Part shown: piece by piece, positions 1 through 64,000 of the stretch
Layout of the letters: each line of letters starts with the position of its first letter
Numbering within the stretch: the first letter of the stretch is position 1
Assembly: GCA_012516125.1 (NCBI GenBank)
Contig: JAAYXB010000010.1
Coordinates: forward strand, 15,984-79,983
Length of the DNA stretch: 64,000 nt
Direction: 5' to 3'
Origin: Bacillota bacterium
GTDB lineage: Bacteria; Bacillota; SHA-98; UBA4971
The notes under the pieces: model-generated
Told to the model about the DNA's origin: nothing
Databases searched by the model: none
What the model saw: the letters and a program-made list of their open reading frames with translations, nothing else
Made by a program: the position numbers and the translations under genes

Positions 1-109
1 GTGGGCGGGCGAGGTGCTTGCTGTCAGAGGAAAGAGCGTCCTCGATGATGCGGTCAACCGCCCGTATGCGAGCCTCCAGCTCCGGAGGAAGCTCCAGACT
101 CCCTCTCAC
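1..109 (-). CDS. 5' part of a gene running off the window (MRGSLELPPELEARIRAVDRIIEDALSSDSKHLARP...), product unknown
   Basis: GTG at 109 preceded by purine-rich AGGGGAG; frame open to window edge. Confidence 0.35.
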   Translation of the reverse strand, partial: MRGSLELPPELEARIRAVDRIIEDALSSDSKHLARP

Positions 110-128
110 GTCATCATCTCCCCTGGTC

Positions 129-193
129 CTAAGCAAGAGCGCAAAAACCTCCCGACGCTGGGAGGGTTGCCGGTGACTCAAAGAGCGAGTGCG
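129..193 (+). mobile_element. Degenerate truncated copy of the CTAAGTGAGGG MITE (left half)
   Basis: CTAAG start followed by CTCCCGAC..GGGAGGGTTGCCGGTGACTCAAAGAG, matching the other copies. Confidence 0.65.
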
Positions 194-310
194 TGTATAG
201 TCTGGTCGCCCTGCGTGGGATGTATTCCCGGCGCCTGACAGCGAGCGCGCAAAGCCCAGCATACTTCCAGCATGTTCAATATCATGCCTTCGCTCACGCG
301 GTGCTGGCTC

Positions 311-340
311 GAATAACAGCGCCCCACGGGGACCATACTA
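311..340 (+). promoter_or_regulatory. SigG-type forespore promoter for the DUF421 gene
   Basis: GAATA-N18-CATACTA fits the B. subtilis SigG consensus GHATR-N17/18-CATWHTA. Confidence 0.55.
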
Positions 341-364
341 CATCTCTGGCCGGGGGTTTGTTCG

Positions 365-491
365 CTAAGTGAGAGTAGAGGAGATGCTCCCGACTTTCGG
401 GAGGGGTTACCGGTGACTCAAATAGAGAATGCAACGCCGGCAACCCGACGCCCGTTGGGAAACCAGGAGGGATTAACGAACCCTCACTTGG
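365..491 (+). mobile_element. MITE, short form (127 bp), in the 5' UTR of the DUF421 gene
   Basis: Ends CTAAGTGAGAGT...CCCTCACTTGG; internal GGGGTTACCGGTG / CGCCGGCAACCC inverted repeat. Confidence 0.8.
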
Positions 492-529
492 CAAAATCTA
501 CACGGGACAGGGAAAGGGCTGGTCCTCGG

Positions 530-1267
530 GTGCTCTCCACCGTGGTCAAGACCATGTTCATGTATGTTTTCGTCCTCTTCGTCACGCGGCTCATGGGCAA
601 GCGCGAGATCGGCCAGCTTTCGCCCTTCGACCTCGTCGTTGCCATCATGATAGCGGACCTCGCCGCAATGCCTCTGGAGGAGAAGCGGATCCACATACAT
701 GACGCAGTCGTCCCCATCGTTGTGCTGGCAGCGGCAGAAGTGCTCTTTGCTTACATAACGCTCAGGAGCGACAAGGCAAGGGCGCTCATCAGCGGCCAAT
801 CCACCATCGTCATCAGGGACGGTCACATCCTTGAGGGCAACCTGCGGGAGCTTCGCTACAACCTCGACGACCTCCTGGCCGGCCTGCGGGAGAAGAACGT
901 CTCAAACATCCAGGATGTAGAGTTCGCGATCCTCGAGGGTTCGGGGCGCCTCAGCGTTATCATGAAGTCCCAGGCCAGGCCGCTCACGCCCAGAGACCTC
1001 GGGATCACCACCGCGTACGAGGGGCTGCCGTACCCGCTCATCACTGACGGCAGGGTCCACTATCACCACCTGGACCAGCTCGGCCTCACCGTTGCGTGGT
1101 TGAAAGAAGAGCTGGAGAAAAAGGGTGTGAAGGACCCGTCCGATGTACTCCTGGCGACGCTGGACACCGCGGGTGAGCTGTACGTCGCCAAGAAGGAGAG
1201 GGCGGAGGTGCACGACCTCCAGTCGAAGCTGGGGTCTAAGTCCGATACGTCTCAATCTGATGAATAG
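530..1267 (+). CDS. DUF421 / YetF-family membrane protein
   Basis: MGKREIGQLSPFDLVVAIMIADLA and LREKNVSNIQDVEFAILEGSGRLSV motifs; GTG start at 530 (the track extension to 413 lies inside the MITE). Confidence 0.9.
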   Translation: MLSTVVKTMFMYVFVLFVTRLMGKREIGQLSPFDLVVAIMIADLAAMPLEEKRIHIHDAVVPIVVLAAAEVLFAYITLRSDKARALISGQSTIVIRDGHILEGNLRELRYNLDDLLAGLREKNVSNIQDVEFAILEGSGRLSVIMKSQARPLTPRDLGITTAYEGLPYPLITDGRVHYHHLDQLGLTVAWLKEELEKKGVKDPSDVLLATLDTAGELYVAKKERAEVHDLQSKLGSKSDTSQSDE

Positions 1268-1281
1268 GCGGGGATGCTTCG

Positions 1282-1890
1282 ATGGAGTTATCAAAGGAGT
1301 TCCGAGACAAGTTCGTCAAGACGCTTCAGGGCAGGGACTACGTTCTGTACGGCGGCCTTCTCCAGCTTGCCCGTCAGCACGGGCTGAAGCGGATCACCAC
1401 AAACATCGTGCAGATCCCATCGCCTGACAACGGCATGTACGCGGTAGTCGAGGCGGAGATCGAAACCGAGAACGGCGTCTTCAAGGAGGTGGGCGACGCC
1501 TCGCCCGAGAGCGTGAACAGGGCGATCCAGCCGCACATCCTCCGGATGGCCGCGACCCGCGCCAAGGCCAGGGCAATGAGGGACGCAGTGGGCATCGATC
1601 TCGTGGCCCTCGAAGAGCTGGGCGACGTGCTGCCACAGGATGAGGTCCCGGGACCGGAGAGCCCCGAGGACCTCATCCTCACGTTCGGTAAGTACGCCAG
1701 ACGGCCTCTTGGGCACGTGGTCCGGCAGGACCCGGCGTACGTGGGCTGGCTCGCGGAGAACGCCCGTGACGAGGCGGTGCGAAAGGCCGCCCGCGACGTC
1801 CTCGGCAGGGCGGCCGCCGAGGACATCGGCGGCGGGGCGGAAGGCGGTATGGAGCCTGCTGAACGCGCCGAACGGCCGCCGGCTCACTGA
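1282..1890 (+). CDS. Hypothetical protein: Rad52/Rad22-like N-terminal region plus DUF3820-like C-terminal module
   Basis: RMAATRAKARAMRDAVG resembles the Rad52/Sak helix; LTFGKYARRPLGHVVRQDPAYVGWL resembles the FGKY..DP.Y..WL module. Confidence 0.55.
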   Translation: MELSKEFRDKFVKTLQGRDYVLYGGLLQLARQHGLKRITTNIVQIPSPDNGMYAVVEAEIETENGVFKEVGDASPESVNRAIQPHILRMAATRAKARAMRDAVGIDLVALEELGDVLPQDEVPGPESPEDLILTFGKYARRPLGHVVRQDPAYVGWLAENARDEAVRKAARDVLGRAAAEDIGGGAEGGMEPAERAERPPAH

Positions 1891-1902
1891 GCGACGGCCC
1901 GC

Positions 1903-3054
1903 TCAAAGCAGCCCGACCCGTCTGAGGAAGCGGCAGGCCCGCCACATAGACCGTGCGTCAGGCCCGGCCTTATCGAGGAGGAAGGCTGCCAGGCCATCCA
2001 GTCCGCCCGCGGTGACCTTCGGGTCCGAAAGGTACATGGCGAGAAGGCCCTTTACCACCCCCTGGTGAAATGCCGGACGAGCAAGGCGAGACGTGGATTC
2101 CAGCGCCCTGTCCACGAAGTACCCCAGTCTCTCCCGTCGCTCCCTGGCATCTCTGTAGAAACTGACGAGGTTGAGGTCGCCCTCGCGGGCGTCTTCCTCC
2201 TGGTCGATGAGGTAGTCCAGAAGGATATGCACGCCACACACCCACGGGAAGTACGCGCGAGAGAGCCTCTCCACCGCCTCCGGACTCGGACCCGGGCCTC
2301 CGTGCGCCGCAAGGTTGAAAAGCGCAAAGATCGCAAGCGTGGAGCCTGAGGCGGCGGCGAACTCCCACCAGGCGAGGTCGGAAAGCCCGCCTCCCTCGCC
2401 CTCCTCGCCTGTCGCGCCCCCCTCGCGTCTCCACCACTCAACGAGCACGGGCACCCTGTTTTCCGTCCGGACATGCTTGCGTACCTGAAGGTCCGTATAC
2501 AGTCGGGCAAGGCGAAGGACCTTGGCCTCGATGGCCGCATGGTACGCAGGAAGGCGCGCGACCTGTCGTCTGCACTCGTCCACAAGCGACCCAAGGTAGC
2601 CGCCGTCGGCCTTACGGGGATACAACCCGTAGTAGTCGTCCGCGTCGGGGCCGTCAAGAGGGCCTGTCGTCCCGGCAGGAGGGGCTGTCGTCACGGCATC
2701 GAGCATGGACTGGTGCAGCCTGGCAAATGCGGAGCCGTCGTCGACCCCGGCGCGGTCGCAGAGGTTGTCCAGATAATCGCTGATGGTCTGATAGGCAACT
2801 ATGAGGGAAACAAGGCCGCTCGACGGCCGCGGGTCGAGGCTGTACACACACCCGCCTATGGCGTGGAAACGCTTATGGCGTATGCTGGAAAGGCCCTGCC
2901 TCCGGAGCTCCGGGTCGGGGCAACGTTCGAGCGCCCCCCTCCACCTCGCAAGCTCCCGGTCGACCCTCGGCACCACCCACAGGGACATGGCGCGTATGAG
3001 CCGCGCGGCGCTCCAGCGGGTCTCCCTGCTATGTTTGTGCGACATCACCCTCAC
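1903..3054 (-). CDS. ytpB: Tetraprenyl-beta-curcumene synthase family protein (YtpB/DUF2600)
   Basis: HKRFHAIGGCVY, YQTISDYLDNLCD, WWEFAAASGSTL, HILLDYLIDQEED motifs. Confidence 0.85.
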   Translation of the reverse strand: MRVMSHKHSRETRWSAARLIRAMSLWVVPRVDRELARWRGALERCPDPELRRQGLSSIRHKRFHAIGGCVYSLDPRPSSGLVSLIVAYQTISDYLDNLCDRAGVDDGSAFARLHQSMLDAVTTAPPAGTTGPLDGPDADDYYGLYPRKADGGYLGSLVDECRRQVARLPAYHAAIEAKVLRLARLYTDLQVRKHVRTENRVPVLVEWWRREGGATGEEGEGGGLSDLAWWEFAAASGSTLAIFALFNLAAHGGPGPSPEAVERLSRAYFPWVCGVHILLDYLIDQEEDAREGDLNLVSFYRDARERRERLGYFVDRALESTSRLARPAFHQGVVKGLLAMYLSDPKVTAGGLDGLAAFLLDKAGPDARSMWRACRFLRRVGLL

Positions 3055-3075
3055 CCGGCCGTAGTGTTGCCACGC

Positions 3076-4809
3076 TCACGCCCTGTGATTACGGCTTCGG
3101 GAAAGCCACTCGCGCAGTCGTCCGAGGGGCCAGGCGTTTACCACATGAGACCGCTCCAGCCAGCCCCGCCTCGCGACGCCGACACCGAATATCATGTACC
3201 CGAGCTGGTCGAAGCTATGGGAGTCTGTGTTCACAGCGAGCACGGCTCCGGCGTCCTTTGCCCTCCGCGCCCAGCCGGAGTCGAGGTCCAGCCGCTCGGG
3301 ATATGCGTTGATCTCAAGAGCGACCCCGCAGCGAACCGCCTCTTCGATGACCCTCTGCATGTCCACGTCGTAAGCGTCGCGCCTTCCCAGCACCCTCCCT
3401 GTGGGATGTCCTATGATGTCCACGTTCTCGTTTCTTATGGCCCGGATTATCCTCTCGGTCATCATCTCCCTGGACTGCCTGAACGACGAGTGCACGGAGG
3501 CAACCACAACGTCGAGGCGGGCGAGGACCTCGTCCGGGAGATCCAGGGTTCCGTCCTTCTTGATGTCAACCTCTATGCCGGAAAGCACCGTGACCCCGTC
3601 GAGGTGACGGTTGAGGTCCGCGATGAACCCGGCTTGCTTCAGGACCTCGTCCCCGGTGAGGCCCCCGGCGATGCCGAGGGCCTTTGAATGGTCGCAGACG
3701 GCGATGTACTCATACCCCCTCGACCTCGCCGCCTCCGCCATGGCCTCTATCGAGGATATGCCGTCGCTCCAGTCGCTGTGCACGTGGAGATCGCCGAAGA
3801 TGTCTTTCTCCTGGACGAGATCGGGCAGCCTGCCCTCGAGCGCCGCCTCGATCTCGCCCGTATCCTCTCTGAGCTCCGGGGGCACATATTGAAGCCCCAG
3901 CGCAGAGTATATGTCCTCCTCGGTAGCCACCGCAAGCCGCCCGCCATCCCTCAGGAACACGCCATGCTCGTTGATCTTGAGGCCGCGCTCGCGAGCAATG
4001 CCGCGGAGCCTTACGTTGTGTGCCTTCGAGCCTGTGGCGTGATGGAGCGCGGCGACGAACTCCGCCGGAGGAACCACCCAGACATCGACGTTCACCCCGC
4101 CGCGAGTTGCGAAGGAGCCCCGCTCCTCGCCAACACTGAGGATCTCGGAGACCTCATGCCACGCGCTCACGGCCTCCATCACTGGGCCGCCCTTCTCGGC
4201 CCCCACCACGATGTCAAGGTCGCCGCAGGTCTCCCGCCACCTCCGCAGGCTTCCAGCAGCGGCCGCCTCGCGGACCCCAGCCACCCGGGCCACCGTGTCG
4301 AGGACGGAGCGGGCGAGCATCACGCCGACCCCCAGCGGGATCCTGGTCCAGTGCTCTTCGCGCAGTCTCTCTATGGCCCGGATGATGTTCTCCGCGGTCT
4401 TCGCTCCCATGCCCGGGACATCCTTGAGCCTGCCATCCCGGGCGGCCTTCTCAAGCTCGTCCACGCTCGCAATCCCAAGGTGCTGGAACACCGCCGCCGC
4501 CGTGCGCGGACCTACTCCGGGGATCCTCAGCATGTCCCGAAGGCCCGGCGGCACCTCCCGCCTCAGCTCGTCGAGGAGCCTGAGCTTCCCTGTGCTTGCG
4601 AGCTCGGCGGTCTTCTTCTCGATAGCCTCACCTATCCCCTCGATGCTCTTGAGCCTTCCCTCGGCGGCAAGCGTTGCCGCATCCTCGGGAAGGCTCTCGA
4701 TCGTGTCCGCCGCACGCCTGTATGCGCGAATCTTGAAGGGGTTCTCTCCCTTCAGCTCCAGAAGGTCCGCAAGCTCACGGAACATGGAGGCTATCTCTGC
4801 GTTGTCCAT
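3076..4809 (-). CDS. polX: DNA polymerase/3'-5' exonuclease PolX
   Basis: MDNAEIA..ENPFKIRAYRRAA, GSLRRWRETCGDLD, PHP domain DLHVHSDWSDG; RBS GGAGGGTGG before ATG 4809. Confidence 0.95.
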   Translation of the reverse strand: MDNAEIASMFRELADLLELKGENPFKIRAYRRAADTIESLPEDAATLAAEGRLKSIEGIGEAIEKKTAELASTGKLRLLDELRREVPPGLRDMLRIPGVGPRTAAAVFQHLGIASVDELEKAARDGRLKDVPGMGAKTAENIIRAIERLREEHWTRIPLGVGVMLARSVLDTVARVAGVREAAAAGSLRRWRETCGDLDIVVGAEKGGPVMEAVSAWHEVSEILSVGEERGSFATRGGVNVDVWVVPPAEFVAALHHATGSKAHNVRLRGIARERGLKINEHGVFLRDGGRLAVATEEDIYSALGLQYVPPELREDTGEIEAALEGRLPDLVQEKDIFGDLHVHSDWSDGISSIEAMAEAARSRGYEYIAVCDHSKALGIAGGLTGDEVLKQAGFIADLNRHLDGVTVLSGIEVDIKKDGTLDLPDEVLARLDVVVASVHSSFRQSREMMTERIIRAIRNENVDIIGHPTGRVLGRRDAYDVDMQRVIEEAVRCGVALEINAYPERLDLDSGWARRAKDAGAVLAVNTDSHSFDQLGYMIFGVGVARRGWLERSHVVNAWPLGRLREWLSRSRNHRA

Positions 4810-4861
4810 CGTCACACCACCCTCCCCGATCCGGGCTGCTGCCCCGTCTGCAGCGCCGCTC

Positions 4862-5443
4862 TCACGCCCGGTCCTGGGGCACAAGCTTCGGCAAAGACCC
4901 GCCGGGCGCCTCCCTACGCCCGCCGTCACTGTTATCTTTCCGATGAATAAAGGACGGTACCCCGGTGGGAAGGATCTCCTCGATCTTGCCATAGATGATG
5001 GGAGACGCATCGAGGAACTCCCTGGCGACGGACGAGCTGTCGATGATCTCGCGCAAACCCTTGACGGGAAGCGCATATAGCACGAGAAGCACGACCGCCA
5101 CGATCGCGGCGCCCTTGACAAGCCCGAACAGCGCGCCACCGGCCGCATCCAGCCAGGACACCGGGGTGTAGCGAACGAGCCTGCCCCAGATCCACTCCGC
5201 AATCGTCACAGCGAGACCGACGCCAACGCAGACGGCGGCAAACCCGAGGATATTCGCAACTGCCCTGGAAACCACGAAGTAGTCGAGGAGGAACGTGCCG
5301 ACCTTCTCGTAGTACTGAAAGGCCAGCACGACGGCGGCCACAAGCCCCGCAAGCCCCAGCACCTGCCGCACCAGGCCTTGCCGCAGCCCGGCGATGGCCA
5401 TGAGGCCCACGAAGACCAGGATGAGAAGGCTCAGCCAGTCCAC
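4862..5443 (-). CDS. cvpA: CvpA family membrane protein
   Basis: GLRQGLVRQV..LDAAGGALFGLVKG; zapA-cvpA-polX order as in B. subtilis. Confidence 0.9.
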   Translation of the reverse strand: MDWLSLLILVFVGLMAIAGLRQGLVRQVLGLAGLVAAVVLAFQYYEKVGTFLLDYFVVSRAVANILGFAAVCVGVGLAVTIAEWIWGRLVRYTPVSWLDAAGGALFGLVKGAAIVAVVLLVLYALPVKGLREIIDSSSVAREFLDASPIIYGKIEEILPTGVPSFIHRKDNSDGGRREAPGGSLPKLVPQDRA

Positions 5444-5461
5444 GTCGAATACCCTCCTCCT

Positions 5462-5758
5462 TTATCTTGCTTCCTCAACCATGCGCATCAGCTCTTCATA
5501 GCGCGCCTTCAGCTTCTCCAGGTCGTCGGCGAGCGACAGGCACGCCAGGATGGCCGCACGGCTCCGAGCGAGCCTGGGGTTTGCGGCCAGCGCGGCGCGA
5601 ACCCGCTCGTCCACGGCTTTCGCCAGCAACTTCACGTATTCCGGGTCTGCGTCGGCCCTGATGGTGTATTCCTCGTCCACGATGTTCACAGTGACCCGGT
5701 TCTTCTTCGGCCCGCCCGCTCCTCGCTCAGCCTCACCCAAAGTGCCTGCTCCCATCAT
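5462..5758 (-). CDS. zapA: Cell division protein ZapA
   Basis: RVTVNIVDEEYTIR..YVKLLAKAVDERV..AAILACLSLADDL. Confidence 0.9.
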   Translation of the reverse strand: MMGAGTLGEAERGAGGPKKNRVTVNIVDEEYTIRADADPEYVKLLAKAVDERVRAALAANPRLARSRAAILACLSLADDLEKLKARYEELMRMVEEAR

Positions 5759-5926
5759 ACGTTCGACGCTCCCTGCCGTGATCCGATATACTTATCTGTG
5801 CTCATCTATTTCTCTCCTCATCTACTGGTCAAGCACATTTATTCTACGGTGCGGCTCCGATTACCTCCCTCCCGAGCGGCCGTCCGCACGAATTTCCGCT
5901 CCCCAGACCCGGATCTACAGGATCCA

Positions 5927-5960
5927 CAGTAAGGGAGTGACCGAAGTCACTCCCTTACTG
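5927..5960 (-). terminator. Perfect 15-bp hairpin with C(UUCG)G tetraloop overlapping the pheT stop codon; no U tract
   Basis: CAGTAAGGGAGTGAC-TTCG-GTCACTCCCTTACTG on minus strand. Confidence 0.55.
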
Positions 5961-8100
5961 TAGCCCCCAGCTTTTCAGTCAGAGCAGCCGAGATCGCCCT
6001 GTGAGCCTTCTCCACTTCCTCGTCGGTGAGGGTGCGCTCTGGACTGCGGTAGGTGATGGAGAATGCGAGGCTCCTGTGCCCTTCGGGCACTTGCGGCCCC
6101 TCGTACACGTCGAACAGCCTGACGTCCTCCACAAGATCCGCCCCTGCCGCGGCGATCTCGTCCCGGACCTCGGCGCTCGCGACGTCGCGACGCACGACAA
6201 TAGCCATGTCCCTCGTCACCGCCGGGAACCTGGCAAGAGGCTTCACGCGTGGCACGGGATCCCTTGCGGCGAGAATGCTTGCAAGGTCAAGCTCCGCCAC
6301 GCAGGCCCGCTTGCGAAGGCCGAGAGCCTCCCGGACGTCCGGGTGCAGCTCGCCAAGGAAGCCGATGTCGCCAATGTCGCCGTCGCTGCCGTCGCCATCC
6401 CCAGCCACCACGACCCGCGCGGTCCTCCCTGGGTGCAGCGATGGGTGGCTCGCGGCGACAAACCTGGCACCGCGCACCCCGAGGCCCTCGAGGAGCGTCT
6501 CCACAATGCCCTTCAGGTCGAAGAACCCCGCGTCGGCGGCCCCGCGCTCCCACGAAGGCTCGGCGATCCTGCCCATCACCGCAAGGCCGATCTTCGTCGG
6601 CTCACAGGGCAGGAGGTCCTCACATGCGCTGCCGCTGCCCGGTAGGCTATCTCCCCGCGCGCTCCCGGGAGCATCCTCGCGCTCGCGCCGCAGGTATACC
6701 CTGGCGATCTCGTAGATGGCGACGTCGTCCTCGCGGCGCGCAGCGTTTCTCTTGAGCACATCAAGGAGGCTCGTGAGAAGCGTCGTCCGCATCATCGTGT
6801 AGTCGCTGGAGAGCGGGTTGGATATCTTCACCGCGCGCCTCTCGACCTCGTCCTCGGGAAGCCGAAGCTCCCGGCATGCCTCGAAATTCGTGAACGTGAT
6901 GGTCTCGACCTCGGAGAGGCCGCACGCCCTGAGGATCTCGCCGGCCCTCGAGGCCACCTGTCTCGCCGGATCGAGGCGCACCTCGGGAGGTGCCCCTTCG
7001 GGCAGGGTGGCCTCTATCCTGTCGTACCCGTGCAGCCTCGCGATCTCCTCGACAAGGTCCTCCTCCCGGGACACGTCCCGCCGGTGGTCGGGAACGAGCA
7101 CGCGATATGCGTCACCGTCCTTGGACTCGATGATGAACCCGAGTCGCATCAGGATGTCCTTCATTTCCTCGGCAGGGATGTTCGTTCCGAGCAGGTGGTT
7201 CACGCGGCGCGGGCGGAGGGTCACGTAGACCGGCGCCTCGCGGCCAGGGTACGCATCCAACATCCCGAGGGCGATCTTGCCCGCGCCGATAGCGGCAATG
7301 AGGGCCGCGGCACGGTCTACTCCGATGCGGGCGTTCTCCGGCCACAGCCCGCGCGAGAATCGGCTCGACGCCTCGGTGCGCATCCGTAGCGCCCGCGAGG
7401 TGCGCCACACGCTCACGCCGTCGAAGTTCGCCGACTCGAGAAGCACCGCTTTGGTCCTCTCGCTCACCTCGGTTTCGAGACCGCCCATGACCCCGGCCAC
7501 GGCCACCGGACGGTCGGCATCGGCGATGACGAGCATGTCCTCGCTCAGCCTGCGCTGCTCACCGTCGATGGTGGTGATGGACTCGCCAGGCGCGGCCCGG
7601 CGAACGACGATGCGCCGCCCGCCGACAAGATCCAGGTCGAAGGCGTGGAGCGGCTGGCCGACTTCCAGCATGACGTAGTTTGTGACATCCACAATGTTGT
7701 TGATGGGTCGGACACCTGAAGACGCGAGCCTTGCCTGCATCCAGCCAGGGGACGGGCCGATCTTCACGTCCGTCACGATCCTGGCGATGTACCGGCGGCA
7801 GAGGCCGGGCGCGGCGATCTCCACCGAGGCCATGCCCTCCGCGGCACCCCCCTCCTCGGGCACGGCAAGCTCCGGATGGCGGAGGGGCAGCGAAAACACG
7901 GCCGCGGCCTCGCGCGCTAGGCCGAACACGTTCAAAAGGTCTGGACGGTTGTGCGTTATCTCGAAGTCGAAAACGGCGTCCTCACCTTCGCCCGTAAGGG
8001 CCTCAACGGCGACGCCGGCCATGGTGAGCACGCGGGCGACCTCGTCCGCCGGGGGAAGCCCGGGCACGAACTCCTTCAGCCATTCATAGGGTACAAGCAT
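5947..8100 (-). CDS. pheT: Phenylalanine--tRNA ligase beta subunit (short form lacking the B2 OB-fold)
   Basis: EITHNRPD, INNIVDVTNYVMLEVGQPLHAFD, DLVEEIARLHGY, C-terminal FDX-ACB domain; follows pheS. Confidence 0.95.
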   Translation of the reverse strand: MLVPYEWLKEFVPGLPPADEVARVLTMAGVAVEALTGEGEDAVFDFEITHNRPDLLNVFGLAREAAAVFSLPLRHPELAVPEEGGAAEGMASVEIAAPGLCRRYIARIVTDVKIGPSPGWMQARLASSGVRPINNIVDVTNYVMLEVGQPLHAFDLDLVGGRRIVVRRAAPGESITTIDGEQRRLSEDMLVIADADRPVAVAGVMGGLETEVSERTKAVLLESANFDGVSVWRTSRALRMRTEASSRFSRGLWPENARIGVDRAAALIAAIGAGKIALGMLDAYPGREAPVYVTLRPRRVNHLLGTNIPAEEMKDILMRLGFIIESKDGDAYRVLVPDHRRDVSREEDLVEEIARLHGYDRIEATLPEGAPPEVRLDPARQVASRAGEILRACGLSEVETITFTNFEACRELRLPEDEVERRAVKISNPLSSDYTMMRTTLLTSLLDVLKRNAARREDDVAIYEIARVYLRREREDAPGSARGDSLPGSGSACEDLLPCEPTKIGLAVMGRIAEPSWERGAADAGFFDLKGIVETLLEGLGVRGARFVAASHPSLHPGRTARVVVAGDGDGSDGDIGDIGFLGELHPDVREALGLRKRACVAELDLASILAARDPVPRVKPLARFPAVTRDMAIVVRRDVASAEVRDEIAAAGADLVEDVRLFDVYEGPQVPEGHRSLAFSITYRSPERTLTDEEVEKAHRAISAALTEKLGATVRE

Positions 8101-8103
8101 GTC

Positions 8104-9168
8104 TCAACCCTCCCTCGACGCATGAACAATATGGGCGGGGTTTATGTGGAGGAACTGGCGGTTGAAGCGCATGTCGTTCTCCGCCAGAAGCCGGATGTCG
8201 TCAATCCCGTACTTCAGCATGGCGATCCTGTCGGCGCCCATGCCAAAAGCGAGTCCCGACACCTTCTCGGGGTCGTACCCGACGGCTTCCAGCACCTTCG
8301 GGTGGAAAAGCCCCGACCCCAGGATCTCGAGCCAGCCCGTGTTCTTGCATACACGGCATCCCCTGCCGTGGCAGATCACGCACGACACGTCCATCTCGGC
8401 GCTGGGCTCGGTGAACGGGAAGTAGCTCGGACGGAACCTGACCTTCGTATCGGCCCCGAAGAACTCCCGGGCGAACCTCGCAAGCGTGCCCTTGAGGTCC
8501 CCGAACGTGATGCCCTCGTCAACAGCAAACCCGTCAAGCTGGTGGAACACTGGAAGGTGCGATGGATCGGACGCGTCCGACCTGTAAACCTTCCCCGGGA
8601 TGATCGCCCGGACCGGCGGCTTTCGCCCCTTCATGACGCGCACGTCCACGCATGTGGTGTGGGTGCGGAGCACCACCTCATCGGAGATGTAAAACGTGTC
8701 CTGGATGTCTCGCGACGGGTGGTTCTTCGGGACGTTGAGCGCCTCGAAGTTGTAGTAGTCCAGCTCGACCTCGGGACCCTCGGCCACCTCGAAGCCCATG
8801 CGTCCGAAGATCTCCTCGAGCTCCTCGTAGACCATCCTTATCGGGTGCCTCGCCCCCACAGGCGGCCTCGTGCCGGGGAGTGTGACATCCACCCTTTCCG
8901 CCTCGAGCGCCTTCGCCCTCTCCAGCGCTGCCACCTCGTCGCGCCGCCGGGTCAGCATGGCCTCCACCGATTCGCGGGCCTCGTTGAGCAGCTTCCCGAG
9001 GGCCGGGCGCTCCTCGGGAGGGCATGCGCCGAGGCTCCGAAGAGCCGCGGTGATCCTACCTTTCTTCCCGAGGTACCTGACTCTCACCTCGTCGAGCTCC
9101 GCAAGGCTCGACGCCGCGGAAACCTCGGCTGCGGCTTGCGAGATGATCTTCTCTACGTCGTCGCGCAT
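8104..9168 (-). CDS. pheS: Phenylalanine--tRNA ligase alpha subunit
   Basis: HPSRDIQDTFY, LRTHT, FRPSYFPFTEPS, GLAFGMG. Confidence 0.97.
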   Translation of the reverse strand: MRDDVEKIISQAAAEVSAASSLAELDEVRVRYLGKKGRITAALRSLGACPPEERPALGKLLNEARESVEAMLTRRRDEVAALERAKALEAERVDVTLPGTRPPVGARHPIRMVYEELEEIFGRMGFEVAEGPEVELDYYNFEALNVPKNHPSRDIQDTFYISDEVVLRTHTTCVDVRVMKGRKPPVRAIIPGKVYRSDASDPSHLPVFHQLDGFAVDEGITFGDLKGTLARFAREFFGADTKVRFRPSYFPFTEPSAEMDVSCVICHGRGCRVCKNTGWLEILGSGLFHPKVLEAVGYDPEKVSGLAFGMGADRIAMLKYGIDDIRLLAENDMRFNRQFLHINPAHIVHASREG

Positions 9169-9183
9169 CTACCGAACCCTCCC

Positions 9184-10125
9184 TTATCCTTGCGTGCCCT
9201 GCCAGGCGCACGCCTGCCTGTGCTCCGGCTCGTGCTCCCGTTCGTGCTCGGGCTCGTCCTCGTCCCCGTGCTCGTGCTCGCGTTCGTGCTCATGCTCGTG
9301 CTCGCGCTCGCGCTGCCTGAGCCGCTGCGCGGCAGCCACCACATGGGGAATGGCGTTCCACATTTCCGCGACCCGGGTGTACTCTGGCGACTTCGAAAGC
9401 CAGATGAGGAACTCGGCCGTGCCAGAGCTTCCGAGCACCGGCGACGGGGTCAGCCCCAGGATGCCGAACCCCTTCTGGTCGAAGTGGCTCACCAGGCGAG
9501 CAAGCACGTCCCTGTGGACGCCCGGGTCGTCGACGGCGGCTGGCCTCGAGTCCTCAAAGAGGGGCTTTATGAGCGCCACTATGTCGCCCCTCCCGACGAT
9601 GAGGCGGGCAATGATCGGAACCGCCTTCACGAGAGACAGGTAGGAGAGGTCGGCCACTGCCATCTCGGGCGGCGGCACGAGGTCCCCCGGCTCGAGGTCG
9701 CTGATGTTTGTACGCTCAAGTGAGACGACCCTTGGGTCCACCCGTAGCTTTCCCGCAAGCTGCCCGAAGCCCACGTCAACCGCGTACACGAGCCTCGCGC
9801 CCCGTTGCAGCAGGCAATCGGTAAAGCCGCCGGTGGACGCGCCGGCGTCTAGGACCACCTTTCCCGTGACGTCTATCCCGAACTCGCGGAGCGCGTGGTC
9901 CAGCTTCAGCCCGCCACGCCCCACAAAGGGCATATCGATGCCTTTCACCCGCACGTCGGCATCCGACGGCACAAGGGTGCCGGGCTTATCCTCGCGCTGT
10001 CCGTCCACAAGGACCTTGCCCGCCATGATGTAACCGATGGCGGCTCGCCGGCTGTCGAAGAACCCGCGTTCCACCAGGAGTTCATCAAGTCGCCTTTTCT
10101 TCGCGTATCTCACCACGCGGCTCAT
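9184..10125 (-). CDS. tlyA: TlyA family rRNA 2'-O-methyltransferase with His/Glu-rich C-terminal tail
   Basis: S4-like RLDELLVERG, FVGRGGLKL, LDAGASTGGFTDCLLQRGA, LIKPLFE, GSSGTAEFL. Confidence 0.9.
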   Translation of the reverse strand: MSRVVRYAKKRRLDELLVERGFFDSRRAAIGYIMAGKVLVDGQREDKPGTLVPSDADVRVKGIDMPFVGRGGLKLDHALREFGIDVTGKVVLDAGASTGGFTDCLLQRGARLVYAVDVGFGQLAGKLRVDPRVVSLERTNISDLEPGDLVPPPEMAVADLSYLSLVKAVPIIARLIVGRGDIVALIKPLFEDSRPAAVDDPGVHRDVLARLVSHFDQKGFGILGLTPSPVLGSSGTAEFLIWLSKSPEYTRVAEMWNAIPHVVAAAQRLRQREREHEHEHEREHEHGDEDEPEHEREHEPEHRQACAWQGTQG

Positions 10126-10171
10126 CCCCTTCCCTCCTCTTCTCTTGCCACAACACTAATCTCCTTCTCAC

Positions 10172-10590
10172 GACACAAAAGCCACAGTCTTCCAAGGGAC
10201 GAAGACTGTGGCTCCGCGGTACCACCCTTCTTGGCAGGCCTGCTGCAGTCATGAAACACGGTCAGAAAAGCAGAGCCTGACCTCTCATTCGCCAGGCACA
10301 GGCCGTGCGGCCGATGCCCTCCCCTCGTAACGGTGGGGTTCCGGCGCAGCCTACTCGCGGCGCGACGTCTCCGCCGCGCGACACCTCCGTCGCGGTGCAA
10401 AGAGCCCTTCTCTCGGGACCTCAGGCTCTCATGCACCCAGGCGGCCTTGCCTGCCGCTTTCAGCCTGCAGCTCCGGAGCGAACTTCAGCGGAAGCCGGCC
10501 CGGGCGCGCTCGCAGTCTTCGACGCACCCTCCCTTGGGGCCTCATTCCGCTTACTCCTCTCCGTCATTGCCTGTGCATCACGTAACAGCG
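10172..10590 (-). promoter_or_regulatory. T-box riboswitch, Phe (UUC) specifier, with terminator
   Basis: Stem I GCTGAAG-TTC (10480-10482), AGTA/CCGTTA stem II motifs, T-box GGGTGGTACCGCG (10215-10227), terminator GCCACAGTCTTC...GAAGACTGTGGC-TTTT. Confidence 0.9.
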
Positions 10591-10686
10591 TATATCAACC
10601 TACCAGTCCAACTCGTTGAACCGTCTCCGCCAGACTTACCAGGCCTGCGGTGTATGCCCCGGCGGCTTGCGGTGCATAGCCTTCTT

Positions 10687-10758
10687 CACGTGCCGGAACG
10701 GATTCCTCCAAGGAGCGCTTCATCGCAAGCCCCGGACTTCAAGTCCGGCGCGGTTGCC
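10687..10758 (-). mobile_element. Remnant left end of the IS200/IS605-type mini element
   Basis: GGCAACCGCGCCGGACTTGAAGTCCGGGGCTTGCG...CCGTTCCGGCACGT aligns over about 70 bp with the element at 35411-35596. Confidence 0.6.
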
Positions 10759-10892
10759 ACCCCTGGGAACCGGCCGCCGGACTCCATCGCCCGGCCGGGC
10801 CCGTCAACTGCTCATCCTATGTATCTTGCTGTACGCGCCTCGTGCGATCCCCTCTCACCTGCGGGCGACCCGCCGCCCGCTGATACCGGCTG

Positions 10893-10982
10893 CTACTGAG
10901 TAACCAGCATTCTATAAATGAGGTACGCCGTGATCGACCCTGTGAGCTCGAAAAGCCGCCAGAAGAAGTCCGCTCCCAGCAT
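10893..10982 (-). CDS. yqzL: YqzL-family small protein (29 aa, MLGADFFWRLFELTGSITAYLIYRMLVTQ)
   Basis: FW.LFE.TGS..AYL.Y family motif; RBS AAAGGA; below ORF-track cutoff. Confidence 0.75.
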   Translation of the reverse strand: MLGADFFWRLFELTGSITAYLIYRMLVTQ

Positions 10983-11069
10983 CAAGGAACCACGTCCTTT
11001 CAGAGGTGTCGGTCGGACTCTTTGGGTCTCATTATAGCACAGCGAATCCCCGGCCCGCAACAAGGATTC

Positions 11070-11891
11070 TCAGGCTTCCGCGCCACACCCTCCCCGGCCT
11101 GCGGTTCTCTGCCTCGTGGCCTCGTACATGAGGATCGCGCCAGCCACCGCAACGTTGAGCGACTCCAGCCCGCCCGGCATCGGAATCCTCACGCGGCCGT
11201 CGCACATTTCCAGAACATCCTCGGACGGCCCGAACGCCTCACCACCCACAAGAACCGCGCTCGGCCCGGTGAAATCCCAGTGGTAGCACACCGTCTCGGC
11301 CCTGACATCCCCGGCGACGACACGAAGCCCACGCGCTTTGAGGAACGAGACGGCCTCAGTCGCATCTGCACGCTCCTCGGTCGGCATCCGGAACAGGCCT
11401 CCCATGGTCGCCCGGACGCACTTAGGGTTGTAAACGTCCACCGTTCCCCGGGTGACAATGATACCTGCCGCTCCCAGCGCCGCGGCAGTGCGGACGAGCG
11501 TGCCCAGGTTGCCCGGGTCGCGCACGCCGTCCACCACGAGGACGAGCGGGTTCCCGTCCAGGCGCAGCGGCTCGTCGGGCATGGCGGCCACGGCCACGAT
11601 TCCCTGGGGGGTCTCGGTGTCGGACACGGCGGCGAGCACCTCCTCTGTGACCGCGGCGACCTCGGCACCGACCGCCTCCAGGCGCTGCAGGAGCGTCTTT
11701 CCGCGCCCAGATCGAAGAAGATGCGGGGTCACCAGGACCTCGTATATCCTGGCTCCCGCATCCACAGCCTCCTCGATGCTTCTTATGCCCTCAAGCAGAA
11801 ACCGTCGCGTCCCGGCCCGGTGCTCGCGGCGTCCGAGCTTCCTTATCTCCTGGACCCTCGGATTGCGACGGCTCGTTATTATGACCGCCAC
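11070..11891 (-). CDS. TrmH/SpoU family RNA methyltransferase
   Basis: DGVRDPGNLGTLVRTA, VGGEAFG, IPMPGGLESLNVAVA. Confidence 0.93.
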   Translation of the reverse strand: MAVIITSRRNPRVQEIRKLGRREHRAGTRRFLLEGIRSIEEAVDAGARIYEVLVTPHLLRSGRGKTLLQRLEAVGAEVAAVTEEVLAAVSDTETPQGIVAVAAMPDEPLRLDGNPLVLVVDGVRDPGNLGTLVRTAAALGAAGIIVTRGTVDVYNPKCVRATMGGLFRMPTEERADATEAVSFLKARGLRVVAGDVRAETVCYHWDFTGPSAVLVGGEAFGPSEDVLEMCDGRVRIPMPGGLESLNVAVAGAILMYEATRQRTAGRGGCGAEA

Positions 11892-11912
11892 CTGTTACTG
11901 GCCACCGCCTTA

Positions 11913-12278
11913 CTACTGGCCACCGCCGCCGCTTGCCTTCGCGAGCTTCACAAGCTCGCCGAAGGCGTTCTGGTCGTTCATGGCGATCTCGGCAAGGACC
12001 TTCCTGTTTATGTCAACGCCCGCCTTGTGCAGGCCGTCCATGAACCGGCTGTAAGACATCCCATTCATGCGGGCGGCAGCGTTGATCCTGGCGATCCAGA
12101 GCTTCCGGAAATCCCGCTTCTTATTGCGCCTGTCCCTGTACGCGTACTGCAGGGACTTCATTACAGCCTCGTTAGCTCGCCGGAAAACCTTGCTCTTCGC
12201 GCCGGTGAACCCCTTCGCCATCTTCAGGATCTTTTTGTGCCGCCGCCTTGTGACAAATCCGCCTTTTGCTCTCGGCAT
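11913..12278 (-). CDS. rplT: 50S ribosomal protein L20
   Basis: [33 protein letters not shown]. Confidence 0.98.
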
Positions 12279-12332
12279 TGTAGACTCCTCCTCAGGTTCA
12301 GCCTGGACCAGCTTGCGCCCTTGCTCCCTCTT

Positions 12333-12530
12333 CTATGCGTGCCGCAGGAGCCTTTTCACCCTCGCCGCGTCTCCGGACGCAAGCACAGCGGGTTCCCGCA
12401 GGGACCTCTTTACCTTACCGGATTTCTTGCCAGTATTATGTCCGCCGTAGGCCTTGTCCCTCATGATCTTGCCTGAACCCGTAACCCTGAACCTCTTGGC
12501 GGCTCCTTTGTGAGTTTTGACCTTGGGCAC
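12333..12530 (-). CDS. rpmI: 50S ribosomal protein L35
   Basis: (M)PKVKTHKGAAKRFRVTGSGK; GTG start at 12530 with AAGGAG RBS. Confidence 0.97.
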   Translation of the reverse strand: MPKVKTHKGAAKRFRVTGSGKIMRDKAYGGHNTGKKSGKVKRSLREPAVLASGDAARVKRLLRHA

Positions 12531-12608
12531 TTCAAGTCTCTCCTTTTCCGGCACACACCACACCAGGGCGAGGTGCTGCCTTCTCGATCTGCGCGCGTTG
12601 CGCGTGGT

Positions 12609-13124
12609 CTACCCTGTCTGTTTCGGAGCGAGTACCATGATCATGTGCTTGCCCTCTACCCTGGGCTCTCGCTCGATGACTCCATAATCCTTGACCTCTT
12701 CGGCGAGGTCCAAAAGCAACGCCCGCCCAATGTCGGCGTGAACGATCTCGCGGCCACGGAACCTAACGGTGGCCTTGACCTTGTCCCCGTCCTGAAGAAA
12801 CTTCTGAGCATTCCTGACCTTCACCTGGAAATCGTGGCCCTCGATCTTCGGGGTCATCCTGACTTCCTTAATGTCCATGGTCCGCTGCTTCTTCCGGGCC
12901 TCTCTGTCGCGCTTCGCCTGCTCGTACTTGTACTTGCCATAATCGAGCAACCGGCATACGGGCGGCTTGGCGTTGGGCGCGACCTCAACGAGGTCAAGGC
13001 CTCTCTCCGCTGCGATCCGGAGGCCCTCCCTGACCACCATGATCCCGAGCTGCTCGCCGTTCTCATCGATGAGCCTGATCTCCCGGGCCCGGATCGCCTC
13101 GTTCACCCTCAAGTCTTTGGCGAT
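12609..13124 (-). CDS. infC: Translation initiation factor IF-3, probable non-canonical ATC start
   Basis: RVNEAIRAREIRLID, LDLVEVAPNAKPPVC, DGDKVK; SD GGGGTGAGG precedes an in-frame ATC at 13124. Confidence 0.96.
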   Translation of the reverse strand: MAKDLRVNEAIRAREIRLIDENGEQLGIMVVREGLRIAAERGLDLVEVAPNAKPPVCRLLDYGKYKYEQAKRDREARKKQRTMDIKEVRMTPKIEGHDFQVKVRNAQKFLQDGDKVKATVRFRGREIVHADIGRALLLDLAEEVKDYGVIEREPRVEGKHMIMVLAPKQTG

Positions 13125-13360
13125 TGTGCCTCACCCCCAGATTCAATAACTCGCGCACAGCGCGATCATTCCCGAGTTTCCCTGACTCCACGACGCCGCA
13201 GCGCTGCAGGCCGCATCAGATCGGCGGGGCCGTGGCGTATCACACCGGCCGCCACGGCGCGGCGCCGCGTCGGCCGCGGCGTCGCAGAGCGTGTAGCACC
13301 CCGCATAGCATGCATAACGTGCACAAAGAACGTGCATAACGTACACAGAAGACCGGTACG

Positions 13361-13541
13361 GAAAGAGCGGGCCTGCCGCCCGCTCATGGCATAACGCCAC
13401 GCCATGACGCAGCCTGTGCCCCTTCCCCGGCACAAGCTGCGAGAACCTGTAACCTTGCTGGCAACCCGGTTTTGTTGCCTCTCGCGCACCGCTGCTCATC
13501 GAGGCAAGCGCCGCAAGGTGAGAAGCAGACGGCTTCTACTT
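13361..13541 (-). promoter_or_regulatory. L20 leader (ribosomal protein autoregulatory RNA) with terminator
   Basis: AGTAGAAGCCGTCTGCTTCTCACCT 5' motif; GCCGTCTGCTT can pair with GAGCGGGCGGC of the downstream hairpin GAGCGGGCGGCAGGCCCGCTC-TTTC. Confidence 0.75.
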
Positions 13542-13657
13542 GTACCTGCACTCTATGGTGTTTGTCTCTCCCGCTTTACCTGGCTCGCCCAGCGAAACAC
13601 TGGCAAGGTATAACGCACCGCCCCGACCGGGGATCCCGGCCGACCATAGCGCTTCTG

Positions 13658-13686
13658 AGTATAGCACAACGCATGCCCGCGGTCAA
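13658..13686 (-). promoter_or_regulatory. SigA promoter of infC-rpmI-rplT
   Basis: TTGACC-N17-TATACT with extended TG. Confidence 0.8.
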
Positions 13687-13823
13687 TCGTGGTTTCGAGC
13701 GCTCGAGCGCCTCGCTCGTCTGTGTGCCCGCAGAGTGCAACACCGGCGGCCTCCCGGAACACCTCACCCCAGCAAAGCGGCACAGTTCGGCCCCCTGGGA
13801 CCTCCTCACACCTTGGAACCTGC

Positions 13824-15629
13824 TCAGACCTTCTGCTCGACCTCCCGCATAAGCCTGGCCTTGAAATCGGCTAGCGCCATGGGGCCAAGGTCGCCCTCGC
13901 TTCGCGAGCGCACCGAGACTGTCCCCTGCTCGGCCTCCCTGTCACCCGCCACCAGCATGTAGGGCACCTTCTCGAGTTGGGCCTCACGGATCTTGTATCC
14001 CACCTTCTCGCTGCGGTCGTCCACCTCAACCCGGACCTTCGCCTCCATAAGCTCCGAGGCAACTTTCCGCGCGTAGTCGATGTGCCGGTCCGCTATCGGG
14101 ATGACCCGCACCTGGACCGGCGCGAGCCACACGGGGAACGCTCCGGCGTAATGCTCAACCAGCCCGGCAACGAACCGCTCCATCGACCCCAGGACAGTCC
14201 TGTGAATCATCACGGGCCGGTGCGGGGCGTTGTCCTCGCCGACGTACTCAAGGTCGAACCGCTCCGGCAGGTTGAAGTCCACCTGGATCGTGGGGCCCTG
14301 CCAGCCGCGCCCGAGCGCGTCCTTGACCTTCACATCTATCGCTGGACCATAGAACTTGGCCTCGCCCTCCATCCTGGTATATGGAAACCCCTTTCGCTCT
14401 AGCGCCGCCACGAGCGCGCCCTCGGCCATGTTCCATACATCGTCGGACCCCACGTACTTCTCCTTGTTGGCCGGGTCGCGCACCGAGAGCTCCATGTCAT
14501 AGTCCTTGTAGCCGAAGGACTTCATCATGAACTGCACGAGGTCGAGCACGCCCACGAGCTCATCCTCGAGCTGGTCCGGGCGCATGAAGAGGTGAGCGTC
14601 GTCCTGGGTGAACCCGCGCACGCGGAGCATGCCGTGAAGCACACCGCTGCGCTCGTAGCGGTACACCGTGCCGAGTTCGGCCCACCTGATGGGCAGGTCG
14701 CGGTAGGAGCGGGTCCGGGTCTTATACATGAGGATATGGAACGGGCAGTTCATGGGCTTCAGGAGGTACTCGACGCCATCTATGTCGATGGGCGAGTACA
14801 TGTTCTCGCGGTACCAGCCCCAGTGGCCTGATATCTCCCACAGGTCGCGCCGGGCGATGTGGGGCGAGTACACGAGCTGGTAGCCGCGCTTCAAGTGCTC
14901 CTCACGCCAGAAGTCCTCGATCACCTTGCGGATGATGGCACCCTTCGGGTGCCAGTATACGAGGCCCGCCCCTGCCTCCTCGTGGAGGCTAAAGAGGTCG
15001 AGCTCCTTGCCGAGCTTGCGGTGGTCGCGCTTCTCCGCCTCCTCCAGCACGTGCAGGTGGGCCTGGAGCTCGGCCTCGGATGGGAAGGCCGTCCCGTAGA
15101 TGCGCTGGAGCATCTTGCGCTTCTCGTCGCCGCGCCAGTAGGCACCGGCCACGCTGAGCAGCTTGAACGCCCGGAGCTGGCCGGTGGAGGCGAGGTGCGG
15201 GCCGCGGCAGAGGTCCACGAACTCGCCCTGCCGATAGATACTGACCACCTCTTCGTCGGGAAGGTCCTCGATGAGCTCCAGCTTGTAAGGCTCATCGAGC
15301 TTCTGGAAGAGCTGGAGCGCCTCGTCACGCGAGATCTCCTCCCGCACTATCGGCAGGTCCTCGGCGACGATCTTGCGCATCTCCTCCTCGATGCGACCGA
15401 GATCGTCGATGGTGAAAGGCTCGGGCTTGTCGAAGTCGTAGTAGAACCCGTTCTCGATGGCCGGCCCTATGGCGAGCTTCACCTCGGGAAAGAGCCGCTT
15501 CACCGCCTGGGCCAGCACGTGGGCGGTGGAGTGCCGCAGGATCTCGCGGCCTTCCTCGGTGCCGAGATCCACCGATACCTTCGCGTCCTTCGCTCTCGCA
15601 TCGTTCACCCTGGCAGCCGGTTGAGCCAT
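13824..15629 (-). CDS. thrS: Threonine--tRNA ligase (shortened N-terminal TGS region)
   Basis: RHSTAHVLAQAV, DLCRGPH, KRDHRKLG, KPMNCPFH, YRYERSG. Confidence 0.98.
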   Translation of the reverse strand: MAQPAARVNDARAKDAKVSVDLGTEEGREILRHSTAHVLAQAVKRLFPEVKLAIGPAIENGFYYDFDKPEPFTIDDLGRIEEEMRKIVAEDLPIVREEISRDEALQLFQKLDEPYKLELIEDLPDEEVVSIYRQGEFVDLCRGPHLASTGQLRAFKLLSVAGAYWRGDEKRKMLQRIYGTAFPSEAELQAHLHVLEEAEKRDHRKLGKELDLFSLHEEAGAGLVYWHPKGAIIRKVIEDFWREEHLKRGYQLVYSPHIARRDLWEISGHWGWYRENMYSPIDIDGVEYLLKPMNCPFHILMYKTRTRSYRDLPIRWAELGTVYRYERSGVLHGMLRVRGFTQDDAHLFMRPDQLEDELVGVLDLVQFMMKSFGYKDYDMELSVRDPANKEKYVGSDDVWNMAEGALVAALERKGFPYTRMEGEAKFYGPAIDVKVKDALGRGWQGPTIQVDFNLPERFDLEYVGEDNAPHRPVMIHRTVLGSMERFVAGLVEHYAGAFPVWLAPVQVRVIPIADRHIDYARKVASELMEAKVRVEVDDRSEKVGYKIREAQLEKVPYMLVAGDREAEQGTVSVRSRSEGDLGPMALADFKARLMREVEQKV

Positions 15630-16127
15630 TCTTCCGTCACCTCAGTTCATTTCGGTGTTCATTCCTGTTACTGCCCCACGCATTCATTCCACGCCGGAAT
15701 CACGGGTCCGAAGGCCACGTGGGGTTCCGACCTTCCGCCCAAGTAGCACAACTAGAGCTGCGCGACCCCGTGTGGTTCCGTATCTCGCAAAGCATTGTTA
15801 TCGCTCTGCAGTATGGAGCAGTACCCCGCTTTAGCATGCACCTGGATCTGTTGCAACACCTCGTCGTGGCTGCCTTCCCCGGCACGCAGCACGGTCCCGC
15901 CGCCTCTGTCGAGCCTGTGTGCAGCATTCGACGCATTCCGTAACAGACACACGCTGCCTGTCTGAGTATGGCCTGTGCACCCCGACGGTTAACAGGTTTC
16001 CAATCGCGCGACAGATCGCACCACGCCGTGCCGGACACCCGGGACGTGCCCTGGGTTCCCCGCCCCGGCATAGGCCCTGAACGCTCTCTGCCACCTGGAC
16101 GGTGTCAGCCTGCCGTGGTGCTTTCCA

Positions 16128-16480
16128 GAAACAGAAAACAGAAGCCCCCGGCCCTGGAAAACTCCAGGGACGGGGGATGATCCCGCGGTTCCACCCTGAT
16201 TGGCATCGTCCTCTAAGGTTCCCCGGCCTGCAGCCGCCGCAGCCGCCGGGTAGCCCGGTCGGTTATGCCGCAGGCAGCACAGTGAACAACGCCCTCTCAC
16301 CGGGCACGCTAACGGGTGCTGCCGTCGCCGGCTACTCGCGCGAGGGAACGCGCTTTCACCGCGAGGCTCGAAGGGGGTTTTCGGCGCCACGTTGCCGGCG
16401 GGGGCTTCCAGCCGCCGACCCCCGCTCTCTCTCGGGCGCTCCGCCTACTCGTCCTTCTCATCGCCATCCCACGACAACTC
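16128..16480 (-). promoter_or_regulatory. T-box riboswitch, Thr (ACC) specifier
   Basis: GAAA-ACC specifier (16376-16378), T-box AGGGTGGAACCGCG (16184-16196), terminator plus U tract. Confidence 0.9.
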
Positions 16481-16493
16481 GCTTGTTACCGCA

Positions 16494-16522
16494 ATTATAG
16501 GCAAGCCGTCTCTACCTGTCAA
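16494..16522 (-). promoter_or_regulatory. SigA promoter of the thrS leader
   Basis: TTGACA-N17-TATAAT, perfect consensus. Confidence 0.9.
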
Positions 16523-16694
16523 GGCCCGATCGCATCAGCCGGGCCAACAACACCTGCGCCAGTAGGAAGCTCAGACGGTCAAGGCCGGCAAGTTCGGCCG
16601 CCAAGCCGGCAGATGTCCTGTCCATCTCGTGCAGCTTTGCTGCCATTGCCATCCTTGCTTCTCGGGTGAACTCGGACTCCGACATCTTCAACGA

Positions 16695-16893
16695 CTAAGT
16701 GAGGATGCGTTAGTTCTCACCCCTCTTCCAGTAGTTGCCGGGTTGCCGGTGTTGCACTCGGGGACGGCGCCCCAAGCGGGGCGCGCTTCGCCAAAATCCG
16801 GCCCGTCAAGCCAGTGGCCGGATTTTGACACCCCTCGCGCAATCACCGGCAACCCCTCCCAAAAGTCGGGAACATTTCTGCATCCTCACTTAG
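16695..16893 (-). mobile_element. MITE, long form (199 bp)
   Basis: CTAAGTGAGGATGC...GCATCCTCACTTAG terminal inverted repeats; nested AAAATCCGGCC/GGCCGGATTTT hairpin. Confidence 0.85.
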
Positions 16894-17536
16894 TGACATG
16901 GCTATGGGATAACGACACGGCTTATGCCGTGCCCGTCGGGTTTGTCTTGCGCTGCACACGGAACCTCCGACCGTTCACGTGCCAGCAAAGTGCCCCTGCC
17001 GCTTCGTAACATTACTACCCGGCCCTTGTCGATTCCTCCAAAGAATGGTGTCGCTTCCGAATTGTATTTATCGTGAGATGTCCCGAGCTTTCCTGGCTTG
17101 CATGGCCTCATGTGGAGGGCTGCGGTCCATTCGTCACGAAGCCCACAGAGAGTACGCCGCCATCAGGCGGCCTTTACTGTCATGCGTTCTGACAGGCGAT
17201 ATGGACATCTGAACGGTTGCGGCAAGGAACTCGTTTCGACAGAGCGGATAAGTGGGGCGTCACAGTGGACCGCCGCTGCGGGACGATGCGACGCACCCCT
17301 GTTATCAGCAGCTGGCAGAGTGCTCGAAAGGCGCGCATGGGTCAGCGATGGCACCGTTGCGAGCTTAACCCCAAGCTAGGTGAAACAAAAGCTGGCCGAT
17401 ATGCGCAACATGGTTCGTTTCAGAGCAGGCCCTTCGGGCACCAGGGATGTTAATGACGGTAGAGAGGGGTTAAAGGAACTCTCAACAAGGATCACACCAC
17501 AGGCGTCTATGTGAGGAGGCTGTCCGTGTAAGCAGG

Positions 17537-18496
17537 CTAATTTGGATCAGTGCGGCCGCTTGCAGGCAGGTGAGCTTTGGCGTGGTGCGCCGCGCAAAGG
17601 CGGCAGCCGGGGCACACCGACACGCGGTCCTCGAACACCCTCCGGACCGTGTCGGCGACACCTTCGCCCCGGCCGAGGTGAAGGATAATCTTCCTGGGGG
17701 ACACGCTTATGAGCGCACTCATGAGGAGGTCCTCGTAATCGACTTCGGCGTCCACAAGATCGGGAGCGATGCCCTCGAGGTAGTCGTTGTCCACGACCTT
17801 CCCGTCGCTGTCGAGCAGCCTGAAGAGGCCGCCCGGCCTCACTACGACATGCACCTCGTCGAGCTTTGGCTCCTGGATGTCCACGAAATACTTGAGGAGC
17901 CTGATGAACTCGTTATATTCCCGCTCTATCATGTAATCGTCTACGGCGGCGTCCGCGGCCTCGCGCAACTCCTCGACGAAGGCTTTCAGCCTGAAGCGCA
18001 CGAAGCCGTCAAGCACGAGGCAGCTTGCGGTGTCGAGGTAGTCCAGGACCTTGAAGAGCACCTCGCTTCTCCGCCGCGTGAAGGCGCGCGACGTCTCGTC
18101 CCTGTCAGCTCCGCCCGCGCAGCCATCTCCGCCCCCGCTCTGACGGGCAAGCGCAGCGGCCGCGCACGCAACGATCTTCTCCTGCTCTGCCCCGTCGAAG
18201 TATGGGTAGCGTTCACGAACGGTCCTGGCCACAAACTCCTTTGCGACATCACAAACGATCGCATCGGCCAGGGCGCTTGCCACGTGATAGCGCACAAGGT
18301 CCCGCTGGCCCGCCGGGATGCCGCGGCCAGTGTCACGCAAATGGAAGCACAGAAATGTGAGAGGTCCTGCGGACCTCTCGGTCATGTCAACCTCAATTCC
18401 CTTATCACACAGCATCCGGACCTTGCAGGCGAGCCGGTCGCGGACGGCGTCCGTGTGATCCTGGACCCCAATGGCGATGAGTTCCATCAGGATCAC
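17537..18496 (-). CDS. ytxC: Putative sporulation protein YtxC
   Basis: LDGFVRFRLK..AVDDYMIEREYNEFIRLLKYFV, DYEDLLMSALISVSPRKI; upstream of thrS as in Bacillus. Confidence 0.9.
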   Translation of the reverse strand: MILMELIAIGVQDHTDAVRDRLACKVRMLCDKGIEVDMTERSAGPLTFLCFHLRDTGRGIPAGQRDLVRYHVASALADAIVCDVAKEFVARTVRERYPYFDGAEQEKIVACAAAALARQSGGGDGCAGGADRDETSRAFTRRRSEVLFKVLDYLDTASCLVLDGFVRFRLKAFVEELREAADAAVDDYMIEREYNEFIRLLKYFVDIQEPKLDEVHVVVRPGGLFRLLDSDGKVVDNDYLEGIAPDLVDAEVDYEDLLMSALISVSPRKIILHLGRGEGVADTVRRVFEDRVSVCPGCRLCAAHHAKAHLPASGRTDPN

Positions 18497-18511
18497 GCCC
18501 CTTCCCCGAGT

Positions 18512-18538
18512 ATTATATGTCCGGCCCGTACCTCATAT
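18512..18538 (-). promoter_or_regulatory. SigE-type promoter for ytxC
   Basis: ATA-N16-CATATAAT fits SigE consensus ATa-N16/18-cATAcanT. Confidence 0.55.
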
Positions 18539-18606
18539 ACAGTCAAGGTCGGGGCGGCTTCCTTGCATTATCCGGCCCGGCCAGATTTGTCCAGACATGC
18601 CGTTGT

Positions 18607-18642
18607 TATGCAAGCTATCATGCAAGTTCTTATGCAAGTTCA
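18607..18642. repeat. Three 12-bp direct repeats (YATGCAAGYTMW)
   Basis: TATGCAAGCTAT CATGCAAGTTCT TATGCAAGTTCA. Confidence 0.7.
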
Positions 18643-18863
18643 CCTTTGAAATCCGCCCCCAAGACGGAGCAACGGGGTTGCAGTCGCCACCGGGCGACCG
18701 GGACGAGGACGCAGCCACAGGGAGCCACGGCCGGCCACGGTCAGCCATGGCCCGCCACGGACACGGAGTTGATGCTGCCTGGAGGAGTCGATGGCGCATG
18801 GGCCCGGATTGGGACCCGGACGCGGACCCGGATCCGGACCTGGACCCGGACGCGCGAGGGAGA

Positions 18864-19880
18864 CTACCGCACGGCGATCCCGTGCCTTTCTGCCGCAAGG
18901 TCAAGGAGGGCAAGGACCAGGCGTTCGTATGAGTAGCCCGCCACTGCCGCCGCTTTCGGGAAGTCGCTGTATCCCTCCTTCATTCCCGGAAGCGTGTTCA
19001 GTTCCAGGATGTACGGGCGTCCTTCCCTGTCCACGCGGAAGTCCACCCGGGCGCAGTCGGAGCACTCGAGCGCGCGAAAGGCCTGAGCAGCGAGTCGCTG
19101 AAGTTCCTCAGCGAGGCTCACTTCGATATTAGCAGGGCATTCGGTGCCGATGACGTCCTGCGATTTCAGTTCGTGGGAGTAGAAGCCCCGCGCGCCCCTT
19201 CCTGCGGCAGCGAAATTGACCTCGACGACAGGCAAGGCCATGGGCGGACGGTTTCCCAGGACTCCGACGGTGAACTCCCGGCCCTCGATGAACTCTTCGG
19301 CCAGGACGGGGCCGCCGTACGCTGCGAGGGTCCGTTCGAGGACGTGCCTGAGCGTCCGCTCATCGTCCACCACGCTGTCCTCGGAGATCCCAACGCTCGA
19401 CCCTTCCCGGGCCGGCTTCACGATGAGCGGAAACCGCAGCATCGCATCGAGGGGCGTCTCCGGCGTGTAGAACGCCTGGAACGCAGGCGTGGGAAGACCC
19501 TCGTGACGCAGGATCTTTTTCGTCGTATGTTTGGCGAGGCCAAGAGCGTGGACCTCTGCGCTGGACCCGGTGTATCTCACCCCCACAAGGTCCATGACGG
19601 CGCAGACCTGAAACTGCGAGGCCCTGCCCGCCGCACCAGCGTAGGTGTTGAACACGATATCAACACCAGCGGTCTTGAGCCGCTCCATGAACCGGTCGTC
19701 CACAGGTATCTCTACAACTTCGTGCCCTGCCTCCGCCAGGATACGCGATATAGCGGCGGTCGTGGCCTCCTGCTGAGCTATGCTCCGGCCGCGTTCCACC
19801 TCCGTTCCGCCCTTTCCGGGGCGCGCTGGCCCCGTCGCATGCCTTTCCTCGGGAGCGAGCGTGAGCACTCCGACTCTCAT
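18864..19880 (-). CDS. D-alanine--D-alanine ligase-like ATP-grasp protein
   Basis: PLIVKPAREGSSVGI, EEFIEGREFTVGVLG, ARVDFR..LELNTLPG. Confidence 0.85.
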   Translation of the reverse strand: MRVGVLTLAPEERHATGPARPGKGGTEVERGRSIAQQEATTAAISRILAEAGHEVVEIPVDDRFMERLKTAGVDIVFNTYAGAAGRASQFQVCAVMDLVGVRYTGSSAEVHALGLAKHTTKKILRHEGLPTPAFQAFYTPETPLDAMLRFPLIVKPAREGSSVGISEDSVVDDERTLRHVLERTLAAYGGPVLAEEFIEGREFTVGVLGNRPPMALPVVEVNFAAAGRGARGFYSHELKSQDVIGTECPANIEVSLAEELQRLAAQAFRALECSDCARVDFRVDREGRPYILELNTLPGMKEGYSDFPKAAAVAGYSYERLVLALLDLAAERHGIAVR

Positions 19881-19919
19881 GTCAGCAAGCCACCGTCCTT
19901 CCTGTGGTTGATGCCGATG

Positions 19920-20117
19920 CTAAGTGGGGGTGCGTTAGTCCCTGTCCCTTTCCCAGTACTTGGCGGGTTGCCGGTGTTGCACTCGGGGACGGCGCCCAAG
20001 CGGGGCGCGCTTCGCCAAAATCCGGCCCGTCGGGCAAGTGGCCGGATTTTGACACCCCTCGTGCAAGCACCGGCAACCCCTCCCAAAAGTCGGGAGCATT
20101 TCTGCACCCCCACTTAG
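19920..20117 (-). mobile_element. MITE, long form (198 bp)
   Basis: CTAAGTGGGGGTGC...GCACCCCCACTTAG; near-identical to 16695-16893. Confidence 0.85.
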
Positions 20118-20476
20118 TAGTTTTTCAACATGGAGACCGGAGAACCCTCCCCGGCACGTTGACCCTGACCCCGACCCTGGCGATGGCGCTGGCGCTGGCG
20201 CTGGTGCCGGCGCTGACGCTGACGGTGATGCTGACGCTGACGGTGGTTGCACGCGCCCCGTGCCGTGGGACGAGAGAAAACCACGGGAACCACGGAGCAA
20301 GCTCCCTGCACCCCACGAATGCCACAAATGTGCACGAAAAAGGGGGGACGCAGAGGGGCGCCAGCAGCAGCGCCTGATTGCGGCGAGAGCAGCCAACGCA
20401 GACGGCCGCGCAGCAGTGGCAGCTCCTCACGACGTGCCTCCCGATGTGCACGGGCGGACCACCCCGGCCGTGGGGC

Positions 20477-21427
20477 TCAGGTTGAACTCCCTCCCTGGCG
20501 AACCACAGTTCCCCGCTGTGTCGCGAAATACCTCAAGATCTCCATGGGCAGCGGGAAGAGGATAGTGGAGTTCTTCTCCACGGCGATCTCGGTCAGGGTC
20601 TGCAGGTACCTGAGCTGAAGCGCCGTTGGCTCGCTCGCGATGACGAGCGCCGCCTCGCGCAGCTTCTCCGATGCCTGGAACTCCCCGTCCGCCGATATCA
20701 CCTTCGCCCTGCGCTCCCGCTCGGCCTCAGCTTGCTTCGCCATGGCCCGCTTCATGCTTTCGGGGAGCTCAACCGCCTTTATCTCGACGGCGGATACCTT
20801 CACGCCCCACGGGTCGGTGGCCTGGTCCAGCAGGGACCTTAGCACCTCATTCAGCTCCCCGCGCTTTGCAAGCATGTCATCGAGCTCGTGCTGCCCCAGG
20901 ACGGAGCGGAGGACCGTCTGGCCGAGGAGCGTGGTGCTCTGCACATAGTTTGCTACTTTGGTTACAGCCAGAGTCGGATCGTAGACGTTGAAGTAAACGA
21001 CGGCGTCCACCATCACCGGGACGTTATCGCGGGTTATGATCTCCTGCCTGGGGACGTCGATGGTGAACGTGCGCAAGTCCACCATCCACAGCTTGTCGAT
21101 ACCGAAGGGAAAGGTCACGTTCAGGCCCGGCCGGAGGACGCCTGACAGTCGTCCGAACCGAAAAAGCACGCCGCGCTGATATTCCGGGATGATCCTGGGC
21201 ATCCTGGGAAGGACCAGGATCGGAATGAGGAGCAACAAGAACGACAGGACCGTCCCTGCCACGCTGAACGTGAACAAGCCCCAGATGAGGCCCAGCACGA
21301 GCATGAACACGAAAAGCAATCGTACCCTCGCTATGAGCGCGAGGACCGCCCACAAGCCCCACCACGCCGCCACGAACCAGAACACGAGCAGGCAGATCTC
21401 GCGAAGTCCAGGCACCAACCTGGCCAC
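20477..21427 (-). CDS. SPFH/stomatin (slipin) family protein with extra N-terminal membrane segments
   Basis: EYQRGVLFRFGRL, ITRDNVPVMVDAVVY, AMAKQAEAERERRAK, ALQLRYLQTL. Confidence 0.92.
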   Translation of the reverse strand: MARLVPGLREICLLVFWFVAAWWGLWAVLALIARVRLLFVFMLVLGLIWGLFTFSVAGTVLSFLLLLIPILVLPRMPRIIPEYQRGVLFRFGRLSGVLRPGLNVTFPFGIDKLWMVDLRTFTIDVPRQEIITRDNVPVMVDAVVYFNVYDPTLAVTKVANYVQSTTLLGQTVLRSVLGQHELDDMLAKRGELNEVLRSLLDQATDPWGVKVSAVEIKAVELPESMKRAMAKQAEAERERRAKVISADGEFQASEKLREAALVIASEPTALQLRYLQTLTEIAVEKNSTILFPLPMEILRYFATQRGTVVRQGGSST

Positions 21428-21742
21428 CTCCTCCTTACGCTTCCTTCACCTGGCTTCGGACCTCGGGATCCCGGGCATTGTTACCCCCGGGATCGCAGGC
21501 ATTGTTACCGAAGTGAGCCTGCCTTCCTCCCCAACCAGGCGACATCGGCGCCGTCCGACGTCGGGATGGAGCGCTCGCCGAAGAACCGTGCGCACGAGAT
21601 CTCTGCAAGAGCTTATCGGTTGAGGCGCGGGTACGACGGAGGGCTACCTGATCGACATCAAGTGAATCCGTGTGAAACAGCGAGAAGGGCCGGCGCCAGA
21701 GTAGCGGCCGGCCCCAGTCGGTCCAGTCGGCAACGGAGGCTG

Positions 21743-22978
21743 TTACGCCCTGGCGGCAGGCGCCGCGGGAGCGCGCCTCACAAGGAGGTCCGGGTCCACG
21801 TCTTCTCTCTCGGTGGCAGCCACCAGCGCCGCCGCTACAGTGTCGTCCACCACGTTCACGCAAGTCCGCGCCATGTCCAGGACCCTATCGATACCAGCGA
21901 TGAGAGCTAAGCCCTCAAGCGGGACGCCAATGGCGCTGAGCACCATGGTCAGCATGATGAGCCCTGCTCCGGGCACTCCTGCCGTCCCGATGGATGCTAG
22001 GATCGCAGTGACAGCAAGCAGGACATACTGCGAAAGCCCCAGGTGAACGCCAAAGGCGTTCGCGAGGAACACGGCGCACACCGCCTGGTAAAGCCCGGTC
22101 CCGTCCATGTTGACCGTGGCTCCCATCGGAAGCACGAACCCTGCCGTAGCCTTGGAAACGCCCGCCTCCTGCACGACTCTCATCGTCACAGGCAGCGTGC
22201 CCGAACTCGAGCATGTGGTGAAGGCCACGAGCGCCGCCTCGCGAATCCGGTAGAGATAGCGTAGCGGCCTAATGCCCCCGATGAATCGCAAGAACGCCGA
22301 GTAGACGATCCCCACCTGCAGGATACAGCCCAGATAGACGACAAAGATCAGCAGCGCAAACGGTGCAAGCACCTTTGCTCCAAAGTTACCGACGGTCCAT
22401 GCAATGAGCGCGAACACGCCCACGGGAGCGTAGTACAGAACGATGTCCACTACGCGGTACATAGCCTCGGCGAGACCCTCGATGGCCTTCTTGATCGGGT
22501 CGGCAGCCTGGCCGGCCATGCCCATGGCGACCCCGAAGACGATGGCGAAGAAGATAATCTGAAGGGCGTTTCCGCGCGCGGCGGCGTCAACCACGTTGGT
22601 CGGAACGAGCTCGAGGACGATCTGCGAGAACGGCGGTGGTAGCTTCGGCTCCACCTTTGCGAGCTCTCCAAGGGTGAGGCCGACGCCGAGGTTAAACGCG
22701 TTCGCAAGAAGCAGTCCGATTATGACGGAGCATATCGCTGTGGCGTAGTAATAGATGAACGTCTTCAGCATCATCCTGCCGAGCTTGATGCCGCCGACCC
22801 CTGCGACTCCCGTGGCGAGGGTGCTGAAGATGAGGGGCACCACGAGCATCGAAAGCAGCCTGATGAAGAACGTCCCGAACGGCTTCAGCCACTCGGCCTT
22901 CGGCCCGAGGATGAGCCCTGCGACGATTCCCAGCAGGAACCCTAAGAATATGTAGAGCACAAGCCTTTGCCTCTTCAC
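21743..22978 (-). CDS. Dicarboxylate/amino acid:cation symporter (DAACS)
   Basis: AFTTCSSSGTLP, PMGATVNMDG, IAGIDRVLDMART; GTG start with GAGGAGG RBS. Confidence 0.93.
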   Translation of the reverse strand: MKRQRLVLYIFLGFLLGIVAGLILGPKAEWLKPFGTFFIRLLSMLVVPLIFSTLATGVAGVGGIKLGRMMLKTFIYYYATAICSVIIGLLLANAFNLGVGLTLGELAKVEPKLPPPFSQIVLELVPTNVVDAAARGNALQIIFFAIVFGVAMGMAGQAADPIKKAIEGLAEAMYRVVDIVLYYAPVGVFALIAWTVGNFGAKVLAPFALLIFVVYLGCILQVGIVYSAFLRFIGGIRPLRYLYRIREAALVAFTTCSSSGTLPVTMRVVQEAGVSKATAGFVLPMGATVNMDGTGLYQAVCAVFLANAFGVHLGLSQYVLLAVTAILASIGTAGVPGAGLIMLTMVLSAIGVPLEGLALIAGIDRVLDMARTCVNVVDDTVAAALVAATEREDVDPDLLVRRAPAAPAARA

Positions 22979-23190
22979 ACAACTCACCTCCTCTCCTGTA
23001 CAATTGCAGGCGGAACCTTGTCGCCTAGCCCCGCCCGCTCCTTTGACACCTCTATTCGATATGGCACACGGAAATTCCTTCCGCATAGGCCACGGGGTCC
23101 GACGGCTGTCAAACGCAAGCGCCAGTCGAACGAAGAATGCCACTCACCGGCCCGGCGTGGGCGAAGCTCAACCAACCTTGATAAACAACG

Positions 23191-23247
23191 AAAAAGGGCC
23201 CTGGCGATGCGGACCTCGCACGAACGCAAGTCCGCGCCACCAGGGCC
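23191..23247 (-). terminator. Intrinsic terminator after tRNA-Val(GAC)
   Basis: GGCCCTGGTGGCGCGGAC...GTCCGCATCGCCAGGGCC then CTTTTT. Confidence 0.7.
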
Positions 23248-23314
23248 ACTCCTTCAGCGGCTACCCCTTACGCGGCCACCCCTCCTGCCGCGTTCCGGCA
23301 ACAAGGCGCAAAAA

Positions 23315-23391
23315 TGGTGCGACGTGCTGGAATTGAACCAGCGACCTCAGCGATGTCAACGCTGCGCTCTAGCCAACTGAGCTAACGCCGC
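23315..23391 (-). tRNA. tRNA-Val(GAC)
   Basis: Cloverleaf, anticodon arm CAGCG-TTGACAT-CGCTG, encoded CCA. Confidence 0.95.
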
Positions 23392-23443
23392 ACTTCACTA
23401 ACCGTATCGCTTCAGGGCCTTCCCCAGCCCTGTGCGCACATTC

Positions 23444-23472
23444 ATTGTAAGGAATCCTGTCGTGTTTGTCAA
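23444..23472 (-). promoter_or_regulatory. SigA promoter of tRNA-Val(GAC)
   Basis: TTGACA-N17-TACAAT. Confidence 0.8.
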
Positions 23473-23788
23473 GCCCAAGAATGGCCGCGTGCCCGCCCGA
23501 TGCGATGGCTGCGCCTCTCGTGTCACGTGGGAGCGGCGGCTCGCCTCACTAAACGACCAAATGACTTTTCGTCTCGTCAACTCTTCGACTCCTCACCGCT
23601 TCACCTCTTGGCCCCTTCATCTTATTGCCTCATCGCCTGGTCACCTCTCCGTGAACAACGTCCTCATCCTCCCGCTCCGCACGCAACGCCCCGCAAAATC
23701 CTACAAACGCGCGCGAGGCCCTGGTTCGTCCATGGACCTCCGCCGAAGGCCTCGCACGCGCTCATGCCCCGCCCGAGGTGGACCATGC

Positions 23789-23831
23789 CTGGTCTGAACA
23801 CCCATGCCTGAACACCCTTGCCTGAACACCT
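23789..23831. repeat. Short tandem repeat, about 3 x 14 bp (TGCCTGAACACCC[A/T])
   Basis: TCTGAACACCCA TGCCTGAACACCCT TGCCTGAACACC. Confidence 0.6.
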
Positions 23832-23856
23832 GCGAGTTACTGTGTCGGCACCTTAC

Positions 23857-24054
23857 TTACATGAATACGATGACCTCTGGAACGCCGATGCGCCTCAGGA
23901 ACATGTACTCTGTCTCAGACACCCGGACGACAGAGATGTTCCCCGGGCTTCGTGGGACAAGTCCCACAAAGAAGCCCACCGGAGCTATGCTGAAGATAAA
24001 CAGCGTGACTGCGACGCCGCCGATTATCTGCCGAACGGCGGTCTCTGCATCCAT
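23857..24054 (-). CDS. Small hypothetical protein (65 aa), paralog of the next gene; possible spore protein
   Basis: Shares VVR(V/L)..EE(Y/F).FLRR.G.PE-like motif with 24078-24326; ATG with upstream RBS. Confidence 0.7.
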   Translation of the reverse strand: MDAETAVRQIIGGVAVTLFIFSIAPVGFFVGLVPRSPGNISVVRVSETEYMFLRRIGVPEVIVFM

Positions 24055-24077
24055 GGGTTCTCAGCCCTCCCTTTACA

Positions 24078-24326
24078 TCAATAAGGTGGCCCTCCCATGC
24101 CGGGCATCCCTGGCGACCCCGGAGCCATAGGCTCAATCACCCTGCATTCCGGGATACCGACCCGCCTGAGGAAAGCGAACTCCTCAGCCGTCAATCTCAC
24201 TATTGTGACTCTTTCCTGAACCTCGTCCTGGACAACGAGGAAGTACTGGTTCATACCGACCCTGAACACGCAGTGGAACACGATGCGCACGCCCATCGCC
24301 TGCATCGTCTCGGCCTGCTTTTCCAT
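24078..24326 (-). CDS. Small hypothetical protein (82 aa) with Pro/Gly/Met tail; possible spore coat protein
   Basis: RBS GGAGGGGG; IVRLTAEEFAFLRRVGIPEC; SigK-like promoter upstream. Confidence 0.75.
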   Translation of the reverse strand: MEKQAETMQAMGVRIVFHCVFRVGMNQYFLVVQDEVQERVTIVRLTAEEFAFLRRVGIPECRVIEPMAPGSPGMPGMGGPPY

Positions 24327-24360
24327 GTCCTGTTCCCCCCTCCGTGGTGATAGTCCACCC

Positions 24361-24389
24361 TATACTATGAGACCGCGAGGGAACCTGTT
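24361..24389 (-). promoter_or_regulatory. SigK-type promoter
   Basis: AACA-N16-CATAGTATA fits mACm-N16-CATANNNTA. Confidence 0.55.
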
Positions 24390-24759
24390 CATGTAGGGCC
24401 GGTGTCCTGTGTGTGCCAGCGTCTTCCATATCTTTCGGACTACCGGGGGGAAAGTGGGCCGAGAAGGGCGCCTGTCTTGCGCTCAGGTTGCGTGGAGAAC
24501 CGCGAAGGACGTCTGATGTCCGCCCCCGACGATGGCAACAACGTGAGAACGCCCCGCGGGCGGCGCGGGACGGGCGACCCGGCGCGCGGCCTACCAGGTT
24601 TGGAAAGCCGCTTGCCAAGCTGAAGGACCTTCGCCATGACGAACGGACGTCCTGGGAATTCGGCGCACCGTTAGGGACAACGGTCTTGCGCTAAAAGCGA
24701 CTGGAAAAAGTGGCGTGAAGACGAGGCACGTAAGCCGCGTAGCAGGCCGTACAAATTAA

Positions 24760-24833
24760 TGGAGGCGACACCCGGATTCGAACCGGGGATAGCGGTTTTG
24801 CAGACCGCTGCCTTGCCACTTGGCTATGTCGCC
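24760..24833 (-). tRNA. tRNA-Cys(GCA)
   Basis: GGCGACATAGCCAAGTGG...CTGCAAA...TCCA cloverleaf. Confidence 0.95.
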
Positions 24834-24857
24834 TCACCACGGTATATATATAAACTA

Positions 24858-24932
24858 TGGAGCGGAAGACGGGATTTGAACCCGCGACCCTCGCCTTGGC
24901 AAGGCGATGCTCTACCCCTGAGCCACTTCCGC
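24858..24932 (-). tRNA. tRNA-Gly(GCC)
   Basis: GCGGAAGTGGCTCAG...TTGCCAA...TCCA. Confidence 0.95.
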
Positions 24933-25007
24933 TCGAATCCTTGATCTCTTCGTGCTGGCCCGTGGGACTTTCCGTGCCAACCGGTCAACCCCCGGCTCGC
25001 GTATCTT

Positions 25008-25036
25008 AGTTTACCACGTTCTCGCCGGACTTGCAA
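25008..25036 (-). promoter_or_regulatory. SigA promoter of tRNA-Gly/Cys
   Basis: TTGCAA-N17-TAAACT with extended TG. Confidence 0.75.
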
Positions 25037-25201
25037 TACCCTTTTGACCCGCTTTTAGCACGCATCTGGCCTGCCTCACGCTCTTACCCGCTGGCACTAC
25101 TCTCGATGAAATCAACTCGAGGCGGCCGTCGCTGGCAGTCTAACCCCTGGCAGGCCGGGGAATACTGTGCTTAAGAACCCGCTGCTCAGAAAGGATGAAG
25201 G

Positions 25202-26101
25202 ATGATGGCGCTCAGCGAGGAGGATCGCCACCTGGCCGAAAGGGTCCTCGAGTCCATCAAACAGGACGCCGGTCTTTGTGCTTATGAGATAAACGTAACC
25301 GCCCGCGATGGAGTCGTCCACCTCGCGGGCATTGTGGACGTGCAGGCCGAGAAGATGCGGGCTGAGGAGATCGCGGCCAGGCTGGACGGGGTCGCCGCAG
25401 TCGAAAATGACCTTACCGTCTGCGCAGACGGGCAGGTCACCGATGATGACGTGAACTTCGAAGTCTCCGAGGAACTCAGGCTCGATCCCCGCGTGGACTT
25501 CGGCCGGGTCTACGCCGAAAGCAAGCGCGGCGTAGTGCACCTCTATGGCAAGGTGGACTCCCTTGCTGACAGGCAGGCGGCCATCAGCGCGGCTGCCAGG
25601 GCGCGAGGGGTCAAGGAGGTGGTGAGCCACCTGGAGGTAGCCGGCGGAAAGGGCCTCGACGATCCAACCATTACAAACCGGGTTCGAGCAGCTATTGCGG
25701 CGAAGAGGGGGATCGACTCCGAGCTCATCTCCGCCACCACACGCCACGGAGCGGTCCGCCTCGAGGGACGGGTCCCCAGCGCGCGCCAGGCCGAGTTCGC
25801 AGAAGAGGTCGTTCGGAACACCGAGGGACCGCGGCGAATCGATAACCTCCTCATGGCCCCTCCTCCAGGGACAACAGCACCAGAGCAGGCAGCGCATGAG
25901 GTCAGACAGGCCCTGGCAAAACACCCGTCTCTCGCAGAGCGCGTTTCCGTCTCCCTCATGGACGGAAAGGTCGTGCTTGAAGGTGAGCTCGCCGACCTTG
26001 AGCAGAAGCGCACCCTGGAGAAGCTGGCGAGGCCCATCGTTGAGCGGTTCGGAAGAGAGGTCACGGGGCTCGACATGCGCGTCACCGTTGACACCCGATA
26101 A
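25202..26101 (+). CDS. BON-domain protein (multiple BON repeats)
   Basis: Repeated INVTARDGVVHLAGIV / GVVHLYGKVDS..GVKEVVSHL / GAVRLEGRV segments. Confidence 0.85.
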   Translation: MMALSEEDRHLAERVLESIKQDAGLCAYEINVTARDGVVHLAGIVDVQAEKMRAEEIAARLDGVAAVENDLTVCADGQVTDDDVNFEVSEELRLDPRVDFGRVYAESKRGVVHLYGKVDSLADRQAAISAAARARGVKEVVSHLEVAGGKGLDDPTITNRVRAAIAAKRGIDSELISATTRHGAVRLEGRVPSARQAEFAEEVVRNTEGPRRIDNLLMAPPPGTTAPEQAAHEVRQALAKHPSLAERVSVSLMDGKVVLEGELADLEQKRTLEKLARPIVERFGREVTGLDMRVTVDTR

Positions 26102-26318
26102 CCCATAGCCAGGCAGGCGATCCACTATGTGTCGCGGCCCATTACTGACACAGCTGGACTAGTACCGCGTTTCACAATTTCCGTCAGCTTTTCAGTCCTG
26201 CGTCCCGCACGCTCGCAAGTGCGAGCAACACGGCACCCTACACGGTCTTATGAAACGGAGTACTAGCCTCAACGGGAGCGTTGGAGGGACACCAACATCG
26301 AAAGGCCCCTCAAAACAC

Positions 26319-26394
<76 letters not shown>

Positions 26395-26402
26395 TAGAAA
26401 AA

Positions 26403-26480
26403 TGGCGGAAGCGACGGGATTCGAACCCGCGATCTCCTGCGTGACAGGCAGGTATGTTAGACCAGCTACACCACGCCTCC
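26403..26480 (-). tRNA. tRNA-Asp(GTC)
   Basis: GGAGGCGTGGTGTAG...CTGTCAC...GCCA. Confidence 0.95.
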
Positions 26481-26513
26481 GCGAAACTCTAATACAATTA
26501 TCGTGTTTACATC

Positions 26514-26589
26514 TGGTGGGCGAAGGCAGATTTGAACTGCCGACCCCCTCCTTGTAAGGGAGGTGCTCTCCCAACTGAGCTATCCGCCC
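26514..26589 (-). tRNA. tRNA-Val(TAC)
   Basis: GGGCGGATAGCTCAG...CTTACAA...ACCA. Confidence 0.95.
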
Positions 26590-26636
26590 GCTAACCATTG
26601 GCTTGCGCCGCACCCAATGCTCCCGGCGCAATACCG

Positions 26637-26665
26637 ATTATAAACTAACCTGCCGGGTGAGTCAA
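26637..26665 (-). promoter_or_regulatory. SigA promoter of tRNA Val-Asp-Phe
   Basis: TTGACT-N17-TATAAT. Confidence 0.85.
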
Positions 26666-26859
26666 TAGCAGTTTGCCGTTTTGGCCGCCGTCCGCTTACC
26701 ACCCAGGCCACGCTACACGTGCCGGCAACGCGCCGTCGATGTGATCCCTTCAAAGGCAAACACACGCGGCCACGACCCAGCGACCGCGTAGCGCGAGGGG
26801 TCCTCCATCCCCACGGACGCGGCGCCACAGGCGCCACCGCCTCAGACTACCTCGCCGTG

Positions 26860-27897
26860 CTACCTCGCCCTGCGTGACGCGTTCGCCACCCGTTCCAGAA
26901 GGTCGATCTCCTCCAACGCCCTGCCAGCGCCCATCACAACGCTCATGAGCGGATTATCCGCGCACCTTACCGGCATCCCCGTCTCCTTGGAGATATAGCG
27001 GTCGATCCCGCGCAGAAGCGCACCCCCGCCCGTGATGACTATTTCCTTATCTATCACGTCGCCTATGAGTTCGGGGGGCGTGTTCTCGAGCGTGCTACGA
27101 ACTCCAGCCGCGATCGACGCCATCGGCTCGGCCAGCGCCTCTCGCACCTCCTGCGATGTCAGGGTGATGCTCTTCGGAAGGCCGGTGACGTAGTCCCTCC
27201 CGCGCACCTCCATCGAGAGCTCTTCTTGCAACGGCCAGACCGAGCCTATGCCGATCTTCACGTCCTCCGCCGTGCGCTCACCGATCATGAGGTTGTAATT
27301 CCGTCGCACATGCCGCACGATGGCCTCATCCATGTCGTCCCCGCCCACTCTCACGGAGCAGCCGGAGACGATGCCGCCGAGCGAGATCACCGCCGCATTG
27401 GTCATACCGCCGCCGACGTCCACCACCATGCTGCCAGTCGGCTCTTGCACGGGCAGGCCCACGCCGATGGCCGCCGCCACAGGCTCCTCGATAAGAAACG
27501 CCGCCCGGGCACCCGCCTCAATCGTGGCATCGATGACCGCCCTGCGTTCCACCTCGGTCACGTCGGCCGGAACCGACACGATGACCCGCGGCCGCACCAG
27601 CGCTCTTCCGCGGCAGCCTCTTCTGATGAGGTAACGAAGGAGGTGCTTGGTCATCTCGAAATTCGCGATGACGCCCTGCTTCAAAGGCCGCACCGCGCGA
27701 ATAGCTCCCGGCGTCCGCCCGATCATCTGCTTGGCCTCGTTGCCTACCGCCAGCACCTCACCGCTAACCTCGTCGATGGCCACTACCGACGGCTCGAACA
27801 TGACGACGCCGCGCCTTGTGACGTATACAAGCGAGTTCGCCGTGCCCAGGTCTATTGCCATATCGCGGACAAAGAAGCTGTACCCATTACGCGCCAC
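26860..27897 (-). CDS. Rod shape-determining protein, MreB/Mbl family
   Basis: AIDLGTANSLVY, RPLKQGVIA, LIEEPVAAAIG, VDVGGG, TGGGALLRG. Confidence 0.93.
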   Translation of the reverse strand: MARNGYSFFVRDMAIDLGTANSLVYVTRRGVVMFEPSVVAIDEVSGEVLAVGNEAKQMIGRTPGAIRAVRPLKQGVIANFEMTKHLLRYLIRRGCRGRALVRPRVIVSVPADVTEVERRAVIDATIEAGARAAFLIEEPVAAAIGVGLPVQEPTGSMVVDVGGGMTNAAVISLGGIVSGCSVRVGGDDMDEAIVRHVRRNYNLMIGERTAEDVKIGIGSVWPLQEELSMEVRGRDYVTGLPKSITLTSQEVREALAEPMASIAAGVRSTLENTPPELIGDVIDKEIVITGGGALLRGIDRYISKETGMPVRCADNPLMSVVMGAGRALEEIDLLERVANASRRAR

Positions 27898-28109
27898 AGT
27901 TCTGTGCTCCTTTTTTTGCCCTCATTCTCCTGGCCTCATTGTTTGTTCAGTATTGAGAGCCTGTTATCGCCCTGACTTTGAGCTTTAGGAAGCTGGGCTT
28001 TCTGTTTTTTTGGCTTCTTCTTCTCCCTTTTCGCCGGCACCTTCGTACCCACGACGCTCCCTCCCTGGATCGACTCGGTTCTGCATGGGACGTCAAGACT
28101 CTCAACAAG

Positions 28110-28943
28110 CTATTCTATACTACTCCCGCCATTCCTGCTATTCCCCTGCTCTGAACGACCGTTCCCATCACTTCCCAGGCGCACTGCGTCCACCAGCGCT
28201 GTAAGGGCCAGGCCTGCCTTCGCGTGTATGACCACGTCTGCTCGACTGTCGTAGCCTGTCGGCATCAGGTTTATGATCGCGAGATGCGACGCCAGCGCCG
28301 GAAGGTAGCACACCGGCGCCACCTCGAGGCTGGACCCCACCGCAATGAGGAGGTCACACTCTATCACCGCCTGCTGGGCAAGGACGAAGTCAATGGGGAG
28401 AGGGTCTTCGAAGAGCACCACGTCCGGCTTGATCATCGCCCTGCACGCGCTGCACCTCGGTAGTTCACCGCGTCTCACCGCGTCCAGGACGAGCCCCATG
28501 TCGTAGGTTTTCCCGCACTTCACGCATGTGCCGGTCCGCAGGTGACCGTGGACCTCGAGGACGTTCTTCGACCCGGCCCGCTGATGGAGTCCGTCGATGT
28601 TCTGCGTGACCAGGACATCAACAAATCCCATCTCCTCCAGCGTGGCGAGGGCCCTGTGTCCGTCGTTCGGCTCTGCGGCCTGCGTCGTTTCACAGAGCTT
28701 GAGGATGAACTGGTAGAAAGCCTCCGGCCTCGTGCGAAAGGCGGTGGCGGACAGCACAGCCATAGGGTCGACTTGGCTCCAAAGCCCCGTCCCAGGGCTG
28801 CGAAAGTCGGGAATGCCGCTCTCCGTGGATATGCCTGCCCCGGTGAGGACGACGCATTTCCCAGCGTTCGTTACCATCCGGGCAAGCTCCACGATCTCGC
28901 GGGAAATCGAAGACGGTTCCTCAGGGACACTGCTCTCCGGCAT
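28110..28943 (-). CDS. cobB: NAD-dependent protein deacylase (sirtuin)
   Basis: TGAGISTESGIPDFR, TQNIDGLHQRAG, HG..CVKC..CSAC, GSSLEVAP; ATG at 28943. Confidence 0.93.
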   Translation of the reverse strand: MPESSVPEEPSSISREIVELARMVTNAGKCVVLTGAGISTESGIPDFRSPGTGLWSQVDPMAVLSATAFRTRPEAFYQFILKLCETTQAAEPNDGHRALATLEEMGFVDVLVTQNIDGLHQRAGSKNVLEVHGHLRTGTCVKCGKTYDMGLVLDAVRRGELPRCSACRAMIKPDVVLFEDPLPIDFVLAQQAVIECDLLIAVGSSLEVAPVCYLPALASHLAIINLMPTGYDSRADVVIHAKAGLALTALVDAVRLGSDGNGRSEQGNSRNGGSSIE

Positions 28944-29080
28944 TCTCTCTCCCCTCCACCGGCGGTAGACTGTGGTCCACGCCTGGTCCCGGCCTGCGGC
29001 CTCCAGCCTCGCGGCGTGCGGCCGGCGTCCGTCGCCCAATAATAAGGCAGGCCAGCGCCAGCCGGGCACGGCAGCGTTCG

Positions 29081-30016
29081 TCACTCAAGCCCGCGCAGCT
29101 CGACCGCGAGCTTTCTGCGAGCGTAGTGAAACAAATACTGCTGGGCGTAGCCAGCGAGGTCGCCAAACCTCTCTCGGGCGAAGTGCGCTATGGTCGCCGT
29201 GGATACTTTACTACCGCCGAAATAGAAGTACCGCATCACCCTCGTCATCCATACGTCGATAGGGAACGCCTGGTAAGACCCAAGCGAAAACAAGAGGACG
29301 CAGTCGGCGACCTTCTCACCCACGCCCCGAAGGCTCATCAGCTTGTCCTTTGCGGCCTCGTACGCAAGGTTACGGAGGCCTTCCAGGTCGATGTCGCCGG
29401 ACGCCACCCTCTCAGCCGCGGCCTTCACGTACTGCGACCTGAATCCCGCTCCGCACCTCACAAGGTCAAGGACATCTGCCGAAGCGAGCTTGCCAGGCGT
29501 GGGAAAACTGTAATAGGAGGTGTTCCCGAACTCGTCGCCGCTTTGCCGCGCGCCGCCCTCCTGCTCGATGGGATCGCCATACGCCCGTGCTATTCGTTCC
29601 ACCGCGCGCCGGATAAGCGGAATAGCGTTCCTCGCCGAAAGGATGAACGACACCAGGCACTCCCACGGCTCCTGCCTGAGCAGGCGCAGCCCGGTGAACG
29701 ACCTCACCGCGCACTCGAGCACCGGGTCCATGTCGCAAAGCCGTCTCTCAATACTCGCGTGATCCACATCAAGTGAGAAGTATTCGACCGCAAGTCGGAT
29801 GTCCTCGTCGGACGCCGGCCTGGCGAGGACCAGGGAGTCGCCTTCCTGTCTTGCCCGGAGGACCCTCCCGCGCACGACGCCGGTGAACACGTCATCCTCT
29901 GCGTCCCATCTGAAAGCCTGCCCAGACTCCAAAGTCTCCTTGAGGTTAAACGGCGAAATGCCCGAGATGACCACCTCATCCCGACGCATCTCGATCCTCG
30001 GCACTATCAAGCTCAC
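29081..30016 (-). CDS. 8-oxoguanine DNA glycosylase (OGG_N + HhH-GPD)
   Basis: TLESGQAFRW, GLRLLRQEPWECLVSFILS, LRGVGEKVADCVLLF, FPIDVW. Confidence 0.9.
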   Translation of the reverse strand: MSLIVPRIEMRRDEVVISGISPFNLKETLESGQAFRWDAEDDVFTGVVRGRVLRARQEGDSLVLARPASDEDIRLAVEYFSLDVDHASIERRLCDMDPVLECAVRSFTGLRLLRQEPWECLVSFILSARNAIPLIRRAVERIARAYGDPIEQEGGARQSGDEFGNTSYYSFPTPGKLASADVLDLVRCGAGFRSQYVKAAAERVASGDIDLEGLRNLAYEAAKDKLMSLRGVGEKVADCVLLFSLGSYQAFPIDVWMTRVMRYFYFGGSKVSTATIAHFARERFGDLAGYAQQYLFHYARRKLAVELRGLE

Positions 30017-32757
30017 TTCGCCCTTTCTTCGAGCTCTCGCAACAGTCTGCCCAGCTCGGCCAGGGACTCCCCGAACCCCGCGAAGTCCCCCTCACGGAGC
30101 CGCCTGTTGGCGTCCTCATACGCCCGAACGGCCCGGCCTGCAAGGTCGGACACGGTCGCAGCCCTCTCCTCCGGCAACGCTTGCGGCGGCGCCGGGGCAA
30201 CCTGCTCCGGCACCGCAGGCACTCGCCGCCCCTCGGGCGCGACACCGAACACCGCGGCGAGCGCGCCCTCCAGCGTGGTATCCATGGCAACAGCATTGCC
30301 GAAAGCAGCTATCACCCTCTTCAACTCCGAAAGCTCGCTCCGCTCCGCGAGGAGGTAAAGCGGTTCCACGTAGAGGATGGAGTTTTCGACCGGGATGACC
30401 AGAAGGTTCCCTCGCACGACCCTGGACCCACGCTGGCTCCAGAGGGTAAGCGCCTGTGATATAGCGGGGTTCTGGTCGATCCTCGACTCCACCTGCATGG
30501 GTCCATATACAAGCCGATCCTTGGGGAACGTATAAAGCACAAGCTGACCATAGCGCGGAAAGTCGTTTCGCGCGGCAAGCCATGCGATCATGTTGTCTTT
30601 GCCCGATGGCGTGAACGGCAGTATGAGGAGATACTCCGCCCGCTCATCGCCGGGAGCGCGCATAAACACGTAGTAGGGCTGGACGCTCTGGCGTTCCCCT
30701 CCGTATACTTCCACGGGAAAGTCCCAGAAGTCCTCCCGGTTGTAGAACGTGTCCGGGTCTGTCATGTGGTAGGTGTTGAGTACACGAGCCTGAATCGTGA
30801 ACAGGTCCTCGGGGTAACGAACGTGAGCCTTCAGTGCTTCAGGCATTTTATCTAGCGGCACGAACATCCCGGGAAAGACGCCGGACAGGCTCTTTATGAT
30901 CGGCTCGTCGGGGTCGGGGGTGTAAAACGTCACATCGCCGTTATACGCGTCAACAACCACCTTGACCGAGTTGCGGATGTAGTTGATTCCCTCCTCGATG
31001 GGCTGAGAGTAAGGGTAGTGGCCGCTCACAGTGTACGCGTCCCACATCCAGAAAAGCCTGCCATCCGCAAGGACCAGGTACGGATCTCTGTCGTAGAGCA
31101 GGAACGGCGCTATGGTCCTCACCCGGTCGTAGATATTCCGTATATACAGCACGCGGCTGTCCCGGGTCATGTCCGTCGACATGAGGAACTTCAAGCTTCC
31201 GAACCTCGCGGCGAACGCGGCCTTCCTCCAGAATGACGACAGTGGAACACCGCCGCGCCCCTCATAGCTTGTGTACGCGCTGGTTTCTCCCGTCGGGTAG
31301 TCAAATTCGCGGGCGGATGTGCCGACCACTACGTAATTGTCGGTGCGCTCCCCGTAGTAAAGCTCGGGGCGCGTCACCTCGAAGCCCCGGTCGCTTCGGG
31401 GCGGGATGTCCCTTATCATGAACTGTGGAAGCCCCTCAGCGGAAACCTCACTTACGTCGTTCATGGCGAGGCCATAGCCATGGGTATACACAAGGTGTTC
31501 ATTCACCCAGGTCTTCGCCTGCTCGGGCAACTCGGCTACAGATAGCTCGCGTGCGGACAGCGCCACCTGCCGCGTCCTGCCGTCCACGGCATACCTGTCG
31601 ATGTCAATGTCGTTGAAGTCATAGTAGACCCGGATTTCCTGGAGCTGCTTGTAGGTTTGGATGAGGGGTCGCCAGTCCCACAGCCTGATGCTTTCGACAG
31701 TATCCCGGTGAGCTGTCATGAGCCTGTCGAAGGTCAGGTCGTTGCGAACGTCGAAAGGCCGGACCTCGATGTCGCTGAGGCCGAACGCCTCCCTGGTTGC
31801 TTCGATGTTATACCTTATGTAGGGCCGCTCCCGCGATAGCTCGTTAGGCTCCACCGAAAGCTTCTGGACGGCGGCAGGATACACGGTCCCCAGCAGAAAC
31901 GACCCCACGACCAGCGCCCCGATGGCGCCAAGAGTGAGCTTTTCCGCCCGGACGAAGAGGTCGGCGAGCACGAGGACGCCTGCGATGAGCGCTATCACAG
32001 ACAGGATCTTCAGGGCAGGCAACTGGGCATGCACATCGGTGTAGCTCGCTCCGAACACAACGCCGCGAGGAGAGTACACCAGCCCCAGCGCAGCAAGGCG
32101 ATATCCCCACGCCTTCAGCAAGAAGCCGAGGGCGATCAGGCCCGCGACATGGTGCTTGGCGAGTGAGGTTCCGACTACGCGAGTGCGCCTCAGGGCAAGG
32201 GACCTCGTCAGGATGTAGATCGCGGCCACCGAGGCAGCGGTCAGAACTATAAGGGTCATCAGGATCGAGTATGTGAAGCGATAGAACGGCAAGCTGAACA
32301 GGTAGAACCCGACATCCAGGGCGAACAGAGGGTCCTTCGCTCCTCCGGACGCCCGGTGCAGGAACTGTTGGACGACCATCCAGTACGAAGAGCTTCCGAA
32401 GCCCGCGAGCACCGCAAGGACCACGCTGACAAGCAGGAAGACCAGTCTCGCCCTTCCCCCCGTCAACTGCACGGGGACATTGAGCGGCTGGAAGAGCGAA
32501 GCGAACCTTCCGAGACTCCTTCCTGCAAGCCTGAGGTTGGCATAAAAGAAGACGAAGAAGATGACGGCAACGACAACGCCCAACGCCACTCGGGAAGCTA
32601 TCGGTACCCAAAACGCCTGCGGATACCCTACCTCGCGGAACCACAGAATATCTGTGAAAAGGGTTGCGATCCCGCGGAATGACGTGACAAGGCCTACGAT
32701 CACCGCGGCTATGACAAGACCAAGGTAACGCCGGACCACCAGATTCCCCCCGTTCAT
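30013..32757 (-). CDS. UPF0182 family membrane protein
   Basis: DPLFALDVGFYLFSLP, YGASYTDVHA, IRLWDWRPL, HLVYTHGYG, NYIRNSVK; start moved to ATG 32757. Confidence 0.93.
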   Translation of the reverse strand: MNGGNLVVRRYLGLVIAAVIVGLVTSFRGIATLFTDILWFREVGYPQAFWVPIASRVALGVVVAVIFFVFFYANLRLAGRSLGRFASLFQPLNVPVQLTGGRARLVFLLVSVVLAVLAGFGSSSYWMVVQQFLHRASGGAKDPLFALDVGFYLFSLPFYRFTYSILMTLIVLTAASVAAIYILTRSLALRRTRVVGTSLAKHHVAGLIALGFLLKAWGYRLAALGLVYSPRGVVFGASYTDVHAQLPALKILSVIALIAGVLVLADLFVRAEKLTLGAIGALVVGSFLLGTVYPAAVQKLSVEPNELSRERPYIRYNIEATREAFGLSDIEVRPFDVRNDLTFDRLMTAHRDTVESIRLWDWRPLIQTYKQLQEIRVYYDFNDIDIDRYAVDGRTRQVALSARELSVAELPEQAKTWVNEHLVYTHGYGLAMNDVSEVSAEGLPQFMIRDIPPRSDRGFEVTRPELYYGERTDNYVVVGTSAREFDYPTGETSAYTSYEGRGGVPLSSFWRKAAFAARFGSLKFLMSTDMTRDSRVLYIRNIYDRVRTIAPFLLYDRDPYLVLADGRLFWMWDAYTVSGHYPYSQPIEEGINYIRNSVKVVVDAYNGDVTFYTPDPDEPIIKSLSGVFPGMFVPLDKMPEALKAHVRYPEDLFTIQARVLNTYHMTDPDTFYNREDFWDFPVEVYGGERQSVQPYYVFMRAPGDERAEYLLILPFTPSGKDNMIAWLAARNDFPRYGQLVLYTFPKDRLVYGPMQVESRIDQNPAISQALTLWSQRGSRVVRGNLLVIPVENSILYVEPLYLLAERSELSELKRVIAAFGNAVAMDTTLEGALAAVFGVAPEGRRVPAVPEQVAPAPPQALPEERAATVSDLAGRAVRAYEDANRRLREGDFAGFGESLAELGRLLRELEERAK

Positions 32758-32857
32758 GCCCCGGCGCAAGCAGCCCTCTGGGCGAGGCCGCACCCGCATT
32801 CGCGGCAGGTATTGTTCTCTTTCCGAACTTCGGCGGCCCCTGTGCGCCTCTACTGTG

Positions 32858-33097
32858 TTATGCTTCTTCAACGGGGATATGATTCCTGCCGCAGGCGCCT
32901 GCGTCAGCGAACTTTGCGGTCGCCCGTGGCGGTGGTAGAAAGCCCCGGGCCGCGTCGAGAAACCCGATGGCATGCCGCACCATGGCGGCCTTCACCTCGG
33001 GATCGTCAGCCCATTTCGCCTCCCCAGTACATATGTGCCCGAGCGCAAGACACGCGTCTATAAGCCGGGTCTCCATTGCCCAAGGCTCCATCCTCAT
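32858..33097 (-). CDS. Small hypothetical protein (77-79 aa), last gene of the rSAM locus
   Basis: GGGGATGAGG RBS immediately after the MITE; helical sequence, no recognised family. Confidence 0.45.
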   Translation of the reverse strand: MRMEPWAMETRLIDACLALGHICTGEAKWADDPEVKAAMVRHAIGFLDAARGFLPPPRATAKFADAGACGRNHIPVEEA

Positions 33098-33106
33098 CCC
33101 CCCTGA

Positions 33107-33232
33107 CTAAGTGAGGGCGCGTTAGTTCCTGTCCCTTTTCCAGTGGTTGCCGGGTTGGCGGTGTTATACTCTCTCTTTGAGTCACCGTCAACCCCTCCCA
33201 GAAATCGGAGGGATTTCTGCACCCTCACTTAG
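33107..33232 (-). mobile_element. MITE, short form (126 bp)
   Basis: CTAAGTGAGGG...CCCTCACTTAG intact terminal repeats. Confidence 0.85.
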
Positions 33233-33257
33233 CTCATGCAGCTGTCTCCACCGGGCA

Positions 33258-34031
33258 TCATGATCCCGCCGGGCCGGCCACTCGCTCCCAGCGTCCTCCC
33301 ACCCTGCTCCATATGAACCCCGCGTAATTCAGCCACCAGTGGACCAGCCAGCCGGGCCAGAGGGAGCCTGCCATGGCGTTCAGCATGCAGAAGGTAGCAC
33401 CGAGGCCTGACGGCGCCGCGAGGGCGTACCATGGCAAGAGAGTCCTCTTGCCGCGGGTAGCCCGTTTCATAGGGATGAAGTGTATAAGCCCGAACGCAAG
33501 AGATGACGCAGCGACGCCGGCTGTGACTGCGGCCTGTGCCGGAACACCGAAATGCTTTAGTGCTCCGGCCACCCCCAGCAGCGCAAGCCCCCGGAAGAAG
33601 AATTCCTCAATGAACGTCTGGGAGAACGTCATTGCTGCCCCCACTACCGCGGCGCGCACAGGGCCGCTGCCCGCAAGGGCCAGGTATGTGCCGCCGGGAT
33701 TGATCGTCCCGCTGTCCACAAGGCATCTCAGGTCTAACCGAAACAAATATGCCTGCATCGCCCTGTTCATCACAAACGCCGCCGCCCACACAGCGAACAT
33801 GTGCCGCCACGGGCATCTCACGAGCAGTGAGACTGAAAGACCGAGCGCACGCAGCGGGTCCTCCCTGCAGGCGCCCCAGCCAATGATAAGGAGAGCGATC
33901 CCCAGCAAGGGCATACCATCGACGGTTTCGTCTCTGTCAATGCCTTTGCTTCGCTTCCCCGACTCGTCGAGGTCCGAGAATATCCTCGCCACGAAGCTCA
34001 GGGCCAGCATAGAGTAGACGACCCCTGTCAT
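33258..34031 (-). CDS. CPBP (Abi/CAAX) intramembrane glutamic endopeptidase
   Basis: IEEFFFRG, FGLIHF, HWWLN catalytic motifs; hydrophobic. Confidence 0.88.
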   Translation of the reverse strand: MTGVVYSMLALSFVARIFSDLDESGKRSKGIDRDETVDGMPLLGIALLIIGWGACREDPLRALGLSVSLLVRCPWRHMFAVWAAAFVMNRAMQAYLFRLDLRCLVDSGTINPGGTYLALAGSGPVRAAVVGAAMTFSQTFIEEFFFRGLALLGVAGALKHFGVPAQAAVTAGVAASSLAFGLIHFIPMKRATRGKRTLLPWYALAAPSGLGATFCMLNAMAGSLWPGWLVHWWLNYAGFIWSRVGGRWERVAGPAGS

Positions 34032-34037
34032 ATCTCA

Positions 34038-35366
34038 TCACAACCCATCGGCAAGGGCAGCTACAACTGCCCTGACGTTCTCGTCAGCCGATCGGTCCTC
34101 GCGCCAGCCCCATAACACAGCCCTGTAAGCTGCCCTGTAGAACTCACAGTACGGGTCAGCTGAGAACACGCTCCCACCCTGGGTAAGCGCGTGGGCGCGA
34201 CATCCTCCACCACAGAAGTACGCCACCTCGCAGCGAAAGCAGCCGGGTATCCCGGTCACGTCAGGCACCAGGCTCTTTCCTGTGCGACGTATCTTCGAAA
34301 GAGAGTCGCCCGGCAGCCTTCCGAGAAGCATATCGGGACGGTGCATCAGGGGGCACGGGTACACGGCGCCGTCCGGACCAACACTGAGGATATCGTGACC
34401 GGCGCCGCACCCGGATTTTGTGCACAGATCAATCGGCGAGCTGGGACCCGCCTTGCTCGACGACCCGTCCCACCCCTGATAGGTCTCTCTGACAAGCGAG
34501 GCAAGGCACGTGAGAAGGTCCCGCGGTGGGACCGAGAGGTCTGCAGCGTGGCATGCCCCCCGCCCCACTGGCATGAACAGGCTGAAATGATAGCTGACGC
34601 CGAGGTCCCTGGCGAGCCTCACGATGCCGGGCACATGTGCAAAGTTCTTTCGGGTAAGGGTGGGTACGATCTCGATCTCGCTGACGCCAGCAGAAAGCAG
34701 TGTGCGGATGCCGCGAATCGCCGCGTTGAAACTGCCCCGGCCTCGCGCTGCTTCATGTGCGGCAGCGTCATCCGACTCGATGCTCACTTGCACCCTTGCT
34801 CCACACTTCCTTACATGCTCGGCCTCCTTGTCGCCGATCAGGCAGCCGTTCGTCAGGAGCACTACGTCGTCAAACCTGCGAGCCGCGAAAGCCAATATCT
34901 CGGCGATGTCGTCTCGAAGAAACGGCTCCCCACCGCTTATGACGAGACTGCGAGGTCTCCCCGATGCCAGGGCATCGAGGACCGCCAGGGCCCCCTTGGT
35001 CGAAAGAGGGTCAGTGCCCGGTAGGTCTCCAGCTGCGAAATAACACGTCGGGCAGGCAAGGTTGCATCTGTCGGTGACGTTGAAGTGCGCCCGAACCAGC
35101 CTTGCTACCTGCCCAGCCTCGACTATGAGCCCGGTGACAAGAAGATAACGGAAAAGCGCCTCTATCTCTTCGGGGCTCGCCCCCCGCCCGGTGCATTCCC
35201 GGGCCACAAGCTCGCGCACCGTCTGGCCCCCGGGGTTCTCCGCGAGCTGGTATGCCTCGCGGTTAAGCTTGATCCACTCGAGGGTGGTTGGATTTACCAG
35301 CACGTACTGGCCTCCGAACTCAAGTACCTGCACACCAGGACCGATCGTGTAGACCTTCTCATCCAT
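34038..35366 (-). CDS. Radical SAM/SPASM peptide maturase with N-terminal RRE-like domain
   Basis: CNLACPTC, SGGEPFL, CGAGHDILSVGPDGAVYPC, CFRCEVAYFCGGGC..DPYC; N-terminus VLEFGGQYVLVNPTT..W..LN..A plus three helices. Confidence 0.9.
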   Translation of the reverse strand: MDEKVYTIGPGVQVLEFGGQYVLVNPTTLEWIKLNREAYQLAENPGGQTVRELVARECTGRGASPEEIEALFRYLLVTGLIVEAGQVARLVRAHFNVTDRCNLACPTCYFAAGDLPGTDPLSTKGALAVLDALASGRPRSLVISGGEPFLRDDIAEILAFAARRFDDVVLLTNGCLIGDKEAEHVRKCGARVQVSIESDDAAAHEAARGRGSFNAAIRGIRTLLSAGVSEIEIVPTLTRKNFAHVPGIVRLARDLGVSYHFSLFMPVGRGACHAADLSVPPRDLLTCLASLVRETYQGWDGSSSKAGPSSPIDLCTKSGCGAGHDILSVGPDGAVYPCPLMHRPDMLLGRLPGDSLSKIRRTGKSLVPDVTGIPGCFRCEVAYFCGGGCRAHALTQGGSVFSADPYCEFYRAAYRAVLWGWREDRSADENVRAVVAALADGL

Positions 35367-35410
35367 GATCCCGTCAGCCCCCTTGGCAGTGTGGGCGTCC
35401 CCTCACAAAG

Positions 35411-35596
35411 TCCGGCGCAGGAAGCCTCCCAATTTATTGCGAGGAGGAATGCGCTTTATCTCCTTCCTTTGTTGGGTGCGGAAGATTGTTCCTCCGCACC
35501 CCGTGCCCCGTCGTAAGGGGCTTGTGACGTGCTGGGACGGACTCTTCCCAGCATGGTTTCACCGCAAGCCTCGGATTCAAGTCCGGGGTAGTTGAC
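35411..35596 (-). mobile_element. Non-autonomous IS200/IS605 (IscB/HEARO-end type) miniature element, about 186 bp
   Basis: Left end GTCAACTACCCCGGACTTGAATCCGAGGCTTG; right end CGCATTCCTCC...GGAGGCTTCCTGCGC; no ORF. Confidence 0.65.
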
Positions 35597-35679
35597 CGTT
35601 GTCCTCATGAACAGCGGGGGCGGGCGGCGAAGCAGCAACCCGTTGTCCCGTCGCCCGCCCATGCACCCCGCGGCCCGGC

Positions 35680-35781
35680 TTACCCTATCGTGATCCGGTG
35701 GCCCCATAGCCTGAACGTGAAGCAGTATCCGTCGATCGCAAGGTCCACCCTGATCCTCTTGCCGCCAAGCTTTCCGTACAT
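35680..35781 (-). CDS. Candidate RiPP precursor peptide (33 aa, MYGKLGGKRIRVDLAIDGYCFTFRLWGHRITIG)
   Basis: Strong RBS AAGGGAGGTG 6 nt before ATG; directly upstream of RRE-rSAM; followed by GC-rich hairpin. Confidence 0.7.
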   Translation of the reverse strand: MYGKLGGKRIRVDLAIDGYCFTFRLWGHRITIG

Positions 35782-35941
35782 CCGGTGCACCTCCCTTCCC
35801 CGCCCTCGTAGCGGGTGAGCTGGATATGCTTGCCTGGGCCGGCTCAGGTCGCCTCTGGCGATCCCAGTCTACCAGCCCCACGGACACTGCACCATTCCCC
35901 GAACGGGCGACTTATGATGGCTCCAACGGGTGAACCGACGC

Positions 35942-36427
35942 TTAACGGACGCCCCGGCTGTATACGTATCTGACCGCCTGAGACCGGTTCCTCACCCTGA
36001 GCTTCCTAAAGATGCTCGCCACATGCGTTTTCACAGTGTTCACACTGATGTATAGCTCCTGTGCAATGTCCTTGTTCCGCAAACCCTTTGCAAGCAGCCT
36101 CAACACGTCGAGCTCCGTCCTCGTAAGATATACCGCCGCGTCGCGCTCCGGAGGGCCAGCCTGCCCCGGGGATGCCGCGCCGCCACCCCCGGACCTTGCG
36201 GCCGTTGGAGCCGGTCCGGAAGCAGCCACCGTCTCGCGCAGCACCGAACGTCCGCTGAAGTCCCCGCCCGAGGCATCCGCGCCCGGCATCGCGGCTATAG
36301 CCGCTGAACACGGGGCAATCCTTAGGGTACCGACAACCTCCACGTCGCCCAGGGAAAAGGCAGATCCCACGTCAAAAAAGTTGTCAACCGTGCCGTCGTC
36401 AAGCACCAGCACTCTCAACCTGCCCAT
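35942..36427 (-). CDS. LuxR C-terminal HTH regulator with degenerate N-terminal domain
   Basis: LTRTELDVLRLLAKGLRNKDIAQELYISVNTVKTHVASIFRKL. Confidence 0.88.
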   Translation of the reverse strand: MGRLRVLVLDDGTVDNFFDVGSAFSLGDVEVVGTLRIAPCSAAIAAMPGADASGGDFSGRSVLRETVAASGPAPTAARSGGGGAASPGQAGPPERDAAVYLTRTELDVLRLLAKGLRNKDIAQELYISVNTVKTHVASIFRKLRVRNRSQAVRYVYSRGVR

Positions 36428-36709
36428 GGTCATCCCCCCAACGGAGTTATGCCAGAGGAGACAGGCAAGGCAACCCACTACAGCCTGCGCTGGCCGACCT
36501 ACCCAAGCTCCCCCACTCGACCAGCGCAAATCACATCATCGGTGCCACCCAGGCCCATATCTGGGAGGTGATGCCATGCAAGAATCATGGTAACACCAAT
36601 TACTGGTAATGTCAAGGGACATAGAGATCGACGCAGACTACGTATGGCTACAACTTCGCACCGGCGCGCCGGCGGCTTCCAGAGCCCCGGCACCCGTATG
36701 TCCGGACAT

Positions 36710-36941
36710 CAAAAAGGGCCACTTGCCTGCGGACCAAGTCTTGTTGAGGTCCCCCGGCTCGGGGCATAACTGTACCCTATCGCCAAAGCCACCCCAAGGT
36801 GAGGAGCCAGGGCGGAGCGCTCCTGGGAACACAAACCCGCGACACGAAACCCGTCGGGATAGGGCGCTTTCCCTTTTGAGTGGGAACCCAGGGTGCGACG
36901 CTGTGGCACTGGCACCCCAGGAGAAGCAGGAGCGAGTTCTG
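36710..36941 (-). ncRNA. Structured RNA candidate (6S-like, or leader of the LuxR gene)
   Basis: Preceded by TTGACA-N16-AATAGT (36948-36975); many internal complementarities; ends in hairpin plus TTTTT; no credible ORF. Confidence 0.4.
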
Positions 36942-37318
36942 AACGCGACTATTGATGTGTCCCGCATTATGTCAACGCAGCTCGGTCGAATCTCGCAAAA
37001 CCGTCGCCGTGTTCGGCCGACTGGCAGTTGCTGAGAGGCTCAACAGTCTCCTGAACTCGCGCTTAACGGAGAAGGATCGGCGCTTCAGAGCCGCCAAGTA
37101 TCGTCTCCGGTGGGCACAAGAGCTGACGCCTCTCTGTTCATCGTGACTCACCCGGATGCGGCCATGCGATAAATCCAGGGCCGATGTACGTTTGCAGCGA
37201 CGCTTCCAAACGCCCAAAGACATACTGCCAGCTCATCCCCGCCTTTCGTTTGGACTGGAAGGAAAGACCCCGGGCAGGAGCGAACTCTTGCAGAGGAGAA
37301 ACCGAAGGGTGATGAGAG

Positions 37319-39325
37319 ATGTCTGATATCGCGCTGATCGCACCGTATGAGAATCTCGCCGCGATGGCCCTCGAAGTCTCGCGAAGCATTCGCAAGCCCG
37401 TCAGGGTAGAGCGTGCCCTCCTGGGCGAGGCACCGGAGGTCGCGCGGCGCCTTAAGAAGGAAGGGGTCCAGGTCCTCATCAGCCGCGGCGGGACAGCGCT
37501 CATGCTGCAGGACGCGCCCGACCTGGGCCTGCCGGTAGTCGAGATCCGCGTGACTGCTTACGATGTGGTCCGCGCGGTTGCAAAGGCCCGGCTTTTCGGT
37601 CGCCGCATAGGCATCGTAGGCTTCGAGAACATGGTCCTTGGAGCGAGCACGCTCGGCGAGGCGATGGATGTGGACATAAAGGAGCTCGTCCTGGAACACG
37701 CTCGGGACGCCGACGAGATGGTGCGCGCAGCCCTCCAGGATGGAGTCGATGCCCTGATAGGCGGCGTGATAACTGTGCGAACCGCCGAAAAGCACGGTGT
37801 CAGGGCGGTGCTCATAGAGTCGGGACCGGAAGCCGTGAGGCAGGCCATCGACGAGGCGTCACGGGTCCTGTGGGTCAAGAAGCGTGAGATGGCGCGGGCA
37901 GAGCAATTCAAGCTCATCATCGATAACGTGTCCGACGGTATCATCGCCGTCGATGATACCGGACACATCACCGTCTTCAACGAGGCAGCCCAGCGGTTGA
38001 CCGGCCGCGCCGCGGGCGATGTCGTAGGACGTCACGTGAATGACGTGCTGCCTGAGATCGGTTTCGCAAGAACCCTCGCGGCCGCCTCCTCGCCGTCAGG
38101 CTCTCCGCCCATCTTTCCGTCTGAGTCTGACTCGCAGTCCGCCGCCCCAGAGGTGCGCCGCATAAACAGCACTCTCGTCAACGTGACCCGCGTGCCTATT
38201 GTCGTTGACGGCTCGTGCGTGGGTGCAATCGGCACGTTCCAGGACATCGGCAGGCTTCAGGCGCTCGAAAAGAACCTGCGCAGGAGACTTTACACGCGCG
38301 GCCATGTGGCCCGGTTTACATTCGGCGATATCGTGGGTACGAGTAGCGCGGTCCGGGCTGCTGTTTCAAAGGCGAAGCGCTTCGCGAGCGTTGACTCAAC
38401 AGTTCTAATCCTCGGGGAGACGGGAACCGGCAAGGAACTTTTCGCCCAGAGTATCCACAGTGCAAGCGCCAGGCGTGACGGGCCGTTCGTCGCTGTCAAC
38501 TGCGCCGCGCTCCCGGAAACCCTTTTGGAGAGCGAACTCTTCGGGTACGTCGAAGGCGCGTTCACGGGGGCCAAGCGGGAGGGCAAGCAAGGCCTGTTCG
38601 AGCTGGCCCATCACGGGACGATTTTCCTGGACGAGATCGCAGGCATGCCTTTGCGGCTCCAGGCCCGCCTCCTCAGGGTCCTTCAGGAGAGGGAGGTGAT
38701 GCGGCTCGGGGACGACCGCACGATCCCGGTTGACGTCCGCGTCATCGCCGCTTCTAACAAGGACCTCCGCAGCCTCGTTGCGGACGGCCTCTTCCAGGCG
38801 GATCTGTACTACCGACTGGATGTCCTCAAGCTGGTGGTACCCCCGCTACGCGACCGGCCGGAGGACATACCCCTTCTCGCGAACGCGTTCGCGGAGACCC
38901 TGTCGCGCAAGCTCGGCACGGCGTTTCGCGGCTTCGCCGACGACGCGCTGGCTATCCTTTCAGCTCACGCGTGGCCTGGCAACGTCAGGGAACTGAAGAA
39001 TACTGTGGAGAAGTGCCTCGTGCTTTCGGAGAGCGGGATCATCACGCGAAGCGAAGTGGTCGACGCCATGGGCGATCCCCCTAACATAGGTACAGGCGAT
39101 ACAGCCGACCCTTCACATGGCGGCGCCGAGCCAGATCTCGAGAGCCTCGTGAGGGCGGCAGAACGCGAGAGCATCGCCCGTGCTCTGAAGGCATGCGGAG
39201 GGAACAGGAGTGAAGCCGCCCGTCGCCTTGGAATCGACCGGACCACGTTGTGGCGCAAGCTCCGCCGGAGCGAGGGCGTGCCGCAGCGGCGAAGGGCGCG
39301 CCGACAAAACGGCGGGGCGTCATGA
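37319..39325 (+). CDS. Sigma54-dependent enhancer-binding protein (PrpR_N, PAS, AAA+, Fis HTH)
   Basis: [61 protein letters not shown]. Confidence 0.95.
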
Positions 39326-39534
39326 ATCACATGCCCCCCGCTATTCATCCTATTCATGTCATTCCGGTTCACCATATTCCGGCCGTGCATTCGCATTCTC
39401 ACCTACGGACGGATGGACGACAGGTATCGTGTGCCATGTCCGCCGAGTGTGCGCTCAGACGGCCCATTACAGGAGGCTCTTCGCCGGCCCCATACCTGGC
39501 CCCCTGTCCGGGCACTACCTGGCCCCCCACCTGA
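39322..39534 (+). CDS. Possible His-rich small ORF (70 aa) coupled to the activator stop
   Basis: ATGA overlap; [27 protein letters not shown] (8 His in 27 aa). Confidence 0.3.
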
Positions 39535-39608
39535 CTCCATACCCGAGCGCCCGGCGGTTCGGCCGCCCGCCGACAGCCGCCTGGCCGGCTGCACGTTGTG
39601 AGCGTCGC

Positions 39609-39660
39609 ATGTTGCAGGTGTGGCGCATACGCAACACTGGTGTTGCAATGCTGCCACCGA
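39609..39660 (+). promoter_or_regulatory. Upstream activator sites for the enhancer-binding protein
   Basis: Inverted pair GTGGCGCATACGCAACAC / GTGTTGCAATGCTGCCAC about 100 bp before the -24/-12 site. Confidence 0.5.
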
Positions 39661-39733
39661 CTCGCCGCCGTCGTGTTTGCCCGGCGGTGTCGCTTCCACG
39701 TCCCCGGCCAGCGTGGGGCGGTTTGAGCCATGT

Positions 39734-39749
39734 TGGCATGCCATTTGCT
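39734..39749 (+). promoter_or_regulatory. Sigma54 -24/-12 promoter
   Basis: TGGCAT-GCCAT-TTGCT with correct GG-N10-GC spacing. Confidence 0.85.
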
Positions 39750-39915
39750 GTCCCTGCTCACCAGTCACAGCGATCAGAGGGGCAGCTCTCCAGACCGGCG
39801 TCTTGCTCCCATGCCGGCTATCACGTGATACTTATGCATCGCACCCATACATAGCCGTACAGTGTGGTAGCACCGCACCACTGTTCAACCCTGTTGAAGG
39901 CGAGGTGGCGTCCTC

Positions 39916-41199
39916 GTGGTTCTTGACTTGAAGTACGGTAGATCCCGCGTCCCCCTCGACCTGGACAGGCTCCGGAACACACAGGTGTTGACGGGCCGCG
40001 AGGCCGAGCCGCTCTCTGACCTTCGAGGTGAGGTCCTTTCCAGGCTCAGACGCCCAACGGGCACCCGCAGCTTGCTCGACGAGGTCAGGCGCAAGCACGC
40101 CCGGAAGGTTGTCATCATCGTCAACGACATCACGAGACCGACGCCGTACGCTGACATCTTGCCGCCCATTCTGGACGAACTCCGGGAGGCGGGCATAGCC
40201 GACACCGACGTGACGTTCGTGGTCGCCACCGGGATACACCGGGGAATGACTAACGAGGAACTGCGGCTGATGCTAGGAGACGAGGTCTACGATACGTACG
40301 ATGTCCGAAATCACGATTGCGACGACGACGCCAACCTGGTCGATCTCGGCCGACTCCGCTTCGGCACAGAACTTTATGTCAACCGCGCCGTCCTCCAGGC
40401 CGATTTCGTCATAGCCACCGGAGTCGTTTCCCCTCACTACTTCGCCGGGTTCTCCGGCGGCCGCAAGGCGATCCTGCCAGGCGTGTCAGGCCGGGGCACC
40501 ATCTCTCACAATCACTCACTCATGACTTCCGAGGCGGCCGCTGTCTGCAACCTCGACGGCAATCCGGTCCACATCGAGATGGTCGAGGCCGCCCGCATGG
40601 CCGGCGTGGACTTCATCGTGAACACGGTCACGGACGGAGTCGGGAAGATCGCGGCGGTCGTCGCAGGAGACGTTGAGAAAGCGTGGCTCGAAGGTGTAAG
40701 GATCTGCTCGCATTTCGTCGTCGCCCCCATAGACCGACAGGTCGACGTAGCGATCGCAAGCGCCGGCGGATTCCCAAAGGATATCAACATCTATCAGGCG
40801 CAAAAAGCCATCGACAACGCCGAGCGTGCCGTAAAGAAGGGCGGCACCATCGTGCTCCTCGCTGAGTGCCCGGAAGGATGTGGGGAACCGACCTTTGAGA
40901 GCTGGATGACAGGCGCAAGAAGCCTGGATGATATATTCCGTCGCTTCGCCGCCGGATTCGAGCTTGGTGGGCACAAGGCCTATAGCCTGGCTCGAGTCCT
41001 GCGGGATAAGGAGGTCATCCTGGTCTCAGCCCTCGATGAGGCTTACGTAAGAAACCTATTCCTCACCCCAGCCCCGGACCTCAACAACGCTCTTCACCTT
41101 GTCGAATCAAGACATGGCAAAACGTACGAGTCGACCGTCATGCCCTCTGCGGGAGTCGTGGTTCCAGTTCCAGGAGGTGGTGCCGTGGAAGATATTTAG
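39916..41199 (+). CDS. larA: LarA-family nickel-pincer racemase/epimerase
   Basis: IIVNDITRPTP, VATGIHR, HDC, PHYFAGFSGGRKAILPG, NIYQAQKA, GGHKA. Confidence 0.9.
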   Translation: MVLDLKYGRSRVPLDLDRLRNTQVLTGREAEPLSDLRGEVLSRLRRPTGTRSLLDEVRRKHARKVVIIVNDITRPTPYADILPPILDELREAGIADTDVTFVVATGIHRGMTNEELRLMLGDEVYDTYDVRNHDCDDDANLVDLGRLRFGTELYVNRAVLQADFVIATGVVSPHYFAGFSGGRKAILPGVSGRGTISHNHSLMTSEAAAVCNLDGNPVHIEMVEAARMAGVDFIVNTVTDGVGKIAAVVAGDVEKAWLEGVRICSHFVVAPIDRQVDVAIASAGGFPKDINIYQAQKAIDNAERAVKKGGTIVLLAECPEGCGEPTFESWMTGARSLDDIFRRFAAGFELGGHKAYSLARVLRDKEVILVSALDEAYVRNLFLTPAPDLNNALHLVESRHGKTYESTVMPSAGVVVPVPGGGAVEDI

Positions 41200-41282
41200 T
41201 AACGGGGTATTGCTTTTCGTCTGAATGTATATGCGCTACCGGAGACATCGCGAGCACGAAAAATCGCAGGGAGGTAGGGTGA

Positions 41283-42254
41283 ATGCGAAAGCGCGTTGTG
41301 ACGAGGATCGTTGCCGTATGCGTGGTTCTGTCATTGGCCCTCATCGGTCTATCTGCGTCTGCGGCTCCGAAGTTTCCCGAGAAACCGATAAACTACATCA
41401 TTTGCTTCAACCCCGGCGGAGAATCCGACCTCACGGCCCGCCTGCAACAGCCATTCCTTGAGGAGGTCCTGGGCGTAAAGGTGGTCATCTCCTACAAGAT
41501 CGGCGGTGGTGGGTCCGTGGGTTGGTCGGAGCTCGTGCGGTCGAAGCCGGACGGGTACACGATCGCAGGAGACAACCTTCCCCACACCGTATTACAGCCG
41601 CTGCAGCGCGGGGACGCAGGCTACAAGACCGAGGATCTGAAGCGTGTCTACTGTTTTGAGAGCACGCCCAATGCTCTCGTAGTGAGGAAGGAAAGCCCAT
41701 TCAAGACTCTCAAGGATTTCACAGAGTACGCAAAGGCTCACCCTGAGGTCGTCACGGTCGGCGGCAGCGGAAGCTGGTCCGCGAACCACCTCGGCACCAT
41801 CGAGCTGGAACAGCTTGCCGGCATCAAGCTGACCTACATTCCGTTCACTGGATCGGGGTCCGCAGTCCCAGCGTTGCTGGGGGGCCATGTATCGGCACTG
41901 ATGACCTACACCACAATGGCGGCACAGTACAGGGACCAGATGAGGGTCCTCGCCGTAGCCGCAGAAAAGCGCTCGCCCGCTCTTCCGGACGCACCCACGT
42001 TCAAGGAACTCGGCTACGACCTGGTCGAAGGCGCATATCGCGGTGTTTCCGCGCCTCCCGGGACTCCTGACGAGATCGTGAAGGCGCTGGCGGACGCCTT
42101 CGATAAGGTCAATCGCAACCCCGAGTTCGTCAAGAAGATGCACGAGATGGCCTTCGATCTCGAGTTCATGGGGCCCGAAGAATACCACAAGTTCGTGGCT
42201 GACCGACAAGCCTACTACGCAAAGCTGCTGAAGGACATGGGCGTTATCAAGTAG
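41283..42254 (+). CDS. tctC: Tripartite tricarboxylate transporter substrate-binding protein
   Basis: Signal peptide; PGGESDLTAR, KPDGYT, YIPFTGSG..ALLGGHV, PDAPTFKELG. Confidence 0.92.
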   Translation: MRKRVVTRIVAVCVVLSLALIGLSASAAPKFPEKPINYIICFNPGGESDLTARLQQPFLEEVLGVKVVISYKIGGGGSVGWSELVRSKPDGYTIAGDNLPHTVLQPLQRGDAGYKTEDLKRVYCFESTPNALVVRKESPFKTLKDFTEYAKAHPEVVTVGGSGSWSANHLGTIELEQLAGIKLTYIPFTGSGSAVPALLGGHVSALMTYTTMAAQYRDQMRVLAVAAEKRSPALPDAPTFKELGYDLVEGAYRGVSAPPGTPDEIVKALADAFDKVNRNPEFVKKMHEMAFDLEFMGPEEYHKFVADRQAYYAKLLKDMGVIK

Positions 42255-42602
42255 GGACCTCACGAGTCTCGACCAGGTTGGTAGCGGCGTGGCGGCGCAC
42301 TGCGGCAGCATGGCGGCGGCGCCGGCTCCCTGTGGCGTGTAGTATGGGCAGGCAGGGGTCTGGGTTCAGGCCGGTGCAGGAGCGGGGGCCTGAGCCGGGC
42401 TGATGCTAAGTCCGGGACTGGAGCTAAGGCGTTGTCTGGGGCTGGAGCCGGAGCGGGAGTAGGCCTGTGGACTGTGGCTCGGATCGAGGCCGGACGGCCG
42501 GTTACCGGTTAAGTCGGCCTCTCGCGCCCGCGCCGGCCTCGCCCCAGTACCGCCGCCACGCCGCGACCGCCAAGCTCGCGCCGCGCGATGGGAGGGTGAT
42601 AT

Positions 42603-44120
42603 ATGGACGCCTTACTCAGCGGAATCTCACAGGTTCTGACGCTAAATAACCTCCTTCTCATGTTGGGAGGCACGTTGGCCGGTCTTATGGCCGGCGCGCT
42701 TCCGGGCCTTACCGCCACGATGGCTGTGGCTCTCATACTCCCTTTCACGTTTACGATGTCGCCTGTGTCCGGTCTTGCAACCATGGGCGCTATATACATG
42801 GCAGCGATATACGGCGGGAGTTTCTCGGCAATACTCGTTAACACTCCCGGCACCCCGTCTTCTATAGGAACGACGTTCGACGGTTACCCGATGGCCAAGG
42901 CCGGGCGAGGCCAGGAGCCCATAGTCGTGGCCACCGTCGCTTCTGTAATAGGAGGCCTTTTCGGCGTGGCGGTACTCGCGTTCCTTGCGCCGCCGCTCGC
43001 AAGGGTCGCACTGAAGTTCGGGCCGCCTGAATACTTCTGGGTGAGCGTCTTCGGTCTCAGCATAATAGCGAGCCTGGCATCGAAATCACTCCTGAAAGGG
43101 CTCATCGGCGGCATGTTCGGCCTCCTCGTCAGCACCATAGGTATAGCCCCCATCGGCGGTGATGTGAGGTTTACGTTCGGTCAACCGTCGATGCAGGGTG
43201 GAATCGAGCTTGTCGGAGCGCTCATCGGGTTGTTCTGCATACCTGAGGTCCTGTCACTGATGCGTCAGGGGAGTAAGGCATATGAAAGTGTCCGCGTTGA
43301 GAAGCGCCGCGGAGTCATCTGGGAGACAGCCACGAAGGTCCTTGCCATGCCAGGGAACCTCTTGCGGTCCAGCGTGATCGGAACGGTCGTCGGCATCATA
43401 CCCGGTGCCGGGGGCAATATCGCCAACCTCGTGGCCTACAACGAGGCCCAGCGTGCGTCCAAGTACCCCGAGAGGTTCGGAACAGGGATCATCGATGGAG
43501 TCGTGGCGACAGAAGCCGCCAACAACGCCACGGTTGGAGGCGGGCTCGTTCCCCTTCTGACTCTTGGAGTTCCGGGAACACCCGTTGACGCGGTCATCTA
43601 CGGAGCACTCTTGATCCAGGGCCTAAGGCCTGGTCCCGAGCTCTTCACCGTGCATGCCGACATAACGTATGGGTTCATCTTCTCGCTCTTCATCGCGACC
43701 CTGATGATGCTCGTAGTGGGTCTGGTGATGGGTACGGCGCTTCACCGCCTCGTCTCGCGCTTGCCACTTAGGTACCTCGTCCCGTCCATAGTGTTCCTGA
43801 GCATTCTTGGCTCGTACGCCATAAGGAATAACATGACGGACGTCGGCGTGATGCTTGCCTGCGGGTTTGCAGGATATCTCCTGAAGCAGCTGGGCTTCCA
43901 TCCCGGCCCGATAGTCCTAGGTCTCATCTTGGGTCCACTTGCAGAGGAAGGCTTCGTGCAGGCGACTCTGATGGCCAAGGCCCTGCCTGTTCCGTGGCTC
44001 ATATTCTTTACCCGCCCGATATCGATCGTCCTCATCGTGATGACCGTCGTATCACTCGTCTGGCCGCTCCTCTCCGGAGGGCGCAAGCTGAGGAAGGAGG
44101 CGGGTATCGGTGCTCAATAG
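42603..44120 (+). CDS. tctA: Tripartite tricarboxylate transporter large permease
   Basis: GALPGLTATM, YGGSFSAILVNTPGTP, EAANNA, LTLGVPG. Confidence 0.95.
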   Translation: MDALLSGISQVLTLNNLLLMLGGTLAGLMAGALPGLTATMAVALILPFTFTMSPVSGLATMGAIYMAAIYGGSFSAILVNTPGTPSSIGTTFDGYPMAKAGRGQEPIVVATVASVIGGLFGVAVLAFLAPPLARVALKFGPPEYFWVSVFGLSIIASLASKSLLKGLIGGMFGLLVSTIGIAPIGGDVRFTFGQPSMQGGIELVGALIGLFCIPEVLSLMRQGSKAYESVRVEKRRGVIWETATKVLAMPGNLLRSSVIGTVVGIIPGAGGNIANLVAYNEAQRASKYPERFGTGIIDGVVATEAANNATVGGGLVPLLTLGVPGTPVDAVIYGALLIQGLRPGPELFTVHADITYGFIFSLFIATLMMLVVGLVMGTALHRLVSRLPLRYLVPSIVFLSILGSYAIRNNMTDVGVMLACGFAGYLLKQLGFHPGPIVLGLILGPLAEEGFVQATLMAKALPVPWLIFFTRPISIVLIVMTVVSLVWPLLSGGRKLRKEAGIGAQ

Positions 44121-44550
44121 TGACAGGATCGCGGCTATCTTGATGCTCCTGGTCGCACTTGTATTCGGTACGCAGATGGGTAACCTCACGAATTTCGGGA
44201 TCGTGTTTCCGAGGGCCGTCATCATCGTGCTTGCCGTCTCCTCGGCCGCGCTCCTCATGAAGAGCTGGGCAGGACGCGGAGGCGGGGAAGCGGTGGATGT
44301 CCGCGGTATGCAGACGGTTGCGGTCGCGGCCGCCCTGATGGTGGTTTGGGTGTTCCTCATCCCGTACCTAGGATTCTATGTGTCTTCGGTTCTTACATGC
44401 CTCTTCATGATGGCGCTCGTGGACGGTGCAGCGCGAAAACCAAGGACGCTCATAACATCGCTCGCAATAATCGCGCTAGAGGTGGCCGCCTTTTACATTG
44501 TCTTCGCAAAGCTCTTGGTCGTGCCGTTGCCTAAGGGGATCCTCTTCTGA
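44110..44550 (+). CDS. tctB: Tripartite tricarboxylate transporter small permease
   Basis: Four TM helices, FP motif, C-terminal LLVVPLPKG. Confidence 0.88.
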   Translation: MLNSDRIAAILMLLVALVFGTQMGNLTNFGIVFPRAVIIVLAVSSAALLMKSWAGRGGGEAVDVRGMQTVAVAAALMVVWVFLIPYLGFYVSSVLTCLFMMALVDGAARKPRTLITSLAIIALEVAAFYIVFAKLLVVPLPKGILF

Positions 44551-44605
44551 AGGGCGGCCAATAGGACGCAACCGCCTGCGTGCGCTATATGATTGGAGGG
44601 CTTGT

Positions 44606-45688
44606 ATGGACAAGGTAAGTGTGGCTGTCATTCCAGGGGACGGAATCGGACCCGAGGTCACCCGGGAGGCTGTGAAGGTACTGAGGGCCGCCTCGGAAGT
44701 TCACGGAGGCGTCGTATTCGGCTTTACGGAGTACCCATGGAGTTGCGAATACTACCTGCGCAACGGCAGAATGATGGACGAGCACGGCCTCGACGTGCTC
44801 CGGGACCATGACGCGATTTTACTCGGCGCGGTCGGAGCCCCGGGCCTCGTTCCTGACCACGTCTCGCTCTGGGGTCTCCTGCTGCCCATCCGAAAATCCT
44901 TCGACCAGTACGTGAACCTCCGGCCCATCAAGCTGCTCCGCGGCGTGCCAGGACGGCTCATAGGCAAAGGCCCCGAGGATATCGACTTCGTGGTGATCCG
45001 CGAGAACACAGAGGGTGAGTACTCGGGAGTCGGAGGCAGAGTCCATGTCGGGACGCCGTTCGAGGTTGCGATCCAGAGCAACGTGTTCACGCGCCAGGGG
45101 ACGGAGCGGGTCATGAGATACGCCTTCGACTTGGCGAGAAAGAGACAAAAGGCAAGGCGCGTCGTGTCCGTGACTAAATCCAACGCCTGCAACTACAGCA
45201 TGGTCTTCTGGGATGAGGTCTTCCACGCCGTAGCGAAGGACTATCCTGATGTCGAGGCAGTGCAGGTCCATGTGGACGCAGCAGCCATGTATGTAATCAC
45301 GAAGCCCGAGTGGTTCGACGTGGTGGTCGCCACGAACCTCTTCGGGGACATCCTGACGGACGAGGGCGCGGCGATCCAGGGCAGCATCGGCCTCGCAGCG
45401 GGCGCCAACCTGAACCCGGAGAGGAAGTACCCGTCAATGTTCGAGCCCATACACGGCTCGGCGCCTGATATCGCCGGGAAGGGGATAGCAAACCCCATCG
45501 CGACGATATGGGCGGCTGCCATGATGCTGGACTTCCTCGGGTACGAGGACATGGGCAGCCTCGTCATCTCGGCTGTTGAGCGGACCCTCCTCGAGGATTC
45601 GCCAAAGCCGGTGGACCTGGGCGGAACCGCCGGCACCTCCGAGGTCGGCGACGCAGTGTGCGAAAGTCTCTACAGGCTAGCTGGCTAG
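44606..45688 (+). CDS. Tartrate / D-malate dehydrogenase (decarboxylating), IDH/IPMDH family
   Basis: IPGDGIGPEV, VPDHVSLWGLLLPIRKSFDQYVNLRP, NLFGDILTD, FEPIHGSAPDIAG. Confidence 0.9.
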   Translation: MDKVSVAVIPGDGIGPEVTREAVKVLRAASEVHGGVVFGFTEYPWSCEYYLRNGRMMDEHGLDVLRDHDAILLGAVGAPGLVPDHVSLWGLLLPIRKSFDQYVNLRPIKLLRGVPGRLIGKGPEDIDFVVIRENTEGEYSGVGGRVHVGTPFEVAIQSNVFTRQGTERVMRYAFDLARKRQKARRVVSVTKSNACNYSMVFWDEVFHAVAKDYPDVEAVQVHVDAAAMYVITKPEWFDVVVATNLFGDILTDEGAAIQGSIGLAAGANLNPERKYPSMFEPIHGSAPDIAGKGIANPIATIWAAAMMLDFLGYEDMGSLVISAVERTLLEDSPKPVDLGGTAGTSEVGDAVCESLYRLAG

Positions 45689-45830
45689 GCCCCCGACGTG
45701 CGCAGCCGGACCTGCCCGAGCCGCGGGCCGCCTGGCTCTGGCTCTGACTCCGGCTCTGCCTCTGACCCTGGCCCCCGGAAAGGCGGCCTTGTTATTGGAG
45801 CCGGCCTTGGCCTCAGCGCCAGCGCCGGCG

Positions 45831-45904
45831 CTAAGTGGGGGTGCAGAAATGCTTCCGACTTTTGGGAGGGGTTGCCGGTGACTCAAAGAGAGAGCGCAAC
45901 ACCG
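45831..45904 (+). mobile_element. Truncated MITE (left half, 74 bp)
   Basis: CTAAGTGGGGGTGCAGAAATGCTTCCGACTTTTGGGAGGGGTTGCCGGTGACTCAAAGAG. Confidence 0.8.
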
Positions 45905-45909
45905 TAGAG

Positions 45910-46851
45910 TCATTGTTCCGCCCTACCAGCGGGTGTCCGGGCCGAGAACACCGAGAAGAGCGATATCCCCATGATCACGAGAATGCCTCCGGTGACCGCG
46001 GTCGCCGGGGGTGTCTCTTTCAGCAGCGCCATCGCCAGCAGAGTGGCACCCACGGGCTCCCCGAGGACGCTCACGGATATGACGGACGCGCTCACGTACC
46101 GGAGGGCCCAGTTGAACACGGTGTGGCCCAAGATGGTGGGGACCGCCGCAAGGGCGAGAAAGAGCACGTAGTCACGGGTTGAATAGGGATAGACGCGCAC
46201 CCTGCCGGCCAAGCACGTGAGGACGAGGACCAGCGAGCACATCCCATAGACGACAAACGCATACGGCGCCACCGAAAGCCTCTGTCTCACTCCCCGGCCC
46301 ACGATGACGTAACCCGCGAACATCAGCGCCGACAGGAGGGCGAGCAGGTCGCCGAAAAGCGCCGATCCCCCGGCGGCCGAATCGCCAAGCCCGATGACGG
46401 CGGACCCGACCACGGCGATGACCGCCCCCGCCACCGCTCCGCCCGCGGCTGACTCGCCGAAGAAGAGGCGGCTGGCAAGCATCACGAAGAGAGGGTGCAT
46501 CGTCACAAGCACGACCGAGCTTGCAACGGACGTGTGAGAAAGAGAAGTCATCCACGCCCCGAAGTGCACTGCGAGGAAGCCGCCTGCAAGGAGCGAAAGG
46601 GCGAGGTCCCGGCGGCCCATCGCCAACATCTCGCGCCCTCCGCGGACCAGTGCGAACGGCGCCAGCATGAGCGTGGCCAGGCCCATTCTCCATGTCGCGA
46701 TGACAAGGGGAGGCGCGGACGACAGGCGCACAAAGACGGACGCCGACGACACGGCCGCGACCCCAAGCCCTATCGCAACCCACGGCGACACAAAGGGCCG
46801 CTCGACGGCCCCTGGTTGAACCGAAGCCTTCATCTCCAGCTCGTTTTCCAT
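45910..46851 (-). CDS. DMT/EamA family transporter
   Basis: Two EamA repeats; TSVASSVVLV, GDLLAL, GEPVGA. Confidence 0.92.
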   Translation of the reverse strand: MENELEMKASVQPGAVERPFVSPWVAIGLGVAAVSSASVFVRLSSAPPLVIATWRMGLATLMLAPFALVRGGREMLAMGRRDLALSLLAGGFLAVHFGAWMTSLSHTSVASSVVLVTMHPLFVMLASRLFFGESAAGGAVAGAVIAVVGSAVIGLGDSAAGGSALFGDLLALLSALMFAGYVIVGRGVRQRLSVAPYAFVVYGMCSLVLVLTCLAGRVRVYPYSTRDYVLFLALAAVPTILGHTVFNWALRYVSASVISVSVLGEPVGATLLAMALLKETPPATAVTGGILVIMGISLFSVFSARTPAGRAEQ

Positions 46852-47291
46852 ATCGTCACCCTATGACCGCACTCCGGGGAGACCTCATCGCCCCAGCCCC
46901 GTCCACGGCCGGCCGCCGGCCAGCCCGGTCCAAGTGGAACGTCACGAGACGGTTGGTTTTCCTCACTTCATGGCGTTGCTGTGCAGTAGAGCCCCGGAAA
47001 GGGGCCGCTGTGCATGGTCGAACTGGCAGCCGCTGGGACAAGCCAACAGCCTCCGTCACAAGTCGCTGCCGCTTTCCCAGACTCTGGGCAACTCGCGGTT
47101 GCCTGCGTTGCGCAGTTGCCAGCGCTCGGCCCCGGGGATGGCGGCCCAGGCAAGGCGCCTTGACGAGATTTCGCCCGCAGGCAGACGGCGAAACTCCGAC
47201 GCCCCCGTAGCGCAAGCACCAGCAACCTGAAACTCCCTGGAAAACCGGTGCGAGCTACTGAGCCTGCCGCACGCAGCGCCTGAACCCACAG

Positions 47292-48044
47292 TTAGCCCAG
47301 GCCGCCGCACGCGGGGCAGTTGGGGTCACGCGCGGCGCTTACCTCCCGCCACGTCGTCGCAAGCCCATCGAACAGGAGCAGCCGTCCGACCAGAGGCTGC
47401 CCCAGCCCAAGGATCACCTTAATGGCCTCGAGGGCCTCGATGCTGCCTACCACGCCCGGCACCGCGCCGATGATCCCGGCCTCCCTGCACGACGGCACCG
47501 CCCCGGGCGGCGGAAGGACGGGGAATATGCACCGGTAACACGGCCCTTTGCCGGGCACCACCGTGAGCACCATGCCATCGAACCTGAGCACCCCCGCCTC
47601 AATCAGGGGCTTGCCCGCCTTCACGCACGCGTCGTTCACGACATACCTGGTCTCAAGGTTGTCAACAGCGTCCACGACCACGTCATACGGCTCGACGAGC
47701 CCGGACACGTTCTCGGACGTGACCGTCATGCAGTGAGGCACCACGTGGACACTGGGGTTCAGGCGCGCAAGCGCCCGTTTCGCCGATTCCACCTTCGCGA
47801 GGCCCAGGTGGTTGACGCCGTGCAGAATCTGCCTCTGAAGGTTGGAGAGGTCCACGACATCGGAATCCACCAACCCGAGGGTGCCTACTCCGGCTGCGGC
47901 AAGATACATGGCCGCCGGGGACCCGAGGCCCCCGGCGCCCACCACCAGCACCTTCGCCACCCGCAGCTTTTCCTGCCCCGCCTCCCCTATCTCCGGAATC
48001 ACAAGCTGCCTGGAATATCGCATCCTCTCTTCATTGGTCAGCAT
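47292..48044 (-). CDS. moeB: MoeB/ThiF family adenylyltransferase
   Basis: RYSRQL, GAGGLGSP, SNLQRQ, DNLETR, PCYRC, C-terminal CPAC. Confidence 0.9.
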   Translation of the reverse strand: MLTNEERMRYSRQLVIPEIGEAGQEKLRVAKVLVVGAGGLGSPAAMYLAAAGVGTLGLVDSDVVDLSNLQRQILHGVNHLGLAKVESAKRALARLNPSVHVVPHCMTVTSENVSGLVEPYDVVVDAVDNLETRYVVNDACVKAGKPLIEAGVLRFDGMVLTVVPGKGPCYRCIFPVLPPPGAVPSCREAGIIGAVPGVVGSIEALEAIKVILGLGQPLVGRLLLFDGLATTWREVSAARDPNCPACGGLG

Positions 48045-48231
48045 CTCTGCATCACCAACCCCTCGCACCAGCCCTGTCGCAGCCTCACGACTGCAGCTTT
48101 GCTAGCGCAGCCTCGCCGCACCCTCGTTTCCGGTATGCCGCCCCACTCGCCGCTCTCCATCCGTTGCCCACGACAGCGGCACAGACCTGGGCTGGACTCA
48201 AGAAAACAGAGGTTAACCGCCCTGACGTGAG

Positions 48232-48372
48232 CCGGGCCGGACTGAGACAAGCCTAACCTGGTCAAGCCAAGCCAGGCCAGGCCAGACTGAGCTGGACTGA
48301 CTTCGGCACAGGAAGGCGGGGCAGGTTGAGGGCGAGCTAAACTAGCCAGGGCTAGAGCGAGCTAAGCTCGGT
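48232..48372. repeat. Low-complexity pentamer-periodic tract (GCCAG/ACTGA/GCTAA)
   Basis: GCCAAGCCAGGCCAGGCCAGACTGAGCTGGACTGA etc. Confidence 0.5.
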
Positions 48373-48418
48373 CGGGCTGCGCCACCAGTCTGCGTACCGC
48401 GCCGCCTGGCGTTGCCAG

Positions 48419-50044
48419 CTAAAGACAGCCCGATCGCTCCAGCACCCGCCGGAGCGCCCGCGTCGCCTCGCGTATCACTTCATTTTCGTCAAAGGCGAGG
48501 AGTTTCCTTCTATACATCAGGACGCGCCCGTCTACGATGGTCGTTTCCACATCAGACGCGGTCGCCTCGTACACCACGCGTGACACCACGTCCACACCCT
48601 CCGCGGGGACCGCGTGGGGTGCGTCAAGGTCAAGGATCACGATGTCCGCCCGCTTGCCCGGTTCGATGCTGCCGATCTCGTCCTCCAGGCCCATCGCTCG
48701 CGCCCCGCCGATCGTCGCCATCTCCAGCACCGTCGGAGCCGGCAGCGCAGTCGGCCCCAGACGCACCTTCTGGATGAGCGCGGCATGGCGCATTTCCTGG
48801 AACATGTCGAGGTTGTTGTTGCACGGCGCGCCGTCGGCACCCATGGACACGAACACGCCCATCTCGAGCATCTCCGGGACCTTCGCTATCCCCGAGGCCA
48901 GTTTGAGGTTGGACGACGGGCAGTGAACGACCTTCGTGCCGGAGTCGCGCAGGATCGCCATTTCCTCGTCGTCCAGCCATATGCAGTGGGCGAGGACGAG
49001 GTTCGGCCCGATGAGGCCCAGTTCGTGAAGGCATACGACGTTCCTCATACCCCTGTCCTGCTGCACGAGCTCAATCTCACCCCGGTTCTCAGAGGCGTGG
49101 GTGTGGACGAGCACCCCCGCCGCCCTCGCCATGTCGCGCACCCTCGCGAGGAGCCGGTCGGAGCACGATACCACAAACCTCGGCGCAAAGGCGTAGCGGA
49201 TCCTGCCGTCGTCGTGCATGTGCCACCGCTCGAGGAGGGCTTCACTTTCGCGGAGCGAGTCCTCAGTGGATTCCATGAGCGTCGCCGGCACGTCGGGTCC
49301 GTAGTCCATCATGACCTTCCCGGAGGCGGCGCGGATGCCTGACGAATCGATTGCCCAGAACGCGCTCTCGGTGTGGTGGACCGTCTCCATGTCGATGATG
49401 GACGTAGTCCCGCCGCGGATGAGCTCAGCTATCCCGAGCATCGCAGACCAATAAACACTCTCCTCGTCGTGGGCGCCCTCCAGCGGCCATATGCGCTTCT
49501 TCAGCCAGTCGAGGAGCTCGAGGTCGTCGGCCTGCCCCCGGAAAAGCGTTTGACAGAGGTGCACGTGTGCCTGGACGAACCCCGGCAGCACGACCTTGCC
49601 GGCGGCGTCTATGACCATGTCCACGTCATGCCTGTGGACGCCGACGGGAAGCTCGTGGACCTCCGCGCCCAACGCCGCGCCACAGCTGCCATTGTGGTCC
49701 ATGCCGGCCGAGTATGCGCCGATGTCTCCTTCCCCACCCGTACCCGAGTCCGCTCCTGTCCTGGCCCCCTCGGCTCCCGACAGGCTCGTGAGACTCGAGC
49801 AGCACCGCTCTCTTGACGACCTGAACCTTGAGCCTTCGTCCTCATCTCTTCGGCCGCCTGGTGAGGCCGGTCCTTTCCTGGTCCCTCCGAAGTCCTTTGA
49901 CCAGGGTCCCCGCGGCGATAGAGACCCAGGCCAGATCACCTGGGCTATCCTGCGCCCATCGATGAGGACATCGGCTCCCTCGAGCACCTCGCGCTTGCGG
50001 TTCATGGTCACAACGGTTCCCCCGCGGATGAGGATCTTCGCCAC
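48419..50044 (-). CDS. 5'-deoxyadenosine deaminase-like amidohydrolase with a long low-complexity insertion
   Basis: [48 protein letters not shown]. Confidence 0.88.
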
Positions 50045-51883
50045 CTACGCCACTCCTTTCGCTTCTATTCCGAGCTCCTCCAGCTTCTCACGGGTGGGGA
50101 CGCCGTCCTTTGTCCAGCCGCGCCCGGAGTAGTACTCCGGGAGCATCTTCGCAAGGTCCACCGTCACGCCCTTCGCAGGCCCCTCGGGGAGGCCCTCCTG
50201 CAGGAAGCGCCTGGGAAGGGTGTCATCGCGCGGCGTCATGCCGCACCGCAGGTTGAACATCCTTTCTATGTTGACGATTCTCTCGCCTGCGGCGAGGAGA
50301 TCCGCCTCAGAGTACTCTCGCCCGACTGCGAAGGTCAGCAGGTCGGCGACGTCTTGGGGCATGATGGCGTAGGTCGCAAACGTACAGTACTTGCATATCT
50401 CCGCCGAGTCGCACACCGCGCCGTAGTTCTCGTGCCATATGACCATGCCGACCTTGCCGCTCTCGGTGTATGGGTTCACGCAATCAGGGGTCCCGAACCA
50501 GCGGATCCCCTCCTCCCTTGTTTTGCTTAGAAGCTCGAAGTTGGGGAGAGCCCGGAGGTGGTCGCCGCCCCGGCTCGCCACGGCCTCGCCGAGGGCGAAG
50601 CCCTTGCCCGTGCGCACATCGAACGCCGGAAGCTCGAGCCCCTTCACGTGAAGGGCAAACCCCTCGCTCCCGGGGATCTCGGCGGACATGGCCCGCACGC
50701 CCCTCGCGAGGAACTCGCCGATACCATCACGGTGGGCGATCTTATGCAGGCAGTCGAGGACAAACTCGGCGTCCCCCCACTCGTACTTCTCGTCGATAAG
50801 GCCGCGCTGTGAGCACTCCATAAGGAAGGCGATGCTCGTGCCGGCGGATATCGTGTCAAGCCCGTAGTCATTGGCGAGCTGGTTGGCTTTGAGGATTGCC
50901 GCAAGCGACCCCACGCCCACCCTGCTCCCCAGCGTGACCATGGTTTCGTATTCGGGGCCCATGTTCTCGCACTCATACGGCGGGGAGGTCACGCGGGCAT
51001 AGTTCTTGCAGTGCAGGATGCACGAGAAGCACGCCTTCGAGGCGAGCTTGTAGGTCTCCTGGTAGATGTGGCTCGAGATCTTTTCGTAGTGCTCGAAGAG
51101 GCCGAGCTGCCCGTTCCTCGTGGAAAGCCCGCCGCTCGCCTGGGCGATGTCGACGAGGATGAGCGTGCCGTACTCGGAGAAGTCCTGGTAGGTAGGGTCT
51201 GCCATGAGCTTCCTATGGCACTCGCGGACCTTCGCAAGGAACCTCTCGTCGTCGGCCACCGGGATGTCACTGGATCCGCGCACGGCAATGGCCTTGAGGT
51301 TCTTGGACCCCATGACCGCGCCCACGCCGGTGCGCCCGGCCGCGTTGTGGCCCGCAGCCATGATGTTCGCATAGGGAACCAGGTTCTCGCCGGCCTGGCC
51401 TATGGCAATGATCTTAATGTCTTTCCCGTGCGCCTCTTCAAGGAGCTTGATAGTATCGAATACGCCGTGTCCCCAGAGGTGCGACGCGTCACGCAACTCC
51501 ACGTGATCGTCATCGATGAAGAGATAGGTTGGCCCCTTTGCCCTGCCCCGGATGATCACGGCGTCGTAGCCTGCAAACCGCAGCTCAGGGCCAAAATGCC
51601 CGCCGGAGTTGGCGTCCCCGAGAAGTCCGGTCAGCGGGGACTTGCATCCGACCGTGAACCTGCCCGACGAGGGCGAAAGGGTCCCGTCGAGCGGACCTGT
51701 TGCAACGGTCAGGACGTTGTCGGGCGAGAGGGGATCCGTGTCGGCGTCCACCAGATCGTAGAGGACCTTCGACGTAAACCCGCGGCCCCCGAGGTAGCAC
51801 GACTTCCACTCCTCCGGTATCCTGGTTTTGCGTGTGCGACCCCCGGTAAGGTCCACCCAGAGCAGCCTATCCATGTATGACAC
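50045..51883 (-). CDS. aor: Aldehyde:ferredoxin oxidoreductase (W/Mo-bis-pterin AOR family)
   Basis: LGGRG, AAGRTGVGAVMGSKNLKAI, EYET, GLDTIS, D..C.C. Confidence 0.93.
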   Translation of the reverse strand: MSYMDRLLWVDLTGGRTRKTRIPEEWKSCYLGGRGFTSKVLYDLVDADTDPLSPDNVLTVATGPLDGTLSPSSGRFTVGCKSPLTGLLGDANSGGHFGPELRFAGYDAVIIRGRAKGPTYLFIDDDHVELRDASHLWGHGVFDTIKLLEEAHGKDIKIIAIGQAGENLVPYANIMAAGHNAAGRTGVGAVMGSKNLKAIAVRGSSDIPVADDERFLAKVRECHRKLMADPTYQDFSEYGTLILVDIAQASGGLSTRNGQLGLFEHYEKISSHIYQETYKLASKACFSCILHCKNYARVTSPPYECENMGPEYETMVTLGSRVGVGSLAAILKANQLANDYGLDTISAGTSIAFLMECSQRGLIDEKYEWGDAEFVLDCLHKIAHRDGIGEFLARGVRAMSAEIPGSEGFALHVKGLELPAFDVRTGKGFALGEAVASRGGDHLRALPNFELLSKTREEGIRWFGTPDCVNPYTESGKVGMVIWHENYGAVCDSAEICKYCTFATYAIMPQDVADLLTFAVGREYSEADLLAAGERIVNIERMFNLRCGMTPRDDTLPRRFLQEGLPEGPAKGVTVDLAKMLPEYYSGRGWTKDGVPTREKLEELGIEAKGVA

Positions 51884-51889
51884 CCACCG

Positions 51890-52324
51890 TCACCTCGCCT
51901 TCAGGGCCAGGGCCCCGGTGGTGCAGAACTTCACGCACATGGGGTCACCATGGCAGAGATCGCAGATGAGAAGGGTCTCGTCGAATATGCGTATCCCGCC
52001 GGACGCACACGCCGCGATGCAGTCGCCGCAGAGGTTGCAGGCGGCGTCGTCCACGAGAATCTCCCCGTCGTCCCAGGCGAGCGCCCCCCTCTTGCACGCC
52101 GCAATGCACGGATGGTCCTCGCAGTGGTTGCACACGCGGATCTCCTCGCGACACCCCTGCCGGAGCACCTGTATTCGCGCCCGTCTCGGGTTGAATGCGC
52201 CGAAGTGGGCGATGGAACAGGCAAGCTCACAGTTCCGGCACCCGCTACACTTCTCCGGGTTGAACGTCCGGATATCCCAGTTATTCCCCCGCGTCAGCAC
52301 GTCCACACTGGCGCTGGTCGCCAT
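51890..52324 (-). CDS. 4Fe-4S dicluster ferredoxin-like subunit
   Basis: CSGCRNCELAC, CNHC..PC..AC, CNLCGDC..AC, CDLC..CVKFC. Confidence 0.92.
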   Translation of the reverse strand: MATSASVDVLTRGNNWDIRTFNPEKCSGCRNCELACSIAHFGAFNPRRARIQVLRQGCREEIRVCNHCEDHPCIAACKRGALAWDDGEILVDDAACNLCGDCIAACASGGIRIFDETLLICDLCHGDPMCVKFCTTGALALKAR

Positions 52325-52325
52325 G

Positions 52326-54419
52326 TCAGCGTGCACCCCCTTCCGCCTGGCCTGTCGCGCCGGCTGTCCTCGCGGTTTTCGCCGCCCCCGCCACCGAGCC
52401 CGACCCCAGGCTTGCGCCCGGTTCCGCGCCCGCCTGCGCTCGCGCTTGCCCCTGCGCCTGCGCCGGAGCTTTAGCCTGAGCCAAAGCCTGAGCTTGAGCT
52501 GGAGCTTGAGCTTGAGCTTGAGCCGCAAGGCGCGTGGGGTCGTGCAGGAGCTCTCTTGCCCGCGGCCCGCCAGGCTCGCCGAGGAAGCGCCTGTATAGCT
52601 CCGCGACGGCCGGGTTTCGGCGGGGATGCCTCTCCCGGAGGGCCTCGTCGATAGCGCGGAGCGCCGCCCCCCGCGCCCGGGCAGGCTCGCCCGGGGTGTC
52701 CCGGTCCATAGCAATGGGCTGCCCGCCCCCACCGACGCACCCGCCGGGGCAGGCCATGACTTCCACGAAGTCGTAAGGCCGCCTGCCCGCTGCGACCTCC
52801 TCGAGTATGCGCCTTGCCGCCGCAAGCCCCTGGACCACCGCCACACGCAGGGTCCAGGCACCGAGGGTCACCGTGGCCTCGGCCACGCCGGGGCCAGGCG
52901 CCGCGCTCGCAATGCGCTGCGCGCACCCGTCACCGCCTTGCGGCCCTGAACCGGCATCAGCGTCCCGGGCTCCCCCGGCCCCCTCCGCCTCGAGCTTGAC
53001 GCCCAGCTCGTCCGCAAGCGCGCGCAGCGCCGCATCCATGACGCCGCCTGTGGTCCCGAATATCGTCCCCGCCCCGCTTGCATCTCCGAGAGGCGCATCA
53101 AACTCACTATCCTCGAGCGACTCGAAGTCCATTTCCACCGACTGGATCAGCCGGATGAGCTCGCGCGTGGTGAGCACGGCGTCAACGTCGCGCAGCGCTC
53201 TTCGTCTGCTAGCGTCTCCTGCGTCTCCGCTCTCAGGGGTCCCCGCCATGTGCTGACGCGACCCGCCCTCCCTCATGGCCTCGAACTTTTTCGCCGTGCA
53301 CGGCATCATGGACACGACGTACACGTCCTCCGGAGCCACCCCCTCGGTCTCGTGAAGGACTGCCCTGGCAGCAGCCCCCGCCATCATGTGAGGCGACTTG
53401 CACGTGGAAAGGTGGGCAGTAAGGCCGGGGTACTCGTTCTCGACGAACCTCACCCACGCCGGGCAGCACGATGTGAACATCGGCAGCCTCCCGCCCGCCT
53501 CCAGGCGTTCCTTGAGCTCGTGCGCCTCTTCCACAGCCACAAGGTCCGCCCCGAACGCCGTATCGAACACCCTATCAAATCCCAGCTTTCGCAGGGCGGC
53601 CACCATCCTCCTCGTGGATACCGTCCCCGAGGGCATGCCCCACGCCTCGGCGAAAGTGGCCCTGAGCGCGGGCGCCGTTTGGGCCACCGTGACGAGCCCG
53701 CGATCCGCAAGCGAGCGCCTCACCCTGACGAGCTGGGACTTCTCCGAGAGCGCCCCCGTGGGGCACGCCGCCACGCACTGCCCGCACTCAACGCACTGTG
53801 TGTCGGTGACCCTGTCCTCGAAGGCAAGCGAGCGGCACCGGGCCCACTCGTCGCCAAGGGTCGCCTGTGCGCCCCCCCGCTCGACGACGCCTCTAGCCTC
53901 CTCGACCTCAGCGGTCAGGGCCGCATAGGGAATCATGTCGTGCATCCTGCTGCATGCTGCAACGCACCTTCCGCACATGACGCACTTGTTCGGGTCGCGG
54001 ACTATCGCGAGCCCCGTCCTGTCCACCGCCAGCTTCCATCGTTTCACCGGAAGCCTGCGCGAGCGCACCCCAAGCTCGTCGCCAAGCCTCTTTAGCTCAC
54101 AGTACGCTCTCCGCTCGCACACGAGGCACTCCCCCGGGTGCTGGGCAAAGAGGAACGACACGACCTCGCGACGCTTTGCCATTACCCTGTCGGTGGCGGT
54201 ATGAACGATCATGCCCGGCTCCACGGTGTGGTCGCACGCGGTCACCAGGTCCCCCCTGCCCTCCACCTCGACCACGCACACCCCGCACGCGGCGCTATGC
54301 TCGAGCCACGGATGGTGGCACAGGGTCGGCACCCGCACCCCAGCGCGCCTCGCGGCCTCCAGGATGGTCGTCCCCTCAGGCACCCGACACGCCTGACCGT
54401 CCACCAAGATCTCCGGCAT
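52326..54419 (-). CDS. hydA: Group A [FeFe]-hydrogenase catalytic subunit (CpI-like accessory clusters)
   Basis: TSCCPAW, MPCTAKKFE, EVMACPGGCVGGGGQP; N-terminal 2Fe-2S, His-ligated and 2x4Fe-4S motifs; AQ-repeat tail. Confidence 0.88.
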   Translation of the reverse strand: MPEILVDGQACRVPEGTTILEAARRAGVRVPTLCHHPWLEHSAACGVCVVEVEGRGDLVTACDHTVEPGMIVHTATDRVMAKRREVVSFLFAQHPGECLVCERRAYCELKRLGDELGVRSRRLPVKRWKLAVDRTGLAIVRDPNKCVMCGRCVAACSRMHDMIPYAALTAEVEEARGVVERGGAQATLGDEWARCRSLAFEDRVTDTQCVECGQCVAACPTGALSEKSQLVRVRRSLADRGLVTVAQTAPALRATFAEAWGMPSGTVSTRRMVAALRKLGFDRVFDTAFGADLVAVEEAHELKERLEAGGRLPMFTSCCPAWVRFVENEYPGLTAHLSTCKSPHMMAGAAARAVLHETEGVAPEDVYVVSMMPCTAKKFEAMREGGSRQHMAGTPESGDAGDASRRRALRDVDAVLTTRELIRLIQSVEMDFESLEDSEFDAPLGDASGAGTIFGTTGGVMDAALRALADELGVKLEAEGAGGARDADAGSGPQGGDGCAQRIASAAPGPGVAEATVTLGAWTLRVAVVQGLAAARRILEEVAAGRRPYDFVEVMACPGGCVGGGGQPIAMDRDTPGEPARARGAALRAIDEALRERHPRRNPAVAELYRRFLGEPGGPRARELLHDPTRLAAQAQAQAPAQAQALAQAKAPAQAQGQARAQAGAEPGASLGSGSVAGAAKTARTAGATGQAEGGAR

Positions 54420-54577
54420 ATCCCTCACCTCCGGTTCTCGTTCTTGCCCTTGTCGTTTGCGCTCGGTTTCGACCCTTTCCAGCAGAACGCAGCTCGCAAT
54501 GGCTTGTGCGACGCAGCTGCTTCTCCGCTTGAGGTCTGCTTGCGCACGGATACCGCCCTATCGAGACCGCTCAGGGC

Positions 54578-54613
54578 GCAGTTCCATGCCACAACGCAGT
54601 TCCATCCCACAAT
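54578..54613. repeat. 18-bp direct repeat upstream of the hydrogenase gene
   Basis: GCAGTTCCATGCCACAAC GCAGTTCCATCCCACAAT. Confidence 0.65.
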
Positions 54614-54885
54614 AGCATAAAACCAGGAGGCTGCCTCAACTGGCCTGGGGCGCCGAGATCGAGCAAACGATCCCCGGACGCCCTCTCATAGCCAGGTTGG
54701 TTGCGGCCTCCTGGTAGAGACGCCTGAACCCACGATTATCAGGTCTATATGAGAGTGAGCCCTTAGCACCCTATGGTTCTTTTCTTATAAACATTCGGCG
54801 CAGCGTGCGACAATCCTTCCAACCGCGGTCACAGAGGCGGGTTCGCCGACCGTGAGCCATTGTCTCCGGGCAGCCACGCGCGCAC

Positions 54886-56277
54886 TTACCCGCGCGCGGC
54901 GCGGATCATGGCGTCAAGCTCGGGGATCATCGCCCGTTGCTTTACCCAGTATTCCTGCCTCTTCTGCGCGTTGAGCTCCTCAACGGTCTTGCCCTGCTGC
55001 TCAACCCAAGTGTAGTACTTGAGGTTATGCCACCGCTTCCGGTTCTCCACCGTCCCCTCAACGATGTGGTCGAGTTTGGCCGAAAGGAATATCGCCTCGT
55101 GGCGGCTCGCCGCCTTTACGCGGTCCATCTTGCCGTACGTGTCGGACAGGGCTTTCATCACCGACCTGTACCGGTCGATGGCGTCCGTGGCGACGGTGAC
55201 GATGTTGTCGTTAGGGCCGAACTCGTAGAACTTGGCGGTCTTGATCGCACCCAGGATGTTGCAGACGCCCGAGATCCCGATGATGCCGGACAGCGTCTCG
55301 ACCGCCGCCGCGTCGATCCCCACCTCGCCCGCGAGATACTCCATTCCGACAGGGTCGGTCAGGAGCTGGAGGCCCTTCTTACATTCCAGATCATCGATGC
55401 ACATCATGGCGTCCATGTTGTTGACATTGTGGATCCACGTAACGTGCTTGTCACCGATCCCCTGGATGTCGTGGGCACCGTACCCGTTGTACGAAAGCGT
55501 CGGGCACTGGACCGGCTCGAGGCCCACGATGCGCGTCTCATAAAACACCTCTTTGAGACGGTCCCCGGCAGCGATGGTCCCCGCGGAGCCCATCGCCGAG
55601 ACAAAGGCGGCCGTTCTCCCGTTTCCGATGCCTTTCTCCGCCAGCTCCCGCACGGCCTCGACTATGCTGTTGCCTGTCACATAGTAATGGAATCGGTAGT
55701 TCCCCATCTCCTCGAACTGGTTCAAGACGCGCACCCGCTCAGGGTCGGCCTTGACCAGTTCCTTGCACTTATCGTAGATCTCTTTGACGTTGCTCTCGCA
55801 TCCCGGGGTCGCGATGACCCGCGCCCCGTAGTACGCTATCTTCTCAAAGCGCTCCGCGCTCATCTGCTCCGGAAGGATGACCAGGGAGTCATATCCCATC
55901 CTCGGGCCGACCCAGGCCCCGCCGATTCCGTAGTTCCCTGTGGAGGGCCAGACCAGCGTGTGCTCGCCTGGGCGGATCTCGCCGCGAAGCTGCTTCTCGA
56001 TGGCCACGGAGTAGGTCGCGCCCACCTTGTGGCTGCCGGTGGGGAAATCCCTGCTGTACAGCAAAATGATGTTAGGCTCCACGCCCGTCAGCTCTCTCGG
56101 CACGAGGAAGTACCTTACTTTGTTGTCAAGCCCCTTCCACGTGATGTTGTACAGGTTGATGGGGTCGAGCACGTCCTCCTCAAGCGCCTTGACGGCTCTC
56201 TCCCTAACCGCCGGGTCTATGCGTTCAGGATGCAGCATCTCCTCGAATGTGGGGCCGTAGATCGGCTTACGCTTCAT
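54886..56277 (-). CDS. PLP-dependent enzyme (fold type II, cysteine/threonine synthase-like)
   Basis: GSHKVGA PLP lysine, STGNYGIG, GSAGT, HDIQGIG; ATG at 56277. Confidence 0.85.
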   Translation of the reverse strand: MKRKPIYGPTFEEMLHPERIDPAVRERAVKALEEDVLDPINLYNITWKGLDNKVRYFLVPRELTGVEPNIILLYSRDFPTGSHKVGATYSVAIEKQLRGEIRPGEHTLVWPSTGNYGIGGAWVGPRMGYDSLVILPEQMSAERFEKIAYYGARVIATPGCESNVKEIYDKCKELVKADPERVRVLNQFEEMGNYRFHYYVTGNSIVEAVRELAEKGIGNGRTAAFVSAMGSAGTIAAGDRLKEVFYETRIVGLEPVQCPTLSYNGYGAHDIQGIGDKHVTWIHNVNNMDAMMCIDDLECKKGLQLLTDPVGMEYLAGEVGIDAAAVETLSGIIGISGVCNILGAIKTAKFYEFGPNDNIVTVATDAIDRYRSVMKALSDTYGKMDRVKAASRHEAIFLSAKLDHIVEGTVENRKRWHNLKYYTWVEQQGKTVEELNAQKRQEYWVKQRAMIPELDAMIRAARG

Positions 56278-56314
56278 AAGTCTCTCACCTTTCTTTGCGA
56301 CGGTACAGGCAGCG

Positions 56315-56440
56315 CGAAGTGAGGGTGCGTTAGTTCTTGTCCCTTTTCCAGTAGTTGCCGGGTTGGCGGTGTTGCACTCTCTCTTTGCGTCGCCAGCAAC
56401 CCCTCCCAAAATACGGGAGCACCTTTGCACCCTCACTTAG
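56315..56440 (-). mobile_element. MITE, short form (126 bp); its end supplies the ssnA stop codon
   Basis: Minus strand TTC-TAA-GTGAGGGTGC...GCACCCTCACTTCG. Confidence 0.85.
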
Positions 56441-57765
56441 AACCTCTCCCACACCCGCCTCGCAAGCTCGCGCGAGCGGGCCGTGATCCTCTCTTCGTCG
56501 AGCCCCGTAAGCCTGCGGCCACGCATGAGCACACGCCCGGCCACCACCGTCGTATCTACCAGGCCGCCGCTCATCCCGAACAGGACGTGGCCGTAGTAGT
56601 TGGACGGGTCCACCGGCGTCGGCGGGCGGTAGTCCACGACTATGACGTCCCCTGCAGCCCCTGGCTCGAGCACGCCCAGCTTGCGCCCGAAAATGCGGCG
56701 GGCGATCTCCCTGTTGTTCTCGAATATCATGGCCGGCACCTCGGCCCACGCCGCGCTCGGGTTCCTCTCGGCAAGCTTGTGGAGCATGTTTGCGACCTTC
56801 ACCGACTCGAACATGTCGGCGGTGTAGCCGTCGGTCCCGAGGCCGACCCTCACGCCCTTGCTAATCATCCGCAGGACAGGCGCCACACCCACGGCGTTCC
56901 CCATGTTGGACTCGGGATTGTGCACCACGTTGACGTCGCGCTCGCGCAAGATGTCCATCTCGGCCTCGTTCACGTGAACGCAGTGAGCGGCGATGGTCTT
57001 TGGTCCGAGGATCCCGAAAGCATCGAGCCGCTCAACAACCCGCTTTCCCGACTTCGCCAGCGCGTCCTCCACGTCCTCCGGCCCCTCGGCCACATGGATG
57101 TGGAACCCCGCGTCGAGCCCCTCGGCGGCCTCGCGGCACTTCGCGAGCGTGGCGTCGGATAGCGTGATCTGGGCGTGAAGCCCGAACGACGCGGCGAGGC
57201 GATCGCCCCTCTCGCGCCTGCACCTTTCGATGAACCTCACGTTCTCGCGGATGCCCTGGTCCGCGATAGCCTCGCCATCCCTGTCGGAGACCTCGTACGC
57301 CAGGCACGCCCTGATGCCAGCTTCACCCACCGCGCGCGCTATCTCGTCGAGGCTGCCCGGAACCGCCATGGGGCTCGCGTGATGGTCTAGGATGGTCGTG
57401 GTCCCGCAACGGATGCAGTCGATGAGCGGAACGAGCGCGCTCACGTACACGTCCTCCGGCCCGAGGGCCTTATCCAGCCTCCACCACAGACGTTCCAGGA
57501 TCTGCACGAACGTTCGTGGCGGCGGGTCCTTGAGCGCCATGCCCCGCGCGAACGTGCTATAGAGATGCATATGGGTGTTTATCATGCCGGGCATGATGAC
57601 GCGGCCCCCGGCATCGATGAACTCGGCGTCCGGATGGCGCCCTCTCACCTCGTCTGCGGCCCCCACCTCGCGGATGACGCCGTCCGCAATGGCGACGGCG
57701 CCGTCGTCCAGGACCCGCGCTTCGGCGTCAAGGGTGATGAGGCGGCCTCCCCCGATGATGAGCAT
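56437..57765 (-). CDS. ssnA: SsnA-type amidohydrolase
   Basis: HMHLYSTFARG, GTTTILDHHASP, FHIHVAEG, HNPESNMGNAVG, LGTDG. Confidence 0.9.
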   Translation of the reverse strand: MLIIGGGRLITLDAEARVLDDGAVAIADGVIREVGAADEVRGRHPDAEFIDAGGRVIMPGMINTHMHLYSTFARGMALKDPPPRTFVQILERLWWRLDKALGPEDVYVSALVPLIDCIRCGTTTILDHHASPMAVPGSLDEIARAVGEAGIRACLAYEVSDRDGEAIADQGIRENVRFIERCRRERGDRLAASFGLHAQITLSDATLAKCREAAEGLDAGFHIHVAEGPEDVEDALAKSGKRVVERLDAFGILGPKTIAAHCVHVNEAEMDILRERDVNVVHNPESNMGNAVGVAPVLRMISKGVRVGLGTDGYTADMFESVKVANMLHKLAERNPSAAWAEVPAMIFENNREIARRIFGRKLGVLEPGAAGDVIVVDYRPPTPVDPSNYYGHVLFGMSGGLVDTTVVAGRVLMRGRRLTGLDEERITARSRELARRVWERF

Positions 57766-57790
57766 TGCACTCTGCCCCCTTCCAGTGCCT

Positions 57791-58384
57791 TCAATCCGCT
57801 GAATTCCTCGAGTGAATCTCTCGACGGGACGCCTCCGACACAACAGGTGCCCCGGGCGGTTCGGATGTTCCAGCTCCGGACGCCACCGGACCCCATGCCT
57901 TCATCGTCCTCGCCGCATCCTCGATGGCGGATATGATCTGATGATATCCCGTGCACCTGCAAAGGTTCCCGGAGATGGCGCGGGTGATGTCCTCCCTCGT
58001 GGGATTGGGATTCTCGCGGAGAAGCGCCGCGGCCGACATAAGCATGCCCGGTGTGCAAAACCCGCACTGCACCGCGGTGTGCTCGATGAACGCCTCTTGG
58101 AGCGGGTGAAGCCGGCCGTCTTTCGCGAGGCCCTCCACAGTCTCCACCTCCCGCCCCTCCACCTGAAGCGCCGGGACGAGGCAGGAGTTCACGGGCTTTC
58201 CGTCGAGGAGCACGGTGCATGCGCCGCACTCGCCGATGCCACACCCTTCCTTCGTGCCGGTGAGCCTGAGGCCCTCCCGCAGCACGTCTATGAGCCTATC
58301 CTCAGCCGAAACGTCAACCTCGACCGCCCCTCCGTTCACCTTGAACGATATCGTCGTCCTGGCCCCTGGCCCGACTTCTCTCAC
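57791..58384 (-). CDS. Mo-hydroxylase 2Fe-2S subunit (XdhC/CoxS-like)
   Basis: GTKEGCGIGECGACTV, QCGFCTPG, GNLCRCTGY. Confidence 0.95.
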   Translation of the reverse strand: MREVGPGARTTISFKVNGGAVEVDVSAEDRLIDVLREGLRLTGTKEGCGIGECGACTVLLDGKPVNSCLVPALQVEGREVETVEGLAKDGRLHPLQEAFIEHTAVQCGFCTPGMLMSAAALLRENPNPTREDITRAISGNLCRCTGYHQIISAIEDAARTMKAWGPVASGAGTSEPPGAPVVSEASRREIHSRNSAD

Positions 58385-59268
58385 TCCACGTTCACCCCCA
58401 GAGCCCTCCAGATGGCGCGCCTCGCAATGGCCTCCAGAGCAGGCTTCTTGTAGTCCGTGGACCAGCGCACGCCCGTCCTTCTCACCATCTCCTCCGCCAC
58501 TTCGCGCGCCGCCGCATCGACAGTGGCCTCGTCAGGAACCTTGCCCGCAAGGATCTCCTCGGCTGAGGACACCTGCGCAGGCATGGGCAGGCACGCCCCT
58601 GGGGCGATCGCCGCCCGCACCACGCGGCCGGCGCCATCGCGCTCGATAACCACAGCGCAGCTCAACCGCGCGATGGCGAGCGCCTCCCGCCTCCCCAGCT
58701 TTACAAAAGCGGACCGGCACGTCGGAGGAAGCGCGTCGAAATAGACCCCCACGAGGACCTCCCCTGGCTGCGCGGAGTTCCTGTATGGCCCCTCGAATAT
58801 GTCGGTGATGAGGATGTCCCGCGTGCCGCCGAGGTCGGAAAGCCGCACCCTCGCCGAAAGAGCTACGAGCGCCGGGATGGTGTCCGCGGCTGGCGAGGCG
58901 TTCATGATGTTCCCGCCGATGGTGCCCCGCGCGCGGATTTGCGGTGAACCCACGCTCGCGCATGCCTCCGCGAGAAGCGGCGCGCCCTTCCTGATGATGG
59001 GGTTCCGCGCGATCTCCTCGTGGGTCGTGAGCGCCCCAATCCTGATGGTGCCACTCGCGCTGGACACGCCCGCAAGCCCCGGGATCCGCGAGATGTCCAC
59101 AAGCCACCGCAGGCCATCCGCCCCGCCGCGCTCGGGGCGCCGTCTCAGTTGCACCAGGACGTCTGTGCCCCCGGCGATGACCCTGGCGTGCTCGGCGTGC
59201 TCCCGCAGGAACTCGCTAGCCTCCCTCAAGGTCTCCGGCACCACGTACCCGAGTTTTCGAGGGCTCAT
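58381..59268 (-). CDS. Mo-hydroxylase FAD subunit (XdhB/CoxM-like)
   Basis: IAGGTDV, IGAL.T, QIRARGTIGGN..NASPAAD. Confidence 0.93.
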   Translation of the reverse strand: MSPRKLGYVVPETLREASEFLREHAEHARVIAGGTDVLVQLRRRPERGGADGLRWLVDISRIPGLAGVSSASGTIRIGALTTHEEIARNPIIRKGAPLLAEACASVGSPQIRARGTIGGNIMNASPAADTIPALVALSARVRLSDLGGTRDILITDIFEGPYRNSAQPGEVLVGVYFDALPPTCRSAFVKLGRREALAIARLSCAVVIERDGAGRVVRAAIAPGACLPMPAQVSSAEEILAGKVPDEATVDAAAREVAEEMVRRTGVRWSTDYKKPALEAIARRAIWRALGVNVE

Positions 59269-61634
59269 GCCTGCTCACTTCCTCTCTTGCCGCGCGCGGC
59301 CTTGAGTGACCGCCCGAGCAGCACTTTCTCGAGATCCAGCGGAAGCTCGCGGATCCTCCTGCCAGTCGCGTGGCACACGGCGTTCGCGATGGCCGGCGCG
59401 AGAAGCTCGCACGTGGGCTCGCCGATGGTCTTGGCGCCGTATGGGCCGTAAGGATCAGGGTTCTCGACCACGATCGGAATCACTTCGGGAACGTCCATGG
59501 ACGTGGCAATCAGGTACTCGTCGAAGTTCCGGGTCCTTGTGACGCCCCTCGCCATCTCGACCTCCTCCAGGAGGCCGTACCCCATTCCCATGGCCACGCC
59601 GCCGTATATCTGCCCCTCCACCGTCGCGGGGTTTATGGCTCGACCCACGTCGTGCGCGGCAGCCACCTTCAGTACCCTGACCTTGCCCGTCTCGGTGTCC
59701 ACTTCTACCTCGGCCGCCTGGCACCCGTACACATACGTAAAGTAGGCCCTCCCCTGGCCGTGCTCCTCATCCCACCAAACCTTCGGACCTTTGTACCATC
59801 CGAAGGCGGCCATAAGCTCGCCACGGTTGTACGCGGCCCGCGCAACCTCGCCGAAGCTCAAGCTTCGCCCCGGGTCGCCGTCTACGAATATCCTGCCGCC
59901 TGATGCCTTGAGCGCCTCGCAAGACGTCCCGAGCATCTCCCCGGCCACCGCCAGGAGCGTCTCGCGGACCTTCCGGGCGGCGTCACGCACGGCGTTCCCG
60001 CCCATGGTGGTGCTGCGCGACGCCACCGTCGGGCCACCGTCGGGGATGAGCGAGGTATCGGTGTCCATGAACACGACGTCTTCGAGGTTGCACCCGAGTT
60101 CCTCCGCGGCTATCTGGCTGAAGATCGTGCGCAGACCCTGGCCGTTCTCGGCAAGGCCGGCATAGACGTAAACGCTGCCGTCCTGCTGCACCGAGACGAT
60201 GGCGCCGGTGGCGTCGACTCCCTCCCCGCCCAGGCTGACGCCGCGATAGCTTGCGGCGAGCCCGACACCGCGGACCTTCTTCGTCCCTGCCCGCCGCGCC
60301 GCTTCAGAATAGGCTTTTCTTTTCTCCCGGTACCCGATGGCGTCCGCCGCCTTCTGCATGACCTCCACGAGGCTCACCGCGTGGTCGTCCAGTGCCTGCC
60401 CGGTGGCGGTAACCGACCCCGGCCGAAAGCCGTTCTTCAGGCGAAGGTCCAGCGGGTCCATGCCCAGCTCCGCGGCAAGCTCGTCCATCAGGGACTCATG
60501 AGCGAAGATGATCTGCGGGCTTCCGAACCCCCTCATGGCGCCCGCGTAAGTGTTGTTCGTGTATACCCCGTATACGTCGGTCTTCACGTTGGGCACCTCG
60601 TAGGGCCCCGTAGCCTGCACCACCGAGCGCCATGTCACAAACGGCGTCATCGAGGCGTAGGCCCCGCCATCGGCGAGGATGCGTATCTCCATGGCCTGGA
60701 GCTTGCCGTCTCTTGTCGCGCCAACCTTATACTTGAGCACGTAGGGATGCCGCTTGTAACCCTCGACGATGGACTCCTCGCGGGTGTTCACCATCTTCAC
60801 CGGCCGCCCCGTCTTCAGGGCCGCCAGCGCCACCCGCGCGCACATGCAGGACATGATGTCGTCCTTGCCCCCGAAGGACCCGCCCATTGCGCACTGGATG
60901 ACGCGGACCTTGTTCAGGCTGACCCCGAGGACCTCCGCCACCACGCGCCTCGCGGTAAACGGGTTCTGAATGGACCCGTAAACCGTGACGGACCCCTCGC
61001 CGGGGTTCGGCACCGCCACCGCAGCCTCGGGCTCGATGTAGGCGTGCTCGATGAACTGAGTGCGGTACTCGCGCTCGGTCACCACGTCGGACGCAGCAAA
61101 GCCCGCGTCCACGTCGCCCTTTCGGACCTTGTGATGGTTCACGATGTTGCCGGGCGCATGGTCGTGCAGGACCGGCGCGCCCTCCGCGAGGGCTTCCTCG
61201 GGCGAGAACACGGCCGGAAGCTCGTCGTATTCAACCCGCACAAGCTCAAGAGCCTTGTCGGCTGCCTCAAGCGAAGTCGCCACGATCATTGCCACACCGT
61301 CGCCCAGATAACGCGTCTTGTCGAAAGCGAGCACAGGCATGTCCCGCTTCACCGGCCCGAAGGTCCTCGCGCCGGGGATGTCTTCGTGAGTGATGACTGC
61401 GACCACCCCGGGGACCTTCCGGGCTTCGCTTGCGTCGATGCGGATGATCCTCGCGTGCGGGAACCTCGCCCGCAGCATGCGTGCATGGAGCATCCCATCG
61501 AAGTACAGGTCCGCCCCGAACTTCGCCCTGCCCGTCACCTTCTCGACCGCGTCCACCCGCTTCGCCCGGTGGCGCACTATGCTGAACTCATCCTGCGGGC
61601 CGTCCTTCGCAGCCTTATCTCTCGCAGTCTCCAC
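59265..61634 (-). CDS. Xanthine dehydrogenase family molybdopterin-binding subunit
   Basis: HAYIEPE, GGSFGGK, AMRGFGSPQ, ENGQG, TVASR, AKTIGEP. Confidence 0.93.
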   Translation of the reverse strand: METARDKAAKDGPQDEFSIVRHRAKRVDAVEKVTGRAKFGADLYFDGMLHARMLRARFPHARIIRIDASEARKVPGVVAVITHEDIPGARTFGPVKRDMPVLAFDKTRYLGDGVAMIVATSLEAADKALELVRVEYDELPAVFSPEEALAEGAPVLHDHAPGNIVNHHKVRKGDVDAGFAASDVVTEREYRTQFIEHAYIEPEAAVAVPNPGEGSVTVYGSIQNPFTARRVVAEVLGVSLNKVRVIQCAMGGSFGGKDDIMSCMCARVALAALKTGRPVKMVNTREESIVEGYKRHPYVLKYKVGATRDGKLQAMEIRILADGGAYASMTPFVTWRSVVQATGPYEVPNVKTDVYGVYTNNTYAGAMRGFGSPQIIFAHESLMDELAAELGMDPLDLRLKNGFRPGSVTATGQALDDHAVSLVEVMQKAADAIGYREKRKAYSEAARRAGTKKVRGVGLAASYRGVSLGGEGVDATGAIVSVQQDGSVYVYAGLAENGQGLRTIFSQIAAEELGCNLEDVVFMDTDTSLIPDGGPTVASRSTTMGGNAVRDAARKVRETLLAVAGEMLGTSCEALKASGGRIFVDGDPGRSLSFGEVARAAYNRGELMAAFGWYKGPKVWWDEEHGQGRAYFTYVYGCQAAEVEVDTETGKVRVLKVAAAHDVGRAINPATVEGQIYGGVAMGMGYGLLEEVEMARGVTRTRNFDEYLIATSMDVPEVIPIVVENPDPYGPYGAKTIGEPTCELLAPAIANAVCHATGRRIRELPLDLEKVLLGRSLKAARGKRGSEQA

Positions 61635-61688
61635 CTGCCTTAAGCCTCCTTCCCCGCTCCCTCCGCGCCCCTAATCACTTACGACCCT

Positions 61689-64000
61689 TTACGCACCCGC
61701 GGGCTCCCCCGCCTGCTTCCTGAGGGCCATGTACACCCTCTCCGCCGTGGCCGGGATGTGCGTTATCCAGATCCCGGTCGCATCGTGGATGGCATTGGTG
61801 ATGGCAGGAGTGATGGGCACGCACACCGCCTCGCCGATCCCCTTGGCGCCGAAGGGCCCCGATGGCTCGAGCTCTTCCACGATTATGGTTTCTATCTCGG
61901 GCGCGTCCACGGAGGTCGGGATTATGTATGTGGAGAAGTTCGGCGTCTTCGTGATCCCCTGTTCGATGACGGTGTCCTCCATCAGGGCATATCCCATCCC
62001 CATGACCACGCCGCCCTCCGACTGCGCCTCGATTCCCACGGGGTTTATGGCTTTGCCAGGGTCAGGAATGGACACAGCCCGGAGAACCTCCACCTCGCCG
62101 GTGAGGGTGTTCACCTCCACGAGGGCGACCTGAGTGATGTAGGAGTATATCAGGTGCGGCAGGCCGAAATACCCTTCAACGCCCCTGTCGGCCACGGGCC
62201 AGATGAAGTCGCCCTCGGTTTTCAGCCTCCTGCCCTTGCTCTCGGCGATGCATGCGATCTCGCGGAACGAAAGCCGCCCGGCCGAACGTGTGGGCTCGCC
62301 CGCCGGACAGGACCGCGCCTCCACGCTCCCACGCCCGAAAGCGATCTCCTCGCGCGGCGCGCCGAGCGCCTCTGCGGCCACGTCGGCAATGGCCTCGCGC
62401 ATCCTCGCCGCCGCGCACCGGATGGCGTTTCCGCCGGTGTACACCGAGCGCGACGCCGTGGACGTGCCGGAGTCCAGCGTGTACCTGGAGTCCCCCGATA
62501 CCATCACGATATCCTCAACAGAGCAGCCAAGGCTGTCCGCGGCCATCTGCGCGAACGCCGTGGTGTTGCCCTGGCCGATCTCGGGACAGCTCACTCCCAC
62601 GGCAAACCGTCCATCCGGGAGAAGCTCGATGGTGGCCGCCCCGTAGTCCGGTAGCCCCACGCCGAGCCCGCACCCGTGAAGCTCTGTTGCGATCCCGACG
62701 CCCCGTTTCTTGTGGGGCGCTGAAGGCCTCGCCTTCAGCTCCTCCCGCCGCACCCATATCTCGCATTTTGACGCCGCGTCAAGCGTGGCCACGGCCCCCA
62801 CGGAGGCCGTCATCGTGTGGCCGAGGGCCGCCACATCTCCCTGCCGGAGGGCGTTCTTGCGGCGGAACTCGAGCCTGTCCATGCCAAGGCGCTCGGCGAT
62901 CATGTCTATCTGCGTCTCCAGCGCGAATATCACCTGGTTCGCGCCGAAGCCACGGAACGCCCCGGCCAGGCCGTTATTCGTGTACACGCAGAACCCCTCG
63001 AGCTTCACGTTGGGCATGCGATAGGCTCCGCACGAATGCTCGATGGCAAGGTTCACGACAGGTCCCCCGAGGGACGCGTACGCCCCTGTGTCAGCGACCA
63101 CGCGCACCTCGTTGGCGAGAAGCGTGCCGTCGGCCGCCGCCGCGGTCTTCATGCGGATCTTCATCGGATGGCGCTTCATCCCAGCGACCGCCGATTCCTC
63201 CCGCGAAAGCACGATCTTTACTGGGCGGCCGGTGCGAAGCGCGAGGAGCGCGAGGTATATCTGGACGGTTATCTCATCCTTGCCTCCGAAGGCGCCGCCG
63301 GTAGGTGTGGATACGACTTGGATCTTCCTGGGGTTCATGCCGAGGGCACGCGCTATCTGAAGCTGATCCCTGAACGGATGCTGGCTTCCGCACCAGACGG
63401 TTATGTTGCCATCCTCGTCCATCGTGGCGACGCCGCTTTCCGTCTCCATGAAGGCGTGCATTTGCCTGGGAGTGTAATAGGTGTTCTCGACCACGACCGC
63501 AGCCTCTCGGAAGGCCGCGTCCACGTCGCCGCGCTCCACCTTGATGTGATGGTGGATGTTCCCGTCGGCGTGCACCTTCGGCGACGACTCCAGCATCGCC
63601 TCCTCGGGGTCGTCCACCACCGGAAGAGGCTCGTACTCAACCTCGATCGCCCGCAGAGCCTCGCTCGCCTTCTCCTTGGAGGTCGCCGCCACCAGCGCGA
63701 CCGCATCGCCCATATATCGTACCTTATCGAAGCAGAGGACGGGCTGGTCGGGAACGACGATGCCGAAGCCGTTGAGGCCGGGCACATCCTTGTGGGTCAG
63801 CACGGCAACCACGCCGTCTATGGCCTCGGCCTTCGAGGTGTCTATCTTCTTGATCAGGGCATGCGGATGCGCGCTCCGTAGGACCGCGCCCCAGAGCATG
63901 CCCGGAAACGAAAGGTCAGACATGAACTTGAGCCTGCCGGTGACCTTGTCCGCCGCATCGATGCGGGAAACCCGGGCACCTACCCATCTGGGCTCATCCA
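61689..64000 (-). CDS. Second xanthine dehydrogenase family Mo-binding subunit (PucD-like), 5' end beyond the window
   Basis: DKVTG.LKF, HAFMETE, GGAFGGK, AFRGFG, EIGQG, GAKGIGE; frame open to the edge. Confidence 0.92.
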   Translation of the reverse strand, partial: DEPRWVGARVSRIDAADKVTGRLKFMSDLSFPGMLWGAVLRSAHPHALIKKIDTSKAEAIDGVVAVLTHKDVPGLNGFGIVVPDQPVLCFDKVRYMGDAVALVAATSKEKASEALRAIEVEYEPLPVVDDPEEAMLESSPKVHADGNIHHHIKVERGDVDAAFREAAVVVENTYYTPRQMHAFMETESGVATMDEDGNITVWCGSQHPFRDQLQIARALGMNPRKIQVVSTPTGGAFGGKDEITVQIYLALLALRTGRPVKIVLSREESAVAGMKRHPMKIRMKTAAAADGTLLANEVRVVADTGAYASLGGPVVNLAIEHSCGAYRMPNVKLEGFCVYTNNGLAGAFRGFGANQVIFALETQIDMIAERLGMDRLEFRRKNALRQGDVAALGHTMTASVGAVATLDAASKCEIWVRREELKARPSAPHKKRGVGIATELHGCGLGVGLPDYGAATIELLPDGRFAVGVSCPEIGQGNTTAFAQMAADSLGCSVEDIVMVSGDSRYTLDSGTSTASRSVYTGGNAIRCAAARMREAIADVAAEALGAPREEIAFGRGSVEARSCPAGEPTRSAGRLSFREIACIAESKGRRLKTEGDFIWPVADRGVEGYFGLPHLIYSYITQVALVEVNTLTGEVEVLRAVSIPDPGKAINPVGIEAQSEGGVVMGMGYALMEDTVIEQGITKTPNFSTYIIPTSVDAPEIETIIVEELEPSGPFGAKGIGEAVCVPITPAITNAIHDATGIWITHIPATAERVYMALRKQAGEPAGA

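Follow-up and report, generated by a model that had tools for sequence, protein, structure and literature searches.

What are the palindromic repeats that recur between the genes of an uncultured anaerobic-digester Bacillota, and how did they come to lie there? The stretch of DNA analysed here, 64 kb long and hereafter called the window, is part of the core chromosome of this organism, whose G+C content is 63%, and is ~95% identical to MAG-64 (JACIXY01). A preliminary description, made from the letters alone, had reported seven copies of a palindromic family and interpreted them as MITEs. This interpretation is supported. The repeats constitute a novel family of a well-known class of element and are, in all likelihood, non-autonomous MITEs that target CTAG, duplicate its TA and are moved in trans, most probably by a DDE/D transposase of the IS630/Tc1-mariner type.

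Members of the IS630/Tc1-mariner group, ISY100 among them, duplicate the TA into which they insert (PMC2170065), and a preference of IS630 for the TA in 5'-CTAG-3' is quoted in the same source (PMC2170065, citing Tenzen & Ohtsubo 1991). RUP, an intergenic MITE of ~100 nt found in ~100 copies, has terminal TA, duplicates its target and is believed to be mobilised in trans by IS630-Spn1 (PMC2229807). The Correia/NEMIS elements of Neisseria are palindromic MITEs without a known transposase, with TA duplication, hundreds of copies, and short and long forms set apart by ~50 bp of internal sequence (PMC2229807). IS1301, in turn, is quoted as inserting at 5'-AYTAG-3' with TA duplication (PMC2193550, citing Hilse et al. 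1996).

The Elements of the Window

All seven reported copies are present where they had been placed and align as one family, which was also recovered independently by a repeat finder (entries D1, D3, D4, D8, D9, I1-I9). An eighth, divergent CTAG-type element had been missed. The features of the 64 kb are as follows:

Copy A, 129..200, minus strand: half element, right arm only, with a degraded end CTAAGCAAGAGCGC (nhmmer E 6e-6)
Copy B, 365..491, minus strand: full 127-nt short form with a 'type b' left arm (E 1.8e-36)
Copy C, 16695..16893, plus strand: 199-nt long form (E 8e-71)
Copy D, 19920..20117, plus strand: 198-nt long form with TA at 19921-22 and 20115-16 (profile search)
Copy E, 33107..33232, plus strand: 126-nt short form (profile search)
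Copy F, 45831..45907, minus strand: half element (right arm and loop, 71 nt) with flanks C-TA … TA-G
Family 3 element, 46930..47295, no strand assigned: CCAAGTGGAACGTCAC … GAACCCACAGTTAG, interrupted by a nested unrelated MITE
Nested MITE of another type, 46946..47053, no strand assigned: 108 nt with inverted ends GAGACGGTTGG / CCAACAGCCTC
Copy G, 56315..56440, plus strand: 126-nt short form (E 2e-39)

Copies A and F had rightly been recognized as incomplete, but their extents require correction. Half-copy F, previously 45831-45904, reaches 45907 when its C-TA…TA-G is included, and copy A, previously 129-193, probably ends at 200 with TA on both sides (…GTG-TA-TAG), as copy F does; its inner boundary is near the centre of the palindrome and is followed by TA-TAG. 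Copy A is also found in strain X5, in a contig covering 1-683. The end changes that had been assigned to 491 and 56315 are actually located at 490, where the right end of copy B reads CACTTGG, and at 56316, where the left end of copy G reads CGAAGTG. The ends of copy C (GAGGATGC/GCATCCTC) are complementary to each other.

The elements are imperfect palindromes with a 14-bp terminal inverted repeat (AGTGAGGGTGC… following the TA), and the 14-bp ends of 54 aligned copies are CTAAGTGAGGGTGC / GCACCCTCACTTAG. The consensus of the ends is CTAAGTG(A/G)GG(G/A)(T/C)GC … GCA(C/T)CC(T/C)CACTTAG. Internal to this lies another inverted repeat, GGGTTGCCGGTG / CACCGGCAACCC, as described, with 25 matches (at most two mismatches) vs 10.2 ± 3.1 in shuffled sequence, and none of 100 shuffles reached 25. 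In the short form (126 nt) the loop comprises 12 nt, its place being taken in the long form (199 nt; copies C and D) by a module of ~85 nt. Both forms are non-coding, with no conserved ORF, and lie within the size range of MITEs (<300 bp). The identity of the copies to the consensus is 79-97%.

At least three families can be distinguished; their arms are unrelated, and what they have in common is the CTAAGT tip (6 nt) and the inner repeat of 12 bp. Family 3 measures 258 nt once the nested element is removed, and its inner repeat reads GGTTGCCTGCG… / …CACCAGCAACC. The nested 108-nt MITE is bordered by 6-bp direct repeats (CGTCAC at 46940-45 and 47054-59) and is found again, inserted at the corresponding position in family-1 ends, in L055 (with the repeat GTGCAG) and in L013 (with CTGCAC).

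Abundance

The preliminary description had extrapolated its seven copies to hundreds per genome. The eight elements of the window, ~116 further elements located by profile search in ~470 kb of five related MAGs, and an element-core k-mer depth 200-400 times that of single-copy genes in four metagenomes are consistent with a copy number of the order of hundreds in this uncultured bacterium. A plasmid collection searched by blastn with the long form gave no match, and the same was true of IMG/VR viral contigs searched with two patterns.

Target Site and Empty Alleles

Duplication of TA in a CTAG target had been deduced from the ends, and a comparison with related strains had been proposed as the check. 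Contigs of related strains contain four empty alleles, all four of which read exactly CTAG, and the filled alleles at these sites read C-TA-[AGTG…CACT]-TA-G. Copy D is empty in X5, X11 and X12 (joint 19922->20122 with GTAGTC between; GATG-CTAG-TAGT); copy E in X5, X7 and X11 (joint 33103->33230 with AAC between; AA-CTAG-CTCATG), the same site being filled in MAG-64 (L056 2585-2708); copy F in X12 (joint 45831->45905; GGCG-CTAG-AGTC); and the element at 46930-47295 in X12 and X7 (joint 46925->47305/47302; GGCCCGGT-CTAG-CCCCGGCC). Insertion at the TA of CTAG duplicates the TA and yields C-TA-[element]-TA-G. A nested insertion agrees with this: at the point concerned, its uninterrupted paralogues have CTAG, CCAG or CTGG. 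Ordinary decay does not account for half-copy F, which is bordered by TA at either end and whose empty allele is exactly CTAG. At the very point where copy D ends, L065 switches partner, probably owing to assembly through the repeat, and in the more distant MAG loci (L066-L069) the intergenic DNA is too diverged for empty sites to be called.

The earlier observation that no direct repeat is visible outside the ends extends to 54 aligned full-length copies, which have no conserved bases beyond CTA…TAG; the outer C and G are retained in ~85% of them, which is the general level of conservation. Six sites are polymorphic among strains. The site near 24061 is empty in the window and filled in MAG-64, X5, X11 and X12, and one junction (CCCTCT|AAGT…) is occupied by family 2 in MAG-64 and by family 1 in X11 and X7, the window, X5 and X12 being empty there with CTGG. 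Neither of two sites filled in relatives but empty here reads CTAG; they read CTGG and TCAG, so that a mutation of the target, either later or earlier, is required. Close strains do not have the same sites filled, which shows recent mobility of the family. In the window, CTAG is strongly depleted, with about half of the intergenic CTAG sites occupied.

Neighbouring Genes, Stop Codons, and Strand Bias

Every copy sits between Pfam-annotated genes, and together with the gene calls this upholds the claim that all are intergenic; yet the terminal TTAG of copy G provides the TAA stop of the adjoining amidohydrolase gene (56437-57843, minus strand). The TAA stop of an adjoining gene is supplied by 18 of 102 elements. 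Accumulation between genes, often exactly at stops, may be attributable to the rarity of CTAG in the genome and to TAG stops preceded by C, which provide it. With respect to co-directional genes, 34 elements are antisense and 10 are sense, a bias that random cut-and-paste insertion does not predict. Transcription and replication are inseparable as its source because the genes are nearly all co-oriented.

The Search for a Transposase

Pfam scans of the 44 predicted genes agree with the preliminary description that the window holds no transposase (for the gene at 18864-19880, the domains were taken from the precomputed annotation of its 99% homologue). The window and ~530 kb of related loci yielded no autonomous element and no recognisable transposase gene bounded by these ends, nor did a search for orphan ends reveal one, and no DDE_3-type transposase gene was detected there. 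Inverted end pairs 600-3500 bp apart and repeated DNA of >350 bp among loci disclosed no autonomous element either. The genes bracketed by elements are, according to Pfam, dapB, atpB, a tRNA methyltransferase gene and DUF364, with no transposase among them. Searches by tblastn with IS630, DDE_3, IS5 and Mos1 queries returned nothing, which is a weak negative, and in metagenome assemblies the search for IS-interior contigs joined to arms gave only other MITE variants. Two genes considered as transposase candidates were discarded. One, of 313 aa, lies between half-copy F and the family 3 element near 47 kb and corresponds to an EamA transporter; the other, of 300 aa and located between tRNAs, corresponds to a BON-domain protein.

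The Proposed Mobilizing Enzyme

The elements resemble IS630 and ISY100 in their TA target, its 2-bp duplication and their terminal inverted repeats, and the CTAG context is present in all four empty alleles. The AGTG.GGG end after the TA resembles the CAGTG… ends of Tc1 and Tc3. Unlike IS630 and ISY100, they are 126-199 nt long and non-coding, have an inner inverted repeat and a strand bias, and have no transposase gene with matching ends in the window and ~530 kb. Such a strand bias is not known from IS630 elements. The elements bear the marks of MITEs in their target duplication, visible between filled and empty alleles, and their many dispersed, strain-polymorphic copies. RUP has 9-bp terminal inverted repeats that match a known IS and resides in an AT-rich host; the elements described here differ in their 63% G+C host, their CTAG target, and their several families with only the tip and inner repeat in common. 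Correia/NEMIS elements are likewise palindromic, duplicate TA, occur in short and long forms and number hundreds of copies; however, their sequence is unrelated, and an IHF site as well as promoter and RNase III features are known from them. CTAG specificity and frequent stop-codon capture, both seen here, are not known to be features of Correia elements.

According to the proposed mechanism, a transposase acting in trans would recognise the ends of the element. Being the only internal sequence common to families with differing arms, the inner repeat may serve as a further site of binding. The DDE/D enzyme would then excise the element and join its 3' ends 2 bp apart at a TA, and elements would gather at stop codons, turning TAG into TAA.

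Movement by a transposase of the IS5 family, of the IS427/IS1301 type that duplicates TA in YTAG, is the strongest alternative, although an unlikely one. The CTAG target and the TA duplication fit its YTAG core, and no transposase was found that would decide between the families. IS1301 in particular is similar in its TA duplication and YTAG-containing target, which in its case is AYTAG, and differs in being an autonomous IS. Its size is 0.8 kb. The AYTAG consensus is not seen here, as A is not favoured at the position preceding CTAG (A 13, T 12, G 14, C 14; n = 53), and tblastn with an IS5 (DUF4096-type) sequence was negative, which is a weak test. An IS630-type enzyme is favoured over an IS5-type one.

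Much less probable is a REP/BIME-like or IS200/IS605-type (PATE) nature, in which an HUH enzyme (RAYT/TnpA) would move single strands at the replication fork to positions beside CTA, with no true duplication. REP/BIME sequences are palindromes of 20-40 nt with no target duplication and a RAYT gene, and IS200/IS605-derived PATEs have no terminal inverted repeats, no duplication, subterminal hairpins and strand-specific insertion. The strong hairpin potential of both strands, the 34:10 bias, which is inseparable from replication direction, the conservation of the right arm as against the variable left one, and the retention of mostly the same arm in half copies would all suit this explanation. 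Nevertheless, the search pattern is located in the right arm, and ascertainment accounts for part of its conservation; the ends are true inverted repeats with TA symmetrically on each side; the empty sites are the palindrome CTAG; both orientations occur, the minority amounting to 10 of 44; a length of 126-199 nt far exceeds that of REPs; and Pfam scans of the window revealed no HUH gene. Only the strand bias is PATE-like.

A structured RNA or cis-regulatory family, for example terminators or RNA-stability hairpins kept for their fold and not spread by transposition, is the least credible explanation and, as the primary nature of the repeats, is already largely refuted. Filled and empty alleles with TA duplication exist among close strains. 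Folding is indeed far above that of shuffled sequence (z -3 to -9; copy B, -50.5 kcal/mol, z -4.05; copy C, -116.9 kcal/mol, z -9.1), the strand bias is relative to genes, and metatranscriptome assemblies contain element k-mers at a depth 25-40 times that of genes. However, the RNA-to-DNA depth ratio is about that of DNA runs, which makes these data uninformative, carry-over of DNA may contribute, and the terminal stem shows 11 compensated vs ~107 one-sided changes, the test for covariation and for a strand asymmetry of G·U pairs being negative. Scans of copies C and D detected no terminator or promoter sites within the elements. The Rfam check that had been suggested gave no match for the whole window at the gathering threshold and nothing relevant for two copies at E <= 1, the sole sub-threshold match being a plant miRNA hairpin (23 bits vs a cut-off of 103). 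To judge from the changes in the stem and the 79-97% identity to the consensus, the copies appear to decay from a master sequence rather than to be under structural selection.

Implications

As CTAG-specific MITEs, these elements form a superfamily that makes up roughly 1-2% of the genome in a widespread uncultured lineage of Bacillota from digesters, sediments and oil fields. The understanding of how MITEs work is unchanged. In practical terms, the copies break short-read assemblies, many contigs stopping within one, and the filled and empty sites are ready strain markers for metagenomes. At many genes, stop codons and intergenic spacing have been altered. With its very clean specificity for CTAG, a site used by two families in turn and strong depletion of CTAG, the superfamily lends itself well to the study, in nature, of the limits that target scarcity sets on a transposon.

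It is also conceivable, if rather doubtful, that the three or more families share one dedicated, CTAG-specific putative transposase and not a conventional multi-copy IS, in which case the bias and the site occupancy would go beyond passive parasitism. If so, the 34:10 bias may stem from a filtering or a use of copies that operates through transcripts or replication, and the elements may shape the 3' ends and stop codons of many genes and the CTAG content of the genome.

Anatomy and Forms of the Elements

The seven palindromic stretches that the preliminary description had placed in one family were read and then aligned in one orientation, which confirmed the copies and their membership of a single family (family 1), also found independently by a repeat finder. 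The ends are of the type CTAAGTG(A/G)GGGTGC … GCACCCTCACTTAG, and the end changes reported at 491 and 56315 actually lie at 490 and 56316. Further inside there is an inner inverted repeat (GGGTTGCCGGTG / CACCGGCAACCC), the inner 12-mer having 25 matches at up to two mismatches versus 10.2 ± 3.1 in shuffles, and the right arm carries a small hairpin, CTCCCAAAAGTCGGGAG.

Forms of family 1 in the window
Short form, 126-127 nt with a 12-nt loop: copies B (365-491), E (33107-33232) and G (56315-56440)
Long form, 198-199 nt with a ~85-nt module in place of the 12-nt loop: copies C (16695-16893) and D (19920-20117)
Half elements, right arm kept: copies A (129-200) and F (45831-45907 when the flanking C-TA…TA-G is counted)

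The ~85-nt module has its own hairpin (AAAATCCGGCC…GGCCGGATTTT) and is inverted relative to the arms in four long copies, an arrangement that would result if the inner inverted repeats recombined with each other. The inner repeat contains GGGTTGC, similar to the terminal GGGTGC, and is the sole internal sequence common to families 1, 2 and 3, i.e., groups with different arms; an eighth element of the window (46930-47295) belongs to family 3.

Target Site and Recent Mobility

Contigs of related strains (metagenome runs X5, X7, X11, and X12), aligned to the window, cleanly skip four elements.

Empty alleles in related strains
Copy D: joint 19922→20122; X5, X11, X12; GATG-CTAG-TAGT
Copy E: joint 33103→33230; X5, X7, X11; AA-CTAG-CTCATG
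Copy F: joint 45831→45905; X12; GGCG-CTAG-AGTC
Element 46930-47295: joint 46925→47305/47302; X12, X7; GGCCCGGT-CTAG-CCCCGGCC

All four empty alleles are CTAG and all four filled ones read C-TA-[AGTG…CACT]-TA-G; therefore, the central TA of CTAG is duplicated on insertion, as had been proposed. The flanks beyond CTA…TAG lack any conserved position in 54 copies. In a related locus (L038, 1657-1855), a family-1 copy is nested in a family-2 copy, and uninterrupted paralogues read CTAG, CCAG or CTGG there; where a site differs among strains or paralogues, CTGG and CCAG are likewise the alternatives to CTAG. Among the 4-nt palindromes of the window, depletion is by a wide margin strongest for CTAG (26 seen versus 66.7 expected from trinucleotides under a Markov model and 215 from base composition); ten intergenic CTAGs are free and eight sites are occupied. 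Of 102 elements, 18, copy G among them, give the neighbouring gene its TAA stop, as would result from insertion into a C-TAG stop codon. An intergenic low-complexity stretch (48045-48421) with short repeats of the GGCCAG / GACTGA type and three CTAGs is skipped by an X5 contig.

Two further sites are empty in the window and filled in relatives. At ~24061, a family-1 copy is present in Bacillota bacterium MAG-64 (JACIXY01; L033, 4096-4294) and in the X5, X11, and X12 strains, but absent from the window and from an X7 contig identical to it. At 32779/80, which is unoccupied in the window, X5 and X12, MAG-64 has a family-2 copy (L056, 3045-3259) and X11 and X7 have a family-1 copy with the same junction, so this one site was used by two families in independent events. 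Without an insertion, the two places read TCAG and CTGG, respectively, instead of CTAG, and the target has therefore changed by mutation in one of the lineages.

Hosts and Copy Number

A degenerate right-arm pattern, scanned across one genome per GTDB species, matched at least 64 eight-kb blocks. Among the matches listed, most blocks come from MAG-64, whose scaffold 1 is 94-96% identical to the window, and others from Yes71-24 (JASEJE01), MAG107 (JBLNDE01), UBA6811 (DKEX01), and MAG135 (JBLNCC01). The match in a proteobacterial MAG (L009) falls within a gene and was rejected as a chance match. Many copies are carried by "Betaproteobacteria bacterium MAG135" (loci L019, L025, L028, L034, L049, L060, L061, and L064), and this genome has 85-88% identical DNA in common with the Bacillota MAG Yes71-24; its label or bin is probably wrong. 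The exact window sequence is present in four anaerobic-digester metagenomes, and close strains in biogas-fermenter, sediment, soil, and oil-field metagenomes. One biogas contig (L065, 1-273) is 99% identical to the window up to the final nucleotide of copy D and unrelated thereafter; the assembly has probably switched sequence by way of the repeat.

Profile HMMs of both forms, run on the window and the 64 loci, gave 124 elements or fragments (roughly 30 full short, 45 full long, ~25 truncated, and ~20 from other families with the common core), with copies 79-97% identical to their own consensus. The loci had been selected by the presence of one copy each, so density was computed from further copies only: ~50 in ~470 kb, about one per 9 kb, equal to that of the window. 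In four metagenomes, the k-mer depth of the element core is 200-400x that of flanking single-copy genes (at 19994, 16013 versus ~70 in X5 and 4450 versus ~11 in X11), a per-genome upper bound because relatives in the same sample add to depth. The depth profile along copy E agrees with a high copy number. Density and depth together support the earlier estimate of hundreds per genome.

Mobilizing Enzyme

The elements duplicate TA in CTAG, carry terminal inverted repeats, occur in many copies, and differ in occupancy between strains, and their overall reading as a CTAG-targeting family of MITEs (small non-coding mobile elements) is supported. Such a pattern is the signature of IS630/Tc1-mariner elements, which excise by double-strand cuts and join their 3′ ends 2 bp apart at TA (PMC2170065); IS630 favours TA inside CTAG (Tenzen and Ohtsubo, 1991, as cited in PMC2170065). 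An enzyme of this type would move the elements, its gene lying in another part of the genome or of the community, and the inner repeat may be a second binding site for it. An IS5-family enzyme like that of IS1301 is a possible mobilizer, as it likewise duplicates TA, in the target AYTAG (PMC2193550); however, the copies have no preference for A before CTAG, which is mild evidence against it. Pfam annotation of the window genes upheld the absence of a transposase. No autonomous element was found in the 64-kb window and ~530 kb of related DNA, a weak negative because IS copies are often lost from short-read MAGs.

RNA or Regulatory Role

An Rfam search gave no match for the elements. They fold very stably on both strands, as expected of any palindrome. 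The terminal stem speaks against a selected RNA or hairpin fold, with 11 compensated versus ~107 one-sided changes and about equal G·T and A·C mismatches, a pattern of decay from a master sequence. No promoter or terminator consensus was found inside copies C or D, and the elements do occur in metatranscriptome assemblies, though their depth relative to genes is about that of DNA assemblies, so their presence there is of little weight.

Strand Bias and Half Copies

The canonical strand is antisense to the genes in 34 of 44 elements between co-directional genes (p = 4e-4), and the bias is 24:7 in MAG-64 alone. Genes are almost all co-oriented within each contig, which leaves either transcription or replication as a possible cause of the bias. 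Half copies usually retain the right arm and end near the palindrome centre, and copy F, though half, is bounded by TA on either side, with an empty allele that reads precisely CTAG. In vitro, ISY100 yields one-ended strand transfer more often than any other product (PMC2170065); such transfer, with breakage at the palindrome centre, might speculatively generate half copies.

Other Features of the Window

The window genes are, by Pfam annotation, an ordinary core set (pheST, infC-rpmI-rplT, thrS, mreB, a tRNA cluster, and a purine-catabolism-like cluster). Additional features are:

9216-9311: 12-nt periodic repeat (GCTCGTGCTCGC-like), overlapped by ORFs 9184-10125(-) and 7951-9723(+)
15630-17536: 1.9 kb without a convincing gene; Rfam found no thrS leader here, where any would lie
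16512-16691(-): truncated UPF0175 (antitoxin-like) ORF, its start abutting copy C
20150-20260: intergenic hexamer-type repeats (GCTGGC/GCTGAC) adjoining copy D
24933-26318: 1386 nt between two tRNA genes, with a four-repeat BON-domain gene (25202-26101)
46946-47053: second, unrelated 108-nt MITE, ends GAGACGGTTGG / CCAACAGCCTC, 6-bp direct repeats CGTCAC
54669-54772(-): purine riboswitch (Rfam RF00167, 44.4 bits, gathering 37), upstream of an Fe-only-hydrogenase-like gene

The 1386-nt stretch is skipped by contigs of four other metagenomes (joint 24932→26319) and could be an insertion in the window or a different tRNA arrangement in other strains. The 108-nt MITE recurs at L055 (~1320-1428) and L013 (~85-190), with direct repeats GTGCAG and CTGCAC; its position is equivalent in 3/3 cases, ~11-16 nt inward from the terminus of a CTAG-type element. 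The riboswitch-bearing cluster, with xanthine-dehydrogenase-type MoCo, FAD, and 2Fe-2S subunits and amidohydrolases, looks like one for purine catabolism.

Relation to Known Systems

The family resembles RUP, which depends on IS630-Spn1, and the Correia elements in its short and long forms, TA duplication, and hundreds of copies (PMC2229807), but its sequence is unrelated to theirs. Its particular traits are a strict CTAG target in a CTAG-poor genome of 63% G+C, frequent stop-codon capture, strand bias, and modular families with a common tip and inner repeat. It is a new family whose behaviour is of the kind already known from RUP and Correia elements.

Follow-up and report, generated by a model that had tools for sequence, protein, structure and literature searches.

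Does the short, unannotated open reading frame (ORF) beside a radical SAM (rSAM) gene in the 64,000-nucleotide stretch of Bacillota DNA analysed here (the window) encode a peptide that the enzyme modifies and, if so, by what chemistry? The frame belongs to a unit of four genes, all on the minus strand, in the order LuxR/GerE regulator, 33-codon gene, enzyme with RRE, rSAM and SPASM domains, and CPBP protease; the layout, positions and shared orientation given for them in an earlier note were all recovered. About 50 loci of uncultured Bacillota (Firmicutes) share this unit, and all carriers are uncultured metagenome-assembled genomes. We conclude that it very probably represents a new family of secreted peptides that are modified by an enzyme, and consider it likely that the cassette is an rSAM-modified peptide system (RaS-RiPP) with the division of labour proposed below.

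The 33-codon gene (35680..35781, minus strand; ATG at 35781, TAA at 35680-35682) encodes MYGKLGGKRIRVDLAIDGYCFTFRLWGHRITIG and is preceded, 6 nt ahead of the ATG, by the Shine-Dalgarno sequence AAGGGAGGTG (35788..35797, minus strand). Its length is exactly 33 codons in all 23 genome loci, each of which has GGAGGTG or GGGGGTG 6-7 nt ahead of an ATG or GTG start. First, second and third codon positions vary in 8, 6 and 30 of 32 columns, respectively, and pN/pS is about 0.11; judged from these alignments, the frame is under strong in-frame purifying selection and hence has a coding pattern. Recurrence and substitution pattern across the 23 loci bear out the claim that the ORF is a real gene, and the conserved Shine-Dalgarno sequence does the same for its near-perfect ribosome-binding site. 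Annotation of the peptide is rare, amounting to only four protein clusters among 5.8 billion.

We found the peptide gene upstream of the rSAM gene in 22 of the 26 closest rSAM relatives, drawn from contigs of one genome per species, down to 32% enzyme identity; nearly all 22 also have a LuxR gene upstream and a CPBP gene downstream. Among the small-ORF families compared over 21 loci, no other occurs in all of them. A metagenome search with a DNA pattern derived from peptide residues alone matched 30 stretches, 29 of which hold genuine 33-residue peptides with a Shine-Dalgarno sequence. LuxR lies upstream in 29/29 and the rSAM gene is also present in 26; in the remaining three, the contigs stop no more than a few hundred bases from the peptide. 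The proposed adjacency of peptide and rSAM homologues thus holds among relatives and in a peptide-only search that recovered the rSAM wherever the contig was long enough. A divergent peptide, P0127, directly adjoins an rSAM of 26% identity.

The 442-residue maturase (34038..35366, minus strand; Pfam Radical_SAM, E=6.6e-21) contains the CxxxCxxC motif (C101-x3-C105-x2-C108; 35043-35066, minus strand), a GGEP motif, C272 and the SPASM cysteines C320, C338, C376, C379, C385, C389 and C407 (34146-34409, minus strand), a full set, enough for two auxiliary Fe-S clusters. SPASM was detected by Pfam in 27 of 28 family members. Residues 1-85 (35112..35366, minus strand) have, on the evidence of an AF2 model, the fold of an RRE, a PqqD-like peptide-recognition domain: the model of the N-terminal 88 residues (pLDDT 92.5) shows a beta-strand sheet followed by three helices, its best Foldseek match is TbiB1 (5v1v; E=7.6e-5, TM 0.64, rmsd 2.8 Å) and the further top matches are also RRE domains (TigE, TruD, lasso B1 (6jx3), LynD, ThcOx, CteB and PbtF). 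Pfam PqqD matched one of the 28 members, at 8.6e-5. Both the RRE-like domain and the complete cysteine complement had been read from the window in the earlier note, and both stand.

Among solved structures, CteB (4e-31) and SkfB (1e-30) are nearest by sequence, and CteB, TigE, SkfB and SuiB by fold. Tested against curated families, the enzyme fell far below every cut-off; its best NCBIfam match, StsB, reached 118 bits against a cut-off of 625, and among full-length NCBIfam matches StsB ranked first for the window enzyme, two more family members and two outgroup enzymes (118-149 bits). Identity to every characterised maturase is about 25%, a remoteness at which chemistry is not confidently transferable. 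For the peptide, Pfam and NCBIfam gave no family match, Rfam gave no match to its region and a literature search found no mention of its motifs, in keeping with the earlier view that it lies outside known classes. Peptide and enzyme both lie outside the curated families. A new RaS-RiPP family is the best reading of the sequences, and we hold it highly likely that the 33-mer and the rSAM are a precursor and maturase pair.

Conserved copies of the peptide occur in 22 genome loci and 29 metagenome loci, and G7, C20, F23, W26, T31 and G33 are invariant in the alignment. Of 22 distinct peptide sequences, 21 have D or N at position 17, giving a [DN]-x-x-C motif; the exception has Ser. Peptides are 79-97% identical where the enzymes are only 46-75% identical. 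Precursors of RiPPs usually combine a conserved leader with a variable core, whereas here conservation spans the whole peptide, leader region and remainder alike, and no leader cleavage motif is obvious in it.

The regulator gene (35942..36529, minus strand; Pfam GerE, E=7e-21), whose true start is likely the ATG at 36427 or 36433, precedes the peptide gene in all related loci. Its product has a C-terminal HTH (residues 135-189) and a degenerate receiver-domain stub at the N-terminus; of the full NarL-type receiver that homologues in L012 and L013 retain, RLRVLVLDD...VEVVG is all that is left in the window protein. Ahead of the peptide gene is a conserved 20-nt box, AAGTCGCCCGTTCGGGGAAT (35894..35913, minus strand), with a CCCG-TT-CGGG dyad core. 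The window has a single copy of the box, where chance would give 0.04 matches, and each of 35 related loci likewise has one; the box precedes the peptide gene in the loci aligned (22 upstream regions), the most distant group included. Centred about -50 from the putative peptide promoter, it is a candidate operator, which the LuxR protein would bind to activate that promoter. The hexamer TAGACT (35866..35871, minus strand), 22 nt downstream of the box and following TGG as in an extended -10, may be the -10 element, as the sequence and the 22 aligned upstream regions suggest. No good -35 precedes it and a sigma-70 consensus scan did not call it; a missing -35 is as expected if the promoter is activator-dependent.

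About 20 nt past the peptide stop, a GC-rich stem-loop, GGGCGGGCG...CGCCGCCCGCCC (35618..35660, minus strand), is predicted. A strong hairpin is also predicted here in the closer loci, with the loop motif CAAnnGGGTTGC conserved in the close group and a stem that differs in sequence in the L007-L011 subgroup. No T-run follows and a terminator scan did not call the hairpin, which may be a partial terminator or a transcript-stabilising element between the precursor and enzyme genes; it would hold precursor mRNA above enzyme mRNA. The distance from peptide to rSAM ranges from overlap to 462 nt.

We propose that the basic, strand-forming N-terminal half of the peptide (about residues 2-16, starting MF or MY) docks on the RRE, a leader/core split that we infer, and that the enzyme would then take a hydrogen atom and link the Cys20 sulfur to a nearby carbon, giving one thioether ring with a loss of 2 Da. 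On present sequences, we put a single thioether from Cys20 at roughly an even chance. We lean this way because the nearest solved relatives, CteB and SkfB, are thioether formers, the StsB sactisynthase is the top full-length match, Cys20 is invariant, the outgroup enzymes L023 and L026 adjoin Cys-rich peptides sharing an MF-x-[IV] start, and four-residue thioether rings are known in streptosactin and NxxC (PMC9389541). NxxcB forms a beta-thioether between Cys and the C-beta of Asn, and also accepts Asp, Ala or Gln in place of the Asn (PMC9389541). The preferred acceptor would be Phe23 C-alpha, then Asp/Asn17 C-beta (NxxC-like), then Thr31; Phe23 would give a C-x-x-F four-residue ring, as in streptosactin.

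The streptosactin system (GggA/GggB) has the same RRE, rSAM and SPASM enzyme architecture. We take GggB to represent the NCBIfam StsB family (NF045574, type 2 sactipeptides), of which the window-family enzymes, at 118-149 bits, are non-members. Its precursor is likewise short with a Cys donor, the window peptide offering C20-x-x-F23 for the four-residue ring (PMC9389541), but is unrelated in sequence and has two Cys rather than one. Streptococcal RaS-RiPP clusters are under quorum-sensing control, whereas the window cassette has a LuxR regulator; it differs from streptosactin also in its CPBP protease partner and in its hosts, uncultured high-GC Bacillota. In the SCIFF/ranthipeptide pair CteA/CteB (TIGR03973/TIGR03974), no solved structure is closer in sequence and fold than CteB, RRE included, and the precursor is also short and highly conserved; like the SCIFF pair, ours appears to have descended vertically in a lineage of Bacillota. 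However, the SCIFF maturase model gives the window-family enzyme 90 bits against a cut-off of 425, and the window peptide lacks the SCIFF motif and has a single Cys in place of six. CteB also has no cysteine aligned with the nearly invariant C272. Auxiliary cluster I of CteB has an open site for the substrate Cys, and C272 may mean a fully ligated cluster, as in SuiB, anSME and PqqE, which is weak evidence against a CteB-style mechanism. The third relative, the NxxC RaS-RiPP (NxxcA/NxxcB), is alike in that D17-G-Y-C20 fits [N/D]-x-x-C; no NxxcB model was among the matches listed for the window enzyme, so this likeness rests on the peptide motif, from which the family member with Ser17 departs, and regulation and accessory genes are unlike.

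The same cassette and substrate could yield a different bond, an aromatic C-C or C-O crosslink at Trp26 or Phe23 with Cys20 otherwise used, resembling the work of streptide, tryglysin, triceptide, darobactin or Trp-Arg/Ile-Trp enzymes. We consider this unlikely, although W26 and F23 equal C20 in invariance, the top fold matches include SuiB and C272 may complete auxiliary cluster I as in SuiB. WgkB (108-119 bits) and DynA (107 bits) are among the better NCBIfam matches, but the WgkB match is confined to the rSAM core (residues 95-270), and the best full-length matches are thioether enzymes, with Cys-rich outgroup precursors. The aromatic-x-x motifs W-G-H and F-R-L are present, yet their third residue varies (H, Y, V or F at position 28; L, C, V or F at position 25) and there is no invariant Lys or Arg to serve as partner. 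The suggestion that W-G-H recalls WGK was rejected, the position that would hold the Lys of WGK being variable here, G27 being replaced by I in one subgroup and the WgkB model covering the core only.

An intracellular fate, with the peptide a precursor of a small cofactor like PQQ or mycofactocin in which two residues are crosslinked by the rSAM and then cut out by the protease, seems to us improbable. Fixed length, greater conservation than the enzyme, an invariant C-terminal T-I-G and conserved chromosomal synteny would suit it, as would the IDGxCG motif of MftA, which is similar to IDGYC here. MftC is among the top NCBIfam matches, but at about 120 bits it stays below the cut-off (265), and the peptide does not end in the defining Val-Tyr. 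The cassette has no further tailoring enzymes or cofactor-dependent dehydrogenases, its intramembrane protease and the ABC-2 exporter that some related loci add point outward, and a dedicated activator-type promoter, as predicted here, is typical of secreted peptides. Least probable, and very doubtful, is that the ORF is an attenuation uORF or a small unmodified beta-sheet partner while the rSAM acts elsewhere: the strong hairpin, the lack of an evident cleavage site and a likeness to beta-propeller blade hairpins and, weakly, DUF4236 would fit, but the constraint over all 33 positions exceeds that of attenuation leaders, no single regulatory codon is repeated in a run, the RRE demands a peptide substrate, no other conserved small ORF occurs in the cassette, the variable spacing misfits a fixed attenuator and only 1 of 22 peptides matches DUF4236, below cut-off.

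Returning to the RaS-RiPP reading, the CPBP (Rce1-like, type II CAAX) intramembrane protease gene (33258..34031, minus strand; PF02517, 40.4 bits, cut-off 22.4) starts 6 nt past the rSAM stop and comes next after the rSAM in most of the related loci whose sequence extends beyond that gene. Its motifs EExxFR, FGxxH and HxxLNY do not vary among 19 homologues, and by these motifs the protease is catalytically intact. Abi/CPBP proteins in Gram-positive peptide loci serve bacteriocin immunity, and MroQ takes part in staphylococcal AIP maturation; the window CPBP, with all three motifs, likewise adjoins a small, putatively secreted-peptide system. Its role would be cleavage or immunity: it would trim the peptide at the membrane, protect the producer, or both. 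A literature search found no link between a CPBP protease and an rSAM/SPASM RiPP. If the mechanism is right, the product would be a peptide both cationic and hydrophobic that acts at the membrane or extracellularly. Compared with a fast-evolving bacteriocin, a signal or self-directed peptide is somewhat more in keeping with the fixed length and extreme conservation seen here, and signalling rather than killing has, in our estimate, slightly less than an even chance.

The cassette is intact amid differing neighbours, UPF0182 in the window and Obg/NadD in L019. The earlier note had placed both the CPBP protease and a small downstream ORF (32858-33097) in the system; the protease recurs in related loci, whereas the small ORF, although conserved, accompanies UPF0182 instead of the cassette and was rejected as a member.

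Four co-oriented genes on the minus strand of the window form what, judged by sequence and modelled fold, is a system that works like a RaS-RiPP cassette. They encode a LuxR/GerE regulator (35942-36529; GerE HTH, E=7e-21; likely start ATG 36427 or 36433), a 33-codon ORF (35680-35781) that reads MYGKLGGKRIRVDLAIDGYCFTFRLWGHRITIG and has AAGGGAGGTG 6 nt before its ATG, a 442-aa radical SAM (rSAM)/SPASM protein (34038-35366; Pfam Radical_SAM, E=6.6e-21) and a CPBP/Rce1-like intramembrane protease (33258-34031) whose gene starts 6 nt past the rSAM stop. An earlier note had described this four-gene layout from the DNA, and its coordinates, motifs and order were all borne out. Every sequence or fold criterion of a RaS-RiPP system is present, namely an rSAM core (CxxxCxxC, GGE), a SPASM domain, an RRE fold and an adjacent, co-conserved short precursor gene.

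The cassette is a coherent unit. Of the 26 closest loci, 21 have all four genes together. The unit stays intact across different neighbourhoods, formed by UPF0182 and a putative sigma-54 activator for the window and related loci and by Obg, NadD and HD genes for the related locus L019. Two plus-strand ORFs flank the cassette in the window, a divergent one for a putative sigma-54-type activator (37319-39325) and one with a putative LarA-like label (39916-41199), and among the closer relatives, L001-L006, both keep their synteny with the cassette. A sublineage made up of L007-L011 and the metagenome contigs that match them has ABC ATPase and ABC-2 permease genes after the CPBP gene, inserted between it and the UPF0182 pair (7177-8786 in L010, and at the same place in L007-L011 and several metagenome loci); the insertion is absent from the window. 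The protease scored 40.4 bits against PF02517 (gathering cut-off, 22.4) and carries the EExxxR, FxxxH and HxxxN motifs by which, with that score, CPBP membership was judged. Because EExxFR, FGxxH and HxxLNY are kept without exception in 19 homologues, these proteases are probably active.

The peptide gene is real and strongly conserved. We compared homologues of the rSAM protein (P0001-P0027, 40-94% identical, all from metagenome-assembled genomes (MAGs) of uncultured Bacillota) and used their alignment to scan one genome per species. Tblastn of the fetched loci, with the peptide as query, placed it upstream of the rSAM gene in 22 of the 26 closest relatives, a check that the earlier note had asked for. 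In every case the ORF has exactly 33 codons, an ATG or GTG start and GGAGGTG or GGGGGTG 6-7 nt upstream. Among the 13 closer sequences, variation is seen at the third position of 30 of 32 codons, at the first of 8 and at the second of 6, giving a pN/pS of about 0.11 with pS near saturation. Peptides are 79-97% identical where the enzymes are 46-75% identical, and this range persists even at 46-49% enzyme identity. In a distant group (enzyme 32-36% identical) the peptide reads ...GRKRRMNVSVNSFCVNFILWGYLITIG, and G7, C20, F23, W26, G27, T31 and G33 are invariant throughout the peptide alignment; G27 becomes I in the still more distant peptide P0127. When small ORFs around the cassette were clustered, this was the only family found in all 21 loci tested, and the rest resemble conserved intergenic DNA or shadows of the large genes, read out of frame or antisense. 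A structured RNA in place of the ORF was ruled out by the coding substitution pattern and by Rfam, which returned no RNA family in the peptide region at E<=1.

Starting from the peptide alone recovers the same cassette. We searched a metagenome collection with a degenerate DNA pattern that drew on conserved residues of the peptide and nothing else (C-x2-F-x2-W-G-x2-[IV]-T-[IV]-G-stop). It matched 30 stretches, of which 29 encode bona fide 33-aa peptides with a Shine-Dalgarno (SD) sequence and one (L095) is a chance match. A LuxR gene lies upstream in all 29 and an rSAM homologue downstream in 26, the remaining three contigs ending no more than a few hundred bases from the peptide. The divergent peptide P0127, MFGKRTGKMARIDVAIDGYCINFPIWIFEITLG, directly abuts the gene of a 26%-identical rSAM protein. 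Contig records name bioreactor and fermentation metagenomes as sources, and several MAGs in genome collections came from anaerobic digesters. Two metagenome loci are damaged, the rSAM gene being in two pieces in one (L087, 2106-2776) and ambiguous bases interrupting the peptide start in the other (L102, 2925-3026); both are probably assembly artefacts and not pseudogenes.

Gene callers almost never call the peptide, and the cassette shows as an orphan 'radical SAM protein' in public annotation because its key gene is nearly always missed. For a word-indexed protein database search the query was lengthened upstream to 40 aa, and only four peptide clusters exist among 5.8 billion protein clusters. 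Searches of NCBIfam and Pfam gave no match, save that one of 22 sequences touched DUF4236 (PF14020) at 16.5 bits (E=0.012), below the gathering score of 27 bits; the other peptides scored nothing, and membership was rejected. In an exhaustive protein search the peptide matched blade hairpins that recur within beta-propeller proteins, for example RCC1-like ...DLDGYADTLYMWGxN... (P0126, P0128 and P0129). We treat this as pattern resemblance and not homology, with E-values inflated by four to six repeated short matches to RCC1-like and other propellers. The resemblance nevertheless suggests that the peptide may form a beta-hairpin or beta-meander without belonging to the propeller or DUF4236 families.

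The enzyme has the full set of maturase features. C101-x3-C105-x2-C108 and G145-G146-E147-P148 are invariant in 28 sequences, as is the whole SPASM set (C320, G333-x4-C338, C376-x2-C379-x5-C385-x3-C389 and C407), which matches the seven-cysteine motif Cx9-15Gx4C ... Cx2Cx5Cx3C ... C. Pfam SPASM matches 27 of the 28 members, and the window protein reaches 17.7 against a cut-off of 21.5. Profile-to-sequence search placed CteB (4e-31) and SkfB (1e-30) as the closest solved relatives, followed by PqqE and anSME, and the AlphaFold model of the enzyme (pLDDT 85, pTM 0.83) had CteB, TigE, SkfB and SuiB as its best PDB matches. An RRE-like domain at the N terminus, claimed in the earlier note, was upheld by fold comparison. 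Residues 1-88 modelled alone (pLDDT 92.5) give a beta-strand sheet followed by three helices, and since their best structural matches are RRE domains, the predicted RRE fold holds at the level of the model: TbiB1 with bound leader came first (E=7.6e-5, TM 0.64, rmsd 2.8 A), with further matches to TigE, TruD, a lasso-peptide B1 protein, LynD, ThcOx, CteB and PbtF. Detection of the RRE by sequence is weak, with Pfam PqqD found in one of the 28 members and no significant match in a PDB profile search.

The enzyme lies outside StsB, SCIFF, WgkB, MftC and any other curated family, and the peptide lies outside described precursor families. No NCBIfam equivalog was reached by the enzyme. StsB, a sactipeptide-maturase family (NF045574), was the best full-length NCBIfam match at 118 bits for the window enzyme; it likewise ranked first for two more members of the family (P0018 and P0024, 146 and 149 bits) and for two outgroup enzymes (127-139 bits), and the L019 enzyme scored 100 bits, all far under the 625-bit cut-off. 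For SCIFF (TIGR03973/TIGR03974), the maturase model gave 90 bits for P0018 against a 425-bit threshold and did not appear in the list of 25 matches to the window enzyme; the peptide has one cysteine, where six in about 45 residues define SCIFF, and has no NCBIfam match. In evolutionary behaviour, SCIFF peptides are the closest analogue. The W-G-H of the window peptide had earlier been likened to WGK (tryglysin), a likeness that we reject: residue 28, where WGK has the Lys that serves as crosslink partner, is H, Y, V or F and never K, G27 is replaced in P0127, and WgkB (NF050035) matches over the rSAM core only, at 108 bits versus a 650-bit threshold. A literature search returned no paper with the peptide motifs or with an rSAM and CPBP/CAAX cassette; bulk datasets of rSAM-RiPP compendia lay outside that search, and an unnamed prior listing is possible. 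Uncharacterised rSAM-RiPP families are already numerous from genome mining, so the cassette expands a known kind and opens no new one.

Very probably, the peptide is the precursor and the rSAM protein its maturase. The peptide would be made ribosomally and then modified by the enzyme, with the N-terminal half (MF or MY start, basic, alternating hydrophobics) as the likely RRE-binding leader. The same MF-x-[IV] start recurs in Cys-rich peptides encoded ahead of two outgroup rSAM genes (L023 and L026, about 30% identical, in MAGs labelled Omnitrophota and 'beta proteobacterium'). These peptides (10-522 in L023, with three tandem copies, and 4665-4937 in L026) match no known precursor family.

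The most probable reaction would be formation of a single thioether from the invariant Cys20, which we hold to be about as likely as not. Sactipeptides and ranthipeptides are defined by a bond from a Cys sulfur to the alpha, beta or gamma carbon of a second residue, and Cys20 is a possible donor for one. A thioether is favoured because the nearest relatives that are solved or named form thioethers, cysteines abound in the outgroup precursors and two precedents exist: four-residue sactionine rings are known from streptosactin, and NxxcB, which tolerates Asp, forms a beta-thioether within an N-x-x-C motif (PMC9389541). A [DN]-x-x-C motif occurs in 21 of the 22 peptides, and no NxxcB model is among the enzyme matches listed. 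Candidate rings would be C20-x-x-F23, in which F23 is invariant, and [D/N]17-x-x-C20, which has one exception; T31, also invariant, is a further candidate acceptor.

The main rival is an aromatic C-C crosslink at W26 or F23, which we consider possible if rather unlikely. Both residues are invariant, and slight support comes from C272, a nearly invariant cysteine upstream of the SPASM set that aligns where CteB has none and may complete a fully ligated auxiliary cluster as in SuiB; the relatives and outgroup precursors that favour a thioether weigh on the other side. A cofactor precursor like that of PQQ or mycofactocin is highly improbable: the score for mycofactocin (MftA/MftC, TIGR03962) was 119.5 bits versus 265, and the peptide ends T-I-G, not Val-Tyr. 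That the ORF is instead a non-substrate uORF or small protein is likewise highly improbable.

The cassette appears to have its own regulatory element. Aligned upstream regions of the peptide gene share a 20-nt box, AAGTCGCCCGTTCGGGGAAT (35894-35913, minus strand), with a CCCG-TT-CGGG dyad core. The box is present in all 22 aligned regions, the most distant group included, occurs once per locus in 35 related loci and is unique in the window, where 0.04 chance matches are expected. TGgTAGACT follows 22 nt after it and holds a -10-like element (35866-35871, minus strand) without a good -35. We infer that the box is the operator of the adjacent LuxR-type activator, and box and -10-like element together make a candidate LuxR operator at an activator-dependent promoter. 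Two deeper-branching loci encode regulators with a complete NarL-type receiver domain (L012, 339-1052; L013, 2058-2858); in the lineage of the window a receiver stub is followed by a low-complexity linker, and in the distant group the N terminus is replaced by unrelated sequences.

A strong GC hairpin begins about 20 nt past the peptide stop (35618-35660, minus strand) and recurs in closer loci. The close group conserves the loop motif, CAAnnGGGTTGC, and the stem sequence differs between subgroups; the RNAalifold consensus is weak, with subgroup stems aligning out of register, and single-sequence folds show the hairpin. A hairpin after the precursor gene is the usual device that keeps precursor mRNA in excess over enzyme mRNA, and this one would be expected to do the same. 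A second small hairpin, CCCGC...GCGGG (35799-35815, minus strand), lies just before the SD in the 5' UTR of about 85 nt.

The product may be a signal. The peptide is cationic and its C-terminal half very hydrophobic, and a CPBP/Abi-type protein, joined at some loci by an ABC-2 transporter, would be in keeping with bacteriocin immunity and export. Yet the peptide has a fixed length and is extremely conserved compared with the enzyme, synteny is maintained and a dedicated regulator-operator pair serves the peptide's own promoter, all of which suits a signal or self-directed peptide somewhat better than a bacteriocin. In its most specific form, which we consider improbable, the modified 33-mer or a hydrophobic C-terminal fragment released by the CPBP protein would be the pheromone of an unseen Gram-positive circuit. 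The rSAM crosslink, possibly of a new type (Cys20 with Phe23, Trp26 or Thr31), would create the signal, the intramembrane protease would mature or release it, and the receiver-decayed LuxR-family protein would be its sensor and, acting on the 20-nt box, turn on the promoter of the peptide gene. Co-evolution with a receptor would fit the conservation of the peptide, which holds at 79-97% identity where the enzyme falls to 46-75%.

Conservation, fixed length and a regulator-operator pair of its own thus suggest a physiological role, in signalling or self-directed action, in uncultured Bacillota of anaerobic digesters and bioreactors. The cassette is compact and portable, with four genes and a 33-aa substrate, and suits heterologous co-expression; its enzyme, being far from all characterised maturases, might extend the rSAM toolbox by a reaction or ring topology.

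The earlier note had included the small ORF after the CPBP gene (32858-33097, minus strand; 79 aa, no Pfam or NCBIfam match), which travels with UPF0182 instead. In many loci it is conserved as the direct upstream neighbour of UPF0182, regardless of the RiPP cassette, and we assign it to UPF0182 because it stays there when ABC genes separate it from the CPBP gene and is absent where the cassette lies elsewhere. The UPF0182 ORF (30013-32973, minus strand; 986 aa) overlaps it as called; homology starts only at residue 64-74, which puts the probable true start some 72 codons further on, near 32757. Elsewhere on the minus strand, the window carries six tRNA genes (Val-GAC, Cys, Gly, Phe, Asp and Val-TAC; 23315-26589) and a purine riboswitch aptamer (RF00167; 54669-54772) that scored 44.4 bits against a gathering score of 37.

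Follow-up and report, generated by a model that had tools for sequence, protein, structure and literature searches.

The closest known kinds of system to the locus described here are HDCR, WorABCSL and AorABC, in which a tungsten, molybdenum or hydrogenase module is wired up by subunits of the WorS/AorA/HycB type (PMC12318220; bioRxiv 2023.01.23.525143). In HDCR (HydA2-HycB3/HycB4-FdhF; 7QV7), an [FeFe]-hydrogenase and a pterin enzyme, the formate dehydrogenase FdhF, are encoded with a four-cluster polyferredoxin wiring both sites. In WorABCSL (Wor-Bfu) of Acetomicrobium mobile (9MQX), WorS wires WorL to the HydA-like WorA (PMC12318220). AorABC of Aromatoleum aromaticum (8C0Z) joins the polyferredoxin AorA and the tungsten subunit AorB to a third redox subunit, the FAD/NAD protein AorC, with cofactor-maturation genes in the operon, and it also couples to H2, which is activated at the tungsten site (PMC6365974; bioRxiv 2023.01.23.525143; PMC9295118). 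In Escherichia coli, FdhF and AegA/YgfT (UacF) provide a low-potential donor enzyme and a HycB-like polyferredoxin domain alongside the XdhD/YgfK/SsnA/HyuA/YgeY pathway; formate is required for uric acid degradation in Enterococcus and E. coli, and published work leaves open the clostridial electron donor of the 2,8-dioxopurine pathway (bioRxiv 2025.05.19.654654; 2025.04.24.650524). Here we describe a new variant from an uncultured digester bacterium, the pairing of an [FeFe]-hydrogenase with an aldehyde:ferredoxin oxidoreductase (AOR) under a purine riboswitch. We found no description of such an operon in the literature searched.

Organization and gene content of the operon

We analysed a 64,000-nucleotide stretch of DNA, referred to as the window. 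On its minus strand, hydA (52326..54419), a gene for a 144-aa WorS/AorA-like polyferredoxin (51890..52324), the AOR gene (50045..51883), an amidohydrolase deaminase gene (48419..50044) and moeB (47292..48068) follow one another. The gaps between the first four genes are 1 nt (TGA-C-ATG), 6 nt and 0 nt (TAG-GTG), and the Shine-Dalgarno sequences of the downstream genes sit within the preceding genes. Upstream (54886..63998), the same strand carries a PLP enzyme gene, ssnA and the genes for four xdh subunits (2Fe-2S, FAD and two Mo). This layout bears out a sequence-only reading of the window, which had described the four packed genes, the 1-bp gap, moeB next to them and xdh/ssnA upstream. The deaminase gene and moeB are separated by a 350-nt spacer with a weak terminator-like hairpin (48207..48224, minus strand) that was detected by consensus scan only. 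MoeB, a MoaD/ThiS adenylyltransferase (NF004281, 303 bits against a cut-off of 266), is likely a pterin-cofactor maturation protein, and its gene is followed 3′ in the conserved order by orf119 and an EamA transporter gene. The best explanation of this arrangement is a single transcription unit comprising riboswitch, hydA, polyferredoxin, aor and purine deaminase, with moeB just downstream.

HydA is a group A [FeFe]-hydrogenase (TIGR02512, 418 bits against a cut-off of 406). Its Pfam domains (Fer2_4, NADH-G_4Fe-4S_3, two Fer4, Fe_hyd_lg_C at 2e-89, and Fe_hyd_SSU) correspond to the M3 layout of a 2Fe-2S, a His-type 4Fe-4S and two 4Fe-4S clusters followed by the H-domain and an SSU-like domain. 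Together with Fe_hyd_lg_C, the three H-cluster motifs that we used to recognize group A, P1 (TSCCP), P2 (MPCxxK) and P3 (ExMxCxxGCxxGGGQP), are all kept, as FTSCCPAW, MPCTAKKFE and EVMACPGGCVGGGGQP, in agreement with the earlier reading. The protein also carries low-complexity insertions and a Cys-free, Ala/Gln-rich C-terminal tail. Among solved structures, it comes closest to HydA1 of the bifurcating HydABC (8a6t, 430 bits) and CpI (~388 bits), and it scored below the cut-offs of the NCBIfam models for A6 (NF040763, 624 bits against 765) and for clostridial ferredoxin hydrogenase (NF040762, 480 bits against 900). The maturases HydE, HydG and HydF, whose presence the earlier reading had proposed to check, are all encoded on contig C8, each above its curated cut-off. 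We rejected a bifurcating HydABC (group A3) identity for the operon because PF01512 (NuoF/HydB) has no match on its contig (C79), which also upholds the remark that bifurcating partners are not adjacent. Six PF01512 matches occur elsewhere in the genome; three paralogous HydAs adjoin HydB, whereas the operon HydA does not.

The Fe-S protein had been taken for a dicluster protein. It has four Cys motifs (16 Cys), predicting four [4Fe-4S] clusters, and is thus a tetra-[4Fe-4S] polyferredoxin of the WorS/AorA type. All 16 Cys align with WorS (9mqx_E, 5e-25), and further matches were obtained with the WOR5 small subunit (6e-22), AorA (8c0z_C, 3e-19), HycB3/HycB4 (~1e-12) and the N-terminal domains of PadI, YgfT and AegA (1e-15 for YgfT/AegA). 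The protein ends 5 residues past the last aligned motif, where WorS has 23 more, and alignment to solved relatives shows no counterpart of the C-terminal helix that WorS, AorA and HycB use for assembly or filaments. The AOR (AFOR_N, 1e-79; AFOR_C, 3e-126) is the equivalent of WorL/AorB and matches 1aor (500 bits), 9mqx_D (477 bits) and 8c0z_A (392 bits). Aligned to 1aor, its CxxCxxxC motif, Cys494, Glu313, His448 and the DxxGLD pterin motifs all match. With these ligand residues and a four-motif subunit encoded 6 nt away, the pair has the predicted make-up of the two-subunit WorSL/AorAB core. Membership of the tungsten-type family suggests tungsten in the cofactor, a point on which the sequence does not discriminate between W and Mo.

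Compared to HDCR, whose HydA2 matches the operon HydA at 1e-86, the pterin enzyme here is an AFOR_N/AFOR_C protein and no formate dehydrogenase is encoded in the operon; the polyferredoxin is of the HycB3/HycB4 fold family (~1e-12) but single and short, with no filament helix or C-terminal extension, and the hydrogenase is a long M3 HydA in place of the short HydA2, under a purine riboswitch. WorL and WorS rank best or near-best among the solved relatives of the AOR and the polyferredoxin. WorABCSL differs in that the HydA-like partner here bears a real H-cluster and lacks the C-terminal Zn-finger/helix plug of WorA, and the PF01512 search found no adjacent BfuB/BfuC (NuoF/NuoE-like) genes. 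The place of AorC is taken by the [FeFe]-hydrogenase, with no FAD-containing AorC-type gene between hydA and moeB, and the AorA filament helix is likewise absent. Genes of the E. coli uric acid pathway flank the operon; here H2 or an aldehyde would replace formate as donor, the polyferredoxin is free-standing, and the link to the pathway is putative.

A purine riboswitch and a purine-degradation cluster

Between the PLP gene and hydA, in the 5′-UTR and 250 nt before the latter gene, is a purine riboswitch aptamer (RF00167; 54669..54772, minus strand; 44.4 bits, gathering score 37). It is the sole RF00167 match in the 3.24-Mb genome, and the sequence-only reading had missed it. The same aptamer was found upstream of hydA in all nine orthologous loci (43-49 bits), that is, in 10/10 with this one. 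The three-way junction and its conserved J1-2, J2-3 and J3-1 nucleotides are kept, with U22, U47 and U51 present, and the aptamer is of the C74 type, pointing to guanine/hypoxanthine as ligand. A xanthine-II class was rejected, as the aptamer has neither the J2-3 insertion nor the U51C change (PMC9295807). The expression platform (54617..54635, minus strand) consists of the anti-P3 element GCCUCCUGG followed by UUUUAU. The element is complementary to the P3 5′ strand (54714..54706) and, in the ligand-free minimum-energy fold, pairs with aptamer P3 and the P1 3′ half.

This design resembles that of the ON switches of the pbuE type (RF00167), which share the three-way-junction aptamer with U22, U47 and U51 and form a terminator stem from the aptamer 3′ half, a downstream complement and a U-run; pbuE has U74 where the operon switch has C74, and the operon switch, unlike the pbuE type, controls a hydrogenase/AOR operon. 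The anti-P3 element is present in 10/10 orthologues and the U-tract in 6/10, being absent in the other four. Riboswitches heading xdh-deaminase-ssnA operons in two other genera have the same platform design. Purine bases most likely turn the operon ON through a pbuE-like platform whose terminator stem is made from the aptamer 3′ half. Because the anti-P3 element can also pair in silico with the hydA Shine-Dalgarno sequence, we infer polarity only: the predicted folds permit both an ON (terminator) and an OFF (Shine-Dalgarno masking) reading, and masking, which would make the switch OFF, counts against the best explanation, as does the lack of the U-tract in four orthologues.

The amidohydrolase belongs to the NF005557/MtaD-guanine deaminase group (DadD equivalog NF005557 '5'-deoxyadenosine deaminase', 682 bits; cut-off, 522) and contains a low-complexity loop insertion of ~95 aa (residues ~37-135). 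Because homologues with 59-63% identity adjoin ssnA/xdh in five other genera, the deaminase is identified by context as a purine-cluster gene, and the same context points to a purine base as its substrate. No deo or DHAP-shunt genes were found near the operon, and together with the purine-cluster homologues this speaks against the role in disposing of nucleoside sugar-derived aldehydes that had been put forward. The riboswitch strengthens the other role suggested alongside, the disposal of electrons released by purine hydroxylation. Judged by gene content, the upstream genes are part of a reductive uric acid/2,8-dioxopurine pathway cluster extending past the window, where XdhB, PreA-like, GltD-like, XdhC-like, YgeY and D-hydantoinase genes follow. 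As published, this pathway has no known aldehyde-forming step, which counts against the best explanation.

Conservation of the arrangement and competing explanations

The order hydA-FeS-aor-deaminase-moeB is kept in 9/9 related genomes with a HydA orthologue, from two genera (HydA 70-94% and AOR 87-97% identical), so the synteny search suggested earlier found the association conserved. The hydA-polyferredoxin-AOR trio also occurs in a genome of another family (G179, family f90), with AOR 70%, FeS 57% and HydA 41-45% identical and with hydA and FeS reading frames that overlap by ~4 nt according to ORF coordinates. No riboswitch was found at the G179 trio; its ssnA is on a separate contig, and the hydA contig is just 10.9 kb and ends inside aor. 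All 11 HydAs of the operon's clade adjoin FeS-AOR, and none of 24 other aligned HydAs falls into this clade; the loci of those 24 span only ~1.5 kb past the match, and AOR was screened only in G019 and G020, where it was absent from the wider flanks. The clade has an SH-aLRT support of 98, to be read with a long-branch caveat. Several results count against the best explanation: the trio is rare, an AOR with >50% identity having been found only in the host genus and G179 among 401 phylum genomes; 54 ssnA loci from other genera all lack AOR and HydA within 9 kb; and the purine cluster was not found in the fetched operon flank in 3/9 related genomes. For these three, ssnA is ~12.6 kb upstream in G001 and on another contig in G003 and G009.

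An AOR/[FeFe]-hydrogenase module wired through the Fe-S subunit, as the sequence-only reading had envisaged, fits the translational-coupling distances, the conserved order and the match to WorS/AorA/HycB3/4. We give an even chance to a module like HDCR, WorABCSL and AorABC, in which the polyferredoxin would join the two active sites, tungsten and H-cluster (aldehyde/acid ⇌ H2). Rather unlikely, if still a serious contender, is co-expression with no dedicated complex, in which an ordinary WorSL/WOR5-type FeS-AOR and a monomeric CpI-like, ferredoxin-dependent HydA would have nothing in common but a promoter and the ferredoxin of the cell. HydA shows every part of the CpI M3 layout and could simply use soluble ferredoxin, AorA-like genes adjoin AOR with no hydA in many taxa, and some adjacency is unsurprising in a genome with 7 AORs and ~9 HydA-like genes; the missing assembly helix of the polyferredoxin and the missing WorA-type Zn-finger and helix plug of HydA also count against a complex. 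Set against this, the gene order and the 1-nt or overlapping junctions are kept in two families at 41-45% HydA identity, and the AOR-linked HydAs are a fast-evolving clade of their own, every found member of which adjoins FeS-AOR.

The riboswitch and the neighbouring pathway cluster also favour a bolder idea, which we regard as improbable: the trio may supply the low-potential electrons for which the 2,8-dioxopurine pathway lacks a source, as an H2- (perhaps aldehyde-) dependent purine reductase system comparable to HDCR. H2-derived electrons would pass through HydA and the polyferredoxin, with AOR as an optional second entry point, to the uric acid 6-dehydroxylase, the 2,8-dioxopurine dehydrogenase, the 2,8-dioxopurine reductase and/or a YgfK-type reductase, much as FdhF and the polyferredoxin-GltD fusions AegA/YgfT act when E. 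coli degrades uric acid with formate. At its most extreme, the idea has the tungsten AOR itself reducing an oxopurine lactam carbon. The match to the YgfT/AegA N-terminal domains, the separate GltD-like and PreA-like genes within the cluster, the open question of the clostridial donor and the formate requirement in Enterococcus and E. coli are consistent with it, as are an Anaerolineaceae operon in which hyuA and ssnA flank an AorA-AOR pair and an AOR adjoining ygeY-ssnA-preA-xdh in a Spirochaetales MAG. However, the operon AOR retains the canonical aldehyde-oxidising residues and is 37-44% identical to these two purine-linked AORs, no closer than to P. furiosus AOR; AOR or HydA occurred within 9 kb of ssnA at 0/54 ssnA loci from other genera of the phylum, and the G179 trio stands apart from riboswitch and ssnA on its short contig. 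Least probable, and by our estimate very much so, is that the riboswitch serves the deaminase, in salvage or catabolism, with hydA-FeS-aor a passenger insertion that has no purine function. The same riboswitch type does head operons of homologous deaminases in two other genera, and the trio occurs elsewhere with no riboswitch, but conservation of the arrangement in two genera, with HydA identity falling to 69% and motifs intact in every copy, argues for selection on a co-regulated unit.

A putative hydrogen-linked redox module

In the module that we prefer, the polyferredoxin would bind AOR in the manner of WorS with WorL and of AorA with AorB. Electrons would travel through its four [4Fe-4S] clusters, with the tungstopterin/[4Fe-4S] site of AOR at one end and HydA's accessory clusters and H-cluster at the other. 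The trio would then act as a reversible aldehyde/acid : H+/H2 oxidoreductase that dispenses with soluble ferredoxin. By textbook potentials (acetaldehyde/acetate ~-580 mV, H+/H2 -414 mV), oxidizing an aldehyde with release of H2 is exergonic. We infer the complex, the AOR substrate and the direction of flux, as we do the polarity of the switch. Its probable role is that of a redox valve for the reductive (2,8-dioxopurine) purine fermentation encoded next to the operon: on reduced purines, surplus electrons would be vented as H2, and when reductant is short, the module would draw on H2 or aldehydes. An operon placed behind the only purine riboswitch of the genome thus points to an undescribed hydrogen-linked redox module that may serve anaerobic purine breakdown.

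Gene order and products of the hydA operon

On contig C79, part of a 3.24-Mb MAG that is 98% complete (GC content of the window, ~63%), a purine riboswitch heads four tightly coupled genes, hydA-polyferredoxin-aor-deaminase, whose arrangement is conserved; the catalytic motifs are intact and the genome encodes the maturases. In the 5'→3' order of the minus strand, two xanthine-dehydrogenase-type Mo subunits, a FAD subunit and a 2Fe-2S subunit come first, upstream of ssnA (TIGR03314, 637 bits) and a gene for a PALP-family PLP enzyme, which a 466-nt gap separates from hydA (54419..52326). The genes for a 144-aa Fe-S protein (52324..51890), the AOR (51883..50045) and an amidohydrolase, the deaminase (50044..48419), follow with the junctions TGA-C-ATG (hydA/Fe-S), TGA plus 6 nt plus GTG (Fe-S/aor) and TAG-GTG (aor/deaminase), where Shine-Dalgarno-like sequences sit within the preceding genes. 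Beyond a 350-nt spacer lies moeB (48068..47292), then a 119-aa ORF without family match and an EamA transporter gene. The gene calls and junction sequences bear out the arrangement hydA–Fe-S–AOR–deaminase–moeB claimed by the sequence-only reading. The spacer ahead of moeB is made up of imperfect short repeats (…cagtccagctcagtctggcctggcctggcttggcttgacc…; 48230-48400, minus strand), and six clustered tRNA genes occupy positions 23318-26589 of the same strand.

HydA has the M3 architecture (Fer2_4, NuoG-type 4Fe-4S, two Fer4, H-domain and SSU-like domain) and canonical P1, P2 and P3 motifs. It scored above the cut-off of the group A model TIGR02512 and below those of the A6 and clostridial-ferredoxin-hydrogenase models, and its best solved relatives were HydA1 of the bifurcating HydABC (8a6t) and CpI. 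The protein contains low-complexity insertions, and its C-terminus is an Ala/Gln-rich, Cys-free repeat tail of ~65 aa (AQAQAQAPAQAQ...; 52329-52530, minus strand) that shows little conservation among orthologues. Its last codons (E-G-G-A-R) are an exception, kept probably because they double as the Shine-Dalgarno sequence of the following gene. The maturase genes hydE, hydG and hydF, for which a check had been proposed, were found together on contig C8, all above cut-offs. The genome holds ~nine Fe_hyd_lg_C matches, seven AORs and six NuoF/HydB-like genes, three of which adjoin paralogous HydAs. The genome-wide search placed none of these six on contig C79, in agreement with the NuoF part of the claim that NuoE/F-like bifurcating partners are not adjacent. 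The paralogous HydAs of contigs C13, C30 and C32 (L014-L016), and those of many related genomes, have TSCSPGW instead of TSCCP as P1, with Ser at the proton-relay Cys position; two of these three (C30 and C32) adjoin HydB. The CC of P1 is kept in the AOR-linked HydA clade.

The Fe-S protein had been described as a dicluster ferredoxin, which it is not. Its four Cys motifs (16 Cys) align with WorS of WorABCSL (9mqx_E, 5e-25), the next-best matches being the WOR5 small subunit, AorA (8c0z_C), HycB3/HycB4 of HDCR, BamC and HycB of formate hydrogenlyase, and by NCBIfam the protein belongs with the polyferredoxin domains at the N-termini of PadI, YgfT and AegA. The AOR is nearest to that of P. furiosus (500 bits), WorL (477) and AorB (392), and retains the cluster cysteines, the equivalents of Glu313 and His448, and both DxxGLD pterin motifs.

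A purine riboswitch ahead of hydA

Absent from the earlier description of the locus, a purine riboswitch was found by its match to RF00167 (54772..54669, minus strand; 44.4 bits vs a gathering score of 37), 114 nt past the PLP gene and 250 nt ahead of hydA. It is the sole RF00167 match in the whole genome. Each of the nine orthologous loci likewise has one ahead of hydA (43-49 bits), with an aptamer core that is almost invariant and G·U-compatible changes in P1. Since the aptamer keeps U22, U47, U51 and C74 and has no J2-3 insertion, it is of the guanine/hypoxanthine type and not xanthine-II; the retained U51 and the absent insertion rule out both a xanthine-II and an 8-oxoguanine variant.

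Downstream of the aptamer, GCCUCCUGG (54631..54623) precedes UUUUAU and is complementary to the P3 5' strand, and in the unconstrained fold the 3' half of the aptamer pairs with this region as one long hairpin. A pbuE-like design with clear U-runs is also seen in riboswitches of two other genera of the phylum, where purine riboswitches of 75-80 bits head xdh-deaminase-ssnA catabolic operons (L234:2416-2518 and L226:17358-17459). The hydA platform appears to be of the ON type and homologous to those heading xdh operons. Because these share the pbuE-like platform, the riboswitch is probably an ON switch by which purine induces the operon. This reading has two caveats: the U-run is absent in 4 of 10 orthologues, and when the aptamer was enforced in silico the anti-P3 element paired with the Shine-Dalgarno sequence of hydA, a pairing that would make the switch OFF.

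Distribution and purine-catabolic setting

Eight genomes of the window's genus and one of a sister genus, all MAGs that are kin and not independent observations, encode HydA orthologues of 69-94% identity; the next-best matches had 44-49% identity. All nine loci have the Fe-S gene, aor and deaminase after hydA, and moeB too wherever the contig continues, and the AOR (87-97%) is better conserved than HydA. Six of the nine have the xdh, ssnA and PLP genes immediately upstream; in the remaining three, ssnA is either 12.6 kb away on the upstream side (G001) or on another contig (G003 and G009). Across 401 genomes sampled from the phylum, AORs of more than 50% identity were confined to the window's genus and G179, a genome of a different family, and G179 is the one case among AOR relatives of 56-70% identity whose gene neighbourhood was examined. 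Its contig has the trio in the same order (hydA 41-45% identical, Fe-S gene 57%, aor 70% and cut by the contig end), with hydA and Fe-S frames that overlap by ~4 nt according to ORF coordinates. No riboswitch was found at this trio, and no orthologous HydA among 40 relatives of G179. In a tree of 35 HydAs the G179 protein was sister to the window's clade (SH-aLRT 98), with both branches long and long-branch attraction possible.

Upstream of the G179 trio and on the same strand (L094:4169-10843) lie genes for a trans-4-hydroxy-L-proline dehydratase (a glycyl radical enzyme, 1378 bits) and its activase, together with lysA, an unknown 335-aa gene and a GNAT gene, a context that carries little weight. 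P5C, which HypD produces, is in equilibrium with an aldehyde, glutamate semialdehyde. On the ssnA contig of G179, a T-box leader and group II intron domains adjoin the purine cluster (L243:18302-19022). Two features were considered as clade markers. A loop expansion after P2 is common to 10 of the 11 AOR-linked HydAs, and is weak as a shared derived character since orthologue G007 is without it. The peptide STCKSPHMM, present in all 11 and absent from 24 others, was rejected because a metagenome pattern scan recovered 80 loci (L095-L174) that all hold other HydA types (35-44% identity), with no AOR beside HydA in any of them; many of these HydAs are directly preceded by a GltD-like gene in an A2-like, glutamate-synthase-linked arrangement.

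Beyond the window, the same strand continues with an XdhB-type FAD subunit, PreA-like and GltD-like proteins that together resemble parts of YgfK, an XdhC-type maturation factor, YgeY and a D-hydantoinase. Taken together with ssnA, the PLP enzymes and both xdh sets, these flanking genes make up the set known for the reductive uric acid / 2,8-dioxopurine pathway (bioRxiv 10.1101/2025.05.19.654654 = PMC12507026; bioRxiv 10.1101/2025.04.24.650524). The deaminase scored above the '5'-deoxyadenosine deaminase' equivalog cut-off, and its homologues of 59-63% identity adjoin ssnA/xdh in five other genera, so it is best read as a putative purine-base deaminase of the catabolic cluster. Within it, a low-complexity in-frame insertion of ~95 aa (49640-49945, minus strand) expands a loop, normally short, that connects the N-terminal strands to the HxH motif. 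Orthologues differ in the length of this insertion, and the tblastn alignments of G004 and G001 begin only at residue ~120.

The plus strand at 37319-45688 encodes a sigma-54 activator, a LarA-family nickel-pincer malate racemase (524 bits), a tartrate dehydrogenase and three genes without NCBIfam match whose sizes are compatible with a Tct-type transporter. These genes are unrelated to the operon and belong to tartrate/malate metabolism, and such neighbours rule out a nucleoside/deoxyribose origin of acetaldehyde (deo or DHAP-shunt). The suggestion that the module disposes of nucleoside sugar-derived aldehydes is accordingly not upheld, the deaminase being a purine-cluster gene with no deo or DHAP-shunt neighbours.

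Of 16 distant AOR loci fetched by peptide patterns, two lie within clusters of the 2,8-dioxopurine type. The first, a single tight operon ygeW-hyuA-aorA-aor-ssnA-preA, comes from an Anaerolineaceae MAG (L080:6796-14723). The second, from a Spirochaetales MAG (L091:8448-21159), comprises an MCH-like cyclohydrolase gene, aor, the gene of an HTH-cupin regulator, ygeY, ssnA, preA, xdh and ygeW. These two AORs share only 37-44% identity with that of the window, and no hydA or riboswitch was found at either locus. In 54 other genera of the window's phylum, none of 54 loci had an AOR or HydA within ~9 kb of ssnA. A general membership of AOR in purine clusters was therefore rejected for this phylum, the two cases belonging to other phyla; the AOR–purine link recurs, yet is sporadic.

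A candidate hydrogenase–AOR module and its alternatives

In the mechanism that we propose, the polyferredoxin would dock on the AOR and bridge to the accessory clusters of HydA. The trio would act as an aldehyde/acid : H+/H2 oxidoreductase needing no soluble ferredoxin, with HydA standing where AorABC has AorC or WorABCSL has WorABC, and the unit would be induced by purines and balance reductant during purine fermentation. We infer the wire mechanism from homology with WorSL, AorAB and HDCR, and consider the chances about even that the layered reading, a wired and purine-induced HydA-polyferredoxin-AOR module that balances reductant, holds as a whole. A WorS/AorA/HycB-type wire logic is common to the locus and to HDCR, WorABCSL, AorABC and HydABC. 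The locus is not a member of these systems, as there is no FDH in the operon (HDCR), no BfuBC and no plug (WorABCSL), no AorC (AorABC) and no HydB nearby (HydABC).

The genes may instead be merely co-expressed, with coupling through the ferredoxin pool, a possibility that we hold with clearly less confidence than the wired module. The Fe-S protein terminates five residues past its last aligned motif and thus is without the C-terminal helix by which WorS, AorA and HycB3/4 oligomerise. It is rather unlikely that the trio provides an H2-driven electron supply to purine reductases, or that the AOR is a purine-acting tungsten enzyme. The stoichiometry published for the pathway gives an excess of electrons with hypoxanthine and a demand for additional reductant with uric acid, xanthine being approximately balanced. 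According to the papers on the pathway, neither NADH nor NADPH serves the clostridial uric acid 6-dehydroxylase, whose physiological donor is unknown, and formate is required by Enterococcus and E. coli (PMC12507026; bioRxiv 10.1101/2025.04.24.650524). Neither source mentions a hydrogenase or AOR. Least probable, and very improbable in our judgement, is a trio that is a passenger insertion behind a deaminase riboswitch; the gene order is the same in all nine orthologous loci, and the G179 trio is the one found apart from a riboswitch.

In the searchable literature, neither a hydA–AOR operon nor an AOR or hydrogenase in a purine pathway was found described, and AOR goes unmentioned in connection with the 2,8-dioxopurine pathway. 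The general importance of the module is limited by its rarity and its restriction to uncultured Bacillota. HDCR, AorABC and WorABCSL, modular complexes in which a wire connects a hydrogenase or a bifurcating core with a pterin enzyme, were discovered recently. Combining an [FeFe]-hydrogenase, a polyferredoxin and a tungsten AOR in one natural unit would be new, and its aldehyde-to-H2 or H2-to-acid chemistry would be direct and, for acid reduction, of interest in biocatalysis. For a riboswitch of the guanine type, association with a hydrogenase/AOR operon would also be unusual. Through the genome's single purine riboswitch, hydrogen metabolism would be tied to anaerobic purine degradation, and the module, which adjoins the newly described 2,8-dioxopurine pathway, is a testable candidate for the physiological electron donor or acceptor of that pathway among clostridial-type organisms.
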